The translations under genes and the position numbers were made by a program. From Candidatus Omnitrophota bacterium (GTDB lineage: Bacteria > Omnitrophota > Gorgyraeia > Zapsychrales > Zapsychraceae), in contig JAGQKV010000031.1 of assembly GCA_020429915.1 (NCBI GenBank), forward strand, positions 2,656 to 66,655: a stretch of 64,000 bases of DNA. Reading direction: 5' to 3'. Positions within the stretch are counted from its first letter, which is position 1. Every line of letters begins with the position of its first letter. Positions 1 to 64,000 of this stretch are shown here, one piece after another. The notes beneath the pieces were generated by a model. The model ran no database searches. It was not told the DNA's origin and saw only the letters and a list, made by a program, of their open reading frames with translations.

Positions 1-652
<652 letters not shown>

Positions 653-656
<4 letters not shown>

Positions 657-1543
657 TAAACGACCAGATTGAGGAGTTTCTGAATTACCTGGCCGTCGAA
701 CGCGGCCTGGCGCAGAATACTCTGCTCGCCTACCGACGGGATTTGCTCAAATACGCGGCCTTTCTTAAGGAGTGCCGGGTCAATGACGCGGCGCAGGCCT
801 CGCGCAAGATGGTTACCGACTTCATGTACGCCCAGAAAGAAAAGAATTTGTCGACGAATTCGATTTGTCGGGCGCTGGCAGCGATAAAGACCTTTCATCG
901 CTTTCTGGTCAGGGAACGAATGGCCGACGAGGATCCCACGAACCTTGTTGAGACGCCTAAACTCTGGAAACGCGTTCCGGAGGTTTTGTCGGCCCATGAA
1001 ATCGAGGCGATTATTGAGGCGGCGCAGGGCCGGCATTGGCAGGCTGTCCGGGACCATGCCATCCTGGAGCTTTTTTATGCAAGTGGCATGCGGGTTTCGG
1101 AGTTGTCCGATCTGCGTATGGAAAATATTGATTTGGAAGTGGGCTATGTGCGCTGTCTGGGCAAGGGGAGCAAGGAGCGGATTATCCCAATCGGCCGGCG
1201 CGCGAAACAGGCGGTTTCCCGCTATTGCCAGAAGGTCCGGGTCAAGCTGGCCAAAGGACAGGAGCCGGAGCATTTATTCTTAAGCCGGTTGGGACGGCGT
1301 ATCAGCCGCCAAAGCATCTGGAAAATTATCAAATTATACGCCCGAAAGGCGAATGTCAAAAAAGAAATAAAGCCGCACACCCTGCGGCATACCTTCGCCA
1401 CACATTTGTTAGAGAATGGCGCCGATCTGCGCAGCGTGCAGGAGATGCTCGGGCATGCCGATATCTCCACGACACAGATTTACACGCATGTGGATCGCGA
1501 GCGATTAAAGGCGGTTCATAAGGAGTTTCATCCGCGGGGATAG
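653..1543 (+). CDS. xerD: tyrosine site-specific recombinase, XerD/XerC family (chromosome dimer resolution)
   Basis: The 296-aa length and the motifs ...LELFYASGMRVSEL..., ...CLGKGSKERIIPIG... and HTLRHTFATHLLENGADLRSVQEMLGHADISTTQIYTHV with catalytic R..HxxR..Y match XerD. It overlaps the upstream gene by 4 nt. Confidence 0.65.
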
Positions 1544-2812
1544 ATGATGAAGGTCTCACTAAAGAGCCTCGATAAAAAGTTCATTCCGGTCCTGGTTGGG
1601 GCCGGTCAATTTGCCGAACAGTCGGGACGACGTATTTATCTGGTCGGCGGTGCGGTGCGCGATATCATGCTGGACCGGCCCACGACGGATATCGACCTCG
1701 TTATGGAGGGAGACGCGATTCCCTTCGCCAGAAAATTGTGCAAACATTTGCGCGGCCGGTTGACGGTCCATCTCAGTTTCGGAACGGCCACGTTGGAATT
1801 TGATCGCGACCGCCGCGTGGATTTAGTGGGGGCCCGGGCCGAAAGTTATAAAAGGCCCGGCGCCTTGCCGACGGTCCGCAAGGGCGACATGAACGCTGAC
1901 GCCTTGCGGCGGGATTTTACGATCAATGCGATGGCGATATCGCTTAATCCGTCAACGTTCGCCGAAGTGAGGGATTGTGCAGACGGCGTCGCGGACCTCA
2001 AGGCCGGTTTGGTCCGGGTTCTGCATGACGGCAGCTTTCGGGATGATCCGACGCGGATATTTCGTGCCGCACGCTACGAGCAGCGTTATGGATTCCGTAT
2101 TGAGCGGCATACACTAGGGCTGCTAAAGGAGGCGTTGGAGGAACAAGTCTTCGATACCATATCGATGCAACGCTATATTAACGAAATCGACAAGATTTTT
2201 GCGGAGGCGGATCCGGTTCCGGCCCTGCGCCGGCTGCATCGCTGGAAGGTCTTCGGTCGCCTGCATCCCGATTTGCGGATCCGTTTCGGAGTGCTTGAAC
2301 ATTTTCACAAGTATGCCAACAATCCGGCGTTTCCCGGGGATTGGGGGCGCATCGATAGCGGGACGGTTTACTGGATGGCCTTCCTGGCGGGGAGTTCGCA
2401 GGCGACGCGGATCGAGCTTCTGCGCAGAGTGCCGTTTGCCAAGGCCCGCCGGGAGCATATTGCGCAGTTGGGAGAGTTAAATCGGCTGGGTCAATATTTA
2501 AAGACCAAGCGTTTGCGTCCCTCCGTGCTTCACGCAAGACTTGGCGGATTCAGCGAGGAGGCGCTGTTCTATTTGTTCGAAACAAATCGGAAATTAAACG
2601 CTTGGGTGAACATACGCACCTATATCGAAAATCGGGATACAACGTTATGGATCTCAGGCGACGATCTGAAGAATCTGGGTGTCCGTTCGGGCCGTCATAT
2701 CGGAGAAGTGTTGCGCGGGGTTTTAAACCGGAAACTGGATAACCAGCTGAAAACAAAGGCTGAGGAATTGGTTGCGGCAAGATCAATCATCGAGGAACAA
2801 CAAGGGGAGTAG
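1544..2812 (+). CDS. cca: CCA-adding tRNA nucleotidyltransferase / poly(A) polymerase family protein
   Basis: The head domain carries the PolyA_pol signature YLVGGAVRDIMLDRPTTDIDLV. The protein is 422 aa. Confidence 0.7.
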   Translation: MMKVSLKSLDKKFIPVLVGAGQFAEQSGRRIYLVGGAVRDIMLDRPTTDIDLVMEGDAIPFARKLCKHLRGRLTVHLSFGTATLEFDRDRRVDLVGARAESYKRPGALPTVRKGDMNADALRRDFTINAMAISLNPSTFAEVRDCADGVADLKAGLVRVLHDGSFRDDPTRIFRAARYEQRYGFRIERHTLGLLKEALEEQVFDTISMQRYINEIDKIFAEADPVPALRRLHRWKVFGRLHPDLRIRFGVLEHFHKYANNPAFPGDWGRIDSGTVYWMAFLAGSSQATRIELLRRVPFAKARREHIAQLGELNRLGQYLKTKRLRPSVLHARLGGFSEEALFYLFETNRKLNAWVNIRTYIENRDTTLWISGDDLKNLGVRSGRHIGEVLRGVLNRKLDNQLKTKAEELVAARSIIEEQQGE

Positions 2813-2817
2813 CGGAT

Positions 2818-3168
2818 ATGAGTCGCATGGATAAAGTAAATAATCAAATGAAACGGGTCATCAGTCAGATACTGCAACAGGAGTTCGGGGATCCGCGCAT
2901 GGCTTTTGTAACGATAACTCATGTGGATACCAGCCCGGACTTAAAGAATGCCAAGGTATTCTTTACGGTGCTGGGGGATGAACAGGCGGTGAAGGGGGCT
3001 CTGCGCAGTTTGAACAAGGCGCGCGGAATGATCCGGCACGCCGTCAGTCAACGGATGGTGATCCGGCACACCCCGGAATTGAACTTCATTCATGATCAAT
3101 CGATCAACTACAGTGTTGAAATTGAAGAGCGCTTAAAGGAAATCTATGATGAGCAAAAAGAAAATTAG
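2818..3168 (+). CDS. rbfA: ribosome-binding factor A
   Basis: The 116-aa product MSRMDKVNNQMKRVISQILQQEFGDPRMAFVTITHVDTSPDLKNAKVFFTV is typical RbfA. It sits in the rbfA-nrnA-truB-ribF arrangement. Confidence 0.85.
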   Translation: MSRMDKVNNQMKRVISQILQQEFGDPRMAFVTITHVDTSPDLKNAKVFFTVLGDEQAVKGALRSLNKARGMIRHAVSQRMVIRHTPELNFIHDQSINYSVEIEERLKEIYDEQKEN

Positions 3169-4108
3169 CAAAATCATTCAAGAATCCGGCACATTTCTGC
3201 TTTCGACTCACGTGAATCCGGATCCGGATGCGCTGTGTTCGGAGCTCGCCCTCGCCGAATATCTCCGGTCGCTGGGAAAAAAAGTGCGCATCATTAATGA
3301 AACCGAACTGCTCGATCGATTCCGGTTTTTTCCGGGGGCGGGGCGGATCCAGCATGCGGCGGAACTCAAAAGTGTGAAGTATGATGCGGCCATCATTCTG
3401 GACTGCGGTGACCTGGGGCGCATCGGAGAGGTGCGGCGGCTTTTAAAGGATGAAAAGCCGCTGATCAATATCGATCACCACATTACGAATGATAATTTTG
3501 GTTCGGTGAACCTCGTGGACGTCGAGGCATCATCTACGGCCGAGATGCTATTCGAGCTGCTTGTGTACTGGAAGGCCGCATTGACCAAAAGCATCGCCAC
3601 CAATCTTTACTGCGGAATAATGACCGACACCGGTTCGTTTCGCTATGAAAACACTTCTCCGCGGACGCACCTGGCGGTGGCCAAGCTGATGGAATTCCAT
3701 ATCGACATTAGTGCTCTTTACGCGCGTATCTATGAACGGATCCCGTTGAAGGATGTCACGGTATTTACGCGGATCATCAACCGTTTTGAAACGTACCGGC
3801 AAGGGCAACTGGTGTGCGTGGAGCTTCGCAAGAATGTCATGTCGGGCCTGTCGGAAGATTTCGATTTGCGTGACGCTCTGTTCAAGTTTTTGCGTTCCAT
3901 CGCGGGGGTGGAGGTGATCGTCATTCTGACGGAATTTACCCGCTCGGTAACCCGTGTTAATTTCCGCTCTTCGTCACGTGTCAATGTGGCTAAGATCGCC
4001 GGCGCGTTCGGCGGCGGCGGTCACAAGCGGGCCAGCGGATGTGTGGTAGAAAAGGGTATGAAAGAAACCAAAACCATGATCCTCAAAGAGATAGAGAGTC
4101 AACTATGA
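3146..4108 (+). CDS. nrnA: DHH/DHHA1 family phosphoesterase (NrnA-like oligoribonuclease/pAp phosphatase)
   Basis: It has the DHH motif (IDHHITND) and a DHHA1 GGGGH motif near the C-terminus. It lies conserved between rbfA and truB. Confidence 0.7.
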   Translation: MMSKKKISKIIQESGTFLLSTHVNPDPDALCSELALAEYLRSLGKKVRIINETELLDRFRFFPGAGRIQHAAELKSVKYDAAIILDCGDLGRIGEVRRLLKDEKPLINIDHHITNDNFGSVNLVDVEASSTAEMLFELLVYWKAALTKSIATNLYCGIMTDTGSFRYENTSPRTHLAVAKLMEFHIDISALYARIYERIPLKDVTVFTRIINRFETYRQGQLVCVELRKNVMSGLSEDFDLRDALFKFLRSIAGVEVIVILTEFTRSVTRVNFRSSSRVNVAKIAGAFGGGGHKRASGCVVEKGMKETKTMILKEIESQL

Positions 4109-4770
4109 CCGAAGGTATCCTCGTGATCGACAAGCCCGACGGCGTGACCTCCCATGATGTCGTCGCCCGGGTGCGGAAGCGGTTCAAGATGAAAAAGGTC
4201 GGCCATGCCGGAACGCTCGATCCGCTGGCCACAGGCGTCCTGGTGGTTTTGCTCGGCAAGGCGACGAAACTGTCCAACAAATTCACGGCCTTTGACAAGG
4301 CCTACCGGGCCACGATGGTGCTGGGAACGAAGACCACAACGGCGGACAAGCAGGGGGAGGTTATCGAGCAACGCCCCTATGATGCCATTACGCCGCAGCA
4401 GCTCGCGGAAGTGGTCGGTCGGTTCCGGGGCGAGATTCAACAGGTGCCGCCGATGTACTCTGCGGTTAAACACAAGGGGCGGAAACTTTATGAGCTTGCC
4501 CGCAAGGGAATCGAGGTGGAGCGCGAACCGCGAAGCGTAACCATCCATAAATTGCTCGTCGGCGAAATTAATCTGCCAGAGGTTAAATTTTACGTGGAGT
4601 GCTCAAAGGGGACGTACATTCGGCAGCTGGCCGCGGATATCGGGGATGCCCTTGGTTGCGGGGCCTGTATTTCTCAGATTCAACGGACCAAGGTCGGGCG
4701 TTTCGCCCTTGAGGATGCCGTCACACTTGAGGACATGAATGAAGACTGTATACGGCATTGGTCAAACTGA
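4105..4770 (+). CDS. truB: tRNA pseudouridine(55) synthase TruB
   Basis: The sequence ILVIDKPDGVTSHDVVARVRKRFKMKKVGHAGTLDPLATGVLVVLLGKATKL contains the catalytic Asp motif HAGTLDP. I chose the ATG at 4105, which overlaps the nrnA stop by 4 nt, over the ORF-track start at 4039. Confidence 0.9.
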   Translation: MTEGILVIDKPDGVTSHDVVARVRKRFKMKKVGHAGTLDPLATGVLVVLLGKATKLSNKFTAFDKAYRATMVLGTKTTTADKQGEVIEQRPYDAITPQQLAEVVGRFRGEIQQVPPMYSAVKHKGRKLYELARKGIEVEREPRSVTIHKLLVGEINLPEVKFYVECSKGTYIRQLAADIGDALGCGACISQIQRTKVGRFALEDAVTLEDMNEDCIRHWSN

Positions 4771-5668
4771 CAAGAAGTATCGGCAGGCCGTGATGGCTAT
4801 CGGGGTCTTTGACGGGGTCCACATCGGTCACCAGAAACTGATCGCCATGACCGTCGCCAAGGCCCGCCGACGAGGCGGGGAGGCGATTGTCATGACCTTT
4901 GCTCCCCATCCGGTGAAAGTGCTAAAGCCGGATTGCTACATGCCGTATATCGTGTCGCTCGAACACCGTTTGCAGCTTATCGCCGGTCTCGGTGTGGATG
5001 TCTGCGTTGTGGTTCATTTTACCCGCCGCTTTGCGGGGTTGAGTGCCGAGAAGTTTGTGCGCCGTTATATCATCGACCGGATCGGTCCCGAGGAGATAGT
5101 CGTCGGGGAGGAATTCTGTTTCGGAAGTGACCGCGGCGGAAGCGTCACCATGCTGAAGGAGGTGGGGGCGACGCATGGTTTCCAGGTGTCTCCGGTCCGG
5201 CCGGTGGCCGATAATCAGGAAAAAATCGGCAGCACCGCCATCCGAAAGCTGATCGCGGCCGGTGAATTGAAACTTGCCCAGAAGTATCTCGGGCGGGACG
5301 TCTCCCTGATGGGAACTGTTATTCGCGGCGACGGCCGGGGGCGTACCTTGGGGTATCCTACAGCCAATATATCTTTAAATGATGAAGTATTGCCTCCGCT
5401 GGGGGTATATGCCGCGCGGATTGTCATCAGGGGGCGGCGGTATGATGCGATGATCAATATCGGGCACCGTCCGTCCTTCAAAAAGGAATCCTCTCCCATC
5501 AGCTTGGAAGTCCATATCTTCCGGTTCCGCCGCGCGATTTACGGAGAAGTCGTCCTGGTGGAGTTTGTCCGCCGTATCCGCAACGAAAAAATGTTTCTTT
5601 CCAAGATCGACCTGATTAAGCAGCTGCGTGAAGACGCGGTCCTGGCCCAGAAAATCCTCTCCCGGTAA
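4739..5668 (+). CDS. ribF: bifunctional riboflavin kinase / FMN adenylyltransferase
   Basis: The FAD-synthetase motif AIGVFDGVHIGHQKLI and the C-terminal riboflavin-kinase region (PTANISL...GVY...NIGHRPSF) are present. An alternative start at 4793 would remove the 32-nt overlap with truB. Confidence 0.88.
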   Translation: MKTVYGIGQTDKKYRQAVMAIGVFDGVHIGHQKLIAMTVAKARRRGGEAIVMTFAPHPVKVLKPDCYMPYIVSLEHRLQLIAGLGVDVCVVVHFTRRFAGLSAEKFVRRYIIDRIGPEEIVVGEEFCFGSDRGGSVTMLKEVGATHGFQVSPVRPVADNQEKIGSTAIRKLIAAGELKLAQKYLGRDVSLMGTVIRGDGRGRTLGYPTANISLNDEVLPPLGVYAARIVIRGRRYDAMINIGHRPSFKKESSPISLEVHIFRFRRAIYGEVVLVEFVRRIRNEKMFLSKIDLIKQLREDAVLAQKILSR

Positions 5669-5683
5669 CACGCTATTCTTTCC

Positions 5684-5708
5684 AAAATGCCTAATTATTA
5701 GGCATTTT
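5684..5708 (+). terminator. perfect 12-bp-arm palindrome AAAATGCCTAAT-T-ATTAGGCATTTT downstream of the ribF stop
   Basis: The hairpin lies 16 nt after the ribF stop codon. It is a likely intrinsic terminator, or an operator, isolating the dcw promoter. Confidence 0.45.
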
Positions 5709-5801
5709 GAGCCACTTAACACCATATATAGTGCAAGCTCCACCTCCCGGCACAAATTGTTGTATTTTATCGGTTTACAGCAAAAATCAGCCATTTTTCA
5801 A

Positions 5802-5830
5802 TTGACAGGGGGGTGCAATGTGGTTAAAAT
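5802..5830 (+). promoter_or_regulatory. sigma70-type promoter of the dcw/mra operon: TTGACA-17 nt-TAAAAT
   Basis: The -35 TTGACA is at 5802-5807, followed by a 17-nt spacer and the -10 TAAAAT at 5825-5830. It lies 50 nt upstream of mraZ, which is the canonical Pmra position. Confidence 0.6.
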
Positions 5831-5840
5831 GGAGTCCATA

Positions 5841-5865
5841 GTGGATTGATGTGGAGCGAAGTGGA
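5841..5865 (+). promoter_or_regulatory. MraZ-box operator: three GTGGA direct repeats at exact 10-bp periodicity
   Basis: GTGGA occurs at 5841, 5851 and 5861 (GTGGAttgatGTGGAgcgaaGTGGA), between the -10 and the mraZ start. This matches the known MraZ autoregulatory DNA-repeat architecture. Confidence 0.6.
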
Positions 5866-5879
5866 TTTGACAATTTCCT

Positions 5880-6317
5880 ATGTTTTACGGCGAGTACATC
5901 CATAATCTTGACACCAAGGGGCGGCTGATTATGCCCGCCCGTTTTCGAGACACCTGCCGCGAATACGGAGTTGAGCGGTTTTTCCTCACGCGGGGGATGG
6001 ATCACTGCATTTTTATGTTCTCTGAAGACGAATGGCGCTCCCAGGAGCAGAAGTTCAAAAATATGTCGTTCACCCGCAAAGAAGCGCGCAGCTTCAACCG
6101 GATGTTTTTCGCCGGCGCGGTGGACGTTGTCCCTGATAAACAGGGGCGTTTCATCATACCGGCCTACCTGAAGGAATATGCGAGCATCGAACGCGAGACC
6201 GTACTCATCGGCGTCTCCAACCGTATCGAGATTTGGGATAGCAAGACTTGGCGGGAATATTACGCCGAATCGAACAAATCGTTCGAAGAGATTTCTGAAA
6301 ATATGTTGGATCTGTAG
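5880..6317 (+). CDS. mraZ: transcriptional regulator MraZ
   Basis: The product MFYGEYIHNLDTKGRLIMPARFRD... has two MraZ/SpoVT-AbrB repeats and is 145 aa. It is the first gene of the dcw cluster. Confidence 0.9.
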   Translation: MFYGEYIHNLDTKGRLIMPARFRDTCREYGVERFFLTRGMDHCIFMFSEDEWRSQEQKFKNMSFTRKEARSFNRMFFAGAVDVVPDKQGRFIIPAYLKEYASIERETVLIGVSNRIEIWDSKTWREYYAESNKSFEEISENMLDL

Positions 6318-6366
6318 CTCTGGTTGACAATTTAAAACCTCAACCCCCACCACGAGGGAGCTAGCC

Positions 6367-6630
6367 ATGGAGCCGTTCGATGCCAATGCCGTTGTTTTCC
6401 ACCATCTTATAGACCTGCCCAACAGCGACTGTGTCTTTTGTTCAACCGTGGAGACCTCGACCGGTCATTCGCGATTGTTTCTTATTTTTCGTGAGCGACA
6501 GCGGATATATCTTCGCAACGGAATCAGAGATACTTGGGACGAGCTCCGGGATGCCGCGCAATACGCGTGTATCAGGGAGCGTTTTAACCAGGCGATCGAG
6601 GAGAAAAATGTCCCCTGCTTTTCAGCGTAA
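6367..6630 (+). CDS. hypothetical small protein (87 aa) inserted between mraZ and rsmH
   Basis: The ORF has a GAGGGA RBS 6 nt upstream and fills an otherwise unexplained 334-bp gap in a tightly packed operon. I recognise no homology. Confidence 0.25.
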   Translation: MEPFDANAVVFHHLIDLPNSDCVFCSTVETSTGHSRLFLIFRERQRIYLRNGIRDTWDELRDAAQYACIRERFNQAIEEKNVPCFSA

Positions 6631-6651
6631 GAGCGAGGGGGAGAACAGGCA

Positions 6652-7593
6652 ATGATAAAACCGGTCATGACGAGCGACAATACCGATATTCCCGATCCGG
6701 ACGCACCTGCGCATCAGTCGGTGCTGATGAACGAAGTCCTGCAATATATGGACCCGCAACCCGAAGAAGTTTTTGTTGACGGTACATTGGGAATGGGAGG
6801 GCATGCGCAGGCGATTCTTCACCGACTCGGTCCCAAGGGCCTGTTGATCGGTCTGGACCGTGATCTGCATTCTCTGGAGCAGGCCCAGAAAAATTTGGAG
6901 GAATTTACGCACCAGTGCCGTCTGATTCACCAGGATTTCCGTGATATCGACCAGGCGTTGGCGGATTTGAATATCGACGCGGTCGACGGTATTTTGCTCG
7001 ATTTGGGGATATCCAGCTATCAGCTCGATAATCCGGAGCGCGGCTTCAGCTTGCGCAACAGCGGACCGCTGGACATGCGGATGGATCAGAACGGCGCGAT
7101 TTCCGCTTATGACTTGGTGAATTCATTGACGGAGCGGGAGATCGCGGCCATTCTCAAGGATTTCGGCGAAGAACGGTGGGCCGGAAGGATCGCGCGACAG
7201 ATTGTGTCGGAGCGTTCAAAGCAGCCGATTGAATACACCGACGACCTGACGCGGATCATACTCAAGGCGGTTCCCGGTAAGGGCAAACCTCCCCGCATTC
7301 ACCCCGCTACACGCACATTTCAGGCCCTGCGGATCGCGGTCAACCGCGAACTGGAAACGCTGGAGACCGTGATCGACAAATCGATCACGCTCTTGAAACC
7401 CGGCGGGCGCATGGGGATCATATCCTTTCATTCTCTGGAAGACCGGATTGTGAAAAATAAATTTAAGCTTTTTGAAAAGGCCAACTTGGCCCGGTGCCTG
7501 GTTAAGAAGCCGGTCCGTCCCAGTGAAGCGGAGACGGAAGACAACCCACGGGCGCGCAGCGCCCGGTTTCGCATTATCAAGAGAGTCATATGA
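6652..7593 (+). CDS. rsmH: 16S rRNA (cytosine1402-N4)-methyltransferase RsmH (MraW)
   Basis: The SAM-binding motif ...HQSVLMNEVLQYM...VFVDGTLGMGGHAQAIL... is present. Its position after mraZ fits. Confidence 0.9.
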   Translation: MIKPVMTSDNTDIPDPDAPAHQSVLMNEVLQYMDPQPEEVFVDGTLGMGGHAQAILHRLGPKGLLIGLDRDLHSLEQAQKNLEEFTHQCRLIHQDFRDIDQALADLNIDAVDGILLDLGISSYQLDNPERGFSLRNSGPLDMRMDQNGAISAYDLVNSLTEREIAAILKDFGEERWAGRIARQIVSERSKQPIEYTDDLTRIILKAVPGKGKPPRIHPATRTFQALRIAVNRELETLETVIDKSITLLKPGGRMGIISFHSLEDRIVKNKFKLFEKANLARCLVKKPVRPSEAETEDNPRARSARFRIIKRVI

Positions 7594-7970
7594 GATTGTC
7601 CACATTTTTGAAAACCATTGGAGCGGTGACTGTTTTGGCGCTCTCATATGTCCACATGCAAATGCAAATCTTTGATTTGGCTTATCTGGGCAAGGATCAG
7701 GAACGGACCATTACCCGCCTGGACCAACAAAAGCAGTTTTTGACCTACAGTATCCTGAGCATCAAGTCGGCTCATAACTTGGGGCACGAAATGCTGAGAG
7801 AAGACAGCGGCTTGCAGTTTGCCAATCCCGACAGCATCGTCCTCATTTCCTCCAGAGAACCGAACGATGACCTGCAACCCGGTAAAACGCAGCTTTCCGC
7901 CGTTAAAAAGAATCCATTCTCAACGATCTTTTCTTTTGCCACCCGCGCCGAAGCTCGAAATTTTGAATGA
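7590..7970 (+). CDS. ftsL: cell division protein FtsL-like (single TM plus coiled coil)
   Basis: The 126-aa product has an N-terminal TM helix (TIGAVTVLALSYV) and then a coiled-coil-like segment. It lies between rsmH and ftsI and overlaps the rsmH stop. Confidence 0.55.
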   Translation: MRLSTFLKTIGAVTVLALSYVHMQMQIFDLAYLGKDQERTITRLDQQKQFLTYSILSIKSAHNLGHEMLREDSGLQFANPDSIVLISSREPNDDLQPGKTQLSAVKKNPFSTIFSFATRAEARNFE

Positions 7971-8002
7971 TCGGGCCTGGGTGATCGTGTAATATAGAAG
8001 CC

Positions 8003-9706
8003 GTGCAGATAAGACGCCATGACCTAAGATTCGTCTCGGTATTCCTGTTTCTTATCGCTTGCTTCGGCGTCTTTGTCGTCAAGCTGATACTCATTCAGGT
8101 ATTCAACTCCGAGCATCTCGCCCAACTGGCCCGCAAACAGCACAATCAAGCGATCGAGTTGGAGCCGGTCCGGGGGACTATTTTCGACCGGAATCTCAGA
8201 CCGCTGGCCCTGAATATCGCGGTGCACTCGCTGTATGCCAATCCACGCATTATGTCGCCCGAAGACAAGCAACGAGCGCTGGAGATCCTTCCCGGGCTCA
8301 TCGGCGTCGAGCCGGAGATGCTGCGGGAACGGCTTGGCCGCGACAAATTCTTTGTCTGGATTCAGCGCAAGCTTCCGGTGGATCTCACCGAGGCCGTGCG
8401 GGCCAAGAAGCTGCGCGGGTTGTCGTTTATCGATGAGAGCAAGCGATTCTATCCCAACGGATCGTTGGCTGCGCATGTGATCGGATTTGCCGACATCGAC
8501 AACAAGGGCCTGGAAGGGGTGGAGCTGGTCTACGACCGCTACCTGAAGGGCAAGGCGGGCCAAGGGATCTTTCTGCGCGACGCTAAACAACGTAACTTGT
8601 TGCTGTCGAAGAACTTCATATCACCCCAGGACGGTATGCATGTGGTCCTGACGATCGACGAGACGATTCAGTATATCGCCGAACGTGCACTGGATGAGGC
8701 CTTTGTGAAAAACAAGGCCAAATCGGCGACAATCATCGTCGCCGATCCCCGGTCCGGCGAGATTCTCGCCCTGGCCAACCGGCCGACATATGACCTGGAG
8801 CATGTCGCTCAGAGCAGCGTGGAAAGCCGGACCAACCGGGCCGTCAGCTATGTCTATGAGCCGGGATCCGTCTTCAAAGTGGTCACGGCCTCGGCAGCGC
8901 TGGAAGAGAAGATGTTTGTTGAAACGGACGAGATATTTTGTGAAAATGGAAAGTACCGCGTGGCCAACCATACACTTCGGGACCACCATCCCCACGGGAC
9001 GCTCACGTTTCGTGAGGTGTTCGAAAAGTCCAGTAATATCGGTGTCTGCAAGATCGCCCAGCAGTTGGGTCCGGAAATAGTCTATAACTACGGCCGGAGG
9101 TTCCGCTTCGGCATGCCGACTCAAATTGAATTGAAGGGTGAGGTCGACGGCTGGCTGAAGGACCCTTCACAATGGTCCAAGACCACGATCTCGGCGATTC
9201 CCATGGGTCACGAGGTGACCGTGACCCCGCTGCAATTATTGGGCGCATTATCGGCCATTGCGAACGACGGCTATTACATGCGCCTGCATATCGTTAAGCA
9301 CATACGGGATAAGTATAATCAGGTGATCAAATCGACACGGCCGGAGATATTGGACCGGGTGATCAGTGAGCAGACCGCTCATCGCGTACGTGACATCATG
9401 GTCGGCGTCGTTGAAAACGGCACGGCCAAGCGCGCGCAAATTGAAGGAGTGAAAGTGGCGGGAAAAACAGGTACGGCGCAGAAGGTCATCGACGGCCAAT
9501 ATTCTCATAGTCAGTTTTATGCCTCATTCATGGCGTTTGCTCCCGCAGATGATCCAAAGCTGGCCTGCGTCGTGGTCTTTGACGAACCCCGGCCGAGCTA
9601 TTTCGGTGGAACCGTGGCTGCGCCCGTCGCCAAGGAAGTGCTCGAAAACAGTCTGAAATATCTGAATTCTACGGAAGTCGCGCAAGCGGAAGGATCGGTG
9701 CATTGA
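8003..9706 (+). CDS. ftsI: peptidoglycan D,D-transpeptidase FtsI (penicillin-binding protein, class B)
   Basis: There is an N-terminal TM and a PBP dimerisation domain. The transpeptidase motifs SVFK (active-site Ser), SSN and KTGT are present. The protein is 567 aa. Confidence 0.85.
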   Translation: MQIRRHDLRFVSVFLFLIACFGVFVVKLILIQVFNSEHLAQLARKQHNQAIELEPVRGTIFDRNLRPLALNIAVHSLYANPRIMSPEDKQRALEILPGLIGVEPEMLRERLGRDKFFVWIQRKLPVDLTEAVRAKKLRGLSFIDESKRFYPNGSLAAHVIGFADIDNKGLEGVELVYDRYLKGKAGQGIFLRDAKQRNLLLSKNFISPQDGMHVVLTIDETIQYIAERALDEAFVKNKAKSATIIVADPRSGEILALANRPTYDLEHVAQSSVESRTNRAVSYVYEPGSVFKVVTASAALEEKMFVETDEIFCENGKYRVANHTLRDHHPHGTLTFREVFEKSSNIGVCKIAQQLGPEIVYNYGRRFRFGMPTQIELKGEVDGWLKDPSQWSKTTISAIPMGHEVTVTPLQLLGALSAIANDGYYMRLHIVKHIRDKYNQVIKSTRPEILDRVISEQTAHRVRDIMVGVVENGTAKRAQIEGVKVAGKTGTAQKVIDGQYSHSQFYASFMAFAPADDPKLACVVVFDEPRPSYFGGTVAAPVAKEVLENSLKYLNSTEVAQAEGSVH

Positions 9707-11157
9707 AGCTCAAGGATCTCATCGACGGGATATATGCCGGTCCCTTGGCCCTGCATTATCATGATCTGGAAGTCGCGGGAATCAGCAGCGATTCACGCAA
9801 GGTCGATCCCAACGAGATCTTTGTCGCCTTGCGCGGTGAGCAGTTCGACGGTCGTCAGTTTATCCCCTCAGCGATCGCCCATGGGGCCCGGATCATTGTG
9901 ACGGACGACGCCCCGGCAGGGGTGCCGGGAGAAGATGCGTGCGTGCTGAACGTGGCGGATACGAATTCGTTCCTGCGCCAGATCGCGGAAAGGTTTTACG
10001 GCAATCCCTCGCGCCGCGTCAATGTTGTCGGCATAACCGGCACCAACGGAAAAACCACCATCTCCTATCTTGTTGAATCCATTCTCCATCGCGCCCAGGA
10101 AGAATGCGGCGTCGTGGGCACCGTCAATTACCGGGTCGGGCGCCAAGTTTATCCGGCCGTCAATACGACTCCCGGCTTCCTGGAAAATCAGCGCCTGCTG
10201 TATGAATTGGCCGAACAAAACATCCGCTACTGTGTTATGGAAGTTTCGTCACACGCCCTGGTGCAGAGCCGGGTCGACAACATTCAATTCAAAGCCGCTG
10301 TTTTTACCAACCTCACGCAGGATCATCTGGACTACCACGGGACCATGGAAAATTACTTTGCCGCAAAGTCACGACTATTTGAACTGGTCAGGGAAGACGG
10401 AGTCTGTTGTGTCAATGTGGACAACGACTACGGACGGCGTTTGTATCAGCAGTTGAGCCAGCATGTGATGACCTTCGGACTGAATCCGCGCGCGGAGATT
10501 CACGCGACCGACATCCGGTATTCGGTCAGAGGGACCGAGTTCCTCCTGGTGACACCGCATGGGGAGGTGCGGATCGTCACGCCGCTTTTGGGAGAATTCA
10601 ATGTGTCCAATATCCTGGCGGCGGTATGTGTCGGTTTTCATGAAGGGATTTGTCTCGAAGCGATCCATCAAGGCATCGAGGATTTGCAATGCGTGCCGGG
10701 ACGTCTGGAAAGTGTGGAATCCGACCGCGACTATGAGATCCTGATTGATTATGCCCACACGCCGGATGCCTTGAGGAATGTCTTGGCCGCCCTGCGCCGG
10801 GTCAGTCCGCGGCGGATCATACTCGTGTTCGGTTGCGGCGGTGATCGAGATCGCGGAAAGCGGCCGCTGATGGGGCGGATTGCCGCCGCGGGAGCCGACA
10901 AGATCATCGTCACCTCCGACAATCCCCGGACGGAAGACCCCGCACAAATCATAGCGGAGGTCGAATCCGGCATGAAAGGCGGTGACTATGAAGTGGTGGT
11001 CGACCGCGAACAGGCCATTGCCCGTGGTCTGAATATTGCCGGGGAAGGGGATATCGTTTTGATTGCCGGTAAGGGGCATGAGGATTATCAGGTGCTTGGT
11101 GATCGGCGCATCGATTTCAACGAGCGGTCCGTGGTGCGAAAGGTTTTGCGATGTTAA
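9703..11157 (+). CDS. murE: UDP-N-acetylmuramoyl-L-alanyl-D-glutamate--2,6-diaminopimelate ligase
   Basis: It has the Mur ligase P-loop GITGTNGKTT and a DNPR-type motif (TSDNPRTEDP) consistent with meso-DAP-adding MurE. Confidence 0.88.
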   Translation: MKLKDLIDGIYAGPLALHYHDLEVAGISSDSRKVDPNEIFVALRGEQFDGRQFIPSAIAHGARIIVTDDAPAGVPGEDACVLNVADTNSFLRQIAERFYGNPSRRVNVVGITGTNGKTTISYLVESILHRAQEECGVVGTVNYRVGRQVYPAVNTTPGFLENQRLLYELAEQNIRYCVMEVSSHALVQSRVDNIQFKAAVFTNLTQDHLDYHGTMENYFAAKSRLFELVREDGVCCVNVDNDYGRRLYQQLSQHVMTFGLNPRAEIHATDIRYSVRGTEFLLVTPHGEVRIVTPLLGEFNVSNILAAVCVGFHEGICLEAIHQGIEDLQCVPGRLESVESDRDYEILIDYAHTPDALRNVLAALRRVSPRRIILVFGCGGDRDRGKRPLMGRIAAAGADKIIVTSDNPRTEDPAQIIAEVESGMKGGDYEVVVDREQAIARGLNIAGEGDIVLIAGKGHEDYQVLGDRRIDFNERSVVRKVLRC

Positions 11158-12515
11158 ACCTGGCGGATATTCGCCGGGTGTGCCGCGGCCGTATCATGAG
11201 CGGAGAGGCGCGCGGCACCGTGGATTCGGTATCCATAGATTCACGCACGGTACAGCCCGGCGGACTCTTCGTCGCTATAAAGGGCGATAGGTTCGACGGG
11301 CATCGCTACATTGCGCAGGCGGCCGCCAAAGGAGCGCGTGCGGTCATTGTGTCGCGGCGAGTTGCCGCAAAGGGAATGACCGTGATCCAAGTCAGCGACA
11401 CGGTCCGCGCATTGGGACGGATAGCCTGCCTGCATCGACAGCACTTTTCCGGACCGGTCATCGCGATCACCGGGAGCGCCGGAAAAACCAGTTGCCGTCG
11501 AGTGATCGCGGCCGTACTGGGGGCTTCCCATCGGGTCCTCCAGAGTGCCCGGTCGGAAAATAACTGGATCGGCGTGCCGTTGACGCTTTTGAAGTTGCGT
11601 CCCGAACATGATATCGCCGTTGTGGAAGCCGGGACAAATCAAACCGGCGATATGGCGTGGCTGGCCTCGATTATTCAACCGGACGTCACGGTCTTTACCA
11701 ATATCGGTGATTCCCATTTGGCCGGTCTGAAGGACCGCGGGGGAGTTTACCGGGAGAAAATCCATTTGGCGCAGGGACGGCCCGGTCCGGCAGCTGTCCT
11801 GTTTAATGCGGATGACGAGTATCTCGCGCGGATTCCGCAGGAAGGATGGGCGACGGCTTTAAAAGGTTTTTCGGTCGACTCGCCATCCGATTGCCGCGCC
11901 CGGGACGTTCGTGTCACGGCCGCCGGCGGGGTCCGCTTCCGGGTCGGGGGGAGCGACTATCATATGCGGCTGCCCGGCCGGCAGCATGTGTATAATGCGC
12001 TGGCCGCGATCCTGTGCGCCCGCCGCTTCCGTGTCCCGCCGGTAAACGTGCGTACGGCCCTGGCCCGGATAACCCCGGCGGACAACCGCGGAAACCTGGT
12101 CAAGACCCGCGGGGGTGTCTGGATTTTGGACGACACCTATAACGCCAATCCGCTGTCGTTTCAACGAGCGCTTGAGTTTTTGGCGGAACTTCCGGGGGCG
12201 CGTCGCCGCATTGTGGTGTGCGGGGACATGCTTGAGCTGGGGGCGATGTCAAGACGGTTACATCAGGATCTGGGTCGGTGCATGGCACAGGCCGGTGTTG
12301 CGGTGTTGTTGGGATTTGGCGCTCAATCCCGTTACGTCGTCGACGCTTACCGCCAGGCCGCGCCGGCGGGTATCGCGACGGGTTACGGATCACTGTCGGC
12401 CTTGCACCGGGGCCTCGGACGGATCGTTCGTCGCGGTGACGTGGTCCTGGTCAAGGGATCACGTTCGATGCGCATGGAAAAAACAGTGGAATATTTGAAA
12501 GGAAAGTTGAGTTAG
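11151..12515 (+). CDS. murF: UDP-N-acetylmuramoyl-tripeptide--D-alanyl-D-alanine ligase
   Basis: The Mur ligase family P-loop AITGSAGKTS is present. Its position after murE fits. Confidence 0.85.
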   Translation: MLNLADIRRVCRGRIMSGEARGTVDSVSIDSRTVQPGGLFVAIKGDRFDGHRYIAQAAAKGARAVIVSRRVAAKGMTVIQVSDTVRALGRIACLHRQHFSGPVIAITGSAGKTSCRRVIAAVLGASHRVLQSARSENNWIGVPLTLLKLRPEHDIAVVEAGTNQTGDMAWLASIIQPDVTVFTNIGDSHLAGLKDRGGVYREKIHLAQGRPGPAAVLFNADDEYLARIPQEGWATALKGFSVDSPSDCRARDVRVTAAGGVRFRVGGSDYHMRLPGRQHVYNALAAILCARRFRVPPVNVRTALARITPADNRGNLVKTRGGVWILDDTYNANPLSFQRALEFLAELPGARRRIVVCGDMLELGAMSRRLHQDLGRCMAQAGVAVLLGFGAQSRYVVDAYRQAAPAGIATGYGSLSALHRGLGRIVRRGDVVLVKGSRSMRMEKTVEYLKGKLS

Positions 12516-12524
12516 GCTACCGAT

Positions 12525-13610
12525 ATGTTTTATTTTTTGTCGCAATTCCGGGAGGCCCATTTCGGGTTCAATATCTTCCGTTACATCACATTCCGTACGG
12601 GCATGGCGGCGTTTACCACTTTTGTGCTGTGCGTCACCGTCGGGCCGTTGATCATCCGTAAATTGCGGAAGATGAAGGTCGGAGAAGTGGCCAAGCGGGA
12701 CGATTGCCCGGATTTGGATCAGTTTCAGAATGCCAAAGAGGGGACGCCGACGATGGGAGGGCTGTTTGTGGTCGGCAGCATCGTGATTTCGGTCCTGCTG
12801 TGGGGAGATTTGGGGAATCATTTTGTCCTGCTAACCCTTTTCACCTGCGTGTACCTCGCTGTCTTGGGTTGGGTGGATGACTACTATAAACTGAAAGGCA
12901 TCGGCCGGCGCGGACTGACCAAGCGGACTAAACTGCTCTGGGAGATTTTGTTGGGTTGTTTTATCGGTTCCTATGTCTATTTCAATCCGACGACATCGAC
13001 GCAGTTGGATATGCCATTTTTAAAGGACGCGATCATAAGTTTGGGATGGCTGTACATTCCCTTTGTGGCCATGATCGTCATCGGAACCTCCAATGCCGTC
13101 AATTTAACGGACGGTCTTGACGGTCTGGCCATCGGATGTGTCTTGGTAGTCAGCATCACCCTGGCGATCCTCAGTTATATCACCGGGCATATCAAGTTCA
13201 GTTCCTATTTATTCATCCCCTTTATCGCGGATGCGGGCGAGCTGACGGTGGTGTGTTCCGCCATCGTCGGTGCGAGTCTCGGGTTTCTGTGGTTCAATTG
13301 TCATCCGGCAAGCGTCTTTATGGGGGATACCGGTTCGTTGTCGCTTGGTGGGACGCTTGGGGTTTTGGCGGTCCTGATTAAAAAGGAGCTGCTGTTGGTC
13401 ATCATCGGGGGGGTCTTTGTGATCGAAGCGGTTTCGGTGATTATGCAAATTATTTCATTCCGGGTGTGGGGAAAACGGATATTTAAGATGTCGCCGTTTC
13501 ATCATCATTTGCAGCTCTCCGGTTGGCCGGAGTCGAAAATCATCATCCGGTTCTGGATCCTGGCCGTGATTATGGCGCTGCTGGCGTTAACAACATTGAA
13601 GATTCGTTAG
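12525..13610 (+). CDS. mraY: phospho-N-acetylmuramoyl-pentapeptide transferase
   Basis: It is polytopic and carries the motifs NAVNLTDGLDGLA and HHH (SPFHHHLQL). Confidence 0.92.
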   Translation: MFYFLSQFREAHFGFNIFRYITFRTGMAAFTTFVLCVTVGPLIIRKLRKMKVGEVAKRDDCPDLDQFQNAKEGTPTMGGLFVVGSIVISVLLWGDLGNHFVLLTLFTCVYLAVLGWVDDYYKLKGIGRRGLTKRTKLLWEILLGCFIGSYVYFNPTTSTQLDMPFLKDAIISLGWLYIPFVAMIVIGTSNAVNLTDGLDGLAIGCVLVVSITLAILSYITGHIKFSSYLFIPFIADAGELTVVCSAIVGASLGFLWFNCHPASVFMGDTGSLSLGGTLGVLAVLIKKELLLVIIGGVFVIEAVSVIMQIISFRVWGKRIFKMSPFHHHLQLSGWPESKIIIRFWILAVIMALLALTTLKIR

Positions 13611-14915
13611 ATGCTGGATTTGACTGATAAAACAGTGACGGTTGTCGGTGCCGGGCGTTCCGGGCTGGCCTTGGTCCGATTGGTGCGCCGGATTAAGGGA
13701 GAGCCGCGTTTAACGGACAGGCGCCCTGCCGAAGATATCCCGGACCATGATCTGAGTGCTTTGCATGAGCAAGGGATCGTCACAGAGTTTGGCGGGCACA
13801 CCCGGGATTTTCTGGACGGATCCCATATGCTGGTCCTCAGTCCGGGTGTCCCGTTCACATCGGAGATCGTCCAATGGGCCCGCGAGATGTCCGTGCCTGT
13901 GATGGGAGAGATTGAATTTGCCTATCAGTTTTGTCAGGCGCCGGTCATTGCCGTGACCGGCAGCAACGGCAAAACAACGGTGGTCAATCTGATTACCCGT
14001 GTACTTCAGGAAGCCGGCATATCCGCCCGTCTCTGCGGCAATGTCGGGTATCCCTTTTCGGATTATTGCCGTGACGGTCAGGATTATGGTTACTACGTCC
14101 TGGAACTCAGCTCGTTTCAGCTGGAGTCGCTGCTTTCGCCGGGTGATCCGTTAGTGCGTTCACAGGCGGCGCGCGGTTTTCGACCGAAGATCGGAGTCAT
14201 CCTGAATTTCAGCGAGAACCATCTGGACCGTCACGCCGATCTTGATGAGTATTTTGCCGCGAAATGGCGCTTGTTTCAGAATCAGCGGGAAGAGGATTAC
14301 GCGGTCCTGAACGAAGGCTGCGCCCGCAGCCGGGAGCGGGCCGGTGAGCTGAAGGCGCGCACTCGTTTTTTCAGCGCCGGCCAGGACGATCCGGAACGGG
14401 CCGGCAATCCCAATCATGCGGTTGTGCGGCTGATCGCCAGTATTCTGAATATCCATCCCGGGGTCATCGACAGTGTCCTGGAGGCGTTTGAAGGGGTGGA
14501 ACACCGCATGGAGTTGGTCCGTTCTTTGCACGGGGTCACGTACATTAACGATTCCAAGTCAACCACTGCCGAATCCGGACGCTGGGCGCTCAGTCAGTTG
14601 CCGGGGCCGGTGATCATGATTTGCGGCGGACGGGACAAAAATATCGAATTCAGTCCGTTGCGGGAACTTGTGCGGCTGCGGGTCAAGTCGATGTATGTTA
14701 TCGGTGAGGCAAGTGATAAATTGCGGGACACGTTCGCGCAAGTGGTGCCGGTTTCCGTCTGTCCCGATTTGCGGCAGGCCGTTAATCGCGCCCGGGATGA
14801 GGCGGCTGCCGGGGACAGTGTGCTGTTAAGTCCGATGTGCGCCAGCTTCGACATGTTTGCCAACTTTGAGCAACGGGGCGCCATCTACAAACAGATCGTT
14901 ATGGAGTTGAGCTGA
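13611..14915 (+). CDS. murD: UDP-N-acetylmuramoylalanine--D-glutamate ligase
   Basis: There is an N-terminal Rossmann fold (VVGAGRSG) and the Mur ligase P-loop GSNGKTT. Confidence 0.88.
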   Translation: MLDLTDKTVTVVGAGRSGLALVRLVRRIKGEPRLTDRRPAEDIPDHDLSALHEQGIVTEFGGHTRDFLDGSHMLVLSPGVPFTSEIVQWAREMSVPVMGEIEFAYQFCQAPVIAVTGSNGKTTVVNLITRVLQEAGISARLCGNVGYPFSDYCRDGQDYGYYVLELSSFQLESLLSPGDPLVRSQAARGFRPKIGVILNFSENHLDRHADLDEYFAAKWRLFQNQREEDYAVLNEGCARSRERAGELKARTRFFSAGQDDPERAGNPNHAVVRLIASILNIHPGVIDSVLEAFEGVEHRMELVRSLHGVTYINDSKSTTAESGRWALSQLPGPVIMICGGRDKNIEFSPLRELVRLRVKSMYVIGEASDKLRDTFAQVVPVSVCPDLRQAVNRARDEAAAGDSVLLSPMCASFDMFANFEQRGAIYKQIVMELS

Positions 14916-14916
14916 G

Positions 14917-16014
14917 ATGACAGATATGCGGCCGTTACGAATTTCCATTGCCATGATCGTCGCGTTGTTGCTGTGTCTGGGCCTGATCATGATATATTCC
15001 TCCAGCGGGGTTTATGCCTCGGAAAACTTGGGTGACCGGACCTATTTCTTGAAGAGACAGCTGATTTTCCTGGGCATCGGGTCTGTCTTTTCTTTTCTCA
15101 TTATGTCTATTGATTACCGGATCTTGCAGCAATACTCCAAGTGGCTGTTGATCGGGGCCTTTGTCATGCTGCTGCTGGTGCTGATTCCGGGCATCGGAAC
15201 CTCGAGTTTCGGTGCGCGCCGTTGGTTCAAGCTCGGTCCGATCAGTTTTCAGCCTTCCGAGTTTACCAAATTGGCCATCATGATTTATGCCGCCGACTTT
15301 CTGGCCCGAAAACAGGGAAAAATAACCAATTTTCTCGAGGGATTTTTACCGTTATTGATTATAATGGGGAGTGTATGTTTGCTGATTATTAAGCAGCCCG
15401 ACCTGGGCAGCTCGGTGCTGATTGCGAGCATCATCCTTACCCTGCTGTACGTGGCCGGGACGCGGTTGATTTATATCGGCGGCCTGGTACTGTCTGCGGT
15501 GCCGTTGCTGGTTTATCTGGTCATCAGTGAACCGTACCGGATGCGGCGGATCATCGCCTTTCTTGATCCCTGGCAGGACAGCCAGGGGGCGGGATTCCAG
15601 CTGTCCCAGTCCCAGATCGCTTTGGGCTCCGGGGGGATCTTCGGAGTCGGGCTTGGCCAAAGCATGCAGAAGTTGTTTTATCTGCCCGCGGCCCATACGG
15701 ATTTTATCCTGTCGATAATCGGTGAGGAGCTTGGCCTCATCGGAACGCTCATGACCGTGTTGCTGTTTGCGGCGTTTATCTGGCAGGGCGCCCGGATTAT
15801 CAAGCGGACTTCTAATCCGTTCGGATATTATCTGGCGACCGGGATTGTGGCGCTGATCGGCATGCAGGCCGTGGTGAATATCGGTGTGAGCATCGGGGCA
15901 TTTCCGACCAAGGGACTCCCGTTGCCGTTTATCAGCTACGGTGGTTCCGCGCTGGTGTTCAATATGCTGAGTGTGGGCCTGTTGTTGAATATATCCCGAA
16001 TCGAAGATATATGA
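14917..16014 (+). CDS. ftsW: peptidoglycan glycosyltransferase FtsW (SEDS family)
   Basis: It is a 10-TM FtsW/RodA/SpoVE family protein, placed in the dcw cluster between murD and murG. Confidence 0.88.
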   Translation: MTDMRPLRISIAMIVALLLCLGLIMIYSSSGVYASENLGDRTYFLKRQLIFLGIGSVFSFLIMSIDYRILQQYSKWLLIGAFVMLLLVLIPGIGTSSFGARRWFKLGPISFQPSEFTKLAIMIYAADFLARKQGKITNFLEGFLPLLIIMGSVCLLIIKQPDLGSSVLIASIILTLLYVAGTRLIYIGGLVLSAVPLLVYLVISEPYRMRRIIAFLDPWQDSQGAGFQLSQSQIALGSGGIFGVGLGQSMQKLFYLPAAHTDFILSIIGEELGLIGTLMTVLLFAAFIWQGARIIKRTSNPFGYYLATGIVALIGMQAVVNIGVSIGAFPTKGLPLPFISYGGSALVFNMLSVGLLLNISRIEDI

Positions 16015-17084
16015 GAGTTATGTTGGCGGCCGGCGGTACGGCGGGGCATCTGGGGCCGGCTGTGGAAGTCGCCCGTTGGTTGCGGCGTGAAGGGCACACT
16101 GTCACGTTTGTCGGCGTATTGGGAGACAACGCAGAGCGGCTGCGGGATGAAGGATTTGAGGCGCGGGAGTTGGCTGCGCGCGGACTGCAGGGGGAAGGTG
16201 TCCGGCATGATCTGTCCGCAGTTCTTTCGCTAATTAAAGCGGCTTGGCAGGCACGGGTGATTATTAAATCGGTCCGGCCTCAGGTCATCGCGGGTTTCGG
16301 CGGATACGCCGCGTTTCCGGTCGTCGGCGCTGCCATTATGTGCGGCGTGCCCGCGGTCATTCATGAACAGAATGTGGTCCCCGGGCGGGCCAACCGGTTG
16401 CTCGGCCGGTTTGTCCGCAAGATTGCGGTGAGTTTCCGCGAGTCACGCGCGCATTGGTCCGCCGGCAAGATTGTCGTCACCGGTTGCCCGGTCAGTCCGG
16501 GAACGCCGGAACACGGGCGGGATGACTTTTATCGGAAGGTAAACTTCTCGTCCGAACGCAAAACGGTCCTGGTTTTCGGCGGCAGCCAGGGCAGCCAGCG
16601 GATTAACAACCTTTTTCCGGCTTGTGTCGGGCCGTTGACGGCCAGGTTTCCGGTCCAGATTTTGCATGTCAGCGGCCGCGGAAGATTGGCGGAGCTGGAG
16701 GCGGCCTATGCGAACGTTCAGGCCCCGTACCGGCTCTTTGAGTACTACCGGCCGATGGCTACTTTATATGCGTCGGCAGACGTCATTGTGTGCCGGGCCG
16801 GAGCGGCCACCGTCAATGAGCTGGTGGTATTCGGAAAGCCTGCCTGCTTGGTGCCTTACCCGCACGCTGGCGGCCACCAGGAATTTAACGCGCGGGTGCT
16901 GGTTGAAGCCGGCGTGGCTCAGATGATCAAGGACGAGGAGTTGACCCCCGAGAATTTATCGGGCCGGATCGGTGTACTCCTGGATGATCCGCCGCAGCAG
17001 AAAAATTTTACGCGTTTGCAGGACGAAATGAACGTCAATAATGCCACCGACACATTGGCCAAGGAAATCTTAAACACCGCATGA
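16011..17084 (+). CDS. murG: UDP-N-acetylglucosamine--N-acetylmuramyl-(pentapeptide) pyrophosphoryl-undecaprenol N-acetylglucosamine transferase
   Basis: It has the GT28 N-terminal motif (AGGTAGH) and the C-terminal donor-binding domain. Confidence 0.88.
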   Translation: MRVMLAAGGTAGHLGPAVEVARWLRREGHTVTFVGVLGDNAERLRDEGFEARELAARGLQGEGVRHDLSAVLSLIKAAWQARVIIKSVRPQVIAGFGGYAAFPVVGAAIMCGVPAVIHEQNVVPGRANRLLGRFVRKIAVSFRESRAHWSAGKIVVTGCPVSPGTPEHGRDDFYRKVNFSSERKTVLVFGGSQGSQRINNLFPACVGPLTARFPVQILHVSGRGRLAELEAAYANVQAPYRLFEYYRPMATLYASADVIVCRAGAATVNELVVFGKPACLVPYPHAGGHQEFNARVLVEAGVAQMIKDEELTPENLSGRIGVLLDDPPQQKNFTRLQDEMNVNNATDTLAKEILNTA

Positions 17085-17872
17085 CGCGATTACTCACAGC
17101 TTTGCTTACCGGTTTCCTGATTTCAGCGGTCACGGTCCAGCCCGCATTTGCCAAAGAGTACGAATGGCAGGAGGAGCGCGGTCGGCACACGATTGTGCTC
17201 TACCGTTCGGCTCCCCGTGATTTTGTGCAAAGCGTTGAAGAATCGGCCGAAGATTATTATTCCCGTATTACCCGCACCTTTGGATTTCCCCGGCGCGGTG
17301 TCTGGTCGTATGATGAACGGGTCAAGATCTATATTTATGACAACGAGGATGAATATGTGACCGTCGGCCAACAAAAGCGCTGGTCCCACGGCGTGGCCTC
17401 TCCCTATGAAAAGATTATCCGGACCTATCCGTCGGCCTCGGGTTTTTTCGACACGACGCTGCCTCACGAACTGGCCCATATCGTCTTTCGTGAATATGTA
17501 GGATACCGCACATTTATTCCGACATGGTTTGAGGAAGGGGTGGCCATGTATGCGGAACGCGCCAAGCGCTTCGGTGCCCACAACGCGGTCCGGGAGGCCC
17601 GGCGGCGCGGACAGTTTCGCACCCTCCAAGAGCTGACATTAACCGGGATGCGGGGGATCAACGGGCGGCAGGAGGCGGCGTTGTTCTACATGCATGCCGC
17701 CAGTATCGTGAAATTCATGATCGATGAGCACGGCAAGCAAAAATTCGTACGCTTCTGTCGCAAATTAAAAGAAGGTAAACCATTTGATTGGGCCTTGGAT
17801 GAGTCCTATCCCAGATTCAAGAATACCGACCGTCTCAATGAGGCATGGGTCAAATTTCTCGACAATGACTAA
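17081..17872 (+). CDS. secreted zincin-like protein (HExxH; peptidase-MA-like fold) inserted in the dcw cluster
   Basis: There is a signal peptide (AVTVQPAFA-KE). The motif LPHELAHIVFREY....WFEEGVAMYAE fits HExxH plus a downstream Glu, as in peptidase_MA-type domains. It overlaps murG and murC at both ends. Confidence 0.5.
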   Translation: MTRLLTALLTGFLISAVTVQPAFAKEYEWQEERGRHTIVLYRSAPRDFVQSVEESAEDYYSRITRTFGFPRRGVWSYDERVKIYIYDNEDEYVTVGQQKRWSHGVASPYEKIIRTYPSASGFFDTTLPHELAHIVFREYVGYRTFIPTWFEEGVAMYAERAKRFGAHNAVREARRRGQFRTLQELTLTGMRGINGRQEAALFYMHAASIVKFMIDEHGKQKFVRFCRKLKEGKPFDWALDESYPRFKNTDRLNEAWVKFLDND

Positions 17873-19259
17873 ACATTATCACTTAATCGGAATCGGCGGG
17901 ATCGGGATGAGCACCATCGCATCGTTGTTATTAGCCAAAGGGCAGCGCGTGAGCGGTTCGGATGTGAGGGAGAATGCCTCGGTCAGCAGGCTGATCGCTC
18001 AGGGCGCTTCAATCACCGTCGGCCACAATTCGGAAAATATCGGAGATGCCGATATCGTGGTGTATTCTTCGGCGATCACCGACGCCAACTGCGAACTTGC
18101 CGCCGCCCATCGCCGGGGTATCCCCGTCCTGCGGCGTGCGCAGGTCCTGGCGCAACTCATGGGGGAGCACACCGGCATCACGGTGGCCGGCGCCCACGGC
18201 AAGACGACCACAACTTCGATGATCGGCCAAATGATGAGCGCCGCCGGGCTGGAACCCACCACGGCCATCGGCGGGATCGTTATGGGCAGCGGCTTAAACG
18301 CCGCGCTCGGGAAAGGCAAGTACTTTGTGGCTGAGGTCGACGAAAGTGACGGATCGTTTCTGTATTTCTCTCCGGATTATTCCATCATCAGTAACATCGA
18401 TCTGGAGCACCTGGATTACTACCAGAACTGGAAGCATATCGCGGACACTTACCAGGAATTCTTTCAACGGACATCGGCGGGTGGAGTGATCATCGCCTAC
18501 GGCGATGATCACCGTTTGTGCGATCTTATTCGGCAAAGCGGCCGGGAGTTCAAAACCTTCGGATTTTCATCCGATGATGATGTGTTTGCGACCAATATCC
18601 GGATGCAGGAATTTCATACCTCCTTCGATTGCGTGATCCGGGGAGAAGTGGCCGGTCAGGTGGAAATTCCCATTCCCGGCCGGCACAATATCGCCAACGC
18701 CCTGGCATGTCTTTGCCTCGGGAGTCAGCTCGGCATCGATTTCAATGTCATGGCCGAAAGCCTGTCCGGGTTCGGCGGCGTCCAGCGCCGTTTCGAAACC
18801 TTGGGTATCGTCGAGGACATTATGGTCGTCGACGACTACGCGCATCATCCCACCGAAATCTTGGCGACTTTGCAGACGGCGCATGAACAGCACGTCGGGC
18901 GTGTTATCGGGATATTTCAACCGCACCGCTATTCCCGCTTGAAGGCATTGTGGAAGGAGTTTGTCGAAAGCCTTAAGGACGTGGATTATCTGATTGTTAC
19001 CGATGTGTATGCGGCGAGTGAGAACGTGATTCCGGGAGTGGAGAGCGCGGCGTTCGTCAATGATTTGAAGAAAATTAGCGATCATCCGGTCATCTACATC
19101 AAGCAGGAAAAGATCGTCAACCATCTGTTCAAAACCGCCATGCCCGGCGATTTGGTCATCACCCTGGGCGCGGGCGATGTCAATCAGGTGGGCTACGAAT
19201 TCGTACGGAAAAAGAAAATGAAACTGGAGAAGCAAATGGAGAAGATCAGTGAGTCATAA
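17865..19259 (+). CDS. murC: UDP-N-acetylmuramate--L-alanine ligase
   Basis: The sequence MTKHYHLIGIGGIGMSTIA... plus the P-loop GAHGKTTTTS is present. I chose the start at 17865 rather than the ORF-track 17784. Confidence 0.9.
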   Translation: MTKHYHLIGIGGIGMSTIASLLLAKGQRVSGSDVRENASVSRLIAQGASITVGHNSENIGDADIVVYSSAITDANCELAAAHRRGIPVLRRAQVLAQLMGEHTGITVAGAHGKTTTTSMIGQMMSAAGLEPTTAIGGIVMGSGLNAALGKGKYFVAEVDESDGSFLYFSPDYSIISNIDLEHLDYYQNWKHIADTYQEFFQRTSAGGVIIAYGDDHRLCDLIRQSGREFKTFGFSSDDDVFATNIRMQEFHTSFDCVIRGEVAGQVEIPIPGRHNIANALACLCLGSQLGIDFNVMAESLSGFGGVQRRFETLGIVEDIMVVDDYAHHPTEILATLQTAHEQHVGRVIGIFQPHRYSRLKALWKEFVESLKDVDYLIVTDVYAASENVIPGVESAAFVNDLKKISDHPVIYIKQEKIVNHLFKTAMPGDLVITLGAGDVNQVGYEFVRKKKMKLEKQMEKISES

Positions 19260-20226
19260 CAAATATAAATTCGGTAGGGTCGGCGTGCTCATGGGGGGAT
19301 GCTCCTCGGAGCGGGAAATCTCCCTGCAATCGGGGCAGGCGGTGTATGACGCCCTGCACGGCATGGGGCTGGATGTCCAGGCCATCGATCTGCGGGATGA
19401 TCAGCCGGACCGCGTACACGATCTGTTGTTGGAAAAAAAGGTAGAAGGCGTGTTCATTGCCCTGCACGGGAGATTCGGTGAGGACGGCCAAATTCAAAAA
19501 CTGTGCGAGCAGCTGGGGTTGCCGTATACCGGCTCCGACGCCGTGGCCAGCCGTCGCGCCTACAACAAGATTATCACTCAGAGCACCTTGTTGGCGCATA
19601 ATGTTATGGTGCCTGATTTTGTGACGATGGAAAGTCAGGACCCGGACCGCATTCCGGCGACGGTGGCGAGTCTCGGGAGCTATCCCTTTGTCGTCAAGCC
19701 GGCCTGCGAAGGTTCGAGTATCGGCGTCACCGTCGTCCGGGACGAGACCGAATTGCGGCGGGCCGTAGAGGAGGCCTGGGGGTACGGGCCCTATGTGCTC
19801 ATCGAGCGCTTTGTGCCCGGCAGAGAGCTGACCGTCGGGATCCTCGGTGATGTCCCGCTGGATGCGGTGGAGGTGGTGACGCAGCGCGCATTTTACGACT
19901 TCACCGCCAAGTACCAGGAGGGTCAGACCGAGTATAAGGTACCGGCGGACCTGCCGCTCGAAATCAGACATGTCCTGCAGGAGACGGCGTTTAAAGTTCA
20001 TACGGTGATGGGCTGCCGCGACATATCGCGGGTGGATTTTCGTCTCGATCAGGACTTGAAACCCTTCGTATTGGAAATCAATACGATCCCCGGTTTCACA
20101 CCGTACAGTCTCCTGCCTAAAGCCGCCGCGCACGCGCAGATATCATTCGATAAACTTTGTCTAACATTACTAAATCTTGCTTATGCCCAGAAAAAAGAAA
20201 AAAAACTTATTACCGCTGATCATTAA
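19249..20226 (+). CDS. ddl: D-alanine--D-alanine ligase
   Basis: It has the ATP-grasp fold, with GVLMGGCSSEREISLQSG at the N-terminus and EINTIPG at the C-terminus. Confidence 0.9.
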   Translation: MSHNKYKFGRVGVLMGGCSSEREISLQSGQAVYDALHGMGLDVQAIDLRDDQPDRVHDLLLEKKVEGVFIALHGRFGEDGQIQKLCEQLGLPYTGSDAVASRRAYNKIITQSTLLAHNVMVPDFVTMESQDPDRIPATVASLGSYPFVVKPACEGSSIGVTVVRDETELRRAVEEAWGYGPYVLIERFVPGRELTVGILGDVPLDAVEVVTQRAFYDFTAKYQEGQTEYKVPADLPLEIRHVLQETAFKVHTVMGCRDISRVDFRLDQDLKPFVLEINTIPGFTPYSLLPKAAAHAQISFDKLCLTLLNLAYAQKKEKKLITADH

Positions 20227-20947
20227 ATCATTACTGATTCTGCTTATCATCGCAGCGGCCGGAGGAATCGGGCTATTGTGTTATGTCGAGGGCGGGGAAT
20301 TGATCCGGACTTCACGCCGCTTCACGGTGAAGAAAATCGTTATCGATCCCACCCTGCGATTCATTCAGCATCGCGACCTGCAGGTGATTCAGGGGCAGAG
20401 CATATTCGACGTGGATTTGCAGGATATGGAAAGCCGTTTGATGCTGAAGTATCCGGAAATCTCCGAACTGCGGGTGGAGCGGAAATTTCCGGATGAAATT
20501 CATCTGGTGGCCAAGAAGCGGATGCAGCTGGCCCAGGTGCCGTTCCGGCAGAGTTTTCTGGTAGTGGATGACGAAGGGGTGGTGCTGGCCAAAAAGGAAA
20601 AACGCGACAAGGAGTTGCCCGCCATTGAAGGATTTAAGATTCCGCGGGGGCCGGTGGAACTCGGGTCCCGGATCCGTCACCAGCGGCTGCGCACGGCGCT
20701 CGAAATCATCACCTCCTTTAACGAAAACGCGGCGCTGTCTTCCTACCGAATCGATAACCTCGATATCGACCAGTCGTCCAAAATCATGGTCTATCTCGAC
20801 CGGGATATCAAGGCCATCCTCGACGATCAGCGCGTCGATCGCAAAATTAATGTCCTGGGTTTTGTTTTGACCCAGGGCAACCTCGATCTGCGGGAAGTCA
20901 ATTACATCGACCTCAGATTCAAAGACCCTATTATCGGAAAGAAGTAA
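20177..20947 (+). CDS. ftsQ: cell division protein FtsQ (POTRA domain)
   Basis: There is an N-terminal TM (LLPLIIKSLLILLIIAAAGGIGLL) and then a POTRA/FtsQ fold. It lies between ddl and ftsA. The start is uncertain because it overlaps ddl by about 50 nt. Confidence 0.7.
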   Translation: MLMPRKKKKNLLPLIIKSLLILLIIAAAGGIGLLCYVEGGELIRTSRRFTVKKIVIDPTLRFIQHRDLQVIQGQSIFDVDLQDMESRLMLKYPEISELRVERKFPDEIHLVAKKRMQLAQVPFRQSFLVVDDEGVVLAKKEKRDKELPAIEGFKIPRGPVELGSRIRHQRLRTALEIITSFNENAALSSYRIDNLDIDQSSKIMVYLDRDIKAILDDQRVDRKINVLGFVLTQGNLDLREVNYIDLRFKDPIIGKK

Positions 20948-22182
20948 TGCTGAACCGAGTCCTGAAAGACAAACTCTATTGCGGACTGGATATCGGGGCC
21001 AACAAGCTGAAGGTCGGCCTCGTGCAGTTAAAGGACGGAGAGCCGGAAATCCTCGGAGCGTATGAACACCCGGTCCATGGATTCAAAGATTCCTGTGTCC
21101 ACGATCTCAATGAGTTTTCCGAATGCATTCACCAGGTGATGACCGAGCTGGCCGCCAAGACGGGCGTCCATGTGAAGGACATTGAGGTCGGTCTCGATGG
21201 CAATCTGGTCAAGATTCGCAAGACCTCGGCCGCGATTCCGCTGGTGGACCGGGGGAACAAGGTGATTGCCGCAGGCGATGTGCGCAAGTTAAACAAGCAG
21301 GCGCGTCTGCTGGGCGTCAAGATGGAAGAAGAGGTCCTGCACGAGATGCCGCAGACCTATCTCATTGACGACATCAATGCGGCGGCCAATCCGGTGGGGT
21401 TGTACGGTCGCAAGCTGGCGGTGCAATCCCTGATGGTGGTGTCAGACGTCGACAAGGCCAAGAATATCATCAAATCCATCAACCATGCCGGTTATGAAGT
21501 CCGGCATATCTTCTTCGGCAGCTATGCCTGCTCGCATTTGCTGCTCACTCCCGACCAGCGGCGTAACGGATGCGTCCTCATTGACATAGGGGCCACCGTG
21601 ACCAGCATCCTCGTTTTTCATGAAGGGATCATCAAGTATGTGCACGCCATTCCGATCGGGGGGCAGCAACTCACCAAAGATATCGCGTTGCGCCTTAAAC
21701 TCAATTTCGAATTGGCCGAGGAAATCAAACGTTCCTATGCCACCGCTGTCTCCTCCCAGATCCAGGAAGAGGAGGTGTTGGTCAAGCGGGACAATGCGTA
21801 TATACCGATCAAGCACGGAGAAATATATCAGGCGATCTCGGACCGGCTTGACAGTTTGATCGGACAGATCGATGATTCCATCAGGGCGTCCAACCTGTAC
21901 GAGTATGTGGGTTCGGGGATCAGGATTACGGGCGGGGGAGCCTTATTGCCGGGACTGATCGAGCGGATTGAAGAGAAGACCAGGCTGGAAGTGTCACTCG
22001 CCCAGATTCAGCAGTTGACGCCGCGCAATGTTTCCAACGCGGCCGTATTTGCCACGGCGGTAAGTTGCGCGCACCGCGGCTGGCAGTTCCAGGACCAGGG
22101 ACAGATGACAGCGCAACAACATGTGGATTGGGGGCGTCGCCTGATCAACAAGGTGAAAGAGTTGTATTTTGAGTATTTCTAG
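20947..22182 (+). CDS. ftsA: cell division protein FtsA
   Basis: It has the actin-like ATPase fold (LDIGANKLKVGLV...). It is the last gene of the cluster, and no ftsZ follows. Confidence 0.9.
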   Translation: MLNRVLKDKLYCGLDIGANKLKVGLVQLKDGEPEILGAYEHPVHGFKDSCVHDLNEFSECIHQVMTELAAKTGVHVKDIEVGLDGNLVKIRKTSAAIPLVDRGNKVIAAGDVRKLNKQARLLGVKMEEEVLHEMPQTYLIDDINAAANPVGLYGRKLAVQSLMVVSDVDKAKNIIKSINHAGYEVRHIFFGSYACSHLLLTPDQRRNGCVLIDIGATVTSILVFHEGIIKYVHAIPIGGQQLTKDIALRLKLNFELAEEIKRSYATAVSSQIQEEEVLVKRDNAYIPIKHGEIYQAISDRLDSLIGQIDDSIRASNLYEYVGSGIRITGGGALLPGLIERIEEKTRLEVSLAQIQQLTPRNVSNAAVFATAVSCAHRGWQFQDQGQMTAQQHVDWGRRLINKVKELYFEYF

Positions 22183-22535
22183 TCTTTGCGGTATTGGGTG
22201 CTGCGCAGGCGGTTGATATTGTAGCTGACGTCTTTGATCAGGTTGGCCAGCCGCTGCAAGGCATTGAGGATATAGAGCATCCAGAAGGAATTAAGCAAGA
22301 GCAGCACGACCAGGATGCTGGAATTGACGTTCTGTGTGGTGAGGATGGCCTCCACAAAGGTCTTATCGGTTTGATGGAGGTTGATGTCGATGACGTTCAG
22401 CAGATTGCGGAACCAGAAGGCAAAGATGACCAGCAGCACCACCTGAAAGAAAGTGAAGTAGAAATGCCTCATCAGCCAGCGGGCGGCGAGGTGATCCCAG
22501 TATTTCAGCTTTTGCAGCAGGTCCTTAAATGGCAT
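22179..22535 (-). CDS. hypothetical small membrane protein, convergent to ftsA
   Basis: The 118-aa product has 2-3 hydrophobic helices (FYFTFFQVVLLVIFAFWF; ILVVLLLLNSFWMLYIL). It overlaps the ftsA stop by 4 nt on the opposite strand. I recognise no homology. Confidence 0.4.
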   Translation of the reverse strand: MPFKDLLQKLKYWDHLAARWLMRHFYFTFFQVVLLVIFAFWFRNLLNVIDINLHQTDKTFVEAILTTQNVNSSILVVLLLLNSFWMLYILNALQRLANLIKDVSYNINRLRSTQYRKD

Positions 22536-22648
22536 CGATTTATCCTTTTAAGGTATTGTAATGACATGCCTAATGAAAGCAATCATTTTTTTTGCTGGTT
22601 TCCCTGTCTTAATTTCTGTACAATGATCAATCGTTGCAAGGAGTATGA

Positions 22649-23017
22649 ATGGCGCACAAAATATTGGTAATCGATGACGAGCGGGTCAGTCTTTCCCTGG
22701 TAAAATTCGGGCTGGCCGCCAATCACTATGACGTCAGTACCGCGATGGACGGCGATGTCGGACTGGAAATGGTCAGGTCGGAAAATCCCGACCTTATCGT
22801 GCTGGACATCGGTATGCCGAAATTAAACGGTTACGAATTCATGCAGGAACTGAAAAATTTGGAAGGGCATGAGCACACGCCTGTTATCATTTTGACCGCC
22901 AACGAAACGATGGAAGATGTATTCAAACTTGAAGGCAGTCTGGAGTATTTTGTCAAGCCGGTCGACATCGCCAAGTTGGTGGCCCGGATCAAGGATTGCC
23001 TCGGCACCCCGGAGTAG
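22649..23017 (+). CDS. single-domain response regulator (CheY-like receiver)
   Basis: The sequence KILVIDDERVS...DLIVLDIGMPKLNGYEF....ILTA...KP has the phospho-acceptor Asp and K105-equivalent. An AAGGAG RBS is present. Confidence 0.8.
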   Translation: MAHKILVIDDERVSLSLVKFGLAANHYDVSTAMDGDVGLEMVRSENPDLIVLDIGMPKLNGYEFMQELKNLEGHEHTPVIILTANETMEDVFKLEGSLEYFVKPVDIAKLVARIKDCLGTPE

Positions 23018-23026
23018 GAGCCGCGC

Positions 23027-23305
23027 ATGACGTTTTTGTATACTTTCTTGGTGATCCTGACCTCCTGGCTGGTGCTCAGCCATACACGTTGGATATGGCT
23101 TATCAATCAGGCCCGCAAAAAGGGGATCTACCCGGAGAAAGGCAAGGCCACCATGTTCGACGTCCGCAGTTTGATCATCGAAGGGGAGTATGATCTGGCG
23201 ATCGAACTGTACCGCCGTCTGTTCAAGACATCCCGCCGCAATGCCCGCAAGGCTGTCGAAGACTTGGCCGACAGCATCAGCCAGAAAAATATCGAATACG
23301 AGTGA
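23027..23305 (+). CDS. hypothetical small protein (N-terminal TM)
   Basis: The 92-aa product sits directly after the response regulator and has one hydrophobic helix. Confidence 0.3.
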   Translation: MTFLYTFLVILTSWLVLSHTRWIWLINQARKKGIYPEKGKATMFDVRSLIIEGEYDLAIELYRRLFKTSRRNARKAVEDLADSISQKNIEYE

Positions 23306-23360
23306 ACCCGGCCTTCGAGGAAATTTTTTAGTTCTCGATCTAGCCGTCCGTCCGAACATC

Positions 23361-23654
23361 ATGGCTAAATGCCCGAACTGTCACAGTCATCTTTCGATCA
23401 AGCAGGTCCTGACCGGACCGTTGCGGTGTCAGGAGTGCGGCAAATTATTGAAGTTTCCCCGCCACGAGTATCGAAACGTAACCCGCCCGGGATTTTACAT
23501 CGCGGTGTTTATCCTCGCCAATTCCGTGACGGTGGCGGATGCCCGCATGCGGTTTGCCATTAACGGAGTTCTCCTCGTGTTGTGGTTTATCTTCTTTAAG
23601 CGGTTCATCCGCTACATTCATGAAACCATGCTCGAGTTATCGGAGGATCAATGA
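23361..23654 (+). CDS. zinc-ribbon membrane protein (CPNC...CQEC plus 2 TM)
   Basis: The product MAKCPNCHSHLSIKQVLTGPLRCQECGKLL has a Cys4 ribbon and then two hydrophobic helices. I placed the start at the internal ATG 23361. Confidence 0.4.
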   Translation: MAKCPNCHSHLSIKQVLTGPLRCQECGKLLKFPRHEYRNVTRPGFYIAVFILANSVTVADARMRFAINGVLLVLWFIFFKRFIRYIHETMLELSEDQ

Positions 23655-24793
23655 ATTCCTACGCCCGCGATTTTCATGATTTTGAGGACGTCATCTGGCT
23701 GAACGCCGCCAGCGAAGGCCCGTTGCCCAACGCGGCGAAAGAAGCCTTGGCAGAGGCCGTGGCCTGGAAAAGGGCCGTGCATCAATTGGATATTCCGAAG
23801 TTTATCCGGGTCCCGCGGGAGCTGCGGCAAAGTATCGGCAGTCTGATGAATGTGGACCCGGCTGACGTGATCTTGGGCAACAGTGCCAGTTACGGACTGC
23901 ACTTGCTGGCGGACGGATTGCCGTGGCAAAGCGGGGATGATGTCTTGTTGATGGAGAATGATTTTCCGACCGACATCCTGCCGTGGCTGGCGTTGGAAGA
24001 TCGGGGGGTTATGGTGCGTCAGGTGAAGCCTGCCGGTTGGGTGCTGACTGCCGATGAGATTGCGCAGAACATTGCGCCGCGCACGCGGGTCGTCTGCCTG
24101 TCCCATGTTCATACCTTCAGCGGTCATATGATCGATGCGCAGGCGGTAGCGGCGGTGTGCCGCCGACACGGGATCATATTTGTCTTGAATGTGGTGCAGT
24201 CGCTGGGAAACCGTCCGGTCGATGTCGCGGCGCTCGGCGCCGACGCGGTTGTGGCTGTCGGATACAAATGGTTGTGCGGGCCGTACGGGACAGGCTTTTG
24301 CTGGATAAGGCCCGAAGTGCGCCGTCGGCTCAGATTGAACAGAGCTTACTGGAGCGGATACCTGACGGCCGAGGAACTGGAGGTCGAGGGGCCGTTGACC
24401 CGCAAGCGCATCGACAACGCCCGGGGTCTGGACATCTTCGGCACCGCGAACTTTTTTAATTTTGTTCCCCTGCAGGCGGCCCTCCAGTATTGGCTTGCAA
24501 TTACCCCGAATGCTGTTCAGGAACACAACAGCGGGCTGGTGAACGCGCTGGTCGATGGTCTGGATCCAGCCAAGTACCGTCTCATTTCGCCTGTTGAGCC
24601 GGACCAAAGGACCAACCTGGTCGTGCTGTCGCTCGCGGACGCATCAGGAAATGCCGGACTTCACAAGGCATTGCAGGCAGAAAAGATTTACACCGCCTTG
24701 TGGAAAGGGCGGATCCGCCTCACTCCGCATGTTTATAACGACAAGGCCCAAATTTCCCGGGTTTTGACCTTCCTCAATGAGTACCCTCTTTAA
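23651..24793 (+). CDS. class V aminotransferase-fold PLP-dependent enzyme
   Basis: It shows AAT_V fold features (WLNAASEGPLPNAAKEAL...; a mid-protein Lys region). I could not see an NifS/SufS catalytic Cys loop. Confidence 0.7.
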   Translation: MNSYARDFHDFEDVIWLNAASEGPLPNAAKEALAEAVAWKRAVHQLDIPKFIRVPRELRQSIGSLMNVDPADVILGNSASYGLHLLADGLPWQSGDDVLLMENDFPTDILPWLALEDRGVMVRQVKPAGWVLTADEIAQNIAPRTRVVCLSHVHTFSGHMIDAQAVAAVCRRHGIIFVLNVVQSLGNRPVDVAALGADAVVAVGYKWLCGPYGTGFCWIRPEVRRRLRLNRAYWSGYLTAEELEVEGPLTRKRIDNARGLDIFGTANFFNFVPLQAALQYWLAITPNAVQEHNSGLVNALVDGLDPAKYRLISPVEPDQRTNLVVLSLADASGNAGLHKALQAEKIYTALWKGRIRLTPHVYNDKAQISRVLTFLNEYPL

Positions 24794-25098
24794 CGCTAGT
24801 TAGCCCAAACGGCGCATTTAAATGTCAAGAAATGTTATATAATGATACAGATGATTCATGTAGAATAATTTAGAACTATTCAAGTCATTGTGAGTCATCC
24901 GGAAATATGTCATACTTTCAGTATGATACCTGATCCGGCCGTTCAATTCTTGTCTCATTCCGCAGTGCATAGTGCGGGTGCGCGGGTGCGGCCGTCGAAT
25001 CTTCAAACGGGTCAGGTATCCGCATCGGGGGCGAAGGCAGGTCATTTTTCTGAGCCGGTTCCTTCCTGCTGTGCAAGAAGGAGTTCGGCGGGAAGGAG

Positions 25099-25383
25099 GT
25101 GAGGAGGATGAAAAAGGCAGTGACGCTGATGCTGGCGCTGGCCATGATGTTTATCACGGCAGGCCCGGCCATGGCCATGTACGGACCGGTTGAAAAACTG
25201 ACGTCCGGTGTGGTCAAGATCGTCAAATCACCCCTGATCATTTTCAGCCATACGAAGTCCGAGATGGACGACCATCTATCGACCCCGGTAGGATTCACCA
25301 AGGGGTTGGTGGAATCTCCCTTTTATATGCTGAAAGATATCGGTGGCGGTTTGGTAGACATTCTGACATTCCCGCTCGATTAA
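25099..25383 (+). CDS. small secreted protein (94 aa, signal peptide)
   Basis: The sequence MRRMKKAVTLMLALAMMFITAGPAMA-MY... has a signal peptide. An AT-rich promoter-like region lies upstream and an intrinsic terminator downstream. Confidence 0.45.
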   Translation: MRRMKKAVTLMLALAMMFITAGPAMAMYGPVEKLTSGVVKIVKSPLIIFSHTKSEMDDHLSTPVGFTKGLVESPFYMLKDIGGGLVDILTFPLD

Positions 25384-25402
25384 TCTTTCGGGACGCTCCT
25401 CA

Positions 25403-25432
25403 GGGCCGGTCACATGACCGGCCCTTTTTTTT
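25403..25432 (+). terminator. rho-independent terminator
   Basis: The stem GGGCCGGTCA..TGACCGGCCC is followed by TTTTTTTT. Confidence 0.65.
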
Positions 25433-25475
25433 GCCTGTCTTGACAAAAAGAGGCATTGTATTAGAATTTGGGATA

Positions 25476-26774
25476 ATGGAGTGGCAAAATTTCATCAGTC
25501 TGGGGGGTATGGTAGCCCTGATCTTCTTGGCGTACGCCTGTTCCCAAGACCGCCGCCACGTTAATTGGCATATCGTCGTTTGGTGTATCGGTTTCCAGTT
25601 GCTGATCGCCTGGTTCCTGTTCGTTGTCCCCTCAGGTGTCAGGCTTTTTCACCTGCTGAATGAAGGGGTGATTCTCCTGATCGAATCATCCAACGCAGGG
25701 GCGCGATTCCTGTTCGGGGCCTTGGCGGTTCCGCCAGGCGGCAGCGGTCCGGCCGGGGAAGAGTCCCTGGGATTTATCTTCGCGTTTCAAGTATTCCCGT
25801 CGATTGTTTTCTTCTCCAGTCTGATGTCCATACTCTATTTCTGGCGCGTCTTACCGTTCCTGATTAAACTGTTTTCGCGTTTGTTTACCAAATTGATGAA
25901 CGTCTCCGGAGCCGAGGCGTTGTGTGCAGCCAGTAACATTTTTGTCGGCATCGAATCGGTGACCACGGTTCGTCCCTATCTGCGGGAGATGACGCGCTCG
26001 GAGTTATGTGTCGTGCTGACGGCGGGTATGGCCACGGTCGCGTCGAACGTCCTGGCGGTGTATGTGCTGAGCCTGCGTGAAGTTTTTCCCAACATTGCCG
26101 GACACCTGATATCCGCCTCATTGCTCTCAGCGCCGGCCGCGGTGATGATGGCCAAATTGCTGTATCCCGAAGACGGGCAGCCGGTGACGCGCGGTATTGA
26201 CGTCGATCCGCACTACGATAAGGACGGCAGTTTTTTTGAGGCGGTAATCAACGGCGCGCAGGCCGGCGTTAAGTTGATCGTGGGGATCTGCGCGCTGCTG
26301 ATCGCTATCCTCGGCCTGGTCGCGTTGACCGATCAGCTGCTGGGGGTCGTGGGCCGGCAATTGTTGCCCGGCAGCTCATGGAGTCTCGCCGGGATCTGCG
26401 GAGTCGTTTTTTACCCGTTTACGGTCCTGATGGGCATCCCGCTTGACGACGCCGGCGTGTTGTCCAAGGTCATTGGGGCGCGGCTGATCGTAACCGAGTT
26501 GACAGCTTATCAGAATTTGGCTAGTGTAATCAAAGCAGGTTCCGTGGTTCACGAGCGTTCGGTCGTGATCACCACATACGCTTTGTGCGGATTTGCACAC
26601 GTGGCGTCTTTAGCGATTTTTATCGGCGGTGTTTCGGCGCTTGTCCCTGAGAAGACCCGGGATTTGTCCGCCGTTGCGGCCCGCTCGTTGCTTGCCGCGA
26701 CCCTGGCTTGCCTGATGACCGGATGTGTTGCCGGCCTGTTTTTCGTCGGCCGCGGTTCCGTGTTGTTCGGTTAG
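25476..26774 (+). CDS. concentrative nucleoside transporter (NupC/CNT family)
   Basis: It is polytopic, with the CNT N-terminal, gate and C-terminal domains (….VLTAGMATVASNVLAVYV...; ...GFAHVASLAIFIGG). The start is ambiguous (25431, 25476 or 25509). Confidence 0.72.
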   Translation: MEWQNFISLGGMVALIFLAYACSQDRRHVNWHIVVWCIGFQLLIAWFLFVVPSGVRLFHLLNEGVILLIESSNAGARFLFGALAVPPGGSGPAGEESLGFIFAFQVFPSIVFFSSLMSILYFWRVLPFLIKLFSRLFTKLMNVSGAEALCAASNIFVGIESVTTVRPYLREMTRSELCVVLTAGMATVASNVLAVYVLSLREVFPNIAGHLISASLLSAPAAVMMAKLLYPEDGQPVTRGIDVDPHYDKDGSFFEAVINGAQAGVKLIVGICALLIAILGLVALTDQLLGVVGRQLLPGSSWSLAGICGVVFYPFTVLMGIPLDDAGVLSKVIGARLIVTELTAYQNLASVIKAGSVVHERSVVITTYALCGFAHVASLAIFIGGVSALVPEKTRDLSAVAARSLLAATLACLMTGCVAGLFFVGRGSVLFG

Positions 26775-26847
26775 GAAGGTATCCCGCGGTTATTCCGTCG
26801 GGTGAATTTATAAGCAATCTTAATCAGAAAAAAGGAAAGACAGCATT

Positions 26848-27465
26848 ATGATGGAACGTGTAGCGGCGATCCTGGACTACTGGTTCGAAGGGATCACCGA
26901 AGAGACTCGATTAAGCGAGGATGTAGCGGTCAGGGAGCGTTGGTTCGCCAACAACGAGGCCGTGGACCAGGAAATCAAAACCAAATTCGGATCGGACTTG
27001 ACCAAGGCGCGAAAAGGTAAATATTCGTCATGGATGGATACCTCCGTGGGATCTTTGGCACTGATCATCCTCCTTGATCAGTTTTCCCGCAATATCTTTC
27101 GCAATTCCGCGAAAGCCTTTCACACCGATCTGCAGGCGCTGGAATATTCCCTGCTGGCCGTCAAAAACGGTTTCGATGAGGAGCTCAGTCTGATCCAGCG
27201 GCAGTTTCTGTACATGCCTATGATGCATTCGGAAAATCTGCTCATCCAGAAGAAATCATTGGACTATTACAAAGGGCTGGCCGAAGCGGCCGAGACTCTG
27301 GAGCCGCATAATGTGGACTATTTTCTCACGGTGTACGATTTCGCCAAGCGTCATCACGATATTATTGAGAGATTTGAACGCTTTCCCCACCGTAATGAAG
27401 TGTTGAACCGTCGTTCGACTTCGACGGAATTGGAATTCCTAAAGTCTCCTGCGGCATCGTTTTAG
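26848..27465 (+). CDS. DUF924 family protein
   Basis: The motifs ILLDQFSRNIFRNSAKAF and ERFERFPHRNEVLNRRST match the characteristic DUF924 motifs. Confidence 0.7.
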   Translation: MMERVAAILDYWFEGITEETRLSEDVAVRERWFANNEAVDQEIKTKFGSDLTKARKGKYSSWMDTSVGSLALIILLDQFSRNIFRNSAKAFHTDLQALEYSLLAVKNGFDEELSLIQRQFLYMPMMHSENLLIQKKSLDYYKGLAEAAETLEPHNVDYFLTVYDFAKRHHDIIERFERFPHRNEVLNRRSTSTELEFLKSPAASF

Positions 27466-27591
27466 AACGTCATTTCCGGTGTGTTCTGCATTCCCGGTGA
27501 ATTGTAAGGGAAAGGTTGAGGAAAATCGGAAAATGAGGTAAAATTAGGTCTAAATTTTTAGACCGGAAATACTTACAGATCGGGGAAGAAG

Positions 27592-29169
27592 ATGGGGGAT
27601 AAAACATTTTTAATCTTGCTGATCGTGTTCGTCGTCATCGGCGTCTTCACCTATGATCAGTACATCACGGAAAAAACCGGGGAAAGCCCGATATCGAAGG
27701 TTCTGGACTATGGGGGTCTCGCCCAGGAAGGCAGTGTCGATACCCCGGGCCGCACATCGGTATCCAAATATGCCACCTTTCAGGAAAGCGCTGAATACAA
27801 TCTCGCCCGGCTTTCCAAAAAACTGCAGGAAATTCAGGAGCAACGTGACAAGCTGGTGCATAACCGCAACGTACTTCTGACCCAACTCATCGAATTAAAG
27901 GATAAGACACTTCAGGAAGCCGAACTCTACGCAGAGGAAATCCGTCAGGAACGGGAAGAGTTCATGGCCTACAACCGGGACCTGCAAGAGCTCGGGCAGT
28001 TGATGATGGAAACCTATAACATCAACAACCTCCGTTTACGTCAGCAGAATATGGATAAGATCAAGGCGAAGATTGCTGCCCTTAACGGAGGCCGGGATTG
28101 GGGCGTCTCCACAGCGGACATCAATGAGTTGCTCGACTACGTCAATTCGACCGTAATCCAAAAAAATCTTGTCTCGCTGAGCGGTTGTGAGACCACCGAG
28201 CAGTGTCTCGAGGCCAATGTGCAGCGGGCCAAACTCTTCCTGAACGAAGTGCTTATCGATTTCCAGCAGGAAATCGAGCCGCGCTTTGTCAACGCCGTCA
28301 AGATTAAGCAGAAGGCCCGGCGCGCGTATAACAACCAGATGATCAACAGTGACACGGATGAAACTTATGTGGTCGAACAGGATGAATACCGCAAGGGACA
28401 GTACCGGGAGCTGGTACAGAAGATGATCAAGATTACCGCCCGGGACCTCAACGATTTGATTCAACTTTACTCGGAGCTGGAGATTGAGCAAAAACGCGTG
28501 CTCAACAGCCTCAAGCTCAGCAGCGAACGGCTTGTCGAACAGCACAAAAAAGAGCGGCAGCAGATGGAAGCTCTGATCGAAAGGATCGACAAGCAAAAGC
28601 TGGCCGACTTTGATTCTTTCTTCCGTATTGTGGAGAAAAACAAGGCCCTGGAAGATCAGTACATCCAGGAGATTCTTGAATTGGACAAGCAGCTGCTGCA
28701 GGTGACCCGTCACCGGCTCTTTGAGAGCAAGCTGTTCCTTAAGAATATCGGTGCGTTGATTGAGGTCAACATCAAACGATTGGTGGAAGACCGCAATTAT
28801 GCCGCCCAGCTGAATCAAAATTATCTGGGTTACCGGCAACGGCTCGAGGAACGCCGCAGGACCGTCGGTATCAAGGACATTTACGAGGGCCAGCAGCCGG
28901 ACACATTTGAAAATTATCTGAAAGTGACGCAAAAGTCCCAAGCCAAGAGCAAGACCGAGACATCCCAGTCAACGACGACCCAGACCATTCGTCAACCGCA
29001 GGATATTCGCCAACCGCAGGCCATCAACCCGACGGACAACCAGCCGAGGAATATCGGAACGGAGCAAAAAGTGATCCGCCCGGACCTGGAGCGGCAGAAA
29101 ATCCTTCAGGAAAATACCCTGAAAGATTTCGACCGCGCCCGGGATAAGGCCCGCGACAGCGGATTCTGA
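27592..29169 (+). CDS. membrane-anchored long coiled-coil protein
   Basis: There is an N-terminal TM (FLILLIVFVVIGVF) and about 450 aa of Q/E/K/L-rich heptad-like sequence. The C-terminus has QPQDIRQPQ repeats. It is the first gene of a tightly spaced five-gene block. Confidence 0.5.
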   Translation: MGDKTFLILLIVFVVIGVFTYDQYITEKTGESPISKVLDYGGLAQEGSVDTPGRTSVSKYATFQESAEYNLARLSKKLQEIQEQRDKLVHNRNVLLTQLIELKDKTLQEAELYAEEIRQEREEFMAYNRDLQELGQLMMETYNINNLRLRQQNMDKIKAKIAALNGGRDWGVSTADINELLDYVNSTVIQKNLVSLSGCETTEQCLEANVQRAKLFLNEVLIDFQQEIEPRFVNAVKIKQKARRAYNNQMINSDTDETYVVEQDEYRKGQYRELVQKMIKITARDLNDLIQLYSELEIEQKRVLNSLKLSSERLVEQHKKERQQMEALIERIDKQKLADFDSFFRIVEKNKALEDQYIQEILELDKQLLQVTRHRLFESKLFLKNIGALIEVNIKRLVEDRNYAAQLNQNYLGYRQRLEERRRTVGIKDIYEGQQPDTFENYLKVTQKSQAKSKTETSQSTTTQTIRQPQDIRQPQAINPTDNQPRNIGTEQKVIRPDLERQKILQENTLKDFDRARDKARDSGF

Positions 29170-29176
29170 CGCCTTC

Positions 29177-30247
29177 ATGATCGCCCTGGTAAAGAAGCTT
29201 TGTTATTTGATAATCGCCGTCCTTGTATGTGCGGCCGTTTTTACGGTTTTGCTGTTGATCGGTCTCAACACGACGCGGTTTTATGAAAAAGTCGTCCCGC
29301 TGGCGGTCGGCTTTTTTTTCGACGGGATAGACGTCAAGGGCGTTTCCGTTCAAACGGCGAAGTTCCGCTATCCGCCCCGAATCGAACTGGGAGGCGTGGC
29401 GCTGGCGTACCGTGAGCGCGGAACGCCGCATCATGTTATTCTCGACCGCGTAGAGGTATCACGCATATTCGATTTTTTCCGGGGAGAACACCCGTTGGTC
29501 GGACAGATCCTGATGCGCGCTTACGAGGATCATGATGCCGACTTTCAGAATATGATTGTGGATTTGACCCTGACCCGAACTGACTCCGGCAGGTACAAAG
29601 TGGACGGCTCCGGGATTGCAGGAAAAATGACAGCCGGCGGCTACCTTTTAGAGGGTATTCATTTTGATATTCGCGGAGGCGATCCGGTATTCGAATTGCG
29701 TATCAAAGAGGCGAATTTCTACGGCGGGAAGCTTAAGGCTGATATTCAGTTTGAAGTAGCCGGCCGTCAACCTTACACGGGGACCATCGTGCTGTTGAAT
29801 ATTCCCACGGCCAACCTGAATCAAGTTTACCGCGATTTGGAGCGGGATGTCCAGGGGGTCGTATCGGGGGATATGTATGTCGTGGGCGACGCCCACTCGA
29901 TGCAAAATCTGGAGGTTAATTTGACGACCCGGCAGGATATGAATATCCGTTCCGGCCTGGTGGGTTGGCTTGTAGTTAACAGCCAGTTGGAAGACTCCCT
30001 GTTCCGGATGATGAAGGAGGAAGTCCGGCGTTACCCGATGATGCAGTATTACGCCGTTGATATGGCCCTGCAAAGCGAGGGCCAGCACCACATTCGAATC
30101 AAGATGAACATGAAAACACGAAAACACACCTTCGTCGTTAATCCCACCATCGATATCCAGTCCGACGGCGATCTGATGACCACTGTCCGTCAGTTGGACT
30201 TTGGACTCAAGCATGGATCATTGGAGAATTTTTATGTCCGGAATTAA
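29177..30247 (+). CDS. membrane-anchored hypothetical protein (possible YdbH/AsmA-like)
   Basis: There is an N-terminal TM anchor. It lies immediately upstream of YnbE- and YdbL-like genes, as in the E. coli ydbH-ynbE-ydbL operon, but it is much shorter than YdbH. Confidence 0.35.
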   Translation: MIALVKKLCYLIIAVLVCAAVFTVLLLIGLNTTRFYEKVVPLAVGFFFDGIDVKGVSVQTAKFRYPPRIELGGVALAYRERGTPHHVILDRVEVSRIFDFFRGEHPLVGQILMRAYEDHDADFQNMIVDLTLTRTDSGRYKVDGSGIAGKMTAGGYLLEGIHFDIRGGDPVFELRIKEANFYGGKLKADIQFEVAGRQPYTGTIVLLNIPTANLNQVYRDLERDVQGVVSGDMYVVGDAHSMQNLEVNLTTRQDMNIRSGLVGWLVVNSQLEDSLFRMMKEEVRRYPMMQYYAVDMALQSEGQHHIRIKMNMKTRKHTFVVNPTIDIQSDGDLMTTVRQLDFGLKHGSLENFYVRN

Positions 30248-30440
30248 TCTGTGGATGTCGCTTGGGCTTATTCTCGGCGCGCTGGCCGGCGGCTGCACGG
30301 TCAAGGCCGTGGGCGATCCGGAACGTCCGATAACCATCAACGCCAATATTAAAATCGATATCCAGGGGCTTGAAAACACGGCCATGAATATTGAGGATTA
30401 TGTCAGCGGAGACAGGCCGGCCGTATCTTCAAAAATGTAG
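30234..30440 (+). CDS. YnbE-family small lipoprotein
   Basis: It has the lipobox LAGGC and a ...PITINANIKIDIQG... core resembling YnbE (EPITINMNVKIEHE). The start could be 30234 or 30255. Confidence 0.55.
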   Translation: MSGINLWMSLGLILGALAGGCTVKAVGDPERPITINANIKIDIQGLENTAMNIEDYVSGDRPAVSSKM

Positions 30441-30456
30441 ACTCAAGGAGATTGCG

Positions 30457-30864
30457 ATGCGTATCACCTTTATTGCCATGACAGCAGTCCTTACCGTGCT
30501 GACGGGTTATGCGCCCGCCGCGCAAGCCAAGGATTATAACATCAAACAGATGACCGCTGAGGTATCGCGGGCCCTGGAAAACCGCCGGCAGCGGTTCGAC
30601 CGTTTGGCCGAACTGAAGTCCAGCGGCGTCATTGGAGAGAACAACAAGGGTTATATTTCCGTGTTGAAGCACGATCCGCAAACCGCGGAAATGGTCAAAG
30701 ACGAAAACAAGGACCGTAAGGTAATCTATCAAACGATAGCCGAACAAAACGGGTTGGCCGACGCTTTGCCGGTGATCGAAGAGGTCTTCGCCCGGGTTCA
30801 GCGTGATAAAGCCGGCCCGGGGGAAAGTGTACAAAAGCCCGACGGAAACTGGATCAAGAAATAA
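30457..30864 (+). CDS. YdbL-like periplasmic protein (DUF1318)
   Basis: It has a signal peptide and the motif ...VKDENKDRKVIYQTIAEQNG... typical of DUF1318/YdbL. There is an AAGGAG RBS. Confidence 0.55.
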   Translation: MRITFIAMTAVLTVLTGYAPAAQAKDYNIKQMTAEVSRALENRRQRFDRLAELKSSGVIGENNKGYISVLKHDPQTAEMVKDENKDRKVIYQTIAEQNGLADALPVIEEVFARVQRDKAGPGESVQKPDGNWIKK

Positions 30865-30879
30865 GAGGCGGGAGCTTCC

Positions 30880-31395
30880 ATGAAATTCAAACCCGAGATC
30901 ATTTATATTCAAAGGCTTCTCAAGGAGACCAAGATCAAAGAGATTATGACCGTGCCTGTCATTAAGATTAACGACAATGACACGGTCAGCCGTGCGCAGG
31001 AATTGTTCGTGGAGCATGGCATTTATTACTTGCCCGTCGTGAACCGGCTCAATGAACTCGTCGGAGTAGTAACGCACAAATACCTGTATAAAACCGTGGC
31101 GCCGCGTAAGAACATGGGGAACGAGATGGCGGGGTATTCGCCGGACGTTGTTTATGACGGGGATTCCTTTTACGAGCGTGATAAGCTCGATCAGTTCAAA
31201 CTCACCAGGATCATGAATCCCAATCCCGTCACCTTGCGGCCGGACGACAGCGTGGCGGAAGCCGTCCTGACCATGACCCGCAAAAACACCGGCTGTATTC
31301 CCATCATCAAGGCGAACCGCAAGATTTGCGGGATCCTCACTCACAAAGACATCGTGGATCTGGCCACGCTGATCCTACTCGAAGAGGTCCAATGA
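30880..31395 (+). CDS. CBS-pair domain protein
   Basis: It has two CBS motifs (IMTVPVIKINDNDTV...; IMNPNPVTLRPDDSV...). Confidence 0.7.
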   Translation: MKFKPEIIYIQRLLKETKIKEIMTVPVIKINDNDTVSRAQELFVEHGIYYLPVVNRLNELVGVVTHKYLYKTVAPRKNMGNEMAGYSPDVVYDGDSFYERDKLDQFKLTRIMNPNPVTLRPDDSVAEAVLTMTRKNTGCIPIIKANRKICGILTHKDIVDLATLILLEEVQ

Positions 31396-32717
31396 CACAA
31401 ACGTTTGAAGACAAGCAGAATATCGAATTCAATGACAAGTTCGCGTTTTGCTATGACCTGCTCGAAAACGACAATTGTAATCTCTTTATAACGGGGAAGG
31501 CCGGCACGGGAAAGTCGACTCTTCTTGAGTATTTTCGCGACCATACCACCAAAAAGGTCGTCTTCCTGGCGCCGACCGGCGTGGCTGCCGTCAACATCAA
31601 GGGCCAGACGATTCATTCTTTTTTCTGTTTCCGGCCGGATACGACACCGGAAAATATCTTCTCGATTCGCCTCCACCGATCGCAGCGCCGTCTCTATGAG
31701 AGCCTTGATGCGGTGGTTATCGATGAGGTATCGATGGTCCGCGCGGATTTGCTCGACTGCATCGATACCTTCCTGAGATTGTACGGCAAGAAAAAAGATC
31801 AGCCGTTCGGGGGCGTGCAGATGATTTTCTTCGGTGATCTCTATCAATTGCCGCCGGTAGTGACCCAACGGGAGCAAAGTCTTTTCCGGGATGTCTATTC
31901 CAGTCCGTTCTTCTTCGACGCGAAATCTTACAAGCATCTGAATTTACGCCTGGTGGAGCTCGAGAAGATTTACCGCCAGTCCGATCAGGAATTTATCAAT
32001 CTGCTGGGCGGTCTGCGCAATCGTACATTTTCCCGCTGGGATATGGTAGAGCTTAACCGCCGGGTTAATCCGGAATTCAAAATTCCCCGGGGGGAATACT
32101 ACATCTCGCTGACCACCACCAATGCCATCGCCGACCGGGTTAATCAGGAGCAACTGGCCAATCTCGACGGAGACGTGTGCGAGCGTGAGGGAGATTTGAT
32201 CGGAGAGTTCAAAGAAAAGGACCTGCCCACGCGGCTGACACTGAAATTGAAGGAAGGCGCGCAGGTGATGATGCTCAACAACGATCCGCAGGGTCGCTGG
32301 GTCAACGGGACTATCGGTAAGATCACTTTTCTGGATGAGGAAGGCTTCGGTGAAGGGAGTGTGGAGGTCAAGATCCAGGGCGGTAATATCGTTGAGGTTA
32401 AGCCGGTCACCTGGGAGATGTTCCGCTTCTTCTTCAACGAAGATACCCAGGGGATCGAATCGGAGGTGGTGGGCTCGTTTTCCCAGCTGCCGCTCAAGCT
32501 AGCCTGGGCGGTAACGATTCACAAGAGCCAGGGTAAGACCTTCGATAAGGTGATCATCGATATCGGCAACGGCACCTTTTCTCACGGCCAAATATACGTG
32601 GCAATGAGTCGTTGCACCACCTTTGAGGGCATCGTATTGCGCAAGCCGATTTATGACCATCACGTCCTGCTCGATCCGCGCGTGGTGGAGTATATGTCAG
32701 CCAATCAGTGCAGTTAG
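31392..32717 (+). CDS. Pif1/RecD-like SF1B ATP-dependent DNA helicase
   Basis: It has a Walker A (GKAGTGKST), DEVSMV (Walker B), and QLPPV and HKSQG motifs typical of the Pif1 family. I chose the start at 31392, overlapping the CBS gene stop. Confidence 0.7.
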   Translation: MTQTFEDKQNIEFNDKFAFCYDLLENDNCNLFITGKAGTGKSTLLEYFRDHTTKKVVFLAPTGVAAVNIKGQTIHSFFCFRPDTTPENIFSIRLHRSQRRLYESLDAVVIDEVSMVRADLLDCIDTFLRLYGKKKDQPFGGVQMIFFGDLYQLPPVVTQREQSLFRDVYSSPFFFDAKSYKHLNLRLVELEKIYRQSDQEFINLLGGLRNRTFSRWDMVELNRRVNPEFKIPRGEYYISLTTTNAIADRVNQEQLANLDGDVCEREGDLIGEFKEKDLPTRLTLKLKEGAQVMMLNNDPQGRWVNGTIGKITFLDEEGFGEGSVEVKIQGGNIVEVKPVTWEMFRFFFNEDTQGIESEVVGSFSQLPLKLAWAVTIHKSQGKTFDKVIIDIGNGTFSHGQIYVAMSRCTTFEGIVLRKPIYDHHVLLDPRVVEYMSANQCS

Positions 32718-32727
32718 GGAATAGGAA

Positions 32728-33300
32728 ATGCAGAGAGTTATCGCCGCGGCTGTTTTGATCGTCCTGATGGCATTGGCTTTTTCCCGAATCGTCCAACATC
32801 AATCGGAAGGTTCCGGGCAAGCCTTACTGAAAGAGAGGGGGGAGGTCAATGTGTATGACGTTGAGCGGGAGCAAACCGTTGTCGCTTACCGTTCAGGCTT
32901 TGCCCCGGAGGTCATGAAAGATAAACTGACTGATTTGGAGTATCATGTCGCCTTCGAGGCCGGGACCGAACGGCCGTTTACCAGTCCGCTCAACAAAAAT
33001 AAGCGGTCGGGTGTTTATAAATCCATCGTCAGCGGCAATGACCTGTTTCACTCCGATCACAAATTTGATTCCGGAACAGGCTGGCCGAGTTTTTACCGTC
33101 CGGTGAATGAAAGCAACATCGAACTGCGTGAAGACAACAGTCTGTTTATGAAGCGTGTCGAGGTGGTGGACGCGGTCAGCGGAGCCCATTTGGGGCATGT
33201 TTTTAAGGACGGGCCGCCGCCGACGGGGCTGCGTTATTGTATCAACGGAGCCGCGCTGAAGTTCGTCGAAGGCGTTCCCTTCAAGGAGCCCCCGCAGTAG
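32728..33300 (+). CDS. msrB: peptide-methionine (R)-S-oxide reductase MsrB with N-terminal signal/TM (exported)
   Basis: It has the SelR domain (GWPSF...RYCINGAAL) with the catalytic Cys. An N-terminal hydrophobic segment (VIAAAVLIVLMALAF) is present. Confidence 0.8.
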   Translation: MQRVIAAAVLIVLMALAFSRIVQHQSEGSGQALLKERGEVNVYDVEREQTVVAYRSGFAPEVMKDKLTDLEYHVAFEAGTERPFTSPLNKNKRSGVYKSIVSGNDLFHSDHKFDSGTGWPSFYRPVNESNIELREDNSLFMKRVEVVDAVSGAHLGHVFKDGPPPTGLRYCINGAALKFVEGVPFKEPPQ

Positions 33301-33325
33301 ATTAACCCATTAGAGGGAGGATGCT

Positions 33326-33883
33326 ATGATTCCGGTTTTGATCGTCATTGCCGTGCTGGCCTTGATTTACTTCATGATGTATAACGGCCTGGTCGGCAAG
33401 AAGAATCAGGTGGAAAATGCCTTTTCCGGTATGGACGTTATGCTCAAGAAGCGTTACGACCTTATCCCCAATCTGGTCGCCGCGGTGAAGCAGTACATGC
33501 AGCATGAGGCGAATACCCTGACCGAGGTGACGGAACTGCGTTCCAAGGCTATGTCCGGAAATTTGTCGAATGACGAGAAGGTCTCCATCGACAACAAGAT
33601 TTCCAAAGCGATAGGCGGCATCATGGTCGCCGTGGAAAATTACCCGGACCTGAAGGCATCCGATAATTTCATGAATTTGCAGCGGTCGTTGAACGAAATC
33701 GAAGAGCAAATCTCGGCCTCCCGGCGGAGCTACAATGCCTCGGTGCTCGATTACAACAACGCCGTGGAGATGATCCCCACCAGCATTGTGGCGTCCATGA
33801 TGGGATATCGCCGTAAAGAAATGTTCGAGATCCCGGACGACCAACGCAGTAACCCGAACGTGGGTGATTTGTTCAGTAAATAG
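33326..33883 (+). CDS. lemA: LemA family protein
   Basis: There is an N-terminal TM and the LemA signature (...NQVENAFSGMDVMLKKRYDLIPNLV....SYNASVLDYNN). Confidence 0.82.
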   Translation: MIPVLIVIAVLALIYFMMYNGLVGKKNQVENAFSGMDVMLKKRYDLIPNLVAAVKQYMQHEANTLTEVTELRSKAMSGNLSNDEKVSIDNKISKAIGGIMVAVENYPDLKASDNFMNLQRSLNEIEEQISASRRSYNASVLDYNNAVEMIPTSIVASMMGYRRKEMFEIPDDQRSNPNVGDLFSK

Positions 33884-33900
33884 CAGCAACTCACTGGCCG

Positions 33901-34851
33901 ATGAAGACTTTAAACGAACTCAGAGAATACTACAACTCCGAGTTGATGCCGGACCTGAAGAAGCTGGAAGGAGTCCGGCTGGCCAATGTCAGGAAAATGG
34001 TCGTCATGATCGGGCCGACATTAGCCGTCGGCGGTCTACTGGCGTTGGTACTGCATGAAATGGAGGACCTCCCCTCTTTTGTCCTGGTGCTGACCGCGGT
34101 TGTGGCGGCCATTATGTACGCGGCGATCGTGCGCGGTTATGTTTCGGACTTTAAGCGGGCGATTATCGAGAAGATCGTCCGCTTTATCGATGAGGGGCTG
34201 GCTTACAATCCCACTGGCTATATCGCGCCGGGCCTCTATAAGGATAGCCGCCTTTTCACCCGCCGGTATGATGTCTATAAAGGCGACGATCATGTTCAGG
34301 GGAAGGTCGGAGCCACCGCCATAGAGTTTTCCGAGTTACATACCCAGTACATTACCCGTGACAGCAAGGGGCGGACACAGCATCATACGATTTTCAAAGG
34401 CTTGTTTTTCGTCGGTGATTTTAATAAGCATTTCAAAGGGCGCACCTTTGTGCTGCCGGACCGCAGCGAGAAACTGTTCGGCAGTCTGAGCAAGGTCTTT
34501 CAGTCTATGAGTATGAGCCGGCCCGAATTGGTTAAGCTGGAGGATCCCGAGTTTGAAAAGTTGTTCGTGGTGTACAGCGACGATCAAATTGAAGCGCGCT
34601 ATATTTTATCCCCGAGTCTGATGCGACGCATAACGGAGTTTAAAAAGAAAGCCGGGCGTACGGTCTCGCTGTCCTTCCTGAACGCCAATGTTTATATTGC
34701 GATTCCCTACTTTAAGAATTTGTTTGAGCCGCGTATTTTTCAAACACTGCTGGACTTCAAGCCCATCCAGGAGTATTTCGAGGATCTGCAACTGGCCGTC
34801 GGGATTGTCGAAGATTTGAATCTAAATACCCGAATTTGGACGAAGGAATAG
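33901..34851 (+). CDS. membrane protein, likely DUF3137-type LemA partner
   Basis: It has two N-terminal TM helices and a soluble domain. Adjacency downstream of lemA is a recurrent pairing. I assign it from memory of the family, not from a motif check. Confidence 0.35.
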   Translation: MKTLNELREYYNSELMPDLKKLEGVRLANVRKMVVMIGPTLAVGGLLALVLHEMEDLPSFVLVLTAVVAAIMYAAIVRGYVSDFKRAIIEKIVRFIDEGLAYNPTGYIAPGLYKDSRLFTRRYDVYKGDDHVQGKVGATAIEFSELHTQYITRDSKGRTQHHTIFKGLFFVGDFNKHFKGRTFVLPDRSEKLFGSLSKVFQSMSMSRPELVKLEDPEFEKLFVVYSDDQIEARYILSPSLMRRITEFKKKAGRTVSLSFLNANVYIAIPYFKNLFEPRIFQTLLDFKPIQEYFEDLQLAVGIVEDLNLNTRIWTKE

Positions 34852-34854
34852 TCC

Positions 34855-35361
34855 ATGGGCCGGATCGAAGTTATCGTCGGAGATATTACCGGGCTGTCCG
34901 TCGATGCCATCGTCAATGCCGCCAATACATCGCTGTTGGGCGGGGGCGGGGTGGACGGCGCAATTCACCGGGCGGCCGGGCCGCGACTGCTTGAAGAATG
35001 CCGCCGACTCGGCGGTTGCGCGGTCGGAGATGCCAAAATTACCGGCGGATATGATCTGCCCAGCAGACATGTGATTCACACGGTCGGGCCGGTCTGGCAC
35101 GGGGGACGGCAGCGTGAGCCGGAGCTGCTGGCGAATTGTTATGCCCGCAGCCTTGCGTTGTGTGCGGAACACGGTCTGGTTTCCGTGGCCTTTCCGTGCA
35201 TCAGTACCGGTGTGTATCGGTATCCCAAGGAAGAGGCCGCCCGCATCGCCATTACCGCCGTCGTTGAACATATATCCCGTCAGAAAGTTCCCGGAAAGGT
35301 GATATTTTGCTGTTTTTCCGACACCGACGGACAACTTTACCGCCAACTCCTGGAAAGGTAG
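34855..35361 (+). CDS. macro domain protein (O-acetyl-ADP-ribose deacetylase, YmdB-like)
   Basis: The sequences [34 protein letters not shown] and ...[13 protein letters not shown] are classic macro-domain motifs. Confidence 0.82.
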
Positions 35362-35365
35362 GTCT

Positions 35366-36844
35366 ATGCCCGAAGACATCTACACCGTATCCGAAATCAA
35401 TACATACATCAAGGGTGTTATCAATGCCGCTTTTCCGCAGCCGTTGTGGATTTGCGGAGAGATTCAGGGATACGACCGCAACAAGGGCAAGAGCCATGTG
35501 TTTTTTGAACTGGTCGAAAAAGACAAGCGATCCGATTCGGTCCTGGCCAAGATCGGTTTGGTGATCTTCTCCAACCGGCGGAGTTATATCGATCAGATCC
35601 TGCGCAAAAGCGAAAACGGTTTTGAGCTGAAAGACGATATCGAGGTCAAGTTTCAGTGCCGTATGGATTTTTATCCGCCGCACGGAGCGATGCGGCTGAT
35701 TGTCGAGACCATTGATGCGACATATACACTCGGCAAACTCGCCCAGCAGCGGCAAAAGATCATCGCGGATTTACGTGAACGGGGATTACTGGATAAGAAT
35801 AAGCAGCTGGCCATTCCCACGGTGCCGCTTAATATCGGTCTGATTACCTCCGATGATTCCGCGGCGTATAATGATTTTATCTCGGAGTTGGCGCGCAGCG
35901 GCTACGGGTTTCGGGTGTATTTGAAGAATTCCAGTATGCAGGGACAACGCACCGAAGGCGACGTGACCCGGGCCATCGCGGCACTGGAGGAGATTCGGGA
36001 GCTGGACGTGATCGTCATTACCCGGGGCGGCGGCTCCATCGCGGATTTGTCCGACTTCGACAATAAACTTATTGCTGAAAAGATCGCTGCCTGCCGGCTG
36101 CCGGTCCTCAGCGGGATCGGGCACGAGATCAATACCACCATTACGGATATGGCAGCGCACACTTTTGCCAAAACGCCCACCGCTATCGCCCAATATCTCG
36201 TTCTGTTGGTGAAGGACTATCTCGGTGAACTCGACACCCGGATGGAGTATATTCTCGGCGAGTCGCAAAAGTTCGTCAGGGAGGAGCGGAGCCGACTAAA
36301 GGACTTGTCGGTTGGACTGCAGCAGGCGACCGGCCATTTTCTTAAGGACTACAACCGTCGGCTCGACGAGTACAGTCACATACTTCGCAAGGCTCCGTTG
36401 ATTTTGCTTAAGGACAGCGTGCGCCGCTTGAAGGACCTGTCCGTTGGGCTGCAACAGTCCACCAATCATTTTCTGAAGAATTACAATCAACGCTTGATCG
36501 AATGCTCTCACAGCCTGACGAAGGCGCCCGGCCGCTTGCTGCGTGACGCGCGTCGACAAATCGGTGATCAGCGGGAACGGCTGATGCGGGTCGCTACCCG
36601 GCGGGTCGATCAGGAGAAGACACGCCTGGGACATTTTACCAAAATTGTGGAGGTGTATCATCCGATCAATACTATGAAACGCGGTTTCAGCATTACCCGC
36701 GACAGCCAGGGGCGTGTCCTGCGTTCAGTAGACGCCGTGAAGGAAGGCGATCAAATCGTCACGCAAGTCGTCGGGGGCGAGTGGGGGAGTCAAGTCAAAA
36801 CCATCAAGAGGGAGAACAGCCGTGACGGAGAACAAGTACAGTAA
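35366..36844 (+). CDS. xseA: exodeoxyribonuclease VII large subunit
   Basis: There is an N-terminal OB fold (VSEINTYIKGVI...LWICGEI) and a catalytic region (IVITRGGGS). It is unusually long (492 aa) because of an in-frame ~42-aa tandem duplication in the C-terminal helical region. Confidence 0.85.
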   Translation: MPEDIYTVSEINTYIKGVINAAFPQPLWICGEIQGYDRNKGKSHVFFELVEKDKRSDSVLAKIGLVIFSNRRSYIDQILRKSENGFELKDDIEVKFQCRMDFYPPHGAMRLIVETIDATYTLGKLAQQRQKIIADLRERGLLDKNKQLAIPTVPLNIGLITSDDSAAYNDFISELARSGYGFRVYLKNSSMQGQRTEGDVTRAIAALEEIRELDVIVITRGGGSIADLSDFDNKLIAEKIAACRLPVLSGIGHEINTTITDMAAHTFAKTPTAIAQYLVLLVKDYLGELDTRMEYILGESQKFVREERSRLKDLSVGLQQATGHFLKDYNRRLDEYSHILRKAPLILLKDSVRRLKDLSVGLQQSTNHFLKNYNQRLIECSHSLTKAPGRLLRDARRQIGDQRERLMRVATRRVDQEKTRLGHFTKIVEVYHPINTMKRGFSITRDSQGRVLRSVDAVKEGDQIVTQVVGGEWGSQVKTIKRENSRDGEQVQ

Positions 36845-37031
36845 GTCTATCGCTAAATTGGAAGAGATTATCAATAAGATCGACAATCAGAAAATCGATG
36901 TCGACGAACTCTCCAGCCAGGTGAAAGAGGCCGCCACTCTGATCAAGGAGTGCAAATCCAAGATTGACAAGGCCGAGCTGGAGGTCAAGAAGGTCGTTGA
37001 GAATTTCAAGGAAGAAGACTCTTCAAAATGA
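36822..37031 (+). CDS. xseB: exodeoxyribonuclease VII small subunit
   Basis: It is a 69-aa helical protein (FEEALEKLEEIV-like: SIAKLEEIINKIDNQKIDVDEL). It overlaps the xseA stop. Confidence 0.78.
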   Translation: MTENKYSKSIAKLEEIINKIDNQKIDVDELSSQVKEAATLIKECKSKIDKAELEVKKVVENFKEEDSSK

Positions 37032-37267
37032 ACGGTCTGACGTCGTCATGGGTGCTGGTGGGCATATTCTTGTGGGGGATGCCCACCGGTTTCGTGCTGA
37101 GTTTCTTGTTGGCCAGTGTCTCTTGGGACGGGGGATTGCACATCAGCGGATGGCAAGCGGAAACGTTTGGCCGGAATTGTCTGGTGTTATTGCCGCTGTT
37201 CGCCGCCGGCGGGGTCGGATTGGGTCTAACCATGGGGAGGATGTGTGAACGGGCCCGACGCCAATAG
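37028..37267 (+). CDS. hypothetical small membrane protein (2 TM)
   Basis: The 79-aa product has two hydrophobic helices and is translationally coupled (ATGA) to xseB. It overlaps the next gene by 23 nt. Confidence 0.25.
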   Translation: MNGLTSSWVLVGIFLWGMPTGFVLSFLLASVSWDGGLHISGWQAETFGRNCLVLLPLFAAGGVGLGLTMGRMCERARRQ

Positions 37268-38516
37268 CGACAACCGGCTGGATAAACTTCTGAAGACGCT
37301 GGGTCCCGGACTCATCTTTGCCGGCACCAGCATCGGGGTGTCGCACATCGTCCAGTCCACGCGCGCGGGCGCTGTCTATGGATTTGGACTGATCCTGGCC
37401 GTTATCCTTGCCAATCTCTTCAAGTATCCGTTCTTTGAATACGGGCCGCGTTACACCGTCGCCACCGGCGAGCATCTGTTGCACGGATATCGCCGTGTCG
37501 GCCGCTGGGCCTTCTACCTGTTTTGCGGTCTGTCGCTGTGTACGATGTTCCCCATTCAGGCGGCCGTCACTTTGGTGACCACGGGATTGCTGGCCAATTT
37601 GTTGAGCTGGCCGTTTCCGCCGGTAGTCCTGAGCGCGGTGCTGCTGACGGTGTGCTGTGTCATTTTACTGGCCGGGCGTTATCCGCTTCTCGACAAGTTG
37701 ATGAAGATCATGATCCTTTTCTTGGGCGTCTCGACAATCACGGCATTTGCGGCCGCGTTGATGCGCGGTCCCGCGGGGGTTCAGGGGGCGGGACAGGTTT
37801 TTTCTTTCGGGGATGAAAGGGACGTCGCTTTCCTGGTTGCGCTTGTCGGGTGGATGCCGACGACTCTGGAGATTTCCGTCTGGCATTCCTTTTGGTGCGC
37901 TGAGAGGATCAAACAAACCGGTCACCGTCCGTCGCTGCGGCACGCGCTGTTCGATTTTCATTTGGGCTATTGGGGGACCATGATCATGGCCCTGTTCTTT
38001 TTGGGGTTGGGGGCGCTGGTCATGTATGCTACCGGAAAGGAATTTTCCGGTTCCGCAGTTACTTTTACCGGCCAGGTCATCGAGTTATACACGGAGGCAT
38101 TGGGCCCGTGGAGCAAGTGGGTTATCGGCGTGGCCGCGGCCACGACGATGTTCAGCACCACTATCTGTTGTCTGGACGCCTTCCCGCGGGTCATCCGGGA
38201 GGTCTGCGTGATGGTGAATCCCGCGCTGGAGGATCGTAAGGAGAAAATCTACCTGGGTGCGATCCTGATAGTGGCGGCTGTCTCCACCGTGATTATCGGA
38301 TGTTTCGTGGGCCGCATGAAGGCCCTGATCGATTTTGCGACCACGTTGGCTTTTTTAGCCACGCCGGTCTTTGCCTACATTAATCTGCGGACCGTTACCG
38401 CGGGGAATGTACCCGTCGCGGCGCAGCCCAACCGGATCGAGATCGCCTTCAGCTGGTTCTGCCTGGCGGTCCTCACCGGGTTCGCACTGCTTTTCGTTTA
38501 CTCACGGTTTTTCTAA
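37245..38516 (+). CDS. NRAMP-like divalent metal cation transporter family protein (GTG start)
   Basis: It has about 11 TM segments and an N-terminal GPGLIFAGTSIGVSHIVQSTRAGAVYGF that resembles the Nramp GPG..DPGN...Q.GA motif region. I am not certain of the assignment. Confidence 0.5.
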   Translation: MNGPDANSDNRLDKLLKTLGPGLIFAGTSIGVSHIVQSTRAGAVYGFGLILAVILANLFKYPFFEYGPRYTVATGEHLLHGYRRVGRWAFYLFCGLSLCTMFPIQAAVTLVTTGLLANLLSWPFPPVVLSAVLLTVCCVILLAGRYPLLDKLMKIMILFLGVSTITAFAAALMRGPAGVQGAGQVFSFGDERDVAFLVALVGWMPTTLEISVWHSFWCAERIKQTGHRPSLRHALFDFHLGYWGTMIMALFFLGLGALVMYATGKEFSGSAVTFTGQVIELYTEALGPWSKWVIGVAAATTMFSTTICCLDAFPRVIREVCVMVNPALEDRKEKIYLGAILIVAAVSTVIIGCFVGRMKALIDFATTLAFLATPVFAYINLRTVTAGNVPVAAQPNRIEIAFSWFCLAVLTGFALLFVYSRFF

Positions 38517-38531
38517 CAACAAGGGGATGGA

Positions 38532-39980
38532 TTGAACTTCCGGGCAACACAAGCCGTCAAGGTGATGCACGCCGGCGCCTTGGTCGTCGCCGCGCTCGTC
38601 ATACTTGCGGTCAATGTCATCCGGTTTGCCGGCCTGGAACAAAGCCCTCCCGGATTCCATGTCGATGAGCTCTCCGGCGCAGTCACCGTCCAATGCCTTG
38701 AAACCGAGGGTGTCGATGCCACGGGCAAGCCGTACCCGCTTTTTGCCAATTTGAATTACGGCTCGCCAAAACCGCCGACCTATTTGTATCCCGCCATACT
38801 CTGGACACGTCTGTTCGGGCACTCGATCGGCAGTTACCGGGCCTTCTCGGCATTTATCACGGTGATGGCCATCGGGATGCTGTTTGCGCTGGCCCGCCGG
38901 ATGTTCGGTTGGGAAGCGGCGGTTTGGGCGGCACTCACGGCCAGTCTGTCGCCGACGGTCTTTCAGATTTCACGAGTCGCCCTCGAACCGGGACTCGCGC
39001 CGTTTTTTGTCATGGCCGGTATATTTTGCTTGCTCGGGCGCCGGCCCTACGTCGGCGCGGTGTTAGGCGGCTTGATGTTCGCGCTGGCCATGTATTCCTA
39101 TCCGCCCGCCCGATTGTTTGTCCCGCTTTTCCTGATGTTGTTTGTCGTCACCCGTTGGCTGCGCGGGTCGCGCCGGCTGGGACCGGTCTTTGCCCTCGGT
39201 GCCGCCCTGGTCATAGTGAATATTCCGCTGGTACTGGGAACATTGTCGGGGGAATACATGGGGCGGTTCAATAAAATCGGCATTTTCTCGGAAGAATTTC
39301 TGGCCGAGCAGGGAAAGGCCCGTCGTCTAAAAGATATCGCCGGGATTTTTGTCCAGAATTACGCACAACACCTCCGACCGGATTTCTTGTTTATCAACGG
39401 CGACGAGAATTTCGTATATTCCACCGGCCGCTTCGGGCTGCTGGGATGGCTTGACATGTTGGCGCTGGCCCTGGGGATTGTCCTTGTCATTTTCGAGGTG
39501 TGCCGGTCGACGCGCGGGGCAAGCCGGCTGAAGTTATCCGATATTACGGTGAGTGTTGAGTTGATCGGAGGTATCCTGTTAGCGATCGTGCCGGCGGCAT
39601 TGACGTGGCAGGATATCCCGCACTCACTGCGCATGCTGCTTTATTGGCCGTTCCTGGCTTTGCTAAGCGGATGGGTCCTGTCAACGCTTTGCCGCCGGGC
39701 GCCTTTTGTGGCGCCGGTGATCCTCGCGGTCGCGGTCGGATTCGGGACGGTTTATCTGCGTCACTATTTCAAAGTTTACCCTGAACGTGCGTACTATATG
39801 TTCAGCACGTTCACCAAGGATGAGGCCCTGTCCGCCCGTACACAGGAAGACTGGATGAAGTTCATGTATCGCTACCGGCGACAGGATTATCATACACGCT
39901 ATTACATGATGAATTTTCTTAAGGGGCAGACCTGCGCATCGTCGCAGCGCGCGTGGCAAGAAGTCCATAAAATTCCTTAA
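38532..39980 (+). CDS. GT-C fold glycosyltransferase (family 39/83; ArnT / PMT-like)
   Basis: It is polytopic, with a DE motif in the first periplasmic loop (HVDELS) and a hydrophobic core typical of ArnT/PMT/undecaprenyl-phosphate-sugar-dependent transferases. Confidence 0.68.
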   Translation: MNFRATQAVKVMHAGALVVAALVILAVNVIRFAGLEQSPPGFHVDELSGAVTVQCLETEGVDATGKPYPLFANLNYGSPKPPTYLYPAILWTRLFGHSIGSYRAFSAFITVMAIGMLFALARRMFGWEAAVWAALTASLSPTVFQISRVALEPGLAPFFVMAGIFCLLGRRPYVGAVLGGLMFALAMYSYPPARLFVPLFLMLFVVTRWLRGSRRLGPVFALGAALVIVNIPLVLGTLSGEYMGRFNKIGIFSEEFLAEQGKARRLKDIAGIFVQNYAQHLRPDFLFINGDENFVYSTGRFGLLGWLDMLALALGIVLVIFEVCRSTRGASRLKLSDITVSVELIGGILLAIVPAALTWQDIPHSLRMLLYWPFLALLSGWVLSTLCRRAPFVAPVILAVAVGFGTVYLRHYFKVYPERAYYMFSTFTKDEALSARTQEDWMKFMYRYRRQDYHTRYYMMNFLKGQTCASSQRAWQEVHKIP

Positions 39981-40011
39981 ATTTCACATCGAAATCTCTA
40001 TAATAAGTCGT

Positions 40012-41577
40012 ATGCTCAACCCGCCCGTGCCTGATATCTCGATTATAATCCCCGCCAAAGATGAGGAGCGGCGTCTGCCGACATTCTTGCTGGATGTGAT
40101 CAGTTTCTGTCAGGCATCTGCACAGCAATACGAAATAATTGTGGTCGATGACGGCAGCCGTGACGGAACATCGGCTGTGGTGGAAAAGTTTCAAGCCAAG
40201 TTTGCCCGCCTGCATCTGATCGTCTTGAAAAAAAACAGAGGGAAAGGGTATGCCGTCAAACAGGGCGTCCTGCGGGCCCGCGGGAATATCGTCCTGTTTA
40301 TGGATGCAGACGGGTCCACGCCGCCGAGCATGATCGAAGAGTATACACCGCTGTTGTCGGGGGGGAACGATATCGTGATCGGTTCGCGGGTGGTCGCCGA
40401 TGAGAAGCATCGCGTGCAGGCGCGCGGTTACCGTAAACTTGTCGGGCAGGTGTTTAATTATTTTGTCCACCGGTTCTTGATGCCCGATATCATGGACACG
40501 CAGTGCGGGTTCAAAATGTTTCGCCGTGAGGTGGTCCGGCCGCTGTTCGGACGCCTGAATATCAAAGGCTTCGGGTTTGATTTGGAACTGCTTTATTTGG
40601 CCCGGCTGTTGGGCTACCGCGTGGCCGAGGTTCCGGTGGATTGGCGGCATGTGGACGCGTCCAAAACAAATTTGATCAGCGATTCCTGGCGGATGTTGAT
40701 GAATATCTTTCAAATCCGCAACTGGCATGCCTACAGCGGGGCCGTCATGGCACGGCACATGAGCACCGCGGAGATCGACGCCATGCATAGCGCCGAGGAG
40801 GATCACTGGTGGTTTCAGGCGAAGCGGAATCTGGTGCGGCAGTTGGTCGGGCCGCTTGGCGGAACCCGGCCGCGGTTACTGGATGCCGGATGCGGCACCG
40901 GACTGAACCTCCGGCAGTGGGATGCCTCCGCGGAATGTTTCGGCTGCGATGCCATGTTTCCTGCTCTGCAACACACGCGGGGCGCGGGGGGCGGCTGTCT
41001 GGCTCAGTGCGATCTGGAACGATTGTGCTATCGGGACGGGACTTTTGATGTTATCACCGCGCTCGACGTGATTGAGCATGTTCCGGATCCGGAACGGGTG
41101 GTGGGGGAAATCAGTCGGGTCCTGAAGGCCGGCGGGCGAGTGATTATTACGGTGCCGGCATTCAAATTCCTATGGAGCCCGCATGACGAGGCCTTGAGTC
41201 ACTTCCGCCGGTACCATCGCCGTGAGCTACGCGGATTACTTGAAGACGCGGGATTGCCGGTCGTTCGGATGGGATACCATTACTGTGCGGTTTTCTTACT
41301 CGTCGCACCGTTGAGAGTTTTCAAGCGTCTTTTTAGCGGACAGGAGCGCCCCCGTTCCGATACAGCCGTGCCGCCGCCACCGTGGGTGAACCGCCTTTTG
41401 GCCAGATGGCAAGGCTGGGAACTCGCCTTATCGCGTTATCTGTCCTTACCATTCGGGACGACGCTTTACGCTATCGTGGAAGGGCGTCCGTCTGTATCCA
41501 ATATCAGCTATCGGTTCCAGCGGCCGGAGGAGTCCGCTGTCTCGCCGGACGGCCTGCTTCAACCCACGGAATCATGA
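40012..41577 (+). CDS. bifunctional GT2 polyprenyl-phosphate glycosyltransferase (ArnC/DPM1-like) fused to a class I SAM-dependent methyltransferase
   Basis: The N-terminal GT-A has ISIIIPAKDEE...VVDDGSRDGT...MDADGS (DxD). The C-terminal half has LLDAGCGTGLN (SAM motif I) and ...VLKAGGRVIITVP. The 521-aa frame is continuous. Confidence 0.75.
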   Translation: MLNPPVPDISIIIPAKDEERRLPTFLLDVISFCQASAQQYEIIVVDDGSRDGTSAVVEKFQAKFARLHLIVLKKNRGKGYAVKQGVLRARGNIVLFMDADGSTPPSMIEEYTPLLSGGNDIVIGSRVVADEKHRVQARGYRKLVGQVFNYFVHRFLMPDIMDTQCGFKMFRREVVRPLFGRLNIKGFGFDLELLYLARLLGYRVAEVPVDWRHVDASKTNLISDSWRMLMNIFQIRNWHAYSGAVMARHMSTAEIDAMHSAEEDHWWFQAKRNLVRQLVGPLGGTRPRLLDAGCGTGLNLRQWDASAECFGCDAMFPALQHTRGAGGGCLAQCDLERLCYRDGTFDVITALDVIEHVPDPERVVGEISRVLKAGGRVIITVPAFKFLWSPHDEALSHFRRYHRRELRGLLEDAGLPVVRMGYHYCAVFLLVAPLRVFKRLFSGQERPRSDTAVPPPPWVNRLLARWQGWELALSRYLSLPFGTTLYAIVEGRPSVSNISYRFQRPEESAVSPDGLLQPTES

Positions 41578-42440
41578 ACGTGAGGCCTCGGCTTTTTACC
41601 GTCGGTTGCATGTGTTTGCTGGGGATTTCCCTCGCGGGATGCGCGAACCGGGAAAAAGGACCGGATTGGCAACTGCGTCAAGCACGACACGACCTGCAGA
41701 CGCGAGACTATCAGCAAGCCATGGTTCACGTCACCAGGGCCCTCAACCTGCGGCCCGGTTACGGGCCGGCCTATTTGGTGCGCGCCCGGGTGCACGAAGC
41801 CCAGGGATTTTTGGCCATGGCCCTCGACGATTATGCCCGGGCCTTGGATTCACCGGAGGATCGGGCGGAGGCCCTGCGCCGAAGCGGCGATTTGTTTCGA
41901 CGGCTTGGCCGCTATGCCCAGGCCATTTCCTCTTACGAACAGTTAATTCGCGATGACCCTGACGACGTTGAGGGTTATCTAGGACGGGCCGGAGTATTGA
42001 TCAAACAGAAGCGTTACGAGCCGGCCCGGGAGGATCTGCGCCGCGCCGAAGGGATACGCCCCGATGATAGCCGGATCGCTGCGGCCTTGGGACAGCTTTT
42101 TGAAGCCCAAGGCAAATTTTCGCGAGCGTTGCGTGAATACGAACGGGCGGTTTCCCTAGATAAACAAAACGTGGATACGCGAATTTTGTTGGGTACTTTG
42201 CATGCCCGTGAAAACCGGATCGAAGAGGGATTGGCGGCATACGGGACGGTTCTGCAAATGGACCCCGGGAGGGGCGATGTGTACTACAAGCGCTCTTTTT
42301 TACACCTGGCCGCCGGTAACTATGGCAAGGCGCTGGATGATACGGTGCGAGCGCGTTTTTTAGGGGAGGAGGTGGATGCCGCGTATGTATCCCGCCTGAA
42401 ACAACAGGTGCAAGAGCGGGCCGCGGATGCCGGGCCGTAA
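41574..42440 (+). CDS. TPR-repeat lipoprotein
   Basis: The lipobox is LAGC (MNVRPRLFTVGCMCLLGISLAGCAN). There are at least 6 TPR-like 34-aa repeats. I placed the start at 41574, overlapping the GT2-MT stop. Confidence 0.6.
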   Translation: MNVRPRLFTVGCMCLLGISLAGCANREKGPDWQLRQARHDLQTRDYQQAMVHVTRALNLRPGYGPAYLVRARVHEAQGFLAMALDDYARALDSPEDRAEALRRSGDLFRRLGRYAQAISSYEQLIRDDPDDVEGYLGRAGVLIKQKRYEPAREDLRRAEGIRPDDSRIAAALGQLFEAQGKFSRALREYERAVSLDKQNVDTRILLGTLHARENRIEEGLAAYGTVLQMDPGRGDVYYKRSFLHLAAGNYGKALDDTVRARFLGEEVDAAYVSRLKQQVQERAADAGP

Positions 42441-42545
42441 AATAGTTGTTGCCATCTGCCGCGGCCGTGATATATTCTAAAATCTCCTTTCCGTTACATT
42501 TCATCAATTTTCCCGTGTCGTCCCGCGTTTACGTGCCGACATTTT

Positions 42546-42619
42546 GCGCCTGTAGCTCAGTTGGATAGAGCACCAGTCTTCGGAACTGGGTGTCAGGGGT
42601 TCGAATCCTCTCAGGCGCG
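42546..42619 (+). tRNA. tRNA-Arg (anticodon TCG)
   Basis: I folded it manually. The acceptor is GCGCCTG/CAGGCGC, the D-arm GCTC-AGTTGGATA-GAGC, the anticodon arm CCAGT-CTTCGGA-ACTGG (anticodon UCG) and the T-arm AGGGG-TTCGAAT-CCTCT, with discriminator G. Confidence 0.85.
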
Positions 42620-42738
42620 TTTTACTTTTCCCCGCGACTCTCGTCGTACATGAAATGTCTTTACAATGAGAAAAGTTTTTTATAAGATACACCCGAATTA
42701 ATTCACCGGAACATATCCGTCTCAATTTCAAATTCGAC

Positions 42739-43839
42739 ATGACGTCCAACGCTCCTCTGAAACGCACGGCCCTTTATCAGGATCACATCGTCCATCACGC
42801 AAAAATGGTGCCGTTCGGCGGATGGGATATGCCTTTGCAGTACAGCGGCATTCTTGATGAGCATGCGCATACGCGCGCTGCGGTAACGATCTTTGACATT
42901 TCCCATATGGGCGAATTTATTATTCACGGCGATCCCGTGAAAAGCGGCTTAGACAGAATTGTGACGCAGACCCTCACGGATCTTCCCGTGAAGTCTTGCC
43001 GGTACGGTGCCATGCTGAATGAAGACGGCGGGGTGTTGGACGACCTCATCGTGTTTCGCATGCAAGAAGACAAATGGTTCCTGGTGGTCAATGCGGCGAC
43101 CACCGCCAAGGATGCCGACCATATCCGCACCCACTTGCGCTCCGCGGAAGACTTTGAAGATGTCTCGGCACAGATCGGCAAGGTGGACATTCAGGGGCCG
43201 CACTCGCGCGATGTGATGCAACAATTTGTCGGAGATATCGGCCGGTTGGATTATTATACGTTTGATTTTTTCCCGCTTTTGGGTGAGAATGTCCTCATCA
43301 GCCGGACCGGCTATACCGGTGAACTCGGCTATGAGATTTTTTATCCCTGGGATAAAACCACTTATCTGTGGAATGCTCTTCTGGAGGCAAGGGAAGTCAA
43401 GCCCGCCGGGCTCGGTGCGCGCGACCTGTTGCGGTTGGAAGTGGGATACAGCCTGTACGGCCACGAATTATCTGAAGACGTCTCCGCGTTGGAATGCGGT
43501 TTGTCGCGCTTCATCGACTTTGAAAAAGAATTTATCGGTAAAGACTCCCTGATGAAGAAGCAAGAGCATCCGCTGTCCGGACACATTATCGGACTGGTCT
43601 CGACTTCGAGGCGTTCACCTCGCGCCGGTCACCGGATTTACACCGCCGCCGGCAAAGTCGTTGGGACCGTGACGAGCGGCGCGTATTCTCCGCAATTGAA
43701 AAAAGGGATCGGTCTGGCCCGTGTCGAGGGCGTGGAATTGCATAAAGATGATTTGATCAGATTCGGCAGTGAGAAACAACAGGAGGAAGCTGCCGTTTCC
43801 AGCAAAATTTTTTACCGTAATGGATCTGTAAAAAGTTAA
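42739..43839 (+). CDS. gcvT: glycine cleavage system aminomethyltransferase T
   Basis: The N-terminus LKRTALYQDH...FGGWDMPLQYSGILDEHAHTRAAVTIFDISHMG is canonical GcvT. Confidence 0.9.
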   Translation: MTSNAPLKRTALYQDHIVHHAKMVPFGGWDMPLQYSGILDEHAHTRAAVTIFDISHMGEFIIHGDPVKSGLDRIVTQTLTDLPVKSCRYGAMLNEDGGVLDDLIVFRMQEDKWFLVVNAATTAKDADHIRTHLRSAEDFEDVSAQIGKVDIQGPHSRDVMQQFVGDIGRLDYYTFDFFPLLGENVLISRTGYTGELGYEIFYPWDKTTYLWNALLEAREVKPAGLGARDLLRLEVGYSLYGHELSEDVSALECGLSRFIDFEKEFIGKDSLMKKQEHPLSGHIIGLVSTSRRSPRAGHRIYTAAGKVVGTVTSGAYSPQLKKGIGLARVEGVELHKDDLIRFGSEKQQEEAAVSSKIFYRNGSVKS

Positions 43840-43849
43840 GAAGGAGAAA

Positions 43850-44239
43850 GTGATGGAAATAGAAGATCATCTGTTGTACACCAAGGAGCATGAATGGGTC
43901 AACATTGACGGCGACGAGGCCACCGTTGGGATATCCGACTACGCCCAGGAGTCGCTCGGCGACATTACCTTTGTGGAGTTACCCGCCGCCGGGGACGACG
44001 TTGAGCAGTTCGGAGAGCTGGCGTCGGTGGAATCGGTCAAGGCCGCCAGTGATATTTTCTCGCCGATGTCCGGACAAATTTTGGAAGTCAATGAGGACCT
44101 CAATGACGACCCCGGGATCATCAATAAGTCTCCTTACGAAAAAGGGTGGATCGTCAGGCTAAGCCTGAGTGATATTGAAGAGAAGAACAATCTGATGACG
44201 GCCGAGGAATACGAGCGGTTCCTGGAGAGCACCGGTTAG
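43850..44239 (+). CDS. gcvH: glycine cleavage system H protein (lipoyl carrier)
   Basis: It has the motif ...YTKEHEWV....GISDYAQESLGDITFVELP and the lipoyl-Lys motif ESVKAAS. Confidence 0.9.
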   Translation: MMEIEDHLLYTKEHEWVNIDGDEATVGISDYAQESLGDITFVELPAAGDDVEQFGELASVESVKAASDIFSPMSGQILEVNEDLNDDPGIINKSPYEKGWIVRLSLSDIEEKNNLMTAEEYERFLESTG

Positions 44240-44240
44240 T

Positions 44241-45608
44241 ATGATCCCTTACATTGCCAACACGGAACAAGAAGTCGAGAAAATGTTGGCCCGTATCGGT
44301 GTCGCTTCCATCGATGATCTCTTTGCGGATATTCGGAACCGCCATCGCCCGAAGTCGTTCCGGTTTCCGGCGGGATTGAGCGAGTTTGAAGTGATCTCGA
44401 CGCTCAGGGCGGCGGCCTCACGCAACAAATCCGGTCTTATCTCCTTCCTGGGGGGCGGTTATTACGACCACTACGTCCCGGCCGCGGTCAACGCGGTGAT
44501 TTCACGCGGTGAATTTTACACGGCATATACTCCTTATCAGCCGGAGGTGGCTCAGGGGACCCTTCAGGCGCTATACGAATTCCAAAGTTCGATCTGTGCC
44601 CTGACCGGTATGGAAGCGGCCAATGCGTCTTTGTATGACGGCGGCACCGCTCTGTACGAAGCCGCCATGATGGCGGTCCGTATCAACGGTCGCAGCAAGA
44701 TCGTGATGGACGGCGGGGTCAGTCCGATTTACCGCAAGATTCTACGCACCTATACCACAAACCTGAATTACGAATTCGCCGAAACCCCGGTGACGCACGG
44801 TCATAGTGACCGTGACGAGATCATCCGGCAGTTGGACAAGGACACCGCGGCGATTATTTTACAAAATCCGAATTTCTTCGGCGCTATGGACGACCATGCC
44901 GACATTGTCACGCGGGCCCATGAGCTGGGAGTGCTCGTCATTGAAAGCGTGTATCCGATCGCCTTGGGGCTGATGAAGACGCCCGGCGAGATGGGGGCCG
45001 ATATCGTAACCGGGGAAGGCCAGAGCCTCGGCCTTCCTTTAAATTTCGGCGGCCCGTATCTGGGATTTATGGCGACCAGAAAGAAATATATCCGAAAAAT
45101 GCCCGGCCGGATTGTCGGCGAAACCGTGGATGAAAACGGCAAGCGGTGTTTTGTGAATACGCTTCAGGCTCGCGAGCAGCATATCCGCCGGGAAAAAGCC
45201 ACTTCGAATATATGCACCAATGTCTCTTTGTGCGCGTTGCGGGCATTGGTGTTTATGAGTTTGATGGGCAAGCAAGGATTTAAGGAGCTGTCCACGCTCA
45301 ATTTTGAAAAGGCGGAATACACGCGGCAGCGTCTGGAAAGTATCGACGGTGTCGAGGTCAAGCGCTCGGCACCGACTTTTAACGAATTTACGATACTGCT
45401 GCCGTTGGCAGCGGATTGTGTGGTCGAGCGCATGATTGACAAAGGATTTGCCGCCGGTTTTCCCCTCGGCCGCTACTATCCCGGCATGGAAGATTATATG
45501 ATCGTCGCGGTAACGGAAAAACGAACACGGCGGGAAATCGACGCGTATGTTACGGCGTTGGAGACCACTCTCAATGAATTATCCAAGGAGACGGCTGCGT
45601 GCAGTTGA
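44241..45608 (+). CDS. gcvPA: glycine dehydrogenase (decarboxylating) subunit 1
   Basis: It is the N-terminal half of the P-protein (...YTPYQPEVAQGTLQALYEFQS...). Confidence 0.9.
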   Translation: MIPYIANTEQEVEKMLARIGVASIDDLFADIRNRHRPKSFRFPAGLSEFEVISTLRAAASRNKSGLISFLGGGYYDHYVPAAVNAVISRGEFYTAYTPYQPEVAQGTLQALYEFQSSICALTGMEAANASLYDGGTALYEAAMMAVRINGRSKIVMDGGVSPIYRKILRTYTTNLNYEFAETPVTHGHSDRDEIIRQLDKDTAAIILQNPNFFGAMDDHADIVTRAHELGVLVIESVYPIALGLMKTPGEMGADIVTGEGQSLGLPLNFGGPYLGFMATRKKYIRKMPGRIVGETVDENGKRCFVNTLQAREQHIRREKATSNICTNVSLCALRALVFMSLMGKQGFKELSTLNFEKAEYTRQRLESIDGVEVKRSAPTFNEFTILLPLAADCVVERMIDKGFAAGFPLGRYYPGMEDYMIVAVTEKRTRREIDAYVTALETTLNELSKETAACS

Positions 45609-47056
45609 TATTTGAAAAAAGCGTTCCCGGACAGCGAGGATTTCTGAATTCACGCTCCGATGTGGATGTGGCGGTTGCATTCCCGGCTGAGTTGGCGCGT
45701 GCCGAAGATTGTCCGTTGCCGGAGCTTTCCGAGCTCGAGGTGGTCAGACACTATACCAATCTTTCCAAATACAATTTCTCCATCGATACGCACTTTTATC
45801 CGCTCGGTTCCTGTACGATGAAGTACAATCCAAAGTTTTGTGAGGAAATCGCGCAATTGCCCGAATTTACTCAACTGCATCCTTTGCTTCCGCAGCTGCG
45901 ACACGGTGATCAATTCGTTCAGGGCGCCCTCGAAGTGCTTTATGAGCTTGAGAAATGGATGTGTGAAATGACCGGTATGGACGCAATTACGATGCAACCG
46001 TTGGCAGGGGCGCACGGAGAATTGACCGGCGTGATGATGATGGCCGCGTACCACAAAGCGCGCGGGAACGACAAAAGATATATCATCGTGCCGGACTCCG
46101 CCCACGGAACAAATCCGGCCACCGCCCGGATTGCCGGATATGAGACCATCGCCATTCCGTCCGATGCCAACGGAGTTATGGATCTTGAAAAGTTAAAGGA
46201 GTGCATTACGGATGAAGTCGCCGGGTTGATGCTGACTTGTCCCAACACTCACGGCTTGTTTAACTCCGACATCGATAAAATCGCCGAGATGATTCATGCG
46301 GTGGACGGCATCATGTATTACGACGGCGCCAATCTCAATGCGATCCTTGGCCGCTGCCGGCCGGGCGACATCGGCTTTGACGTCATGCATATCAATACGC
46401 ACAAAACATTTACCACGCCGCACGGCGGTGGCGGGCCGGGTGCTGGGCCTGTCGGTGTTACGGAGAAATTAACGCCGTACCTGCCGGTCTCCCGCGTGAT
46501 TCAGAAGGAAGACGGGGCCTACGCCTTAAAATACGATTATCCGGACACCATCGGTTATATCGCTTCTTTTTACGGCAACTTCGGAATTCTGCTACGCGCC
46601 TATGCGTACATCCTGTTGCTTGGAGAAGAGGGGTTGCGAGCGGTCAGTGATCACGCCGTTCTCAACGCTAACTATATTAAGGAATGTCTCAAGGGTATTT
46701 ATCATCTGCCGTTTGACCGGAGATGCATGCATGAGGTTGTCTTTTCCGCGAAGAATCAGGCCGAACGTGGGATGCATGCCCTGGATATCGCCAAGTTTCT
46801 GATTGATCAAGGCTTTCATCCGCCGACGGTTTACTTTCCGCTGACCGTTAAAGAGTCAATCATGATCGAGCCGACGGAAACCGAGTCCAAGGCCACGATC
46901 GATGCATTTATTGAGGCGATGATGGCAGCCGATCAACTGAGCCGGTCCGCACCGGAACAGGCCCATCAGTTTCCCGCCACCACTCCGGTGACCCGTCCCG
47001 ATGAGGTTAAGGCGGCCCGTGATTTGAATACCAGCTATTTTCAGAAAACTGCCTGA
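45599..47056 (+). CDS. gcvPB: glycine dehydrogenase (decarboxylating) subunit 2
   Basis: It is the PLP-binding C-terminal half (…NTHKTFTTPHGGGGPGAGP…). Confidence 0.9.
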   Translation: MQLIFEKSVPGQRGFLNSRSDVDVAVAFPAELARAEDCPLPELSELEVVRHYTNLSKYNFSIDTHFYPLGSCTMKYNPKFCEEIAQLPEFTQLHPLLPQLRHGDQFVQGALEVLYELEKWMCEMTGMDAITMQPLAGAHGELTGVMMMAAYHKARGNDKRYIIVPDSAHGTNPATARIAGYETIAIPSDANGVMDLEKLKECITDEVAGLMLTCPNTHGLFNSDIDKIAEMIHAVDGIMYYDGANLNAILGRCRPGDIGFDVMHINTHKTFTTPHGGGGPGAGPVGVTEKLTPYLPVSRVIQKEDGAYALKYDYPDTIGYIASFYGNFGILLRAYAYILLLGEEGLRAVSDHAVLNANYIKECLKGIYHLPFDRRCMHEVVFSAKNQAERGMHALDIAKFLIDQGFHPPTVYFPLTVKESIMIEPTETESKATIDAFIEAMMAADQLSRSAPEQAHQFPATTPVTRPDEVKAARDLNTSYFQKTA

Positions 47057-47059
47057 CCG

Positions 47060-47782
47060 ATGACGGTATTGCGCGAAATTTCCTTTCCGGACCCTGCGGA
47101 CAATATATTGTTCGATCAAGTCCTGCTTGAGGTCGCGGAGGCGGGGGAATCCGGCGAGACATTGCGTTTTTGGGAGTCGCCCGTGCCATTTATCGTCTTG
47201 GGCCGTATCGGCCGTCCCGCCGACGAACTGAACGTCGCCGCGGTCATGCAGCAGGGTATTTCAGTCCTGCGCCGGTGTTCCGGCGGAGGGACGGTCGTGC
47301 AAGGGCCGGGATGTCTGAATTTTGCTTTGGTCCTATCAAAAGACGCACAGCCGGAAATCGCGGATCTCCAGCGGTCCTACGGTTATATCCTGTCCAAGGT
47401 GACGGCGGCCCTGTCGGAATGCGGGGTGGAGGCTGATTATTGGCCGATCTCGGATATCGCGTTAAACGGAAGCCGCCGAAAAATCTCCGGCAATGCTCAG
47501 AAACGGGGCCGGCGGTTTATTTTGCATCACGGGACTTTGTTATATAATGCTGACCTGAATCTGATTGAACGATATCTGGCTACGCCGCCGAGTATGCCCG
47601 ATTACCGGCAGGCCCGGCCCCACCTGGAATTTGTCGCGAATGCCGGAATCGAGCCCCGACGTTTTATCGACGGCTTGACGCGGCAATTCGGCGCCGGCCC
47701 GGTGCAGTCGGAGGTGTCGGCGACCGAACAGGCGCGTCTGCTGGAGTTGCGCAGCGCCGTTCAGGTCCATGTGGGGCTTTGA
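47060..47782 (+). CDS. lipoate--protein ligase / octanoyltransferase family protein (BPL_LplA_LipB catalytic domain)
   Basis: It has ...VLRRCSGGGTVVQGPG...NALVL... and a Lys-containing ...GNAQKR... motif. It is co-located with gcvH, its substrate. Confidence 0.68.
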   Translation: MTVLREISFPDPADNILFDQVLLEVAEAGESGETLRFWESPVPFIVLGRIGRPADELNVAAVMQQGISVLRRCSGGGTVVQGPGCLNFALVLSKDAQPEIADLQRSYGYILSKVTAALSECGVEADYWPISDIALNGSRRKISGNAQKRGRRFILHHGTLLYNADLNLIERYLATPPSMPDYRQARPHLEFVANAGIEPRRFIDGLTRQFGAGPVQSEVSATEQARLLELRSAVQVHVGL

Positions 47783-47875
47783 ACCGGATACAAATTGCTT
47801 CCAATGATTGACACGTGTTGGGGGCGTTCTATAATGAAAGAGATTTTCCTGCCGGACTTACGAGAGGAGATAACG

Positions 47876-48328
47876 ATGATGTCGAGAAATAGCTCAGGAA
47901 TGTTACTGCTGGTTTTCATGCTGGTGACGGCGTCTGTCGCCGAGGCGCAAATGATTAATTATCACCGACGGAATCAACGTCAGTCGCCGAAACAAGCCGC
48001 CAAGTCCGATCCGCAACCAATCCGGAAGGTCAAGACGGAGGATCGCGCCATTAATTACTATCGAAGCGACTACGCAACGGAGCCGGCCGGCCAAGAAGCG
48101 TCCGCTCAACCCCGCGTGACGAACAGGGTGGAACGGCTTTATGATTTGAATCGTGACGGCTTCCTGCAACCCGATGAAGTCGCCGACTTCTATCGGGATG
48201 TCGTTTCCTCCGTCCAGAATCGGGGGAGTTTCCGGGTCAGCTCCGATCTGCTCCGGGACTTTGATTCTGATCAGGACGGACGGATCAGCCGTTACGAAGT
48301 GGGCGAGATCGCCAATCGATTAAACTAG
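47876..48328 (+). CDS. secreted EF-hand calcium-binding protein
   Basis: It has a signal peptide (MMSRNSSGMLLLVFMLVTASVAEA). There are two canonical EF-hand loops, DLNRDGFLQPDE and DSDQDGRISRYE. Confidence 0.5.
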   Translation: MMSRNSSGMLLLVFMLVTASVAEAQMINYHRRNQRQSPKQAAKSDPQPIRKVKTEDRAINYYRSDYATEPAGQEASAQPRVTNRVERLYDLNRDGFLQPDEVADFYRDVVSSVQNRGSFRVSSDLLRDFDSDQDGRISRYEVGEIANRLN

Positions 48329-48367
48329 TTTCACTATAACTAACCGGTCACGCCGTTTTCCCGCCGC

Positions 48368-49702
48368 GTGACCTTCCACTTTATGACCCTTCATTCACCG
48401 ACATTCCGTCGTTCCGGAAAGGCGTTTCTTTTGCTTATGACGGGATTGACTCTCACCTCTCTGTGCGGGCGCACCGTGGTGCCGGTCCGGGCTCAATCTC
48501 AGTTGGGAGGAACCGGGGCATCCGACGCGAAGAGTAGCGAAACCTATCAGGAGTATCTGGCATTCTTCCGGGAAGTTTTCGATATCATGCGGGAGAATTA
48601 TTACAAGGATATCGATGAGGAAGACTACGACCGGTTTTTGCAAACTTTTGACCAGAAGATATTCGCCCAGCTTAAGGGGGAGGGGAAGTCGAATGACTTT
48701 GTTCGCTGGCGCAGCGCCGCATTTCTGGTCGACTTTCTGAAAGAAGACGACGATATTTTTTCCGCTTTTTATCCGCCGAAACCGGCCAAGGAGTACGAAG
48801 AAACTGCGCTGGGTAAGCGTATCGACCTTGGCCTGGAGGGAGAGCTGCTGCCGGTCGGTTTCCGGCTGACTTTCGTTGAGCCGCGCTCGAATGCCTACCA
48901 GCTGGGAATGCGGGAAAACGACTTGCTAGTCATGATCGATCAGGCAGAAGTGAGCGGTCTCAGCGAGGAGGAAGTGCGTGATCGCTTGCGGCCACTGGAA
49001 GATACGGTCGTGTCGCTGGTGTATTTGGACGGTCAAACCCGGGAGTCCAGGGGAGTCGATGTGGTTTCCGAAGAGTACTTCAAACAGGCGGTGTTCGACG
49101 TTCCCATTCCTGTGCCGGGGATTTATTGCCTGAAAATTGAGCGGTTTAACCGAAAAACTTTTGAGGATGTCTTTCGGTTTCTCACTTTTTATCGTCAACA
49201 TGGGCCGATCAAGGGGTTGATTATCGATTTGCGTGGAAATCCCGGTGGTCCGCCGTTGGCGGCCCGTGAAATCTCATCATTTTTCCTGCCGGCAGGAGAG
49301 GAATTTGCCTATTTTCAGAGGAACAACAAACCGAAGGCCGAATTGGATGTCCCCGAACTGCCCCAGGAACATCATTACGACGGCCCGCTGGCGATCCTTA
49401 TCGACGAGGGCAGCGGCAGTGCCTCGGAGCTTTTTTCAGGAGTTATGCAACAGCGCCGGCGCGCCGTTTTGCTAGGTGAAAACTCCGCCGGGCAGGTGTT
49501 TCTCAAAAGTATGTTTCCGCTGGAAGATGAATCTATGCTATTATTAGTTACCGCACGCGGCCACTATCCTGACGGCCAAGTCTTCAGCTTTCAAGGTTTA
49601 ACTCCGGACCGGCACGTGGCCAGCATGAATCAGGATGACATCCTCAAGTACGCGGCGACATACATTCTCTACGTGAACCAGAAAGACAACGCATCCCTAT
49701 GA
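48368..49702 (+). CDS. S41 family peptidase (C-terminal processing / tail-specific protease-like)
   Basis: It has a signal peptide and a PDZ-like middle. The catalytic region is IDLRGNPGGPPLAAREISSFF (Ser), with ...DEGSGSASE.... Confidence 0.72.
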   Translation: MTFHFMTLHSPTFRRSGKAFLLLMTGLTLTSLCGRTVVPVRAQSQLGGTGASDAKSSETYQEYLAFFREVFDIMRENYYKDIDEEDYDRFLQTFDQKIFAQLKGEGKSNDFVRWRSAAFLVDFLKEDDDIFSAFYPPKPAKEYEETALGKRIDLGLEGELLPVGFRLTFVEPRSNAYQLGMRENDLLVMIDQAEVSGLSEEEVRDRLRPLEDTVVSLVYLDGQTRESRGVDVVSEEYFKQAVFDVPIPVPGIYCLKIERFNRKTFEDVFRFLTFYRQHGPIKGLIIDLRGNPGGPPLAAREISSFFLPAGEEFAYFQRNNKPKAELDVPELPQEHHYDGPLAILIDEGSGSASELFSGVMQQRRRAVLLGENSAGQVFLKSMFPLEDESMLLLVTARGHYPDGQVFSFQGLTPDRHVASMNQDDILKYAATYILYVNQKDNASL

Positions 49703-50457
49703 AAAAGGCACCCGGCCTCAAGACGCTTCAGTCCGAAAAGGGCGCAGTAAATCAAGCGCGACTCCTGATCGTCGTGCCTGCCTATAATGAGGAAGGGAGT
49801 ATCCGCGCGGTGGTGTCCGATATCATTTTGTCTCCTTGGAATTTGGATGTGTTGGTTGTGAACGACGGATCGACGGACCAAACTTTTGAACAGGCGAGGG
49901 CCGCAGGAGTTAATGTGATTTCGCTACCGTTTAATCTGGGTATCGGCGGGGCGGTCCAAACCGGTTTTCAATTTGCCCTGCGTCAGGGTTACGATTTGGT
50001 GGTCCAAATGGACGGCGACGGCCAGCACGATGTCGATTTTCTCGGTACTCTGGTTAATCCCATATTGAACAATGAAGTGGATATGACGATAGGAAGCCGT
50101 TTTATCCCGCCGTATCTCGGCTATCAATCTTCGTTCGTGAGGAGGATCGGCATTAATTTCTTTGCCCGATTGTTAAGTGCTTTAACCGGATCCCCGGTGA
50201 CGGATCCGACCAGTGGATTCCGGGCCTATAACCGGAAAATGATCAATATTTTCGCCCGGTATTATCCGCACGATTTTCCGGAGCCGGAAGCTATCGTCGT
50301 GGCCGGGAGATACGGCGCGCGCATTCGTGAAGTCCCGGTGACCATGCGGGAGCGGCAAGCCGGTTCGAGTTCGATCCGTTATTTTAAAACGTTGTACTAC
50401 ATGCTCAAAGTGACACTCGCCATTTTACTGGGCCGGTTTAAGACCAAGAGGGGATAG
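49699..50457 (+). CDS. GT2 glycosyltransferase (polyprenyl-phosphate sugar synthase, GtrB/DPM1-like)
   Basis: The motifs LLIVVPAYNEEGSI...VVNDGSTDQT...QMDGDGQHD (DxD) are present. Confidence 0.75.
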   Translation: MKKAPGLKTLQSEKGAVNQARLLIVVPAYNEEGSIRAVVSDIILSPWNLDVLVVNDGSTDQTFEQARAAGVNVISLPFNLGIGGAVQTGFQFALRQGYDLVVQMDGDGQHDVDFLGTLVNPILNNEVDMTIGSRFIPPYLGYQSSFVRRIGINFFARLLSALTGSPVTDPTSGFRAYNRKMINIFARYYPHDFPEPEAIVVAGRYGARIREVPVTMRERQAGSSSIRYFKTLYYMLKVTLAILLGRFKTKRG

Positions 50458-50463
50458 CGCGAC

Positions 50464-50847
50464 ATGATCATCAAATTTATAACGGTGAGCGCAGGTTTGA
50501 TGATGGTTGTTTTTGTGCTCGAGTTGATCCGCAAAGAGCGTTTGACTTTTAAATACGCGTTTGCGTGGCTGGGTGTCGGTGCCTTGCTGGTTTTCTTTGC
50601 CGTTTTCGACGGGCTGTTGTATCAACTGGCATATGCTTTGGGATTTCAATTGCCCAGCAATTTTATATTCTTCAGTCTCTCCGGAGTTTTTGTGGTGTTG
50701 AGTTTCCTAATGACGGTTTTTTTGTGCCAGCAAAATGAGCGTAACGATTCCATGGCACAAAAAATCGGAATTCTTGAATTTGAGATCCGCCAACTGAAAG
50801 AAGAGCTTGAGCTAAAGGAAAGAGCGCATGAAAACCAAAAATCTTGA
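50464..50847 (+). CDS. DUF2304-like small membrane protein
   Basis: It has 3 TM helices and a C-terminal coiled coil (EFEIRQLKEELELKE). It lies downstream of a GtrB-like GT2, which is a recurrent pairing. Confidence 0.45.
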   Translation: MIIKFITVSAGLMMVVFVLELIRKERLTFKYAFAWLGVGALLVFFAVFDGLLYQLAYALGFQLPSNFIFFSLSGVFVVLSFLMTVFLCQQNERNDSMAQKIGILEFEIRQLKEELELKERAHENQKS

Positions 50848-51499
50848 ATTGCCCGGGGCTCAGGATTGGAACCATTACTGGGAACGGGGGCAAACCCAGC
50901 GCTTCACCCGTGTCAGCTGGTCCAAGCGGAGGATCATTCGGATGCTGCAGCCGTACTTGAAGACCGGGTGCCATGCGCTCGATGCCGGTTGCGGAAGCGG
51001 ATTCTTTTCACAATTCTTTTGCGAAAGCGGAATGCGCGCCACAGCCCTCGACTACTCGCGGTCTGCTCTTGAAATTGCCGGGTCCAAGACCCGGGGCCGT
51101 GCCAAACTGGTCCAGGCGAATTTGGTGGAAGATGACCTGTCTGTTAAGTTAACGGACCGTTATCACCTCGTTTTTACCGACGGACTTTTGGAGCACTTTG
51201 TTCCCGCCGACCAGGACCGTATTATCCGCAATTTAATGAGTATCCTCGTCGACGATGGCGTGATTGTCACCTTCGTTCCCAACCGCTGGTCGCCGTGGGA
51301 GCTCATCCGACCGCTTTATATGCCGGGCATAAAAGAAGACCCCTTCCGTTTGGGGGAGCTGGTCGACCTGCATGAGCGGAATCATCTTAAGGTCCTCGCC
51401 CGCGGCGGGGTCAATACGGTTCCTTTTGCTTTTTCCCCCGACGGACTCTTCGGTTCGGTTTTCGGGATGTTATTGTTTACCATTGCCAAATTACGATGA
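50828..51499 (+). CDS. class I SAM-dependent methyltransferase
   Basis: Motif I (ALDAGCGSGFFS) is present, as is motif post-I (…ALDYSRSALE). Confidence 0.7.
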   Translation: MKTKNLELPGAQDWNHYWERGQTQRFTRVSWSKRRIIRMLQPYLKTGCHALDAGCGSGFFSQFFCESGMRATALDYSRSALEIAGSKTRGRAKLVQANLVEDDLSVKLTDRYHLVFTDGLLEHFVPADQDRIIRNLMSILVDDGVIVTFVPNRWSPWELIRPLYMPGIKEDPFRLGELVDLHERNHLKVLARGGVNTVPFAFSPDGLFGSVFGMLLFTIAKLR

Positions 51500-52479
51500 C
51501 ACAACCATCCGTTGCGGTCGTCATTCCCGCTTTTAACGCTGAGCAGACCTTGCCTTTCTGTTTGCAGGCGGTAACATCTCAGAACATCCCCCCTCAGGAA
51601 ATTATCGTTGTGGACGACGGATCCTCAGACCGGACTTCGGCCGTGGCCGGTTCTTTTCCCGAAGTGCGCTGTGTGCGACAGGATAATGCCGGGCCGGCAG
51701 CCGCCCGCAACCGCGGTCAGCGCGAGACCGGGGCGGATATCGTTTTGTTCACGGATTCTGATTGTGTTCCGGCTCCCGATTGGGTGGCTGCGGCAGCGGC
51801 CGGGTTTGTGAGGGAAGATATCGGGGCTGTGGCCGGAAGCTACGATATCATCAATCCCGGGTCGCGGCTGGCTCGCTGCATTCACGCGGAGATTTTGTAC
51901 CGGCATCTGCGCTTGCTGCCGGAATATCCCCGGGCTTTCGGGAGTTTTAACGTGGCCATTCGGCGGGATGTCTATGTCGGGGTGGGTGGTTTTGACGAGT
52001 CGTATCCGGCGGCCTCCGGAGAGGATAATGACCTGAGCTACCGGATCCGGCGGGCCGGGTATAAGATCCGCTTCGATCCCCGTTCGCGGGTCGGCCATCA
52101 CCACCCGGAACGGGTCGTGCGTTATCTGCGGGAGCAGTTCCGGCACGGTTTCTGGCGGGTTAAAATGTACCGCGCACATCCGCATATGGCCGGGGGGGAC
52201 GATTATACTTTCTGGAAGGATATTGCGGAGGTGGGGTTGGCGGGATTGACAGGATTGGCGTTGCTGATTTTACCGTTCGGTCTGCCGGCTGTGTGCGTGG
52301 TCGTCTTGGGTGGAGCCCTCATGCTGCTGCAAGCAGGTTTCTGTTTCCGGATCTGTCCTAACATGTTTGACGGAATTTTTTACTCGCTGGTATTGTTTTT
52401 GCGTGCATTCGCGCGTGCCATAGGTTTCTCGTCGGGGATGTTGTCGTCATTCGGCCGCCGAAAAACAAAAAAAAGCTAA
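51496..52479 (+). CDS. GT2 glycosyltransferase with C-terminal membrane helices
   Basis: It has VVIPAFNAEQTL...VVDDGSSDRT...FTDSDCV (DxD) and two C-terminal TM segments. Confidence 0.72.
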   Translation: MTQPSVAVVIPAFNAEQTLPFCLQAVTSQNIPPQEIIVVDDGSSDRTSAVAGSFPEVRCVRQDNAGPAAARNRGQRETGADIVLFTDSDCVPAPDWVAAAAAGFVREDIGAVAGSYDIINPGSRLARCIHAEILYRHLRLLPEYPRAFGSFNVAIRRDVYVGVGGFDESYPAASGEDNDLSYRIRRAGYKIRFDPRSRVGHHHPERVVRYLREQFRHGFWRVKMYRAHPHMAGGDDYTFWKDIAEVGLAGLTGLALLILPFGLPAVCVVVLGGALMLLQAGFCFRICPNMFDGIFYSLVLFLRAFARAIGFSSGMLSSFGRRKTKKS

Positions 52480-52614
52480 AATTGGCTTGTGCCGATAGGG
52501 GCATATGCTAATATAAGGACGTGTTCAAGACCCTAGTCAGATTTTTCGAACCATATTTCGCTATAATTGGAAGGTCATATCTTTCAACAAGATCGATGTC
52601 GTGTCCAAACCGGG

Positions 52615-52633
52615 CCGGGGGACGCCCGGTTTT
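52615..52633 (+). terminator. possible intrinsic terminator (CCGGG-ggacg-CCCGG-TTTT)
   Basis: A short GC hairpin is followed by a T run, about 135 nt downstream of the GT2 stop. The stem is short. Confidence 0.3.
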
Positions 52634-52995
52634 GGCCGGGACAATGAGCCAGACCCATCTTCATCACGCCGCAACTCAGTCCATCCACTTGGGTTCACTT
52701 CATTCCGCCGCGTCTTTCGGATCTTGTTGGTGTTATCCGATGCTATTGAATTTCCTCCATTTTTTTCTTGCAGAATTAGTCAGACGGGCCGATTCCGTTT
52801 TGGACATATTGGCTAAAACTGTTTGCCGTGTTACGTCCACTGAATGTGAAATCCGTGTTTTTCCGGTAACCTGTGGCCGGGAAAATAGCGTTTTCTCGAC
52901 GAGAAAATTGTTCGCGTAGTGATTTTAAATTTATTAAGAAAAAAAAAGAATTTCATCTTGTATTTAGAGATACGTAACTATAAGATTATAACTAT

Positions 52996-53616
52996 ATGAT
53001 TTTGAAGAAGAAAGAAACTGCTGAGCAAAAGCTCCTTAAAATGATCGAGGCGTCTTCCGGAGATGCCGGCGCGGCGTCCCGTGCACAACGCAAAACGTCT
53101 CGCCAGCAAGATGCTTTGTCTCTGCTGAAGACGTTCAACAGTCTGTTGCTGATTTTGATTGTCGGGGTGGCCGTCCTTGTCGGTCTCGAGATCAAAAAGG
53201 GCATGGACATCATGGGAGCGGGCATAGATATCCAGGCGGAACGGGGGATGACAGACTCGATGGACGGTGACAAAGTGCATACGGTCCAAAAATTACCGTT
53301 TTATCTGGCCGGTGTAAACCGTCGCAACATTTTCCGGCCCTATGACGAACAGATCTTTGCCGACGTCAGCCCTGTTCAGGAGCTAATGACCATTACCCGC
53401 AAGACCGAAAATCTTCGTTTGGTAGGGATTTCCTGGATGGATCGCGTCGAAAGCGCCTCGGCGATGATTGAAGATACCGAAAAGCAGGTCACCTACTTCC
53501 TGCAAAAAGGTGAAAAAATCGGCAATATCGAAGTCAAGACTATCTACGCCGACAGCGTGGAACTTGCTCTTGAAAACGAGGAGATGATACTGAGATATGA
53601 CAAACCACAACTGTAA
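52996..53616 (+). CDS. bitopic membrane protein upstream of secretin (possible PilP/GspC-like accessory)
   Basis: The 206-aa product has a cytoplasmic N-terminus, one TM (LLLILIVGVAVLVGL) and a periplasmic domain. It overlaps the secretin start by 20 nt. The AT-rich upstream has TATAAGATTATAACTATATG. Confidence 0.35.
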   Translation: MILKKKETAEQKLLKMIEASSGDAGAASRAQRKTSRQQDALSLLKTFNSLLLILIVGVAVLVGLEIKKGMDIMGAGIDIQAERGMTDSMDGDKVHTVQKLPFYLAGVNRRNIFRPYDEQIFADVSPVQELMTITRKTENLRLVGISWMDRVESASAMIEDTEKQVTYFLQKGEKIGNIEVKTIYADSVELALENEEMILRYDKPQL

Positions 53617-55198
53617 AAAGACTGTACGACGGCGAGCATTTCTCCCGCTCTTGGGCGCCCTCGCGTTGGTTGCCGGTAATTCCACGTTCGCGGCGGCGCA
53701 GGCCCCGCGTCCGATCCAGGTAAAAAACTACGAAGAAGAGATACTTAAACGTATGCAGCGGACGATCACCCTGGATGTCCGGGATATGAACATCGTCGAC
53801 GTCATCAAGTTCCTGGCCCTGAAAGGGGATTTCAATGTGGTCATTTCCCCAACCGTCGAGGGAAGATCGACAGTCTTGTTGAACAGCGTGACCATTAAGG
53901 ATGCGCTTGATATCGTTATTATTTCCAATAACTTAGCGTATAAGATTCAGGGTGAGATTGTTCAGATCATGACTTCTGCCGAGTATGAATCGATGTTCGG
54001 TAAACGTTTTGGCGATCAGACGGTCGTGGCCATTGAGCGCCTGAATTATGCCAAGCCCAGTTACGCTCTGGCCGCGCTGGACAGCATTAAGAGCAACGTT
54101 GGGCGCATTATTATAGATGAAGACACCGGGTCGGTGGTTATGATCGACACCCCCGAATCCATCGCTAAAATGCGTCAGGCCATCCAGGAGATCGAAAAGC
54201 CTTTGGAAACATATATTTACACGCTCCAGTATGCCAGCGCGGACGTGGTGGCCAATAAGTTGCGCGCGCGCATTGATGCCAAGGCTGTCGGTTCGATCAC
54301 GCCCGATGAACGCTCGAACAAGCTCATCGTCCGGGCTTTTCCCGAACGCCGCCGCGAAATCGAAATGATCGTGAAGAAGCTCGACTCTCCCACAAAGGAG
54401 GTGCTAGTCGACGCACGTATTCTCCAAGTCGTTCTCAATCCGGAGTATGACGTGGGCATTGATTGGAACAAGGATTTTCGCAAGAGCGGTGACGATGAAT
54501 TGCGAAAGCTCCAATTTAACAACATTTATCTCAATGCCGACAATTTGTCCAATAGTGACAACCTGGCCAATACATTCGGTCAGGTTGCCTTCGGGGATAT
54601 CAATGTTGATTCATTTGAGCTGACTTTGCGCGCCTTGCGCCAAGTCAGCGAAACCAAGATCTTGTCCAATCCCAAAATCCTGGTGACCAATAATGAAGAA
54701 GCCAAGATTCACATCGGCGATACGGTTCCGTACATCATATCCACCACTTCGGGAACAGGAGACAATGCGATTACAAGCGAAGATGTCCGGTTTATTGATG
54801 TCGGTCTCAAACTCAACGTGACGCCGATCATCAATGACGAAGGCTTTGTGACCATGCGCCTGCGTCCGGAGATCTCCACTATTGTCGGTGTCGTCGAGTC
54901 ACAGGGCGGCGGCATCCCGCAGGTGAATAAGACCGAAGTGGAAACGACGGTCATGGTGCACGACGGGCACAGTATTGTCTTGGGCGGACTTAAAAAAGAT
55001 GACCGGGTCCACTCCAAGAAGGGCTTTCCGGCACTAATGGATGTTCCGGTCATGGGGGCTCTCTTTGGCCGGACATCCGATGAGTATGCTCAAACCGAGA
55101 TCGTTATATTTCTGACACCGCACGTTGTTAAAGGCCACGAAGATTACGCGCAGATGAATGGCAACATCAAACCTTTTAAATCGTATAGTAACGAATAA
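53597..55198 (+). CDS. outer-membrane secretin (T2SS GspD / T4P PilQ family)
   Basis: It has a signal peptide and an N0-like domain (NIVDVIKFLALKGDFNVVISPTVEGRSTVLLNSVTIKDALDIVIISNNLAY). The C-terminal secretin domain carries ...KILSNPKILVTNNEEAKIHIGDTVPY... and ...SIVLGGLKKD....IVIFLTPHVV. Confidence 0.8.
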   Translation: MTNHNCKKTVRRRAFLPLLGALALVAGNSTFAAAQAPRPIQVKNYEEEILKRMQRTITLDVRDMNIVDVIKFLALKGDFNVVISPTVEGRSTVLLNSVTIKDALDIVIISNNLAYKIQGEIVQIMTSAEYESMFGKRFGDQTVVAIERLNYAKPSYALAALDSIKSNVGRIIIDEDTGSVVMIDTPESIAKMRQAIQEIEKPLETYIYTLQYASADVVANKLRARIDAKAVGSITPDERSNKLIVRAFPERRREIEMIVKKLDSPTKEVLVDARILQVVLNPEYDVGIDWNKDFRKSGDDELRKLQFNNIYLNADNLSNSDNLANTFGQVAFGDINVDSFELTLRALRQVSETKILSNPKILVTNNEEAKIHIGDTVPYIISTTSGTGDNAITSEDVRFIDVGLKLNVTPIINDEGFVTMRLRPEISTIVGVVESQGGGIPQVNKTEVETTVMVHDGHSIVLGGLKKDDRVHSKKGFPALMDVPVMGALFGRTSDEYAQTEIVIFLTPHVVKGHEDYAQMNGNIKPFKSYSNE

Positions 55199-55206
55199 CA
55201 AACTTT

Positions 55207-55734
55207 ATGACAAAGGGCTTACATATGCGCCAAAGAGGACTTGAGATGAAAAGCAGCCACCATCCGACGATAATTGTGTGTCTTATGTGCAGCCTCATAC
55301 TCGGCTTGGTTGGAACCGCCGGAGCGCAACTCGAAGGCAAAGAGATTCGCAACCGCGAACACCAGACGCTCGATCTTTTGTCCAATATCGATACCTACAA
55401 TATCAACGATGAACGTCTGCGCATGGATGCGGCGAAGGCGCACTACAATATGGGCAACATATACTTTCAGAAGGGGTACTACGAGATCGCCGCGCGCGAG
55501 TACTATCAGGCGGTTACCCTGATGCCCAACGACCCCGACACGCATTTCAATCTCGCTTTTGTCAGTAGTGAGTATCTAAGGGATTTCAAGACGGCGCTAA
55601 AGCACTACAAAATGTACCTTTATCTGAACCCGGACGCTAAGGATCGCGCCTTCGTGAACGAAAAGATTATGCACGCCCAGTTGGAAATCCGGGGAACTCT
55701 GGACTCCATTCTGGAAAAAGATATCAATAAGTAA
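55207..55734 (+). CDS. TPR-repeat protein with signal peptide (pilotin/PilF-like?)
   Basis: It has an N-terminal hydrophobic segment and then TPRs (AHYNMGNIYFQKGYYEIAAREYYQAVTLMPNDPDTHFNLAFV...). It lies immediately downstream of the secretin. Confidence 0.55.
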   Translation: MTKGLHMRQRGLEMKSSHHPTIIVCLMCSLILGLVGTAGAQLEGKEIRNREHQTLDLLSNIDTYNINDERLRMDAAKAHYNMGNIYFQKGYYEIAAREYYQAVTLMPNDPDTHFNLAFVSSEYLRDFKTALKHYKMYLYLNPDAKDRAFVNEKIMHAQLEIRGTLDSILEKDINK

Positions 55735-55895
55735 CTTGAGTGAGTTGTCGTTTGTGTCATTGGCGCATTCACCATCGGTTGGCAAATTAACGCAATAACT
55801 TTGAGTGATCTACAGTAAATCGGATGATTTACCGCCTGAAAACTGTGTGATTCATCAGCCCATATGTTGTATCCCGGTCGGACCGGGCACAACGG

Positions 55896-57512
55896 GTGGT
55901 ATCATTCGGTAGGTCCTACAGTCACATGCGAAATTTATTTTTAGTCAATCTTCAGATCCCCTCAATATTATTTATATTATTGTTTTGCGGATCCGACGCC
56001 CTCGCCAGCAATCTCTCCGTGTCCAATGTCGCCATCGCCTCCCGTAATCCGTCAACCAAAAAGCTGACCGCCACGTTCGATCTTACCTGGGAAAACGCCT
56101 GGAAAACCAAAATCAACCACGATGCTGTATGGGTCACGCTCCGTCTGCATAAGGCAGGAGCCAATCCCGTGGCCAAGAAATTGTGCCCGTTGTCGGCCTC
56201 TGGTCTGAACCCCGCGGGTACGGGAACCGGCACATCCCCCAATATCGAAGTTTATGTTCCCGCGGACAAAGCCGGGGCGTTCTTCCGTTTATCCGACTAC
56301 GGCATCCGGCCTGACGTCGTTTCCCAGGGCGTACAACTGGAGATCGATTACGAAGCCTGCGGATTCGCGGCGGATGACTCGGTCTATCTAAGTGTCTTGG
56401 GGCTTGAGATGGTCTACATCCCGAAGGGTGCTTTCTATGCCGGTGACTATGGGACAAGTACGGCGGTTTTGACCGAAGGCAGCGCGGATACCGATCCGTG
56501 GCACCTTACATCAGCCGGGCCTTTGTCCGTTTCCAACCCGACCATGGACGGCTACCGGTATTCCGCCGTCGGCCACGCGGGCGAGGATGCCTCCGGCAGC
56601 GCCTTCTCGGTACCGGCCGCATTTCCCAATGGTTATAAGGCGTTTTACGTGATGAAATATGAGTTGACTGAGGGACAGTGGGTTGAATTTCTGAATTCAC
56701 TGCCATCCGCGGCGGCGCGTGCTCATCATGATTTGACCGATAATAATCACAAAAACAGCGACGCGGTACGTGCCAGAAACACTGTCAGTTGTTCCGGGTC
56801 TCCGGTAACCTGCTCGACACAACGGCCCTACCGGGCGGCAGGTTATTTGTCGTGGATGGATCTGGCGGCTTTTCTGGACTGGGCGGCCCTGCGCCCCATG
56901 ACTGAACTGGAATATGAAAAGGCCTCCCGCGGACCGGTCGTTCCGGAAGAGGGCGAATTTCCCTGGGGAGACCAAACGATAACCGCCGCAAACACCGTGA
57001 CGACAGGCGACGAAGGCGGGGCCGAACGCGTCCTGACAACGGGCGCTAACGCCCACTTCGGTAGCGCCGTAATCAGCGGCGGTGATTCCGTGTACGGTGC
57101 TGAATACGCATACGGCCCCTTGCGCCAGGGGATTTTCGCCGGTTCCGAATCCACCCGTGTTAGCGCGGGCGCCTCCTATTACGGTGTCATGGAGCTTTCC
57201 GGAAATGTATGGGAACGGACCGTGACCATCGGCAATGCCAGCGGTCGTAATTTTGCCGGTACACACGGTGACGGGATGCTTTCCACGGCAAGCGGTTTCG
57301 AGGGATACGCGAATCAATCCGATTGGCCGGGAATTAATCCTACGCCGGCCCGCGGAGTGGACGGCGCCGACGGATCGGGGTACCGGGGCGGAAGTTTTGC
57401 CGCGTCCCAGGGGACGCTGCGCGTATCCGACCGTTCCAGGGCCGCGGAGACCAACACCGCCGCATCTTCCGACAGCGGCGGCAGAGGAGTAAGGACTGAT
57501 GATGCCAATTGA
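55896..57512 (+). CDS. secreted FGE-sulfatase (SUMF1/GldJ/GldK-type) domain protein, paralog A
   Basis: It has a signal peptide. Strong FGE-family motifs are present: YVMKYELTEGQWVEFLN, ...GYLSWMDLAAFLDWAALRPMTELEYEKASRG (WxDAxAYxxW...PTEAEWE pattern), GNVWER and YRGGSF. A novel ~170-aa N-terminal domain precedes them. Confidence 0.7.
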   Translation: MVSFGRSYSHMRNLFLVNLQIPSILFILLFCGSDALASNLSVSNVAIASRNPSTKKLTATFDLTWENAWKTKINHDAVWVTLRLHKAGANPVAKKLCPLSASGLNPAGTGTGTSPNIEVYVPADKAGAFFRLSDYGIRPDVVSQGVQLEIDYEACGFAADDSVYLSVLGLEMVYIPKGAFYAGDYGTSTAVLTEGSADTDPWHLTSAGPLSVSNPTMDGYRYSAVGHAGEDASGSAFSVPAAFPNGYKAFYVMKYELTEGQWVEFLNSLPSAAARAHHDLTDNNHKNSDAVRARNTVSCSGSPVTCSTQRPYRAAGYLSWMDLAAFLDWAALRPMTELEYEKASRGPVVPEEGEFPWGDQTITAANTVTTGDEGGAERVLTTGANAHFGSAVISGGDSVYGAEYAYGPLRQGIFAGSESTRVSAGASYYGVMELSGNVWERTVTIGNASGRNFAGTHGDGMLSTASGFEGYANQSDWPGINPTPARGVDGADGSGYRGGSFAASQGTLRVSDRSRAAETNTAASSDSGGRGVRTDDAN

Positions 57513-59151
57513 TATGAGACCTGCCTTGCGATTCGTTCTGGGAACAATGACATCTTTAGCCCTCATTTTTCCGGGAACCGCGCTGGCCAATCACCTGCAA
57601 ATCGATAACTATGAGGTGACGGCGATCGACGAGGCCAGCAACATGATGACCTTTACCGGAGATTTCATGTGGGAAAACAGCTGGCGGAATGTCAACAGCA
57701 ACGACGCGGTCTGGGTCTTCGTCAAATATTCCCTCGACGGCGGAGCGACCTGGAACCACGCCAGCATGACATCCAGCGGACTCAATCCCATCGGCTTCGC
57801 CGCTCCGGCGGGCTTCCAGATCGTGGTTCCCAATGACGAGCGCGGATTTTTTCTGGAACCGACGAGCTTCAGCAGCGGTGATGTAAATGTCCAGGGGGTC
57901 AGATTTTCCTGGGATTATGCCCAGGACGGTCTTAGCGATGAACAGGCTATGGCGGCCAATACGATCACCAAGGTTTTCGGTATCGAAATGGTCAAGATTC
58001 CCGAAGGCGCCTTTTACGCGGGCGACGGAAACAGTTCCTCAGCGCATCGCTTTAAGCAAGGTTTGGGTGACAACGATCCGTGGTATATCGAAAGTTCCGC
58101 GGCAATCAATGTCGCCAACGCAGGTAGTGACGGATATTACTACCAAAGCGCCGGAGCCAGCGGAGAGAGTGCCACCGGATCCTCATTCCTGATACCCACG
58201 TCATTTCCCAAGGGTTACAGCGCTTATTATGTGATGAAGTATGAGTTGACTGAAGGGCAATGGGTCAGCTTTTTTAATACTTTAAGTTACGCGCAAAAGA
58301 TGAACCGCGATATTACGGCCGCCAGCCGTGGCGGCAAAAATGCCGATACGATCGTTAACCGCAACACGGTGAGTTGGGATTCCGGCAATCCGCGGGCACA
58401 GGCTAGTACGTCCCGGCCAGACCGCCCGGTGACCTACATCTCGTGGCCGGATTTACTGGCCTACGCCGACTGGGCGGGATTGCGGCCCGTTACCGAACTT
58501 GAGTACGAAAAAGCGGCGCGCGGCGTCGATGTCTTGCCAACAGCTGATGAATACGCCTGGGGCAAGTCGACGTACAACGACGCTCAGGCCGGTGAAATCT
58601 ATCCGAACGCCGACGAGACCGGTCAGGAGCAGATTTTCGACGGTGCGGCCAATCTTAACCGTAACGCGCTCAGCTGGTCATCGGGAGACGGACGGCCCGG
58701 CGGCCCGGCGGACGGACAGAAGGGGCCGCTGCGGGTCGGTATTTTTGCCGAGGACTCCACCAACCGGGTGACGAGCGGCGCCGGATTCTACGGCACCATG
58801 GAGTTGTCCGGCAACCTGGCCGAAATGGTGGTATCGGTCGGCCGTACGGAAGGGCGCAATTTTTTGGGTTCGCATGGCGACGGTATTCTCTCCAGCGCCA
58901 CCGGATATGCCGGTAACGCGACCAACATTGACTGGCCGGGGATTGATCCGGTCGATCCGAACCGCGGCGTGACGTCCACGGTCGGTTCGGGGACCCGCGG
59001 CGGGGACTTTCAATCCGCGGATGTCAGACTGTTCCAGATTTCCACCCGGACTAACGCTACGCGCGACCCGGATAGTGAGGGGTACTACCAGCGTTTCGAT
59101 CCGGCGTTCGGGGTATTCCAGGGGGGCCGTCTGGCTCGCACGGCTCCTTAG
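57499..59151 (+). CDS. secreted FGE-sulfatase-domain protein, paralog B (tandem duplicate of A)
   Basis: It is collinear with A, sharing the YVMKYELTEGQWVSFFN, ...YISWPDLLAYADWAGLRPVTELEYEKAARG, MELSGN and TRGGDF motifs and the same N-terminal domain (…WENSW…NHDAVWV…). It overlaps A by 14 nt. Confidence 0.7.
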   Translation: MMPIDMRPALRFVLGTMTSLALIFPGTALANHLQIDNYEVTAIDEASNMMTFTGDFMWENSWRNVNSNDAVWVFVKYSLDGGATWNHASMTSSGLNPIGFAAPAGFQIVVPNDERGFFLEPTSFSSGDVNVQGVRFSWDYAQDGLSDEQAMAANTITKVFGIEMVKIPEGAFYAGDGNSSSAHRFKQGLGDNDPWYIESSAAINVANAGSDGYYYQSAGASGESATGSSFLIPTSFPKGYSAYYVMKYELTEGQWVSFFNTLSYAQKMNRDITAASRGGKNADTIVNRNTVSWDSGNPRAQASTSRPDRPVTYISWPDLLAYADWAGLRPVTELEYEKAARGVDVLPTADEYAWGKSTYNDAQAGEIYPNADETGQEQIFDGAANLNRNALSWSSGDGRPGGPADGQKGPLRVGIFAEDSTNRVTSGAGFYGTMELSGNLAEMVVSVGRTEGRNFLGSHGDGILSSATGYAGNATNIDWPGIDPVDPNRGVTSTVGSGTRGGDFQSADVRLFQISTRTNATRDPDSEGYYQRFDPAFGVFQGGRLARTAP

Positions 59152-59263
59152 GGTTTCGACATTGCCCGGTACTTATGGTGGGCAAAATTTCATCCTTCCG
59201 GTACGGGGAGCTGAAACAAGTCGAACCATTTGGTTCAGATAACGGTTGGCACTTTCAGGTTTT

Positions 59264-62200
59264 ATGAGAAAATCCACAAAATCAGGCTGGTATCTCCATT
59301 TGCACAGGGCCGTGACGTGTGTCGTCGCGGTTCTGTTTATATTTGCGCAAATTCCGACGGTATCGTATGCGCAATTTACAGGTGGTCCCTTTAGCGGGGA
59401 CGAAGAATCATCCCTTGGTGATGATATCTATACGGGCGGGCCCAATTCGGGCCTTTCGAGTGGCACTTCCCCCAGCGCCGAGTCTTTGTCACACGGCGCT
59501 CCCACCAAACTGGTCTTCACACAATACCCTTCCGCAACAAAGCACAGCGTGGAATTTCGCCGCCAACCGATAATCGAAATCCGCGATGCCAATGACAACC
59601 TTGTCACAACCGACAACTCCACTCAAGTTACGTTGGATATCTTTAACAACCCCGGGGCCGGTGAGTTGCGTGGGACCACGACGCTTACCGCATCCGGTGG
59701 AAAGGTCGAGTTTACCGGCTTGTCCGTTACCACCGCGGGGGAGATGTATTCACTCATTGCCACGGCTCCCGGCCTGACATCGGCCATCTCGGATCCCTTT
59801 GATATCTTTCCGGGTACCGGTGTCAGGCTGGCAGCCGTATGGGATGATTCGGCAAATTCAGGAGACGGGGCCTTCACGATTTATGCATGGATTGAGTCCG
59901 ATGGTAACCGTATGCCTTTGGATGACGGGACCAATGCTATCTGTCGCGCGGCTACGTTGTACAACTCTTCCGGTGCAGGCGAACCAGGGGCTGGTGGAGA
60001 AACACCCGGTGGACGGTTGACGTTCGGGGAAAACCTCGCCCACGATGACACGCTACCGAACAATGCCAGAGACTGGTGTCAATCCGAAGAGTGGACGCCT
60101 TCCGACTTTCTCGATTCGTACTACATCAATGTTTCCGTACGGGACGAAGTGCCTACAGACTATTCCACATACGTAGCCCTACCGACCATTAAACCTTCAT
60201 TATCTGACATAGCTGAGAATTTTAACTGGGACCGCATCGAGGCCATTTTCGATGCGACCGACGACATCAATTGGGAAGACATCAGCGCCATCAAGGCCTC
60301 TACCGATACCATCAATTGGACGGATATCGAGACCCTGCGTTCCGACGTTACCTCTATAAAGGGTGTCACCGATTCGATGACGGCGGCCGGAATCAACTGG
60401 GATGATGTGGGAGTCATGAGTTCGGCCGATATCAATTGGGACGATATCATGCGCTTGACGGTGGCCGGTATCAACTGGACCGACTTCGATGTCTTGAGCG
60501 ACGCGGGCATCAACTGGGCGGATATTGCCGTCCTCAGTCTGGAGGGGATTAACTGGTCCGATCTTGAAGTGATGAGCGAGGCCGGCGTGAACTGGGAAAG
60601 TCTGAACGAACTGACCACCGCCGGCGTCAACTGGTTTGACATCGCCGTGATGAGCGGGGCCGGTGTCAATTGGGCGGATATCGACATCCTGAGTGACGCC
60701 AACATCAACTGGGCCGATCTGCAGTATATGTCCACGGCCTCCGTGAACTGGGATGACATTGCCAAGATGAGCGGGGTCGGGATCAATTGGGACGAGCACA
60801 TCAACTGGGATTCGCTCGCGCAATTAACCAACGCCGGCGTCAACTGGGATGACCTTGTCGAACTTTCCGAGGCCGGGGTGAATTGGGACGACATCGGAGT
60901 GATGTCCACGGCCGGCGTCAACTGGGCCGACATCGACGTGCTCAGCGACGCGGGAATCAATTGGGACGATATCGGCGCTCTGTCATTGGCAGGCATCAAC
61001 TGGGCCGATATCGATGTGTTGAGTGATGCCGGCGTGAACTGGTCCGATCTGACGGTCCTGACCATGGCCGGTATCAACTGGGCGGACATTGACGTATTAA
61101 GTGCGGCGGGGATCAATTGGGCCGACCTGGCCGCCATGTCGACCAGCGCCGTAAACTGGGATGATTTCCGGGTCCTGTCCGAGGCCGGTGTGAATTGGAG
61201 CGATCTGAACGCGTTGTCCACCGCCGGGATCAATTGGACCGACATCGGCGTTATGTCCGATGCGGGGATCAATTGGGCCAATATTCAGGCATTGAGCACG
61301 GCGGGCATCAACTGGGACGACATCAATGTCCTTAGCGACGCCGGCATCAACTGGAGCGATATCGGCGCGTTATCCGTTGCCGGAATTAATTGGCAGGATA
61401 TTGATGTCCTCAGCGACGCGGGTGTTAACTGGAATGATCTGCAGGCATTATCGACAGCGGGGATCAACTGGACGGACATCGATGTGATGAGCGAGGCCGG
61501 CGTCAACTGGTCGGGAATCCAGGCCCTCTCCGTTTCCGGTATCAACTGGACGGACATCGACGTGCTCAGCGAGGCGGGTATCAACTGGAGCGACATCGGC
61601 GCGTTGTCCACCGCCGGCGTGAACTGGCTCGATATCGATGTGCTCAGTGATGCGGGTGTGAACTGGTCCGATCTGCAGGCGTTATCGACAGCAGGCATTA
61701 ACTGGGATGACCTCAACGTACTGTCCGGGACCAACATTAACTGGAGTAATATTGCCGAGCTCTCCGCCGCCGGCGTGAACTGGACGGATATCGACGTGCT
61801 CAGCGGGGCAGGGGTGAATTGGGCGGATATTCAGCAATTATCGACGGCGGGCATCAATTGGTCGGATATTGACGTGCTCAGCGGGGCCGGAGTGAACTGG
61901 TCCGGCATTCAGGACTTGTCGACAGCCGGCATCAACTGGACCGATCTGGATGTTCTCAGCGAAGCGGGGGTCAACTGGTCGGGAATCCAGGCGCTCTCCG
62001 TTTCAGGGATCAACTGGACAGACATCGACGTGCTTAGCGACGCCGGTATCAACTGGGACGATCTGCAGGCGCTCAGTGTGGCAGGCATCAATTGGGCGGA
62101 CATCGACGTCATGTCCGACGCCGGAATCAACTGGGCGGATATCAATGTCCTGAGCGACGCCGGAGTGAACTGGTCGGGAATCCAGGACTTGTCCGTGGCC

Positions 62201-64000
62201 GGCATCAACTGGGATGACATCGATGTGCTCAGCGACGCCGGAGTCAACTGGAACGGTATTCAAGCCTTATCGACCGCGGGTATCAATTGGTCGGATGTCG
62301 ATGTGCTCAGCAGCGCCGGCATCAACTGGTCCGATCTGCAGGCTCTGACGACTACCGGTATCAACTGGTCCGATGTCGATATCCTCAGCGACGCGGGCAT
62401 CAATTGGTCAGATATCGAAGCCTTCTCTAAGGCAGGTATCAACTGGGCGGATATCGATGTCCTGAGCGATGCCGGTATCAACTGGTCCGACATCCAGGCC
62501 ATGACGGTTGCGGGTATCAACTGGTTCGACATCGATGTCCTCAGTGACGCCGGTATCAACTGGGCGGATCTGTCGGCGATGTCGACGTCTTCAATCAATT
62601 GGGATGACATTAATGTCCTGACCTCGGCGGGTGTGAACTGGACCGATCTCTCGGTGTTATCCAAGGCCGGTATCAACTGGGATGATTTCTCCGTTATGTT
62701 CGCGGCCAGTATCAATTGGGATGATATCAGCTCGTTGACCCGCTCCGGTGTCAACTGGTCGGATATTGATGTCATGAGTGACGCGGGTATCAATTGGGCG
62801 AATATCGGCGAGCTGTCTTTGGCCGGTGTCAACTGGGACGACCTGCAGTCGTTGTCGGATGCCGGAATTAATTGGACCGATATCAACGCCTTAAGCACCG
62901 CGGGTATCAATTGGACGGACATTGATGTCCTCAGCGACGCGGGCGTTAACTGGGCGGATATTGCCGTATTGTCCGCGGCGGGCGTGAATTGGGAAGACAT
63001 CGACGTACTCAGCGACGCCGGCATCAATTGGGCGGACCTGGAGGCATTGACGACCGCCGGAATCAACTGGACCGATATCGATGTGCTCAGTACAACGGGT
63101 ATCAACTGGTCGGGTATTCAGGCTTTGTCGGTGGCGGGCATCAACTGGACGGATATCGACGTCTTGAGCGAAGCGGGCATCAACTGGGCGGACATCGGCA
63201 GTTTGTCGGTGGCGGGCATCAACTGGGCAGATATTTATGTGCTGAGTGATGCCGGAGTGAATTGGGCGGATATCACCGTGATGTCGGCAACCGGGATCAA
63301 TTGGGATGATATCCAGGTCCTGTCGGATGCCGGAGTGAATTGGGCGGATATCAATGCCCTGTCGACCAGCGGAATCAACTGGACGGATATCGATGTTCTC
63401 AGTGAAGCAGGCGTGAATTGGGCGGATATCGCGGCGCTGTCGCTGAGCGGTATCAACTGGAATGATCTCGACGTGCTGAGTGATGCCGGAATCAATTGGT
63501 CCGGTATCCAGGCTTTGTCCGTCGCCGGAATCAACTGGGACGACATCGATGTGCTGAGCGATGCAGGCATCAACTGGGATGATGTCAACGCGATGAGCGT
63601 GGCCGGGATCAACTGGGATGACATCGGTGTTTTGAGTGAGGCGGGAGTCAATTGGTCGGATATCGCGGCGCTTAGCGTGGCCGGCATCAATTGGGATGAT
63701 ATCGACGCGCTCAGTACCGCCGGCATCAACTGGGCGGACATTGGCAGCATGTCCACGGCCGGGATCAACTGGACGGATATCGATGTGCTCAGCGGGGCCG
63801 GAATTAACTGGACCGATATTCAGGCCTTGTCCGTCGCGGGCATTAACTGGTCGGATATCGACGTACTCAGTGACGCCAACATCAACTGGCTCGGCATTCA
63901 GTCGCTGTCGGTCGCGGGTATCAACTGGACGGATATCGACGTGCTCAGTGACGCGGGTATCAACTGGGCGGACATTCAAGCCTTGTCGGTGGCCGGAGTA
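59264..64000 (+). CDS. giant secreted tandem-repeat protein (at least 1578 aa, 3' end beyond the window): signal peptide, ~320-aa N-terminal region, then ~95 copies of a 13-aa repeat INWxDIxxLSxAG
   Basis: It starts at ATG 59264 (MRKSTKSGWYLHLHRAVTCVVAVLFIFAQIPTVSYAQ). I hand-translated frame 2 continuously to the window end and found no stop. The only track ORFs over 60.2-64.0 kb are the minus-strand ones rejected below, which fits an incomplete + ORF running off the end, assuming the track omits ORFs that lack an in-window stop. From about 60.22 kb the protein is a 39-nt periodic array. Confidence 0.75.
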   Translation, partial: MRKSTKSGWYLHLHRAVTCVVAVLFIFAQIPTVSYAQFTGGPFSGDEESSLGDDIYTGGPNSGLSSGTSPSAESLSHGAPTKLVFTQYPSATKHSVEFRRQPIIEIRDANDNLVTTDNSTQVTLDIFNNPGAGELRGTTTLTASGGKVEFTGLSVTTAGEMYSLIATAPGLTSAISDPFDIFPGTGVRLAAVWDDSANSGDGAFTIYAWIESDGNRMPLDDGTNAICRAATLYNSSGAGEPGAGGETPGGRLTFGENLAHDDTLPNNARDWCQSEEWTPSDFLDSYYINVSVRDEVPTDYSTYVALPTIKPSLSDIAENFNWDRIEAIFDATDDINWEDISAIKASTDTINWTDIETLRSDVTSIKGVTDSMTAAGINWDDVGVMSSADINWDDIMRLTVAGINWTDFDVLSDAGINWADIAVLSLEGINWSDLEVMSEAGVNWESLNELTTAGVNWFDIAVMSGAGVNWADIDILSDANINWADLQYMSTASVNWDDIAKMSGVGINWDEHINWDSLAQLTNAGVNWDDLVELSEAGVNWDDIGVMSTAGVNWADIDVLSDAGINWDDIGALSLAGINWADIDVLSDAGVNWSDLTVLTMAGINWADIDVLSAAGINWADLAAMSTSAVNWDDFRVLSEAGVNWSDLNALSTAGINWTDIGVMSDAGINWANIQALSTAGINWDDINVLSDAGINWSDIGALSVAGINWQDIDVLSDAGVNWNDLQALSTAGINWTDIDVMSEAGVNWSGIQALSVSGINWTDIDVLSEAGINWSDIGALSTAGVNWLDIDVLSDAGVNWSDLQALSTAGINWDDLNVLSGTNINWSNIAELSAAGVNWTDIDVLSGAGVNWADIQQLSTAGINWSDIDVLSGAGVNWSGIQDLSTAGINWTDLDVLSEAGVNWSGIQALSVSGINWTDIDVLSDAGINWDDLQALSVAGINWADIDVMSDAGINWADINVLSDAGVNWSGIQDLSVAGINWDDIDVLSDAGVNWNGIQALSTAGINWSDVDVLSSAGINWSDLQALTTTGINWSDVDILSDAGINWSDIEAFSKAGINWADIDVLSDAGINWSDIQAMTVAGINWFDIDVLSDAGINWADLSAMSTSSINWDDINVLTSAGVNWTDLSVLSKAGINWDDFSVMFAASINWDDISSLTRSGVNWSDIDVMSDAGINWANIGELSLAGVNWDDLQSLSDAGINWTDINALSTAGINWTDIDVLSDAGVNWADIAVLSAAGVNWEDIDVLSDAGINWADLEALTTAGINWTDIDVLSTTGINWSGIQALSVAGINWTDIDVLSEAGINWADIGSLSVAGINWADIYVLSDAGVNWADITVMSATGINWDDIQVLSDAGVNWADINALSTSGINWTDIDVLSEAGVNWADIAALSLSGINWNDLDVLSDAGINWSGIQALSVAGINWDDIDVLSDAGINWDDVNAMSVAGINWDDIGVLSEAGVNWSDIAALSVAGINWDDIDALSTAGINWADIGSMSTAGINWTDIDVLSGAGINWTDIQALSVAGINWSDIDVLSDANINWLGIQSLSVAGINWTDIDVLSDAGINWADIQALSVAGV
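60220..64000 (+). repeat. tandem array of 39-nt (13-codon) in-frame repeats, with alternating A/B subtypes giving a 78-nt super-period; about 95 units within the window
   Basis: Near-identical units such as atcaactggacggatatcgacgtgctcagcgacgcgggt recur throughout. Consensus A is (G)INW(T/A/S)DIDVLSDAG and consensus B is (G)(I/V)NWSDLQALS(T/V)AG. Confidence 0.9.

What the first reader, a model, noticed from the sequence alone, without database searches (positions are those of the whole stretch)
5880..22535. Atypical dcw cluster: no ftsZ, no murB, an HExxH secreted protein between murG and murC, and an extra ORF between mraZ and rsmH
The gene order is mraZ-[ORF87]-rsmH-ftsL-ftsI-murE-murF-mraY-murD-ftsW-murG-[zincin-like]-murC-ddl-ftsQ-ftsA. 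A convergent small membrane gene then follows directly. In most bacteria ftsZ immediately follows ftsA, and murB usually lies between murC and ddl. Both are absent here. An exported HExxH zincin-like protein is translationally coupled on both sides, overlapping murG and murC. That implies co-expression with peptidoglycan synthesis genes and a possible periplasmic peptidase or regulator acting on the cell wall. Absence of ftsZ from the cluster is characteristic of some lineages, such as PVC-group members that lack FtsZ entirely. It may alternatively just reflect relocation.
Basis: partly seen in the sequence, partly recalled or inferred. Interest (0 to 1): 0.55.

Follow-up and report, generated by a model that had tools for sequence, protein, structure and literature searches.

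The report
FtsZ-less dcw operon with embedded peptidase
This is the cell-wall and cell-division operon of an uncultured Omnitrophota bacterium, a phylum already reported to lack the division protein FtsZ, and it carries a conserved secreted zinc peptidase wedged between two cell-wall synthesis genes, which I found described in no paper in the searchable library.

Summary
Window 5880-22535 holds mraZ-ORF87-rsmH-ftsL-like-ftsI-murE-murF-mraY-murD-ftsW-murG-pepMA-murC-ddl-ftsQ-ftsA, followed by a convergent gene for a 2-TM protein. Neither ftsZ nor murB occurs anywhere in the 64 kb.

The organism is Candidatus Omnitrophota (PVC superphylum). Published surveys already report that this phylum lacks ftsZ, so that part is known. 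The reviews that say otherwise rest on strain OLB16, which is now placed in another phylum. murB is relocated rather than lost: it is reported in 176/176 complete Omnitrophota genomes and still sits between murC and ddl in some relatives.

The 263-aa protein is a Sec-exported gluzincin:
- It has an invariant HExxH-x18-E motif.
- Its predicted structure has a collagenase/M1-like catalytic fold.

It lies between murG and murC in 80/80 related genome loci, usually overlapping both neighbours. About half of the 80 metagenome loci show the same arrangement. One lineage carries two copies inside the cluster.

It most likely acts in the periplasm on peptidoglycan or on divisome proteins. The substrate is unknown.

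ORF87 is a real, clade-restricted small protein. The convergent 2-TM gene is conserved widely in the phylum.

I rate this as moderately interesting. It is a new variant of a known gene cluster.

The parts
5802..5830 (+). sigma-70-like promoter in front of mraZ (TTGACA-17-TAAAAT)
   Evidence: It matches 11 of 12 consensus positions, the best in the region scanned. This is a consensus match only.
5841..5864 (+). three GTGG direct repeats at a 10-bp period, an MraZ-operator-like site
   Evidence: The pattern occurs once in the window against 0.01 expected. The same triple repeat lies just upstream of mraZ in related contigs L081 and L083. The link to MraZ binding comes from my own knowledge of the E. 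coli operator.
5880..6317 (+). mraZ
   Evidence: Pfam MraZ E = 1.6e-40. TIGR00242 scores 145.5 against a cut-off of 98.35.
6367..6630 (+). ORF87, a clade-restricted small soluble protein with invariant H13, C22, C25 and C84
   Evidence: It has 14 homologues at 48-99% identity, 87-99 aa long. Its homologues lie between mraZ and rsmH on all four related contigs fetched, L081-L084. Alignment A3 gives the invariant residues. The AlphaFold2 model has pLDDT 87 and no PDB fold match.
6652..7593 (+). rsmH (mraW)
   Evidence: TIGR00006 scores 339.3 against a cut-off of 154.3.
7590..7970 (+). ftsL-like gene, assigned by position and an N-terminal transmembrane helix only
   Evidence: It has no Pfam or NCBIfam hit. 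The translation shows an N-terminal hydrophobic helix. It is conserved at this position in most related loci.
8003..9706 (+). ftsI (class B PBP)
   Evidence: Pfam Transpeptidase E = 4.6e-80 plus PBP_dimer. Coordinates are the longest-ORF limits.
9703..11157 (+). murE, meso-diaminopimelate-adding type
   Evidence: NF001126 scores 578.7 against a cut-off of 373.
11151..12515 (+). murF
   Evidence: TIGR01143 scores 367.6 against a cut-off of 288.6.
12525..13610 (+). mraY
   Evidence: TIGR00445 scores 379.4 against a cut-off of 192.
13611..14915 (+). murD
   Evidence: TIGR01087 scores 371.3 against a cut-off of 212.
14917..16014 (+). ftsW
   Evidence: TIGR02614 scores 424.9 against a cut-off of 337.5.
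16011..17084 (+). murG
   Evidence: TIGR01133 scores 272.2 against a cut-off of 250.25.
17081..17872 (+). pepMA, a Sec-exported gluzincin metallopeptidase with signal peptide residues 1-24 (…AFA|KE), H129-E130-x-x-H133, E152 and Y203
   Evidence: Pfam PF13485 scores 56.4 against a cut-off of 32.4. H129, E130, H133, E152 and Y203 are invariant in 89 sequences. The AlphaFold2 model has pLDDT 89.7. Foldseek matches M9 collagenase peptidase domains at E = 6e-6. The gene overlaps murG by 4 bases and murC by 8 bases. It lies between murG and murC wherever both neighbours are held in the 80 genome loci.
17865..19259 (+). murC, with the true start at the ATG at 17865
   Evidence: TIGR01082 scores 491.8 against a cut-off of 335.1. 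The start was read from the sequence.
19249..20226 (+). ddl
   Evidence: NF002378 scores 337.2 against a cut-off of 243.
20177..20947 (+). ftsQ (longest-ORF start; the true start may be later)
   Evidence: Pfam FtsQ_DivIB_C scores 30.1 against 21 and POTRA_1 scores 26.4 against 23.
20947..22182 (+). ftsA, with an SHS2 1C domain and a C-terminal amphipathic helix
   Evidence: TIGR01174 scores 227.2 against a cut-off of 175.85. The best solved relatives are FtsA structures.
22179..22535 (-). ORF118, a conserved 2-TM membrane protein convergent on ftsA, with overlapping stop codons
   Evidence: A homologue sits directly after ftsA in 52 of the 65 related genome loci that hold ftsA. It has 62 homologues; every one that carries an organism name is Omnitrophica, and none has a Pfam domain.

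Best explanation
The region is the division and cell wall (dcw) operon of a Candidatus Omnitrophota bacterium.

Shown here:
- It is a canonical, tightly packed dcw operon. A sigma-70-like promoter and an MraZ-operator-like triple repeat lie upstream.
- The cluster stops at ftsA. No ftsZ follows it.
- murB has left the cluster.
- A 263-aa protein, here called PepMA, is inserted between murG and murC, and its coding sequence overlaps both neighbours.

Anatomy of PepMA:
- It has a Sec-type signal peptide and no lipobox.
- It has an invariant HExxH-x18-E zinc site.
- It has an invariant Tyr about 70 residues downstream of the zinc site.
- Its confident predicted structure has a thermolysin-like catalytic fold.

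Inferred:
- PepMA is made from the same mRNA as the lipid II synthesis enzymes, in step with them, and is exported to the periplasm as a soluble, active zinc endopeptidase.
- It works there with the septal peptidoglycan machinery (FtsQ, FtsL-like, FtsW, FtsI), which in this phylum is organised by membrane-bound FtsA without FtsZ.
- My preferred reading is that it cleaves a peptide bond either in the meso-DAP-type peptidoglycan or in the periplasmic part of a divisome protein, helping septal wall remodelling or daughter-cell separation.

Approximate confidence by step:
- Operon identity, and FtsZ absence from the cluster and from the window: above 0.9.
- Phylum-wide loss of FtsZ: about 0.9, from the literature only.
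- PepMA is an active exported gluzincin: about 0.85.
- It has an envelope or division role linked to the dcw genes: about 0.55.
- Any particular substrate: 0.25 or less.
For: Organism: the closest PepMA homologue is 96% identical, from a Candidatus Omnitrophica MAG, and every named hit is Omnitrophica or Omnitrophota.

Gene identities.

No ftsZ:
- None in the window.
- None in 2.1 Mb of related loci. This includes 72 loci with a near-complete ftsA and at least 1.2 kb downstream. In the control, E. coli against B. subtilis FtsZ gives 1e-99.
[quoted passage not shown] The exception is 89% identical to an archaeal protein.
- Pende 2021 lists FtsZ as absent and FtsA as present in Omnitrophica.
- The only 'Omnitrophica' with FtsZ, strain OLB16, is now placed in Candidatus Hinthialibacterota.

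PepMA:
- Pfam PF13485 above the cut-off.
- H129, E130, H133, E152 and Y203 invariant in 89 sequences.
- AlphaFold2 pLDDT 89.7.
- Foldseek against PDB: M9 collagenase peptidase domains at E = 6e-6 with TM 0.56-0.64, then M1 aminopeptidases.

Synteny and coupling:
- murG-pepMA-murC in 80/80 genome loci, wherever both neighbours are held.
- The median junction is -4 bases on both sides. The genes overlap in 62/77 and 53/77 loci.
- 40 of 80 metagenome loci hold a PepMA-like gene directly next to murG or murC. Locus L094 has two copies: ftsW-pep-murG-pep-murC-murB.

Regulation: promoter-like site and conserved GTGG x3 repeats.
Against: - No experiment exists for any member of this family. I found no paper on PF13485 or Peptidase_MA_2 in a dcw context.
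- The protein has no recognisable peptidoglycan-binding domain. As far as I know, HExxH gluzincins are not among the classical peptidoglycan peptidase families.
- More distant paralogues (26-35% identity) lie in other envelope contexts: type II secretion or pilus clusters, next to a MacB-type ABC exporter, fused to Lnt, and fused to a thioredoxin-like domain. The family as such is therefore not specific to peptidoglycan.
- Absence of FtsZ from this particular genome could not be tested. Only 64 kb of it is held.
- Co-transcription is inferred from gene overlaps and from the lack of internal terminators above chance. It was not measured.
Confidence: 0.62

Rival explanations
1. PepMA is a general periplasmic housekeeping or quality-control protease. 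On this reading its place in the dcw operon is a frozen historical accident that merely gives it constitutive expression, and it has no specific role in peptidoglycan or division.
For: - The same ~260-aa family has paralogues next to unrelated envelope machines: T2SS E/F and pseudopilins (L087, L090), a MacB-type exporter (P0237), an Lnt fusion (P0304) and a thioredoxin-like fusion (P0270).
- It has no peptidoglycan-binding domain.
- The full HMMER search finds 2539 representatives at E <= 1e-3, so this is a large and diverse family.
Against: - The murG-pepMA-murC position and the overlapping junctions persist across very deep divergence, with PepMA identity down to about 30-40% and FtsI down to 40-50%.
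- A second family member has been recruited independently to another dcw junction, ftsW-pep-murG (L085, L093, L094). This is hard to explain by accident.
- Each paralogue being tied to a particular machine suggests machine-specific roles rather than a generalist.
Confidence: 0.27
2. ftsZ is not lost in this organism but simply encoded elsewhere on the chromosome, so the cluster is an ordinary dcw operon with ftsZ relocated.
For: - PVC reviews state that Candidatus Omnitrophica retain FtsZ.
- A 2025 profiling study groups Omnitrophota with phyla whose dcw genes are 'highly conserved'.
- FtsA, normally the membrane tether of FtsZ, is retained and looks canonical.
- Only 64 kb of this genome could be inspected.
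Against: - Those review statements rest on strain OLB16 alone, which NCBI now places in Candidatus Hinthialibacterota.
- Seymour 2023 found no ftsZ among Omnitrophota species representatives, apart from one archaeal-like contaminant.
- Pende 2021 found none in four Omnitrophica genomes.
- None is present in 2.1 Mb of related sequence held here.
Confidence: 0.06
3. PepMA is a catalytically dead scaffold or pseudo-enzyme that only binds a partner in the periplasm.
For: There is no activity data. Small periplasmic HExxH proteins such as BepA can also act as chaperones (my own knowledge).
Against: The zinc ligands, the catalytic Glu and a candidate transition-state Tyr are invariant in 89 sequences and are kept in the divergent dcw-linked subgroup. 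Such strict conservation is what one expects of an active enzyme.
Confidence: 0.04

Closest known systems
Canonical bacterial dcw cluster (E. coli type and the inferred ancestral order mraZ-rsmH-ftsL-ftsI-murE-murF-mraY-murD-ftsW-murG-murC-murB-ddl-ftsQ-ftsA-ftsZ)
   Same: The 14 shared genes are in the same order on one strand with overlapping or abutting junctions. A promoter and an MraZ-box-like repeat lie upstream.
   Different: There is no ftsZ at the end and no murB. A peptidase gene sits between murG and murC. A small extra gene sits between mraZ and rsmH. A conserved convergent membrane-protein gene sits where ftsZ would be.
FtsZ-less PVC phyla (Chlamydiota, Planctomycetota)
   Same: They belong to the PVC superphylum and lack FtsZ according to published surveys.
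   Different: According to Pende 2021, those phyla have also lost FtsA, and their dcw clusters are described as fragmented. Here FtsA, FtsQ, FtsW, FtsI and a complete peptidoglycan precursor pathway are kept in one intact operon.
M9 bacterial collagenases (ColG, ColH, ColT, Vibrio VhaC), peptidase domain
   Same: They are the best structural matches (Foldseek E = 6e-6 to 5e-4, TM 0.5-0.64). They share the HExxH plus downstream Glu zinc site.
   Different: Sequence identity is only 12-17%. Pfam Peptidase_M9 scores 16.5 bits against a cut-off of 26. PepMA has no activator, PKD or collagen-binding domains and is a third of the size.
M1 aminopeptidases and LTA4 hydrolase
   Same: They share the HExxH-x18-E spacing, a downstream catalytic-type Tyr and the fold.
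   Different: PepMA has no GxMEN exopeptidase motif and lacks the N-terminal and C-terminal M1 domains. It gave no Pfam Peptidase_M1 hit; two distant paralogues did, weakly.
Periplasmic HExxH quality-control proteases of envelope biogenesis (for example E. coli BepA, family M48; from my own knowledge)
   Same: Both are soluble periplasmic zinc proteases functionally tied to one envelope assembly machine. The PepMA family shows paralogues attached to several different machines.
   Different: The peptidase family differs and PepMA has no TPR domain. No homology was detected.

Membership tests
dcw (division and cell wall) gene cluster | Collinear mraZ-rsmH-ftsL-ftsI-murE-murF-mraY-murD-ftsW-murG-murC-ddl-ftsQ-ftsA on one strand | tested here: met
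   All are identified by curated models except the FtsL-like ORF, which is assigned by position only.
dcw (division and cell wall) gene cluster | ftsZ immediately after ftsA | tested here: not met
   A convergent 2-TM gene follows ftsA. There is no tubulin signature or FtsZ hit in the window, or in 72 related loci with sequence downstream of ftsA.
dcw (division and cell wall) gene cluster | murB between murC and ddl (ancestral order) | tested here: not met
   murC and ddl overlap in the window. murB is retained at this place in 7 of the 80 genome loci and in many metagenome loci.
dcw (division and cell wall) gene cluster | MraZ operator made of direct repeats upstream of mraZ | tested here: met
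   GTGG x3 at a 10-bp period at 5841-5864, against 0.01 expected. It is conserved in L081 and L083. Binding itself was not tested.
Gluzincin metallopeptidases (clan MA(E)) | HExxH motif | tested here: met
   H129, E130 and H133 are invariant in 89 homologues.
Gluzincin metallopeptidases (clan MA(E)) | A third zinc ligand, Glu, 18 or more residues after the motif | tested here: met
   E152 is invariant, 18 residues after H133, within the WFEEG motif.
Gluzincin metallopeptidases (clan MA(E)) | Thermolysin-like two-subdomain catalytic fold | tested here: met
   The AlphaFold2 model has pLDDT 89.7. Foldseek against PDB matches M9 and M1 catalytic domains at E = 6e-6 to 1e-2.
Gluzincin metallopeptidases (clan MA(E)) | Zinc-dependent peptidase activity | not testable with these tools
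   This needs the purified protein.
Pfam PF13485 Peptidase_MA_2 | Score above the gathering threshold | tested here: met
   56.4 bits against 32.4.
Peptidase family M9 (collagenase) | Pfam PF01752 above the gathering threshold | tested here: not met
   16.5 bits against 26. The resemblance is structural only.
Peptidase family M1 | GxMEN exopeptidase motif and the Peptidase_M1 domain | tested here: not met
   There is no GxMEN motif in alignments A1 or A2 and no M1 hit for the window protein.
Sec-exported periplasmic protein | N-terminal signal peptide with an AxA cleavage site and no lipobox Cys | tested here: met
   MTRLLTALLTGFLISAVTVQPAFA|KEYEW. Nearly all aligned homologues have a hydrophobic N-terminus, and none has a conserved Cys there. 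This was judged by inspection; no predictor was run.
FtsA | Equivalog model score, SHS2 1C domain and a C-terminal membrane-targeting helix | tested here: met
   TIGR01174 scores 227.2 against 175.85. SHS2_FTSA E = 2.1e-11. There is a C-terminal amphipathic segment.
FtsZ-less PVC lineage | No ftsZ anywhere in the genome | not testable with these tools
The phylum-level absence is taken from Seymour 2023 and Pende 2021.

The most novel reading that the evidence does not exclude
Omnitrophota divide with an FtsA-centred, FtsZ-independent divisome. On this reading the dcw-embedded periplasmic gluzincin PepMA, and possibly the conserved 2-TM protein encoded convergently after ftsA, are lineage-specific core components of that divisome. 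PepMA would carry out the septal peptidoglycan cleavage or divisome-protein processing that amidases and their activators perform in model bacteria. The wider PepMA family would then be a set of machine-dedicated periplasmic proteases, with paralogues serving type II secretion or pilus systems and lipoprotein maturation.
Probability: 0.3. Interest if true: 0.75.

Novelty: new variant of a known kind. Interest (0 to 1): 0.55.

Why it matters
[quoted passage not shown] Those phyla have also lost FtsA.

Omnitrophota present a different and little-noticed configuration: an intact, compact dcw operon with FtsA and a full peptidoglycan pathway, but no FtsZ. The PVC reviews and the 2025 PVC profiling study read here still count them among the FtsZ-bearing or dcw-conserved phyla, on the strength of a genome that has since been reclassified.

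The conserved peptidase inside the operon and the conserved membrane protein after ftsA are concrete candidate parts of this divisome. They could be tested biochemically or in the Velamenicoccus enrichment culture.

If PepMA acts on peptidoglycan, it would add an HExxH gluzincin to the known families of cell-wall hydrolases.

Tried and rejected
1. Genome-wide search for ftsZ and murB in the source genome. This was not possible. I relied on published surveys instead.
2. A homology search with FtsZ in the large protein database. I decided against it because only the top 120 of very many FtsZ clusters are listed and there is no taxon filter, so it could not show absence.
4. A profile search of PDB sequences with the PepMA alignment found nothing.
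5. Membership of PepMA in M9 or M1 was rejected: the Pfam score is below the cut-off and there is no GxMEN motif.
6. NCBIfam gave only a weak flagellinolysin match, 28.9 bits against a cut-off of 205. I did not use it.
7. Literature searches for PF13485 and Peptidase_MA_2 found nothing relevant.
8. The ORF87 model found no significant fold match in PDB.
9. Pfam and NCBIfam gave only spurious weak hits for ORF118.
10. Internal promoters and terminators in the cluster are no more frequent than in shuffled sequence. I make no claim of sub-operons.
11. I considered judging loss of FtsZ binding from FtsA subdomain 2B residues. I dropped this because those residues are poorly conserved even among FtsZ-bearing bacteria.

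Full report
**Observation.**
- mraZ 5880-6317
- ORF87 6367-6630
- rsmH 6652-7593
- an FtsL-like ORF 7590-7970
- ftsI 8003-9706
- murE 9703-11157 (meso-DAP type)
- murF 11151-12515
- mraY 12525-13610
- murD 13611-14915
- ftsW 14917-16014
- murG 16011-17084
- a 263-aa HExxH protein 17081-17872
- murC (true ATG at 17865) to 19259
- ddl 19249-20226
- ftsQ 20177-20947
- ftsA 20947-22182

A convergent 118-aa ORF lies at 22179-22535 on the minus strand, and its stop overlaps the ftsA stop. Most enzymes pass the curated NCBIfam cut-offs (models typed equivalog or subfamily). The FtsL-like ORF has no family hit and is named by position only. The peptidase ATG overlaps the murG stop (ATGA). The murC ATG overlaps the peptidase stop (ATGACTAA).

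Upstream of mraZ lies the best sigma-70-like site of the region scanned, at 5802-5830. It is followed by three GTGG repeats at a 10-bp period (5841-5864). This pattern occurs once in the window against 0.01 expected. It recurs in front of mraZ in related contigs. It resembles the MraZ operator known from E. coli (my own knowledge).

**Whose genome this is.** The peptidase has 285 homologues. The best is 96% identical and comes from a Candidatus Omnitrophica MAG. Every hit that carries an organism name is Omnitrophica or Omnitrophota. The window therefore comes from the PVC candidate phylum Omnitrophota.

**ftsZ.**
- No reading frame of the 64 kb contains a tubulin signature inside an ORF.
- No window ORF scanned matched a tubulin/FtsZ family (Pfam on most ORFs of 110 aa or more; NCBIfam only on murE, murF, mraY, murD and ftsW).
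- I fetched 80 related genome loci and 80 metagenome loci.
In the control, the two FtsZ proteins find each other at 1e-99.
- 72 loci have a near-complete ftsA and at least 1.2 kb downstream, and none has ftsZ.
- Where the convergent ORF is absent, ftsA is followed by sugar-modification or radical-SAM-like genes.

I could not search the rest of this genome. The literature fills the gap at phylum level:
- The Supplementary Information of Seymour et al. 2023 states that, except for one occurrence that is 89% identical to an archaeal protein, Omnitrophota lack ftsZ.
- Pende et al. 2021 list FtsZ and SepF as absent and FtsA as present in Omnitrophica genomes.
- The contrary statement in PVC reviews rests on 'Omnitrophica bacterium OLB16' alone. 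NCBI taxonomy now places that organism in Candidatus Hinthialibacterota.

The loss of ftsZ is therefore real and already documented, although the PVC division literature has not fully taken it in.

**murB.** It is not in the window. A 2026 preprint reports murB in 176/176 complete Omnitrophota genomes. It still lies between murC and ddl in 7 of the 80 genome loci and in many of the more divergent metagenome loci. This is relocation out of the cluster in the window's lineage. It is an ordinary event; E. coli also keeps murB elsewhere (my own knowledge).

**The peptidase (PepMA).**
- The N-terminus MTRLLTALLTGFLISAVTVQPAFA|KE is a typical Sec signal peptide without a lipobox.
- The protein matches Pfam Peptidase_MA_2 above threshold.
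- In an alignment of 89 homologues, H129, E130, H133, E152 and Y203 are invariant, together with a WSxG motif and a GFFD motif. The spacing is HExxH-x18-E, the gluzincin arrangement.
- AlphaFold2 gives a confident model with pLDDT 89.7.
- Its best PDB matches are the peptidase domains of M9 collagenases (E = 6e-6, TM 0.56-0.64), followed by M1 aminopeptidases and LTA4 hydrolase.
- Sequence-level membership in M9 or M1 fails. A profile search of PDB sequences finds nothing.

PepMA is thus an exported, single-domain protein with an intact gluzincin active site, from an uncharacterised family.

**Synteny of PepMA.**
- In all 80 genome loci the gene lies between murG and murC wherever both neighbours are held.
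- The median distance to each neighbour is -4 bases. The genes overlap in 62/77 loci on the murG side and 53/77 on the murC side.
- A full HMMER search of 1.84 billion representatives shows a larger family: 95 at E <= 1e-30, 464 at <= 1e-10 and 2539 at <= 1e-3.
- More distant members (26-35% identity) lie after T2SS E/F genes, in one locus ahead of pseudopilin genes; after a MacB-type exporter; fused to the C-terminus of Lnt; or fused to a thioredoxin-like domain.
- One 27%-identical member lies between ftsW and murG.
- A metagenome scan seeded with that subgroup returned 80 loci. In 40 of them a PepMA-like gene lies directly next to murG or murC, often with murB retained. L093 shows ftsW-pep-murG. 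L094 carries two copies, ftsW-pep-murG-pep-murC-murB, both with HELTH motifs and signal-peptide-like N-termini.

The link between this peptidase family and the lipid II part of the dcw operon is therefore deep, and it arose at more than one junction.

**Other atypical genes.**
- ORF87 has 14 homologues (48-99% identity, 87-99 aa). On all four related contigs fetched it lies between mraZ and rsmH. H13, C22, C25 and C84 are invariant. The model is confident, a beta-meander plus a helix, and matches nothing in PDB. It is a real gene restricted to a narrow clade. Its function is unknown; it may bind zinc.
- ORF118 is a 2-TM protein with a conserved WDN…W.MRHFY N-terminal motif. It directly follows ftsA in convergent orientation in 52 of the 65 related genome loci that hold ftsA. 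It has 62 homologues; every one that carries an organism name is Omnitrophica, and none has a Pfam domain.

**Mechanism.** These points are shown:
- one compact operon;
- an exported gluzincin with an intact active site, encoded with overlaps between murG and murC;
- conservation of this arrangement across the related genomes and metagenome contigs sampled.

These points are inferred. PepMA is co-translated with lipid II enzymes and exported. In the periplasm it acts together with the FtsQ/L/W/I machinery, which FtsA organises without FtsZ. My preferred substrate classes are the meso-DAP-type peptidoglycan peptides or a periplasmic divisome component. An early survey did not detect AmiA, NlpD or EnvC in Omnitrophica, although it covered few genomes.

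The main rival is a general periplasmic protease that merely rides the operon. The paralogues in other contexts support it. The depth of the synteny, and the second recruitment at the ftsW-murG junction, argue against it.

**Novelty and verdict.** The FtsZ-less state of Omnitrophota and the relocation of murB are already known or ordinary. In the searchable literature I found no description of the following:
- the conserved peptidase inside the dcw operon;
- its duplication in some lineages;
- the conserved convergent membrane protein after ftsA;
- the clade-specific ORF87.

I rate this a new variant of a known kind, with interest about 0.55. It gives concrete candidates for an FtsA-based, FtsZ-independent divisome. 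All function is inferred, however, and the phylum is essentially uncultured.

Noticed in passing
window 22179-22535 (-): A 2-TM, 118-aa protein is encoded convergently on ftsA with overlapping stop codons. A homologue occupies the same spot in 52 of the 65 related genome loci that hold ftsA. The family is Omnitrophota-only as far as its members carry names, has no Pfam domain, and has invariant D14, W20, H24 and Y26. It sits where ftsZ would be in other bacteria.
   Followed up: partly
window 22649-24793: A stand-alone response-regulator receiver (22649-23017), a zinc-ribbon protein (23190-23654) and a class-V aminotransferase (23651-24793) follow ORF118. The receiver and the aminotransferase recur downstream of the dcw cluster in many related loci.
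   Followed up: no
L094:1151-3816 (metagenome contig Ga0172381_10022420); also L085, L092, L093: In a divergent lineage the dcw cluster carries two PepMA-like genes, ftsW-pep-murG-pep-murC-murB. Several other contigs show a copy between ftsW and murG.
   Followed up: partly
L087:8001-8789, L090:5001-5786, L086:2862-5243: PepMA paralogues sit after T2SS E/F-type genes (in L090 also ahead of pseudopilin genes). In one genome a paralogue is fused to the C-terminus of apolipoprotein N-acyltransferase (Lnt). Another is fused to a thioredoxin-like domain (P0270). This suggests a family of periplasmic proteases each attached to a different envelope machine.
   Followed up: partly
literature; NCBI taxid 1617433: The statement in PVC reviews that Omnitrophica retain FtsZ rests on strain OLB16. 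That strain is now classified in Candidatus Hinthialibacterota. The FtsZ-less state of true Omnitrophota is recorded only in a supplement and a figure legend.
   Followed up: yes
window 48368-49702: An S41 C-terminal processing protease with a PDZ domain (Ctp/Prc type) is encoded here. In E. coli this kind of enzyme trims FtsI (my own knowledge), so that particular role is probably not what PepMA does.
   Followed up: no
window 27592-30247 and 60160-63105 (-): Four sizeable ORFs (525, 356, 373 and 281 aa) have no Pfam family. Two adjacent ~540-aa proteins with FGE-sulfatase-like domains lie at 55896-59151.
   Followed up: no
window 1-59151: Nearly all genes up to about 59 kb are on the + strand, with positive GC skew throughout. 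This is consistent with a long co-directional stretch on the leading strand. The orientation flips after about 60 kb.
   Followed up: no
window 52996-55198: A T2SS-C-like protein and a secretin are encoded here. No PepMA paralogue is present beside them in this window.
   Followed up: no

Follow-up and report, generated by a model that had tools for sequence, protein, structure and literature searches.

A candidate lipid-linked glycosylation operon with a fused glycosyltransferase-methyltransferase and a TPR lipoprotein in a Candidatus Omnitrophota bacterium

RESULTS

Organization of the locus

In the window (the whole stretch of 64,000 nucleotides analyzed here), positions 38532 to 42440 hold three codirectional genes on the plus strand, with open reading frames as the original prediction described them. 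These genes, their upstream neighbor, and the features discussed below are as follows:

37245 to 38516, plus strand: Nramp-like transporter gene (Pfam Nramp, E 7e-13; NCBIfam Nramp_1)
38532 to 39980, plus strand: GT-C fold membrane glycosyltransferase, 482 aa, PMT_2/GT39-like (Pfam, structural model, Foldseek)
38664 to 38669, plus strand: predicted catalytic pair D45-E46 in the first periplasmic loop, within PPGFHVDE (conservation)
40012 to 41577, plus strand: fusion of a polyprenyl-phosphate-type GT2 and a class I SAM methyltransferase, 521 aa (Pfam, structural model, conservation)
40039 to 40725, plus strand: GT2 catalytic domain and juxtamembrane helix, residues 10-238 (conservation, phmmer, Foldseek)
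40303 to 40311, plus strand: DxD motif of the GT2 half, D98-A-D100 (conservation)
40765 to 41481, plus strand: SAM methyltransferase domain, residues 252-490 (Pfam, conservation, secondary structure, hydrophobicity)
40882 to 40902, plus strand: SAM motif I, D291-x-G-x-G-T-G297 (conservation)
41574 to 41577, plus strand: ATGA overlap of the fusion stop and the TPR start (read from the sequence)
41574 to 42440, plus strand: TPR lipoprotein, 288 aa (strong TPR matches, lipobox, ATGA overlap)
41631 to 41642, plus strand: lipobox L-A-G-C, residues 20-23 (signal peptide)

The Nramp-like gene stops 15 nt upstream of the GT-C gene, with which it is probably cotranscribed, and is found in the related locus L089 while missing from the otherwise syntenic L001; it probably lies outside the glycosylation system. 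No flippase gene of any recognized type was found in the window, profiles from the EamA and epimerase genes of relatives gave zero matches there, and no ArnA-, ArnB-, or ArnD-like genes flank the operon. The giant repeat protein mentioned in the original prediction does exist, as an open frame that extends from 59243 past position 64000, contains a 13-aa repeat, and encodes at least 1586 aa; its distance from the operon is 17 kb, and any tie between the two is speculation.

The GT-C enzyme and the fusion protein

The GT-C gene starts with a TTG codon preceded by AAGGGG. Its product matches Pfam PMT_2 (E 6e-10), and the top Foldseek matches of its AlphaFold (AF2) model (pLDDT 91.5) are GT-C enzymes, namely ArnT (5f15), AglB/PglB/STT3, and Pmt4, with TM scores of about 0.5, so that the domain call was right. 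Both D45 and E46 are invariant among 35 homologues. A database protein with 100% identity bears the name "glycosyltransferase family 39 protein" (Candidatus Omnitrophica), and one homologue carries the NCBI name "ArnT family glycosyltransferase."

The downstream fusion protein gives a confident two-domain model (pLDDT 92.5, pTM 0.91), with no transmembrane helix predicted. Its N-terminal half matches Pfam Glycos_transf_2 (residues 10-177, E 8e-33), and D98, A99, and D100 of the DxD motif, together with D162 and Q164-K168 of a second motif (D162-T-Q-C-G-F-K168), are invariant in 80 homologues, T163 being kept in at least 90%. This half belongs to the polyprenyl-phosphate type of GT2, since DAD and D-TQCGFK are conserved and its closest solved relatives, by both sequence (phmmer) and fold (Foldseek), are ArnC (9hwj, E 1.3e-18), DPMS (5mlz, E 4e-18, aligned through residue 240), and GtrB (5ekp), in keeping with the ArnC/DPM1 assignment made earlier. 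Homologues bear the JGI label "dolichyl-phosphate beta-glucosyltransferase."

The C-terminal fusion to a class I SAM methyltransferase is likewise upheld, with matches to Methyltransf_11 (residues 290-379, E 3e-19) and to Pfam Methyltransf_23/25/12. Further motifs of this half are HWWF (265-268), D313, E355/H356, H391-D392, and R399-R400-Y401, and the fold carries an insertion ahead of its last strand, a helical hairpin (425-440 and 457-474) of hydrophobic/amphipathic character. The absence of SAM-binding residues, which had been named as grounds for rejecting the assignment, is not what we observed, since motif I, D313, and E355 vary hardly or not at all among 80 homologues; the methyltransferase half is thus catalytically intact by its sequence. 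By both phmmer and Foldseek it matches class I small-molecule methyltransferases, many of which resemble it about equally well.

The TPR lipoprotein

The true start of the TPR gene is the ATG at 41574 rather than the mechanical ORF start at 41382. This ATG overlaps the fusion stop (TGA, 41575-41577), and an identical 4-nt overlap is annotated in L089, where the orthologue has 290 aa and a lipobox. The gene is therefore translationally coupled to the fusion, and the signal peptide with its lipobox agrees with the original call of a coupled lipoprotein.

In two relatives (L001 and L013), the position of this gene is occupied by a 677-aa TMTC-like membrane and TPR protein with a DD motif in loop 1. 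The lipoprotein aligns without gaps to residues 443-675 of the L013 protein (39% identity over 233 aa) and matches only positions 440-664 of the 677-aa family profile. As judged from these alignments, it is an orphaned C-terminal TPR domain whose membrane domain has been lost. Evidence that the ancestral membrane domain was a GT-C is modest (hhalign E 4e-4, probability 35%; a PMT_2 match in one of four sequences). The lipoprotein is under purifying selection, with a dN/dS of about 0.19. Its neighbors have values of 0.08-0.10, and its identity is 61% where theirs is 74-79%; being faster evolving, it may now serve an unrelated function.

Distribution and genomic context of the fusion

Whereas the original prediction regarded the fusion as uncommon, a database search returned 998 matches, and the best 120 of the 998 all have both domains. 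The fusion is thus a conserved Omnitrophota family and is not rare in the phylum. Across 17 distinct Omnitrophota fusion loci, a GT-C adjoins the fusion in 13, and its type differs between loci: the 482-aa family (the window, L001, L013, L009, L010, L017, and L089), PMT_2+TPR (L003 and L005), PMT_2 (L008 and L014), TMEM260-like+TPR (L011), or DUF2079 (L012). Two further loci have only weak YfhO or PTPS-related matches, and no GT-C was found near the fusion in the remaining two (L007 and L006/L015). The L006/L015 locus is labeled as a Deltaproteobacteria MAG. In relatives, as many as three different GT-C enzymes lie around a single synthase.

EamA transporters adjoin the fusion in L003, L005, and L008. 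In Armatimonadota, the two halves are encoded individually, by adjacent or overlapping genes with identical motifs, in 12 loci; directly upstream of the GT2 lies an EamA gene in L052 and L070 and an untyped 7-TM ORF in L063. Fusion in one phylum and adjacency in the other indicate functional coupling of the two activities. GT2 orthologues in Pseudomonadota, Bdellovibrionota, and delta-proteobacterial MAGs are fused at their N terminus to LPG_synthase_TM, the MprF-type flippase domain.

The methyltransferase is an optional add-on to the GT2/GT-C pairing, since in L021 the GT2 accompanying a GT-C of the 482-aa family has no methyltransferase, and in L022 such a GT-C is accompanied by unrelated methyltransferases. 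Its family consists mostly of stand-alone proteins of about 245 aa, of which two contexts were inspected: a sugar cluster (L091) and a neighborhood not obviously related to glycans (L090).

DISCUSSION

Proposed pathway

The operon most likely yields a lipid-carried, probably methylated sugar that is built inside the cell and attached to a target beyond the inner membrane. The GT2 half would move a monosaccharide from a nucleotide sugar to polyprenyl phosphate at the cytoplasmic face of the inner membrane, as its fold, motifs, and context suggest; ArnC, GtrB, and DPM1 load their sugars in this way. The fused methyltransferase may then methylate the sugar still on its carrier, which is the least certain step. 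An intact SAM site and a conserved His-Asp and Arg-Arg-Tyr pocket are consistent with it, and the hydrophobic hairpin would be suited to resting on the membrane surface. Carrier-bound sugars are likewise edited by ArnD and DprE1/E2, and we found no precedent, in experiment or structure, for a methyltransferase acting on a polyprenyl-phosphate monosaccharide. A flippase, whose gene is absent from the window and whose counterpart in relatives may be the clustered EamA-family transporter, would carry the donor to the periplasmic face, where the 482-aa GT-C, judging by its fold and conserved D45-E46, would pass the sugar to a putative periplasmic acceptor. A second, TMTC-like GT-C, complete in relatives, would survive here only as its periplasmic TPR domain, the lipoprotein, which most likely remains an acceptor-binding or scaffolding partner; this would favor a protein over lipid A as the acceptor. 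Both three-component systems and sugar editing on the carrier have precedents (PMC11127046).

Our confidence differs between the parts of this pathway. That the locus encodes a lipid-linked donor synthase and GT-C system is likely: the general logic of a cytoplasmically made donor used by a periplasm-facing GT-C, as originally proposed, is strengthened by the conserved linkage, the nearby EamA genes, and the flippase-domain GT2 fusions in other phyla. Methylation of the carrier-bound sugar by the fused enzyme is plausible but falls somewhat short of an even chance, and cooperation of the TPR lipoprotein with the GT-C is a more tentative proposal. An even chance is what we would give the reading of the locus as a variant of the three-component extracytoplasmic (periplasmic) glycosylation pathway, with the methyltransferase probably modifying the sugar on its lipid carrier.

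Alternative interpretations

Lipid-linked glycosylation may also stand without methylation of the carrier-bound sugar, which we consider rather unlikely. The methyltransferase could act on the nucleotide sugar before transfer, on another membrane lipid, or on a small molecule, or could serve mainly as a membrane anchor or oligomerization module replacing the transmembrane helices that ArnC and GtrB have at their C termini. The fusion and its 250-aa GT2-only relatives indeed lack such helices, strongly hydrophobic helices are confined to the methyltransferase half, its PDB matches comprise lipid methyltransferases (PmtA, 8ys9; UbiG) as well as sugar O-methyltransferases, and menaquinone-pathway genes adjoin the L073 pair and the stand-alone L090 enzyme. 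However, these genes lie on the opposite strand or are unconserved across loci, the GT2/GT-C pairing persists without the methyltransferase in L021, as expected of a decorating enzyme, and a purely structural role is unlikely because the SAM residues and the polar His/Asp/Arg/Arg/Tyr pocket are invariant in 80 sequences and kept in the split forms. It is improbable that the fusion makes a cytoplasmic or membrane end product (a methylated glycolipid or glycoside), with GT-C adjacency reflecting gene-order conservation and no functional link. No GT-C occurs within 10 kb of the Armatimonadota pairs, and adjacency within the clade of the window, L001, L013, and L089 is weak evidence alone, since wider synteny is shared there (DUF3137, macro domain, and xseA upstream; gcv downstream where the contig reaches). 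Outside this clade, however, the flanks are wholly different, yet some GT-C adjoins, in varying orientation (divergent in L003 and L009; downstream in L010 and L017), and, to judge from the flippase-domain fusions and EamA neighbors, the product leaves across the membrane.

The original prediction also named lipid A as one possible acceptor. An Arn-like system modifying lipid A or another envelope lipid for cationic peptide resistance is very improbable, and a canonical Arn system is ruled out for the locus. Although the top structural matches include ArnC and ArnT and one GT-C homologue bears the ArnT name, the score with the ArnC equivalog model is 73.6 bits (cutoff, 529), the GT-C matches neither ArnT nor any other NCBIfam model, and OST and Pmt4 structures fit it about as well as ArnT. 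ArnA/B/D-like genes are absent around the operon, and a TPR partner, fused or separate, is a typical feature of GT-C enzymes directed at proteins (PMC7801869). It is unlikely, on balance, that the lipoprotein is an evolutionary leftover now independent of glycosylation, e.g., a generic envelope-assembly TPR lipoprotein. The loss of the entire membrane domain, the faster evolution, and generic TPR profile matches (PilW, MamA, LapB, and BamD-like models) would fit such a fate, but the 4-nt coupling to the donor synthase is kept in two lineages that are 79% identical, the dN/dS value indicates selection, and L017 has a small TPR protein directly upstream of its fusion.

Comparison with known systems

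In the Arn system (ArnC, ArnD, ArnE/F, and ArnT), a GT2 similarly attaches a sugar to undecaprenyl phosphate, the deformylase ArnD edits it there before flipping, and a GT-C performs the final transfer; the ArnE/F flippase presumably belongs to the broad transporter superfamily of EamA. Unlike Arn, the locus scores far under the ArnC threshold and has a GT-C without an ArnT match, it lacks ArnA and ArnB genes, its editing enzyme would be a GT2-fused methyltransferase, and its acceptor is probably other than lipid A.

In the Haloferax volcanii Agl pathway, a GT2-made lipid-phosphate sugar is likewise flipped and used by an external transferase, and a SAM methyltransferase, AglP, acts on a lipid-linked glycan. 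AglP belongs to the same N-glycosylation pathway as the AglD/AglR/AglS Dol-P-mannose route and serves a separate dolichol-phosphate-linked oligosaccharide branch (PMC3871713). In contrast to the fusion, it is a separate protein and serves that branch rather than the monosaccharide donor; the likeness seen is one of pathway.

Three-component systems include GtrA/GtrB/GtrV (O-antigen glucosylation), CsbB/GtcA/YfhO (teichoic acid glycosylation), and pentofuranose systems (PMC11127046). As in these, the locus genetically pairs a GT-C, whose first external loop has an acidic motif, with a cytoplasmic GT2 of GtrB/DPM1 fold, and a small transporter (EamA) is clustered in relatives. In contrast, the donor synthase has a fused SAM methyltransferase and no transmembrane helices, the operon is without a flippase gene, up to three different GT-C enzymes flank one synthase in relatives, and a TPR module accompanies the system. 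The operon represents a new variation on a familiar bacterial theme.

TMTC1-4 and TMEM260 are eukaryotic protein O-mannosyltransferases with prokaryotic homologues (PMC7801869, PMC10214176), the TMTC enzymes carrying on their GT-C a fused TPR domain that faces the lumen (PMC7801869). The combination of a GT-C membrane domain, an extracytoplasmic TPR domain, and a polyprenyl-phosphate monosaccharide donor is common to both, and relatives encode fused forms (677 aa in L001 and L013; TMEM260-like+TPR in L011). In the window, however, the only GT-C has a PMT-type D-E motif and no TPR, and the TPR domain is a separate lipoprotein. What is new here is this lipoprotein, which appears to be the TPR domain of a TMTC-like membrane protein that lost its membrane domain while purifying selection persists.

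The three-gene operon and its GT-C enzyme

The original prediction placed a GT-C transferase, a GT2-methyltransferase fusion and a TPR lipoprotein together at 38532-42440. This three-gene arrangement was confirmed, while its interpretation as a lipid-linked glycosylation or modification system was supported in part: the pairing of a candidate donor synthase with a transferase stands, and an Arn-type modification of lipid A does not (see the comparison with known systems). The genes are as follows.

38532-39980, + strand: GT-C membrane glycosyltransferase, 482 aa, with a TTG start preceded by AAGGGG
40012-41577, + strand: GT2-methyltransferase fusion, 521 aa, with two Pfam domains
41574-42440, + strand: TPR lipoprotein, 288 aa

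The 482-aa protein matched PMT_2 in Pfam (E 6e-10) and no model in an NCBIfam search, and an identical database protein, from a Candidatus Omnitrophica MAG, is named "glycosyltransferase family 39 protein." Its AlphaFold (AF2) model (pLDDT 91.5) has the predicted polytopic membrane fold of the ArnT/PMT/STT3 class, and the best solved Foldseek matches were all GT-C enzymes (ArnT 5f15, E 3.5e-6; AglB; Pmt4; PglB; STT3). The TM-scores to these structures all lay around 0.5 (0.47-0.51); therefore, the protein is not close to any single solved GT-C. In GT-C enzymes of this class, the catalytic acidic residues are located in the first external loop. Here, D45 and E46 of a PPGFHVDE motif are invariant among 35 homologues and are placed by the model just past the first long transmembrane helix (residues 2-30), where they are predicted to have the catalytic role. 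Two cysteines are also conserved across most of the family and may form a periplasmic disulfide: C55 (nucleotide ~38694; VQCL, first periplasmic loop) and approximately C466 (nucleotide ~39927; GQTC, small C-terminal periplasmic helical domain).

A predicted donor synthase fused to a methyltransferase

The fusion protein matched Glycos_transf_2 (PF00535) at residues 10-177 (E 8e-33) and Methyltransf_11 (PF08241) at residues 290-379 (E 3e-19; PF13489, E 4e-18). The model of the whole protein reached a pLDDT of 92.5 and a pTM of 0.91, so the domain arrangement is confidently predicted. By sequence, the closest solved proteins to the GT2 half were ArnC (E 1.3e-18), the archaeal DPMS 5mlz (E 4e-18; the alignment extends to residue 240 and includes the juxtamembrane helix) and GtrB, and Foldseek placed the same families on top. 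For the methyltransferase half, Foldseek returned class I small-molecule methyltransferases, among them the sugar O-methyltransferases RebM and AtmM and the lipid methyltransferase PmtA.

Conservation over 80 homologues (41-79% identity) points to two intact active sites. In the GT2 half, the DxD motif (D98-A-D100) and D162/Q164-K168, within D162-TQCGFK168, are invariant; together with the modelled GT-A fold and the juxtamembrane helix, these are the features of a polyprenyl-phosphate GT2, and sugar transfer is predicted. In the C-terminal half, motif I (L-D291-A-G-C-G-T-G297, i.e., D291-x-G-x-G-T-G297), D313, E355/H356 and a polar cluster (H265-W-W-F, H391-D392, R399-R400-Y401) are invariant or nearly so. 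With motif I, an acidic residue ending strand 2 and a Rossmann-like fold in the model, this half is a predicted class I SAM methyltransferase. A loss of the SAM-binding residues had been proposed as grounds for rejecting it, and these residues are kept throughout the 80 homologues.

In the model, the methyltransferase domain directly follows the GT2 domain, whereas GtrB, ArnC and archaeal DPMS have C-terminal transmembrane helices at this point. No transmembrane helix was found in the fusion, where no 19-residue window reached a Kyte-Doolittle mean of 1.6 (maximum 1.4 at residue 425). Human DPM1 likewise has no C-terminal transmembrane helices; therefore, their absence from the fusion does not exclude function. 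A hydrophobic/amphipathic helical hairpin (residues 425-440 and 457-474) is inserted ahead of the last strand of the methyltransferase fold.

Fused, split and stand-alone forms

The fusion had been described as uncommon, which the database does not bear out. It is a conserved feature of Omnitrophota: a search returned 998 matches, the best 120 of which all carry both domains (42-79% identity), and the named members among those 120 are mostly Omnitrophota. Full-length matches in a scan of species-representative genomes came from MAGs of Omnitrophota, plus a single MAG with a Deltaproteobacteria label. Separate genes of ~250 aa each, adjacent or overlapping, encode the GT2 and the methyltransferase in 12 Armatimonadota genomes, and the split methyltransferases retain the YWWF, GCGTG and HD-AL-H-RRY motifs. 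Such a pattern, fused in one phylum and adjacent in another, is a classic sign that both activities act in one pathway.

The wider methyltransferase-domain family comprises 670 clusters at E < 1e-30, most members being stand-alone proteins of ~245 aa, and its stand-alone clusters are named only "SAM-dependent methyltransferase." Two stand-alone contexts were sampled: one (L091) is a cluster for sugar modification, where two epimerases, a 322-aa GT2, a UDP-glucose dehydrogenase and an aminotransferase are encoded; the other (L090, Acidobacteriota) has no obvious glycan relation. In locus L021, the GT2 partner of the 482-aa GT-C family comes without any methyltransferase, and in L022 it comes with unrelated ones; this fits a modular methyltransferase, as expected of a decorating enzyme.

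A 947-aa protein of an Omnitrophica MAG (L014, PEWV01000047, 6353-9193) consists of a GT2, a methyltransferase, a second GT2 and a MetW-like methyltransferase and looks like a tandem duplication of the fusion architecture; a PMT_2 GT-C gene lies directly upstream. In two Armatimonadota loci (L073 and L082, about 9065-12272), the split pair lies between a NAGPA-type phosphodiester glycosidase gene on its upstream side and, downstream, a menaquinone gene of the futalosine pathway (VitK2_biosynth). The stand-alone methyltransferase of L090 lies near presumably Mqn-like genes, of the radical-SAM type (one with a CofH_C domain) and the PNP_UDP_1 type. The neighbours in L073 and L090 raise a possible menaquinone role for the methyltransferase, though these genes are on the other strand or not conserved.

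Linkage to GT-C transferases and probable export across the membrane

A GT-C gene adjoins the fusion in 13 of 17 distinct Omnitrophota loci, although flanks and orientation differ between loci. The donor synthase and the transferase are thus genetically linked, as in three-component extracytoplasmic glycosylation systems. The partner belongs to the 482-aa family in the window, L089, L001, L013, L009, L010 and L017; elsewhere it is a PMT_2 protein with C-terminal TPRs (L003, L005), a plain PMT_2 protein (L008, L014), a TMEM260-like protein with many TPRs (L011) or a DUF2079 protein (L012). In another two loci the only matches are weak ones to YfhO or PTPS-related models, and no GT-C was found beside the fusion in the remaining two of the 17. 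DUF2079, YfhO and PTPS_related are presumably members of the GT-C clan (Pfam clan CL0111). In L017, one synthase is surrounded by three candidate GT-C genes. This pattern fits one donor synthase serving several transferases. No GT-C was found within 10 kb of the Armatimonadota pairs, where the large membrane proteins considered as candidates proved to be CtaA/CtaB, NrfD or an ABC permease.

Several relatives carry candidate flippases, a sign that the product of the GT2 probably crosses the membrane. Where the GT2 half occurs alone, in orthologues from Pseudomonadota, Bdellovibrionota and delta-proteobacterial MAGs, its N-terminus is joined to LPG_synthase_TM, an MprF flippase-type domain (L041, 8852-10765; L049, 8822-10801; L086, 6842-8686; similar lengths in L046, L057, L064 and L067); in L049, the next gene encodes a Trm112-domain methyltransferase. 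In two Armatimonadota loci (L052, L070), the gene directly preceding the GT2 encodes a transporter of the EamA family; in a third (L063), this position is taken by an untyped 7-TM ORF. EamA genes also adjoin the fusion in three Omnitrophota loci (L003, L005, L008), and two of these loci also have an NAD-dependent sugar epimerase or dehydratase. Profiles built from these relatives' genes found neither an EamA-type flippase homologue nor a nucleotide-sugar epimerase/dehydratase in the window, and the flippase may be encoded elsewhere in the genome.

Domain fission at the TPR lipoprotein gene

The TPR gene starts at ATG 41574 and not at the mechanical ORF start 41382, and this ATG overlaps the TGA of the fusion (ATGA). 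The N-terminus, MNVRPRLFTVGCMCLLGISLAGC, contains a lipoprotein signal peptide ending in a lipobox (pattern [LVI][ASTVI][GAS]C) with Cys23, followed by about six TPR repeats; the product is, by sequence, a predicted bacterial lipoprotein. Two syntenic Omnitrophota loci (L001 and L013), with a fusion 55-56% identical to that of the window, share the wider gene order spanning DUF3137 and the gcv genes; there, the product of the gene that follows the fusion has 677 aa instead of 288 aa. The window protein aligns with residues 443-675 of the 677-aa protein at 39% identity, gap-free to the C-terminus, and covers only positions 440-664, the TPR part, of the 677-aa family profile. The N-terminal 420 residues of these relatives, a membrane domain of 9-11 helices, are missing, and no remnant of this domain was found anywhere in the window. 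The lipoprotein is the orphaned TPR domain of a membrane+TPR protein. Fused membrane/GT-C and TPR forms are present in five related loci (L001, L013, L003, L005, L011). A descent of the lipoprotein signal peptide from the last transmembrane helix of the ancestral protein was considered and dropped, as no gapless register supported it.

The missing membrane domain may itself be a GT-C, as suggested to a modest degree by profile-profile comparison and motifs. Its family has over 4000 matches, with TPRs nearly always next, and an FQFDD motif (D34-D35) in the first loop is invariant in 29 sequences; some members are named "protein O-mannosyl-transferase" by JGI. In hhalign, it aligned with the 482-aa GT-C alignment over 303 colinear columns (E 4e-4, probability 35%), and a Pfam search of four N-termini gave one PMT_2 match that reached the threshold (E 1e-5) and one weak TMTC_DUF1736 match (E 0.07). 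Its DD, S/T-R-P and TKE motifs are similar to motifs of TMTCs (PMC7801869). Pairwise BLAST of the membrane domain against other GT-C+TPR proteins, phmmer against PDB and a Pfam search of the domain at E up to 5 were negative.

The short lipoprotein form also occurs in the Omnitrophota locus L089, where the fusion is 79% identical, with the same 4-nt overlap and a lipobox (LVVGGC). Identity between the window and L089 is 61% for the lipoprotein (dN/dS near 0.19) and 74-79% for the GT-C and the fusion (dN/dS 0.08-0.10); all ratios are rough, as synonymous sites are saturated. The lipoprotein gene is thus kept under selection, with looser constraint than its neighbours. The passage from a GT-C+TPR enzyme to a free TPR lipoprotein would be a clear natural case of domain fission and might reveal if a TPR module can work for a GT-C enzyme in trans.

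Operon surroundings

The genes flanking the operon and those in the downstream part of the window are listed below.

37245-38516, + strand: Nramp-like transporter gene, between xseA (with small downstream ORFs) and the GT-C gene, in the window and L089
42545-42620, + strand: tRNA-Arg (TCG), between the operon and gcvT-gcvH-gcvPA-gcvPB with a lipoate-protein ligase gene
49699-52479, + strand: another set, with the genes unfused: GT2 of 252 aa, class I methyltransferase of 223 aa, GT2 of 327 aa
52996-55198, + strand: GspC-like protein and secretin (type II/III secretion family), located after the glycosyltransferase set and before the FGE-like genes
55896-57512 and 57499-59151, + strand: pair of paralogues (~540 aa) carrying FGE-sulfatase (SUMF1-like) domains, followed directly by the giant repeat ORF
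59243-64000, + strand, running past the window end: giant repeat ORF, at least 1586 aa, with a signal-peptide-like N-terminus

The Nramp-like gene was dropped as a component of the system, since the syntenic L001 has only two small ORFs in its place. A promoter and terminator scan of the operon gave nothing beyond chance except a promoter-like site at 42449-42476, before the tRNA-Arg gene. The unfused set is weakly related to the two halves of the fusion (profile E 2e-23, 9e-10 and 6e-15). L006 likewise has an FGE-sulfatase gene, next to the fusion.

Very long surface proteins have been reported for Omnitrophota, and the giant repeat ORF, put forward by the original prediction as a possible acceptor, probably encodes one of them. 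A 13-aa (39-nt) unit, GINW(T/A/S)DI(D/Q)(V/A)LS(D/E)A (short form GINWxDIxxLSxA), is repeated in tens of copies from about 61180. The ORF lies 17 kb downstream of the operon, with gcv, lipoate ligase, protease, GT2, secretin and FGE-sulfatase-like genes between them.

Proposed pathway and its significance

A pathway can be proposed as follows: (i) the GT2 half would put a sugar on polyprenyl phosphate at the inner face of the membrane; (ii) the methyltransferase half, kept at the membrane surface by the helical hairpin, would methylate the carrier-bound sugar; (iii) a transporter not encoded in the window, probably of the EamA type as in relatives, would flip the donor; (iv) the 482-aa GT-C would pass the sugar to a periplasmic acceptor; and (v) the TPR lipoprotein may present the acceptor, as supposed for the fused TPR domains of TMTC-type enzymes. 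Steps i and iv are proposed because of fold, motifs and conserved context, and step ii because of the fusion/split pattern, the intact active site and the known editing of sugars on the carrier. The flippase step and TPR presentation (steps iii and v) are inferred.

Very long repeat proteins are typical of Omnitrophota, and ArnD is an established case of sugar editing on the carrier. To our knowledge, the known on-carrier edits are epimerisation and deformylation. Such editing is exemplified by DprE1/E2 and the xylofuranose system (PMC11127046), and AglP is a SAM methyltransferase of an archaeal N-glycosylation pathway (PMC3871713). A more far-reaching reading, which we consider unlikely in its entirety, has three parts that would hold jointly: a methylated polyprenyl-P monosaccharide, an undescribed kind of donor edited on the carrier right after the GT2, would be made in Omnitrophota (and from the split genes in Armatimonadota); this donor would feed a set of periplasm-facing GT-Cs, many of them TMTC-like with TPRs, that decorate surface proteins, possibly the very long repeat proteins; and the free TPR lipoprotein would act in trans, as the substrate adaptor of a GT-C that has no TPRs of its own. 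Apart from this reading, a methyltransferase fused or adjacent to the donor synthase would add methylation to the on-carrier sugar edits and, with the GT2, would form a simple enzyme pair testable in vitro. We know of no cultured Omnitrophota studied at the level of envelope or surface-protein glycosylation, and the locus would offer a first handle on both in a phylum rich in TMTC-like GT-C/TPR genes.

Comparison with known systems

Glycosylation in the periplasm with polyprenyl-phosphate sugars as donors shapes O antigens, teichoic acids and lipid A and, in eukaryotes, underlies protein O-mannosylation. A canonical Arn lipid A modification system, with the GT-C as ArnT, is ruled out by NCBIfam scores and neighbour genes: the GT-C had no ArnT match in NCBIfam, the ArnC model NF007986 scored 73.6 bits on the fusion against a cut-off of 529, and arnA, arnB and arnD were not found among the operon neighbours. 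Upstream, these comprise the Nramp-like gene, xseA and a gene for a macro-domain protein; on the downstream side they are tRNA-Arg and gcvTHP. In three-component systems, a dedicated small flippase (GtrA, SMR/EamA or MATE) is co-encoded, whereas the window operon is without one. In TMTC/TMEM260-like GT-Cs, the TPRs are fused C-terminally to the membrane domain, whereas here they form a separate protein with its own signal peptide. The locus is thus a variant of known periplasmic glycosylation, noteworthy for the fusion of donor synthase and methyltransferase and for the fission of a putative GT-C+TPR protein to a lipoprotein.

Follow-up and report, generated by a model that had tools for sequence, protein, structure and literature searches.

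A secretin, an FGE-fold pair and a giant 13-residue-repeat protein in a conserved gene block of the Omnitrophota

Omnitrophota are little-known, tiny and probably predatory bacteria. At the end of a 64,000-nucleotide stretch of DNA from one of them (the window), six consecutive genes, all on the + strand, encode, in this order, a bitopic GspC/GspB-like protein, an outer-membrane secretin, a small protein with TPRs, a pair of FGE-fold paralogs and a giant repeat protein (Table 1). The block raises the question of whether its members serve one envelope machine and, if so, of what kind. A first-pass annotation had proposed it as a candidate for a single undescribed module, in which the FGE-fold pair was related to GldJ and GldK/PorK of Bacteroidota gliding and T9SS.

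Positions 52,001–64,000 of the window were identical to ENA contig WANG18-1_SAMN08389259 scaffold_21 at 12,000 of 12,000 nucleotides. The overlaps between g1 and g2 and between g4 and g5 were 20 nt and 14 nt, respectively. The spacing was 8 nt between g2 and g3, approximately 160–190 nt between g3 and g4, where the ATG at 55926 is the likely true start of g4, and 112 nt between g5 and g6. No convincing terminator was found between the six genes, and promoter-like matches were present in the 110–190 nt gaps 5' of g4 and g6.

Table 1. Coordinates of the six genes within the window
Gene	Position	Strand	Product
g1	52996..53616	+	206 aa bitopic protein, GspC/GspB/PilP-HR-like
g2	53597..55198	+	533 aa outer-membrane secretin; Pfam Secretin + Secretin_N
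g3	55207..55734	+	small TPR protein; TPR_11
g4	55896..57512	+	secreted FGE-fold protein; PF03781
g5	57499..59151	+	second secreted FGE-fold paralog; PF03781
g6 (5' part)	59264..64000, past window end	+	giant secreted 13-aa-repeat protein

The secretin group and the gene order in relatives

The first three genes form a secretin group. g1 has a single TM helix (about residues 48–66) that separates an N-terminal cytoplasmic tail from a periplasmic domain. It matched the Pfam family T2SSC, the HR domain of GspC, below the cut-off (1.9e-5; 24.9 bits, cut-off 27) and NCBIfam GspC_delta at 0.0023, and its L003 ortholog reached only 0.035 against T2SSC. The orthologs of g1 lie immediately 5' of the secretin gene in 56 of 80 loci, with a GspA/MshM-like AAA22 ATPase 5' of g1 in 26 of these 56, and g1 is a probable secretin-docking partner. 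g2, the best conserved gene of the block (median identity to relatives 62.5%), matched PF00263 Secretin (6.8e-49) and, in two stretches, PF03958 Secretin_N (4.8e-24). The NCBIfam scores for PilQ (250.3, cut-off 284.35), GspD (249.6, cut-off 351.35) and MshL (178.5, cut-off 250.2) were all under the curated cut-offs, so that on these models g2 does not appear to be assignable to any of the three subfamilies. g3 has an N-terminal signal or anchor sequence, a TPR_11 match (4.9e-12) and weak NCBIfam matches to PilW, Tgl and PrsT. The TPR gene is always directly 3' of the secretin gene in relatives, the position of a pilotin or an MshN/PilW-like protein.

Relatives of g5 were found in at least 541 GTDB species genomes. 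The synteny survey covered the best 80 loci at the species level, screened for the gene families of this module itself. The full order, (AAA22)-g1-secretin-TPR-FGE (one, two or four copies)-INW protein, where INW denotes the repeat of g6, was kept in 56 of them, and an FGE-like gene adjoined the INW gene in 65; most of the remaining loci were cut by contig ends. The FGE-like/INW pair was the tightest link, the stop codon of the first gene abutting or overlapping the start of the next in several lineages. The median identities of g2, g3, g4 and g5 (54–62%, versus 49–60% for neighbouring housekeeping-type genes) show that g2–g5 are conserved as much as, or more than, those neighbours. The proposal that the co-directional genes constitute one locus was thus borne out across the phylum.

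On six contigs from relatives, the INW gene is followed in the same direction by unk435, which encodes a membrane-anchored protein with a signal peptide and a C-terminal TM segment, and then by F-type ATPase genes. Genes for GspE (MshEN), GspF and T2SSG-type pseudopilins come next in five of the six (L007, L088, L089, L090 and L091), four of which, all except L007, also have Peptidase_MA_2; the sixth contig, P0132, ends just past the ATPase genes. In L007, all gaps from g1 to gspF are 65 nt or less, followed by one of about 120 nt before the pseudopilin gene. The F-type ATPase cluster is atypical and has no recognisable a subunit; its alpha and beta subunits scored over the ordinary AtpA/AtpD cut-offs and above their scores on the Mycoplasma gliding-ATPase models. 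Because the locus of relatives continues past the INW gene into those for the unknown protein, the F-type ATPase and GspE/GspF/pseudopilins, the six genes appear to make up the 5' half of a supercluster that resembles T2SS/T4P. The linkage to GspE/F/G is known from relatives, since the window ends within g6.

An Omnitrophota T4aP cluster adjoining non-respiratory F-type ATPase genes was described previously and proposed to help the cells attach to hosts or move on them (Seymour et al. 2023, PMC10066038), and the supercluster is very probably the same one. The main text of that paper uses none of the terms secretin, PilQ and sulfatase, no 13-residue repeat protein is described where it deals with these clusters, and neither secretin nor sulfatase is mentioned in the accessible Omnitrophota papers. 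Two claims of the first-pass annotation stand in part. The secretin-adjacent module is a conserved locus that, in relatives, is not stand-alone, and the novelty of the combination holds for the secretin, the FGE-like pair and the repeat protein, which the accessible Omnitrophota papers do not mention, and not for the pilus/ATPase half, which has been published.

Synteny alone overstates functional coupling in this region, since unrelated upstream genes (LplA, S41 peptidase, GT2, DUF2304 and GT2) are likewise conserved in order. The adjacency could be mostly historical, with g1–g3 the secretin part of a T4a pilus or T2SS and g4–g6 an unrelated envelope system that uses another export route, for instance a scaffold that is periplasmic or S-layer-like. 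The frozen order of the upstream genes is what this explanation would predict; the gaps with promoter-like matches 5' of g4 and g6 also accord with it, as do a few lineages (L060 and L072) that have FGE-like and INW genes and no secretin in the 8–10 kb upstream. However, 13 of the 56 full-order loci keep the order from secretin to INW protein even though the GT2 context, conserved upstream in the others, is missing, which argues that the module travels on its own. Moreover, on the six contigs g4–g6 lie between the secretin and the GspE/F/G genes of a tight co-directional cluster, where one would hardly expect an unrelated insertion to become fixed phylum-wide. A largely historical association is considered unlikely.

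The FGE-fold paralogs

g4 and g5, which are 42% identical over their full length, matched the FGE-sulfatase family (PF03781) with E values of 1.3e-10 and 6.8e-16, respectively. g4 consists of a β-sandwich N-domain and an FGE-sulfatase-like domain, and residues 31–166 of g5 are also a β-sandwich in the AF2 model; the AF2 models of the FGE-like domain were of low confidence. The closest solved structures by sequence were true FGEs (T. curvata and S. coelicolor, E approximately 5e-9), CalU17, pFGE (2e-4) and EgtB. The NCBIfam EgtB/SenA matches span the FGE-like part alone and reached 26–28 bits against cut-offs of 360–420. Pfam and NCBIfam scans found no domain in either protein beyond the N-terminal β-sandwich and the FGE-like part, and hence no additional domain for metal binding such as EgtB uses.

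The catalytic cysteine pair of FGE (KGGSFLCHESYCNRY, motif ..GGS[FW]xCxxxxC..) is missing from both g5 (RGGDFQSADVRLF) and g4 (RGGSFAASQGTLR). In g4, RGGSF is followed by AASQGTL, while g5 has RGGDFQSAD in place of the KGGSFLCHESYC of FGE. A cysteine occurs anywhere nearby in 3 of 137 motif-bearing copies and the CxxxxC spacing in none (0/137). In the alignment of the g5 family, over 100 columns are invariant; D, E, R, W and G are frequent among them, and Cys is absent. The family is large, with 2,934 g5 homologs, of which the best 120 are 58–98% identical; among these 120, every source name that bears a taxon is Omnitrophota, and one is labelled only 'hydrothermal vent metagenome'. g4 and g5 are predicted to be non-catalytic.

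Invariance at more than 100 residues is unusual for passive surface or binding proteins and would equally suit enzymes or the subunits of a core structural ring, an observation that sits uneasily with a role in fibre export.

No sulfatase domain was present in the scanned window genes or among the Pfam families listed for the gene calls of about ten relatives, which were of T2SS/T4P, F-type ATPase and upstream glycosyltransferase-context types, together with some unassigned proteins. With neither the Cys pair nor sulfatase neighbours, ordinary formylglycine-generating enzymes were ruled out.

Kinship with the gliding proteins was the other possibility. GldJ, GldK and PorK also lack the catalytic cysteines. 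The g4 signal peptide ends ALA/SNLSVSN, and in all copies inspected across lineages the signal peptides are of the cleavable SPI type, end ..A/NNLxISN and have no conserved lipobox Cys; the two proteins are predicted not to be lipoproteins. The NCBIfam scan, in a library that presumably includes GldJ/GldK models, gave no match of g4 or g5 to GldJ, GldK or PorK at E≤10, only the weak SenA/EgtB matches. The specific relationship to GldJ/GldK/PorK that had been suggested was not upheld, PF03781 being the sole shared feature and the nearest relatives being FGEs, CalU17, pFGE and EgtB. Because they have no catalytic Cys pair, no adjacent sulfatase, no lipoprotein signal and no GldJ/GldK/PorK model match, g4 and g5 appear to be neither FGEs nor members of the GldK/PorK family.

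These results bear on whether the locus encodes a gliding-type machine outside the Bacteroidota, in which g4 and g5 would make a ring or track in the periplasm, beneath the outer membrane, as PorK/GldK or GldJ do, and g6 would be a SprB-like mobile adhesin, possibly powered by the F-type ATPase. Such a machine is quite improbable. It would share with its model PF03781, the missing cysteines and a giant repeat protein accompanying the FGE-like pair; the very high conservation of g4 and g5 suits a structural ring subunit, and a motility role was suggested for the adjoining ATPase/pilus cluster (Seymour et al., PMC10066038). However, besides the absence of lipoprotein signals and model matches, the window showed no recognisable gldL/M/N, porL/M/N or sprA, the machinery that accompanies the pair is of the secretin/T2SS type, and the alpha and beta subunits of the ATPase score better as ordinary AtpA/AtpD than as gliding ATPases.

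The giant repeat protein

g6 starts at an ATG at 59264 and has at least 1,578 aa inside the window; on the ENA contig it runs on for at least 3,300 aa, crossing a scaffold gap. A signal peptide and two Ig-like domains are followed by the INW array, the consensus of which is A-G-[IV]-N-W-x-D-[IL]-x-[VA]-[LM]-S-x. The NW-to-NW spacing is exactly 13 in 91 of 95 cases, with N and W invariant, in agreement with the first description of the protein. TRF gave periods of 39 and 78 nt with a DNA identity of just 60–70%, which argues that the repeat reflects an old constraint at the protein level and not a recent expansion. The two Ig-like domains had pLDDT values of 70–93 in the AF2 model, in which each repeat was, with low confidence, a 9-residue helix and a 4-residue turn. 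The first Ig-like domain is a module that is tandemly repeated on pseudopilin-headed proteins elsewhere.

There was no convincing curated match to a Pfam repeat family for g6 (the 1,578 aa of the window protein and fragments); every Pfam match to the 1,578 aa was a repeat-summing artefact, with 0 passing stretches. The Pfam and NCBIfam scans recognised no enzyme domains in the window protein. The 13-residue repeat is new and is present in hundreds of copies per giant protein. The g6 orthologs span 868–8,087 aa, the longest being that of GCA_964572155.1, and the short complete forms (868 and 900 aa) have a coiled-coil end with a conserved C-terminal motif, ..VVVK[AST][WY][YF]ES[ED] in five proteins and ..AVVTAWME in P0132. 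On reading, the translated stretches of the orthologs consist of a signal peptide, Ig-like domains, INW repeats and a coiled coil.

With one target motif present hundreds of times next to a conserved FGE-like gene, g4 and g5 could instead be active members of the SUMF1/EgtB/PvdO superfamily that have another chemistry and modify the repeats, for instance at the invariant Asn, Trp or Asp, or another periplasmic substrate in a maturation-plus-export operon. The conservation of the pair is enzyme-like, the FGE-like/INW link is the tightest in the locus (65/80), and among solved structures their sequences come closest to true FGEs. Nevertheless, the catalytic cysteines are missing throughout the family, no EgtB-kind metal-binding domain was detected and the sequence offers no chemistry that could be proposed, which leaves a modifying role with a low probability.

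Proposed function and comparison with known systems

No strong terminators were found between the genes, the synteny is conserved and the FGE-domain proteins are not ordinary FGEs, so none of the grounds on which the first-pass annotation had offered to be rejected was encountered. Surface or adhesin export is still the best reading of the locus. The form of this reading that we favour, with confidence about evenly divided between belief and doubt, is that the six genes supply the outer membrane and cargo parts, one half, of an envelope machine resembling T2SS/T4P, with the g6 fibre exported or anchored via the secretin and g4 and g5 as non-enzymatic partners. Its starting points are the gene content, the domain identities, the loss of catalytic residues, the signal peptides, the phylum-wide synteny and the linkage to GspE/GspF/pseudopilin genes in relatives.

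In the proposed machine, g1, g2 and g3 would build and dock the outer-membrane pore, joined in about half of the lineages by the GspA/MshM-like ATPase. Each of g4, g5 and g6 carries a Sec signal peptide. g6 would be a Sec-exported fibre composed of two Ig-like domains, hundreds of INW repeats and a coiled-coil C-terminus. We infer that it may be passed through, or anchored at, the secretin and exposed as a long surface filament that attaches to other cells. g4 and g5, periplasmic or secreted proteins with a C-type-lectin-like fold, may act as a chaperone, adaptor, cap or binding module of the fibre. To our knowledge, the giant adhesins of other bacteria are exported by T1SS, T5SS or T9SS and not by secretins, which counts against the secretin route for g6.

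A more ambitious and tentative idea, somewhat unlikely at present, is that the full supercluster (GspA-like ATPase, g1, secretin, TPR protein, FGE-fold pair, INW fibre, tail-anchored periplasmic protein, F-type ATPase and GspE/F/pseudopilins) encodes an unrecognised envelope-spanning organelle peculiar to the Omnitrophota, in which a piston similar to that of T2SS, perhaps together with a rotary ATPase, would extrude, anchor or move the fibre, with the dead FGE-fold proteins as a ring, adaptor or tip. If so, the fibre would be cell-long, up to about 8,000 aa, with a new helix-turn solenoid of 13 residues, and the organelle would serve in prey or host attachment or in surface motility.

One of the closest known systems is the T2SS (Gsp/Exe/Out) with GspA/GspB. 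The locus resembles it in 1) a secretin with Secretin_N domains, 2) the bitopic, HR-domain-like g1 directly 5' of the secretin, as in GspC and GspB/OutB, 3) the GspA/ExeA/MshM-like AAA ATPase upstream in 26 of 56 relatives, and 4) genes for GspE, GspF and pseudopilins of the T2SSG type, which relatives have within this co-directional cluster. It differs in that the secretin and the ATPase are under every equivalog cut-off, no GspL/M was recognised in the cluster, and the cluster is broken by the FGE-fold pair, the giant INW protein, the unknown membrane-anchored protein and a whole F-type ATPase set. As a putative cargo, g6 would be far above the size of any T2SS substrate known to us.

The Bacteroidota T9SS/gliding system also associates a giant repetitive protein with an outer-membrane export machine, and GldJ and GldK/PorK, which accompany SprB, are likewise paralogous copies of an FGE-sulfatase-family domain without the catalytic cysteines. 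Unlike them, g4 and g5 have a distinct N-terminal β-sandwich, no lipoprotein signal and no model match; the partner machinery here is secretin/T2SS-like, and the 13-residue unit of g6 is unrelated to the SprB repeats.

Giant genes near T2SS/T4P-like loci were reported in Omnitrophota as 'Archaeovorins' (West-Roberts et al. 2023 preprint; 2026 complete-genome preprint). Those proteins, proposed to function in prey attachment, exceed 25–30 kaa, have many TM helices and SecA-DEAD, dockerin or enzyme domains, and their genes adjoin a different, Tad/RcpC-type locus. g6 is similar in being a very long gene of the same phylum beside a T2SS/T4P-like locus, but its orthologs are 0.87–8.1 kaa and their translated stretches are almost wholly one 13-residue repeat. 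With lengths of 868–8,087 aa and no such domains in the stretches translated, assignment of g6 to the Archaeovorin type was rejected.

Finally, g4 and g5 keep the RGG[SD][FW] motif of FGE/SUMF1, which gives their best matches among solved structures, and are set apart from it by the family-wide absence of the Cys pair, the lack of nearby sulfatase genes and the extra N-terminal domain. In the loss of the active site, they resemble pFGE/SUMF2 and PvdO.

The six-gene block and its conservation

The six consecutive co-directional genes described in the first-pass annotation were all present on the + strand, from 52996 to the window end, and are designated g1 to g6 in the table. The reading frames overlapped at g1/g2 and at g4/g5, g2 and g3 were separated by 8 nt, and no convincing terminator was found between any g1-g6 pair, which confirms the observation made in that annotation. 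Positions 52,001-64,000 were base-for-base identical to an ENA metagenome scaffold. The periplasmic domain of g1, a GspC/GspB-like protein, matched the GspC HR domain only below threshold (T2SSC, 24.9 bits, cut-off 27; GspC_delta, 0.0023), and the secretin g2 scored under the curated cut-offs of all three of PilQ, GspD and MshL.

Table. Positions of the block in the window (window numbering) and of related features in contigs of relatives (L numbers)
Feature	Position	Strand	Description
g1	52996-53616	+	206 aa; cytoplasmic N-terminus, one TM helix, periplasmic domain
g2	53597-55198	+	clear secretin (Secretin 6.8e-49, Secretin_N 4.8e-24)
g3	55207-55734	+	small TPR protein
g4	55896-57512	+	PF03781; start probably ATG at 55926
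g5	57499-59151	+	PF03781
g6	59264 to past window end	+	signal peptide, ~320 residues, then 13-residue repeat
F-ATPase cluster	L007:13933-19336		downstream of giant gene
F-ATPase cluster	L088:11325-16746		downstream of giant gene
F-ATPase cluster	L089:2973-8396		downstream of giant gene
F-ATPase cluster	L090:10522-16106		downstream of giant gene
OSCP/delta-like small gene	L003:1746-2108		
OSCP/delta-like small gene	L047:659-1018		
OSCP/delta-like small gene	L051:131-505		

A scan that took one genome for each GTDB species found relatives of g5 encoded in at least 541 genomes. Synteny was counted in the best 80 of these at least 541 loci, the ORFs being classed by iterated HMM searches seeded with the window proteins. 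The synteny recurred in related genomes: the order g1-secretin-(TPR)-FGE-like-INW protein, where FGE-like denotes the g4/g5 family and INW protein an ortholog of g6, was found in 56 of the 80 loci, and the FGE-like and INW genes were adjacent in 65. The remaining loci were mostly contigs cut within the block. A total of 2,934 homologs of g5 was obtained; the best 120 were 58-98% identical, and all taxon-bearing source names among them were Candidatus Omnitrophota. The six-gene feature is real, ancient and conserved phylum-wide, and the block is among the most conserved envelope loci of the phylum.

Directly before g1, 26 of the 56 loci encoded a GspA/ExeA/MshM-like AAA ATPase (TIGR03015-like, 188 bits). 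The 516-nt gap that precedes g1 in the window (52480-52995) held no detectable remnant of this ATPase, and an ORF in this gap (52521-52919) had matches, among contigs L001-L089, limited to L005 and L006 from the same population. A GT2-DUF2304-methyltransferase-GT2 group (49699-52479) lay directly upstream of the module and was kept there in 43 of the 56 relatives; a PMT_2-like glycosyltransferase and a GT2-methyltransferase fusion were located further upstream (38532-41577).

Unrelated upstream genes also kept their order in relatives, which makes synteny by itself less telling here than it normally is. The adjacency might be historical, with no functional coupling, although we consider this unlikely. 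Thirteen full modules occurred without the conserved upstream context. The FGE-like/INW pair is the tightest unit, because the stop of the FGE-like gene abutted or overlapped the start of the INW gene in several lineages and because two lineages, L060 and L072, kept both genes with no secretin nearby. The number of FGE-like copies per locus was two in 48, one in six and four in two, and since it ranged from 1 to 4 among lineages, the number of FGE-fold partners is evolutionarily flexible. Four tandem paralogs preceded the INW gene at L079:7079-13591 and L084:7022-13558.

The remaining genes of the window were ordinary (dcw cluster, nucleoside transporter, helicase, MsrB, glycine-cleavage genes, LplA, S41 peptidase), and neither a T9SS gene nor an ATPase or pilin of T2SS/T4P type was found in it. 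The dcw cluster (6652-22182, 22194-24793) comprised MraW, a PBP transpeptidase, MurE, MurF, MraY, MurD, FtsW, MurG, MurC and FtsA. It was followed by a 158-aa ORF and, as the next large ORF, a class-V aminotransferase; no FtsZ-sized gene was seen in the window at its usual place after ftsA. Two adjacent ORFs of 525 and 356 aa (27592-30247) had no Pfam match at E<=1e-4, and the sole Rfam match in the window was a tRNA gene (42546-42619).

The FGE-like proteins g4 and g5

The two FGE-like proteins were 42% identical over their full length. The catalytic cysteine pair was replaced in both, the sequence being RGGDFQSAD in g5 and RGGSFAASQGT in g4, compared with KGGSFLCHESYC in the T. curvata FGE, and the g5 family alignment contained no conserved cysteine. 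Among 152 FGE-like copies from the surveyed loci, 137 retained the RGGx[FW] motif; three of these 137 had a cysteine near the motif and none had the CxxxxC spacing. The loss of the pair throughout the family rules out g4 and g5 as FGEs. Moreover, no sulfatase was found in the window, so the concern that they were ordinary formylglycine-generating enzymes can be set aside.

The kinship with GldJ and GldK proposed in the first-pass annotation was not borne out. Every FGE-like copy inspected had an SPI-type signal peptide, ending ..A|NNLxISN, without a lipobox; the GldJ, GldK and PorK NCBIfam models did not match g4 or g5 at E<=10. Among solved structures, the closest in sequence or profile were genuine FGEs, CalU17, pFGE and EgtB. 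Membership of the pair in the GldJ/GldK/PorK families was rejected on the missing lipobox and the lack of a model match. A PorK/GldK-like ring formed by g4 and g5, with g6 as a gliding adhesin, makes an appealing analogy, but the defining features that we tested were lacking and we judge it improbable.

An extra N-terminal domain of ~135 residues in g4 and g5 was predicted to be a beta-sandwich by AF2. With an alignment of 33 sequences, the pLDDT of the g5 model was only 48.7, the N-terminal beta-sandwich was its sole folded part, and a Foldseek/PDB search with the model gave no significant match. Conservation of the pair was strikingly high; in g5 the median identity was 58%, and over 100 alignment columns were invariant, among them those at the start of the mature protein. 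This conservation pattern favors the possibility that the pair are enzymes with a new chemistry that modify the INW repeats, but the missing active site weighs against it, and it seems a doubtful alternative. The most likely reading, in which we place about even confidence, is that the block would build a secretin pore and use the secretin to export or anchor a long INW fiber, with g4 and g5 as non-catalytic partners dedicated to the fiber.

The giant protein g6 and the INW repeat

The repeat unit of g6 was a strict 13 residues, A-G-[IV]-N-W-x-D-[IL]-x-[VA]-[LM]-S-x, with an NW-to-NW spacing of exactly 13 in 91 of 95 cases. The copies were only 60-70% identical in DNA, and the array is therefore old and maintained at the protein level. 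On the identical ENA scaffold, g6 spanned an N gap and ran on for at least 3,300 aa. The longest ortholog noted, 8,087 aa, lay on a 1.34-Mb contig exactly between g5 and the next gene and would have roughly 570 repeats, as extrapolated from its terminal stretches. Most surveyed MAG contigs ended inside the INW gene, and in the one contig examined in detail, the identical ENA scaffold (L005:11745-21652, corresponding to window 59243 onward), the gene caller had missed g6 and called seven short spurious minus-strand ORFs inside the repeat. Consequently, the family is probably under-annotated and its length under-estimated.

Two short complete orthologs, P0123 (868 aa) and P0132 (900 aa), revealed the overall layout, in which a signal peptide is followed by two Ig-like domains, the INW array, a stretch rich in Ser/Thr and a C-terminal coiled coil. 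The coiled coil ended in a conserved motif, ..VVVK[AST][WY][YF]ES[ED] in five proteins and in ..AVVTAWME in P0132. In the AF2 model of g6 residues 1-620 the two Ig-like domains were confident (pLDDT 70-93), and Foldseek matched them to tandem Ig and Fab-like domains. The first is a module found tandemly repeated on pseudopilin-headed proteins of other bacteria. The INW unit itself was modeled, at a pLDDT of ~45, as a 9-residue helix and a 4-residue turn, which is only a lead.

No curated Pfam family matched the repeat convincingly. We dismissed the g6 matches to Ntox33, ALTTAQ_rpt, Thiolase_C_1 and Lysostaphin_N as repeat-summing artifacts with no single stretch passing; the scores over the full 1,578 aa were sums of many weak repeat matches, and in a 130-aa piece ALTTAQ alone was at its whole-protein cut-off (26.7 vs 26.4 bits) while Ntox33 was below its own. 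When 1.84 billion cluster representatives were searched exhaustively, only 424 proteins reached E<=0.001 and 24 reached E<=1e-30, mostly fragments, and every named member of the ten clusters looked up was from Omnitrophota. The INW repeat is a rare family, phylum-restricted as far as source names show.

The downstream region in relatives and comparison with known systems

The six-gene locus stands as first described, but it is larger than could be seen in the window and continues downstream in relatives. In six contigs, co-directional genes came after the INW gene, mostly with short gaps: first that for unk435, a protein in which a signal peptide precedes a periplasmic region and a TM anchor at the C-terminus, and then F-type ATPase genes ordered alpha, epsilon, c, 75-aa membrane protein, b/delta fusion, gamma, beta; no a subunit was recognizable in the cluster. 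In five of the six, the next genes after the ATPase set were those for an MshEN-domain GspE/PilB, for GspF and for T2SSG-type pseudopilins. Four of these five, L007 being the exception, also encoded a Peptidase_MA_2 protein, located after GspF and before the pseudopilins. The contig with P0132, the sixth, ended directly after the ATPase genes. This gene order points to g1-g6 being the 5' half of a T2SS/T4P-like supercluster of far greater extent, whose downstream half is known from the contigs of relatives. A stand-alone OSCP/delta-like protein (~120 aa) was encoded in some lineages well away from the F-ATPase cluster, on the upstream side of the GT2 genes.

The Omnitrophota are a widespread phylum of uncultured, ultra-small bacteria and are presumed predators or parasites. 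The block offers concrete candidates for an attachment fiber and its export route.

Seymour et al. 2023 (PMC10066038) reported that Omnitrophota type-4a pilus clusters often adjoin a 'non-respiratory' F-type ATPase and suggested that these may serve host attachment and movement on the host; the main text of that paper uses none of the words secretin, PilQ and sulfatase. The alpha and beta subunits of the relatives passed the ordinary AtpA/AtpD NCBIfam cut-offs and scored lower on Mycoplasma gliding-ATPase models, and thus are not easily reconciled with the 'type 2/3-like, non-respiratory' label in the literature. Much larger giant genes, beside Tad/T2SS-like loci with gspD/E/F and rcpC, were described by West-Roberts et al. 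2023 and in a 2026 preprint. The g6 protein differs from these in both class and locus, and neither text contains 'secretin', 'sulfatase' or 'FGE'. Literature searches on Omnitrophota and formylglycine, on FGE-sulfatase and secretin, and on the whole combination returned nothing relevant.

The feature varies a known type of secretin/T2SS-T4P-like machine by three components without known function. As in the Bacteroidota T9SS, catalytically dead FGE-fold proteins and a giant repeat protein are combined with an outer-membrane machine. The new parts are 1) the 13-residue repeat family and 2) the dead FGE-fold pair, which was recruited independently and makes a second case besides that of the Bacteroidota T9SS.
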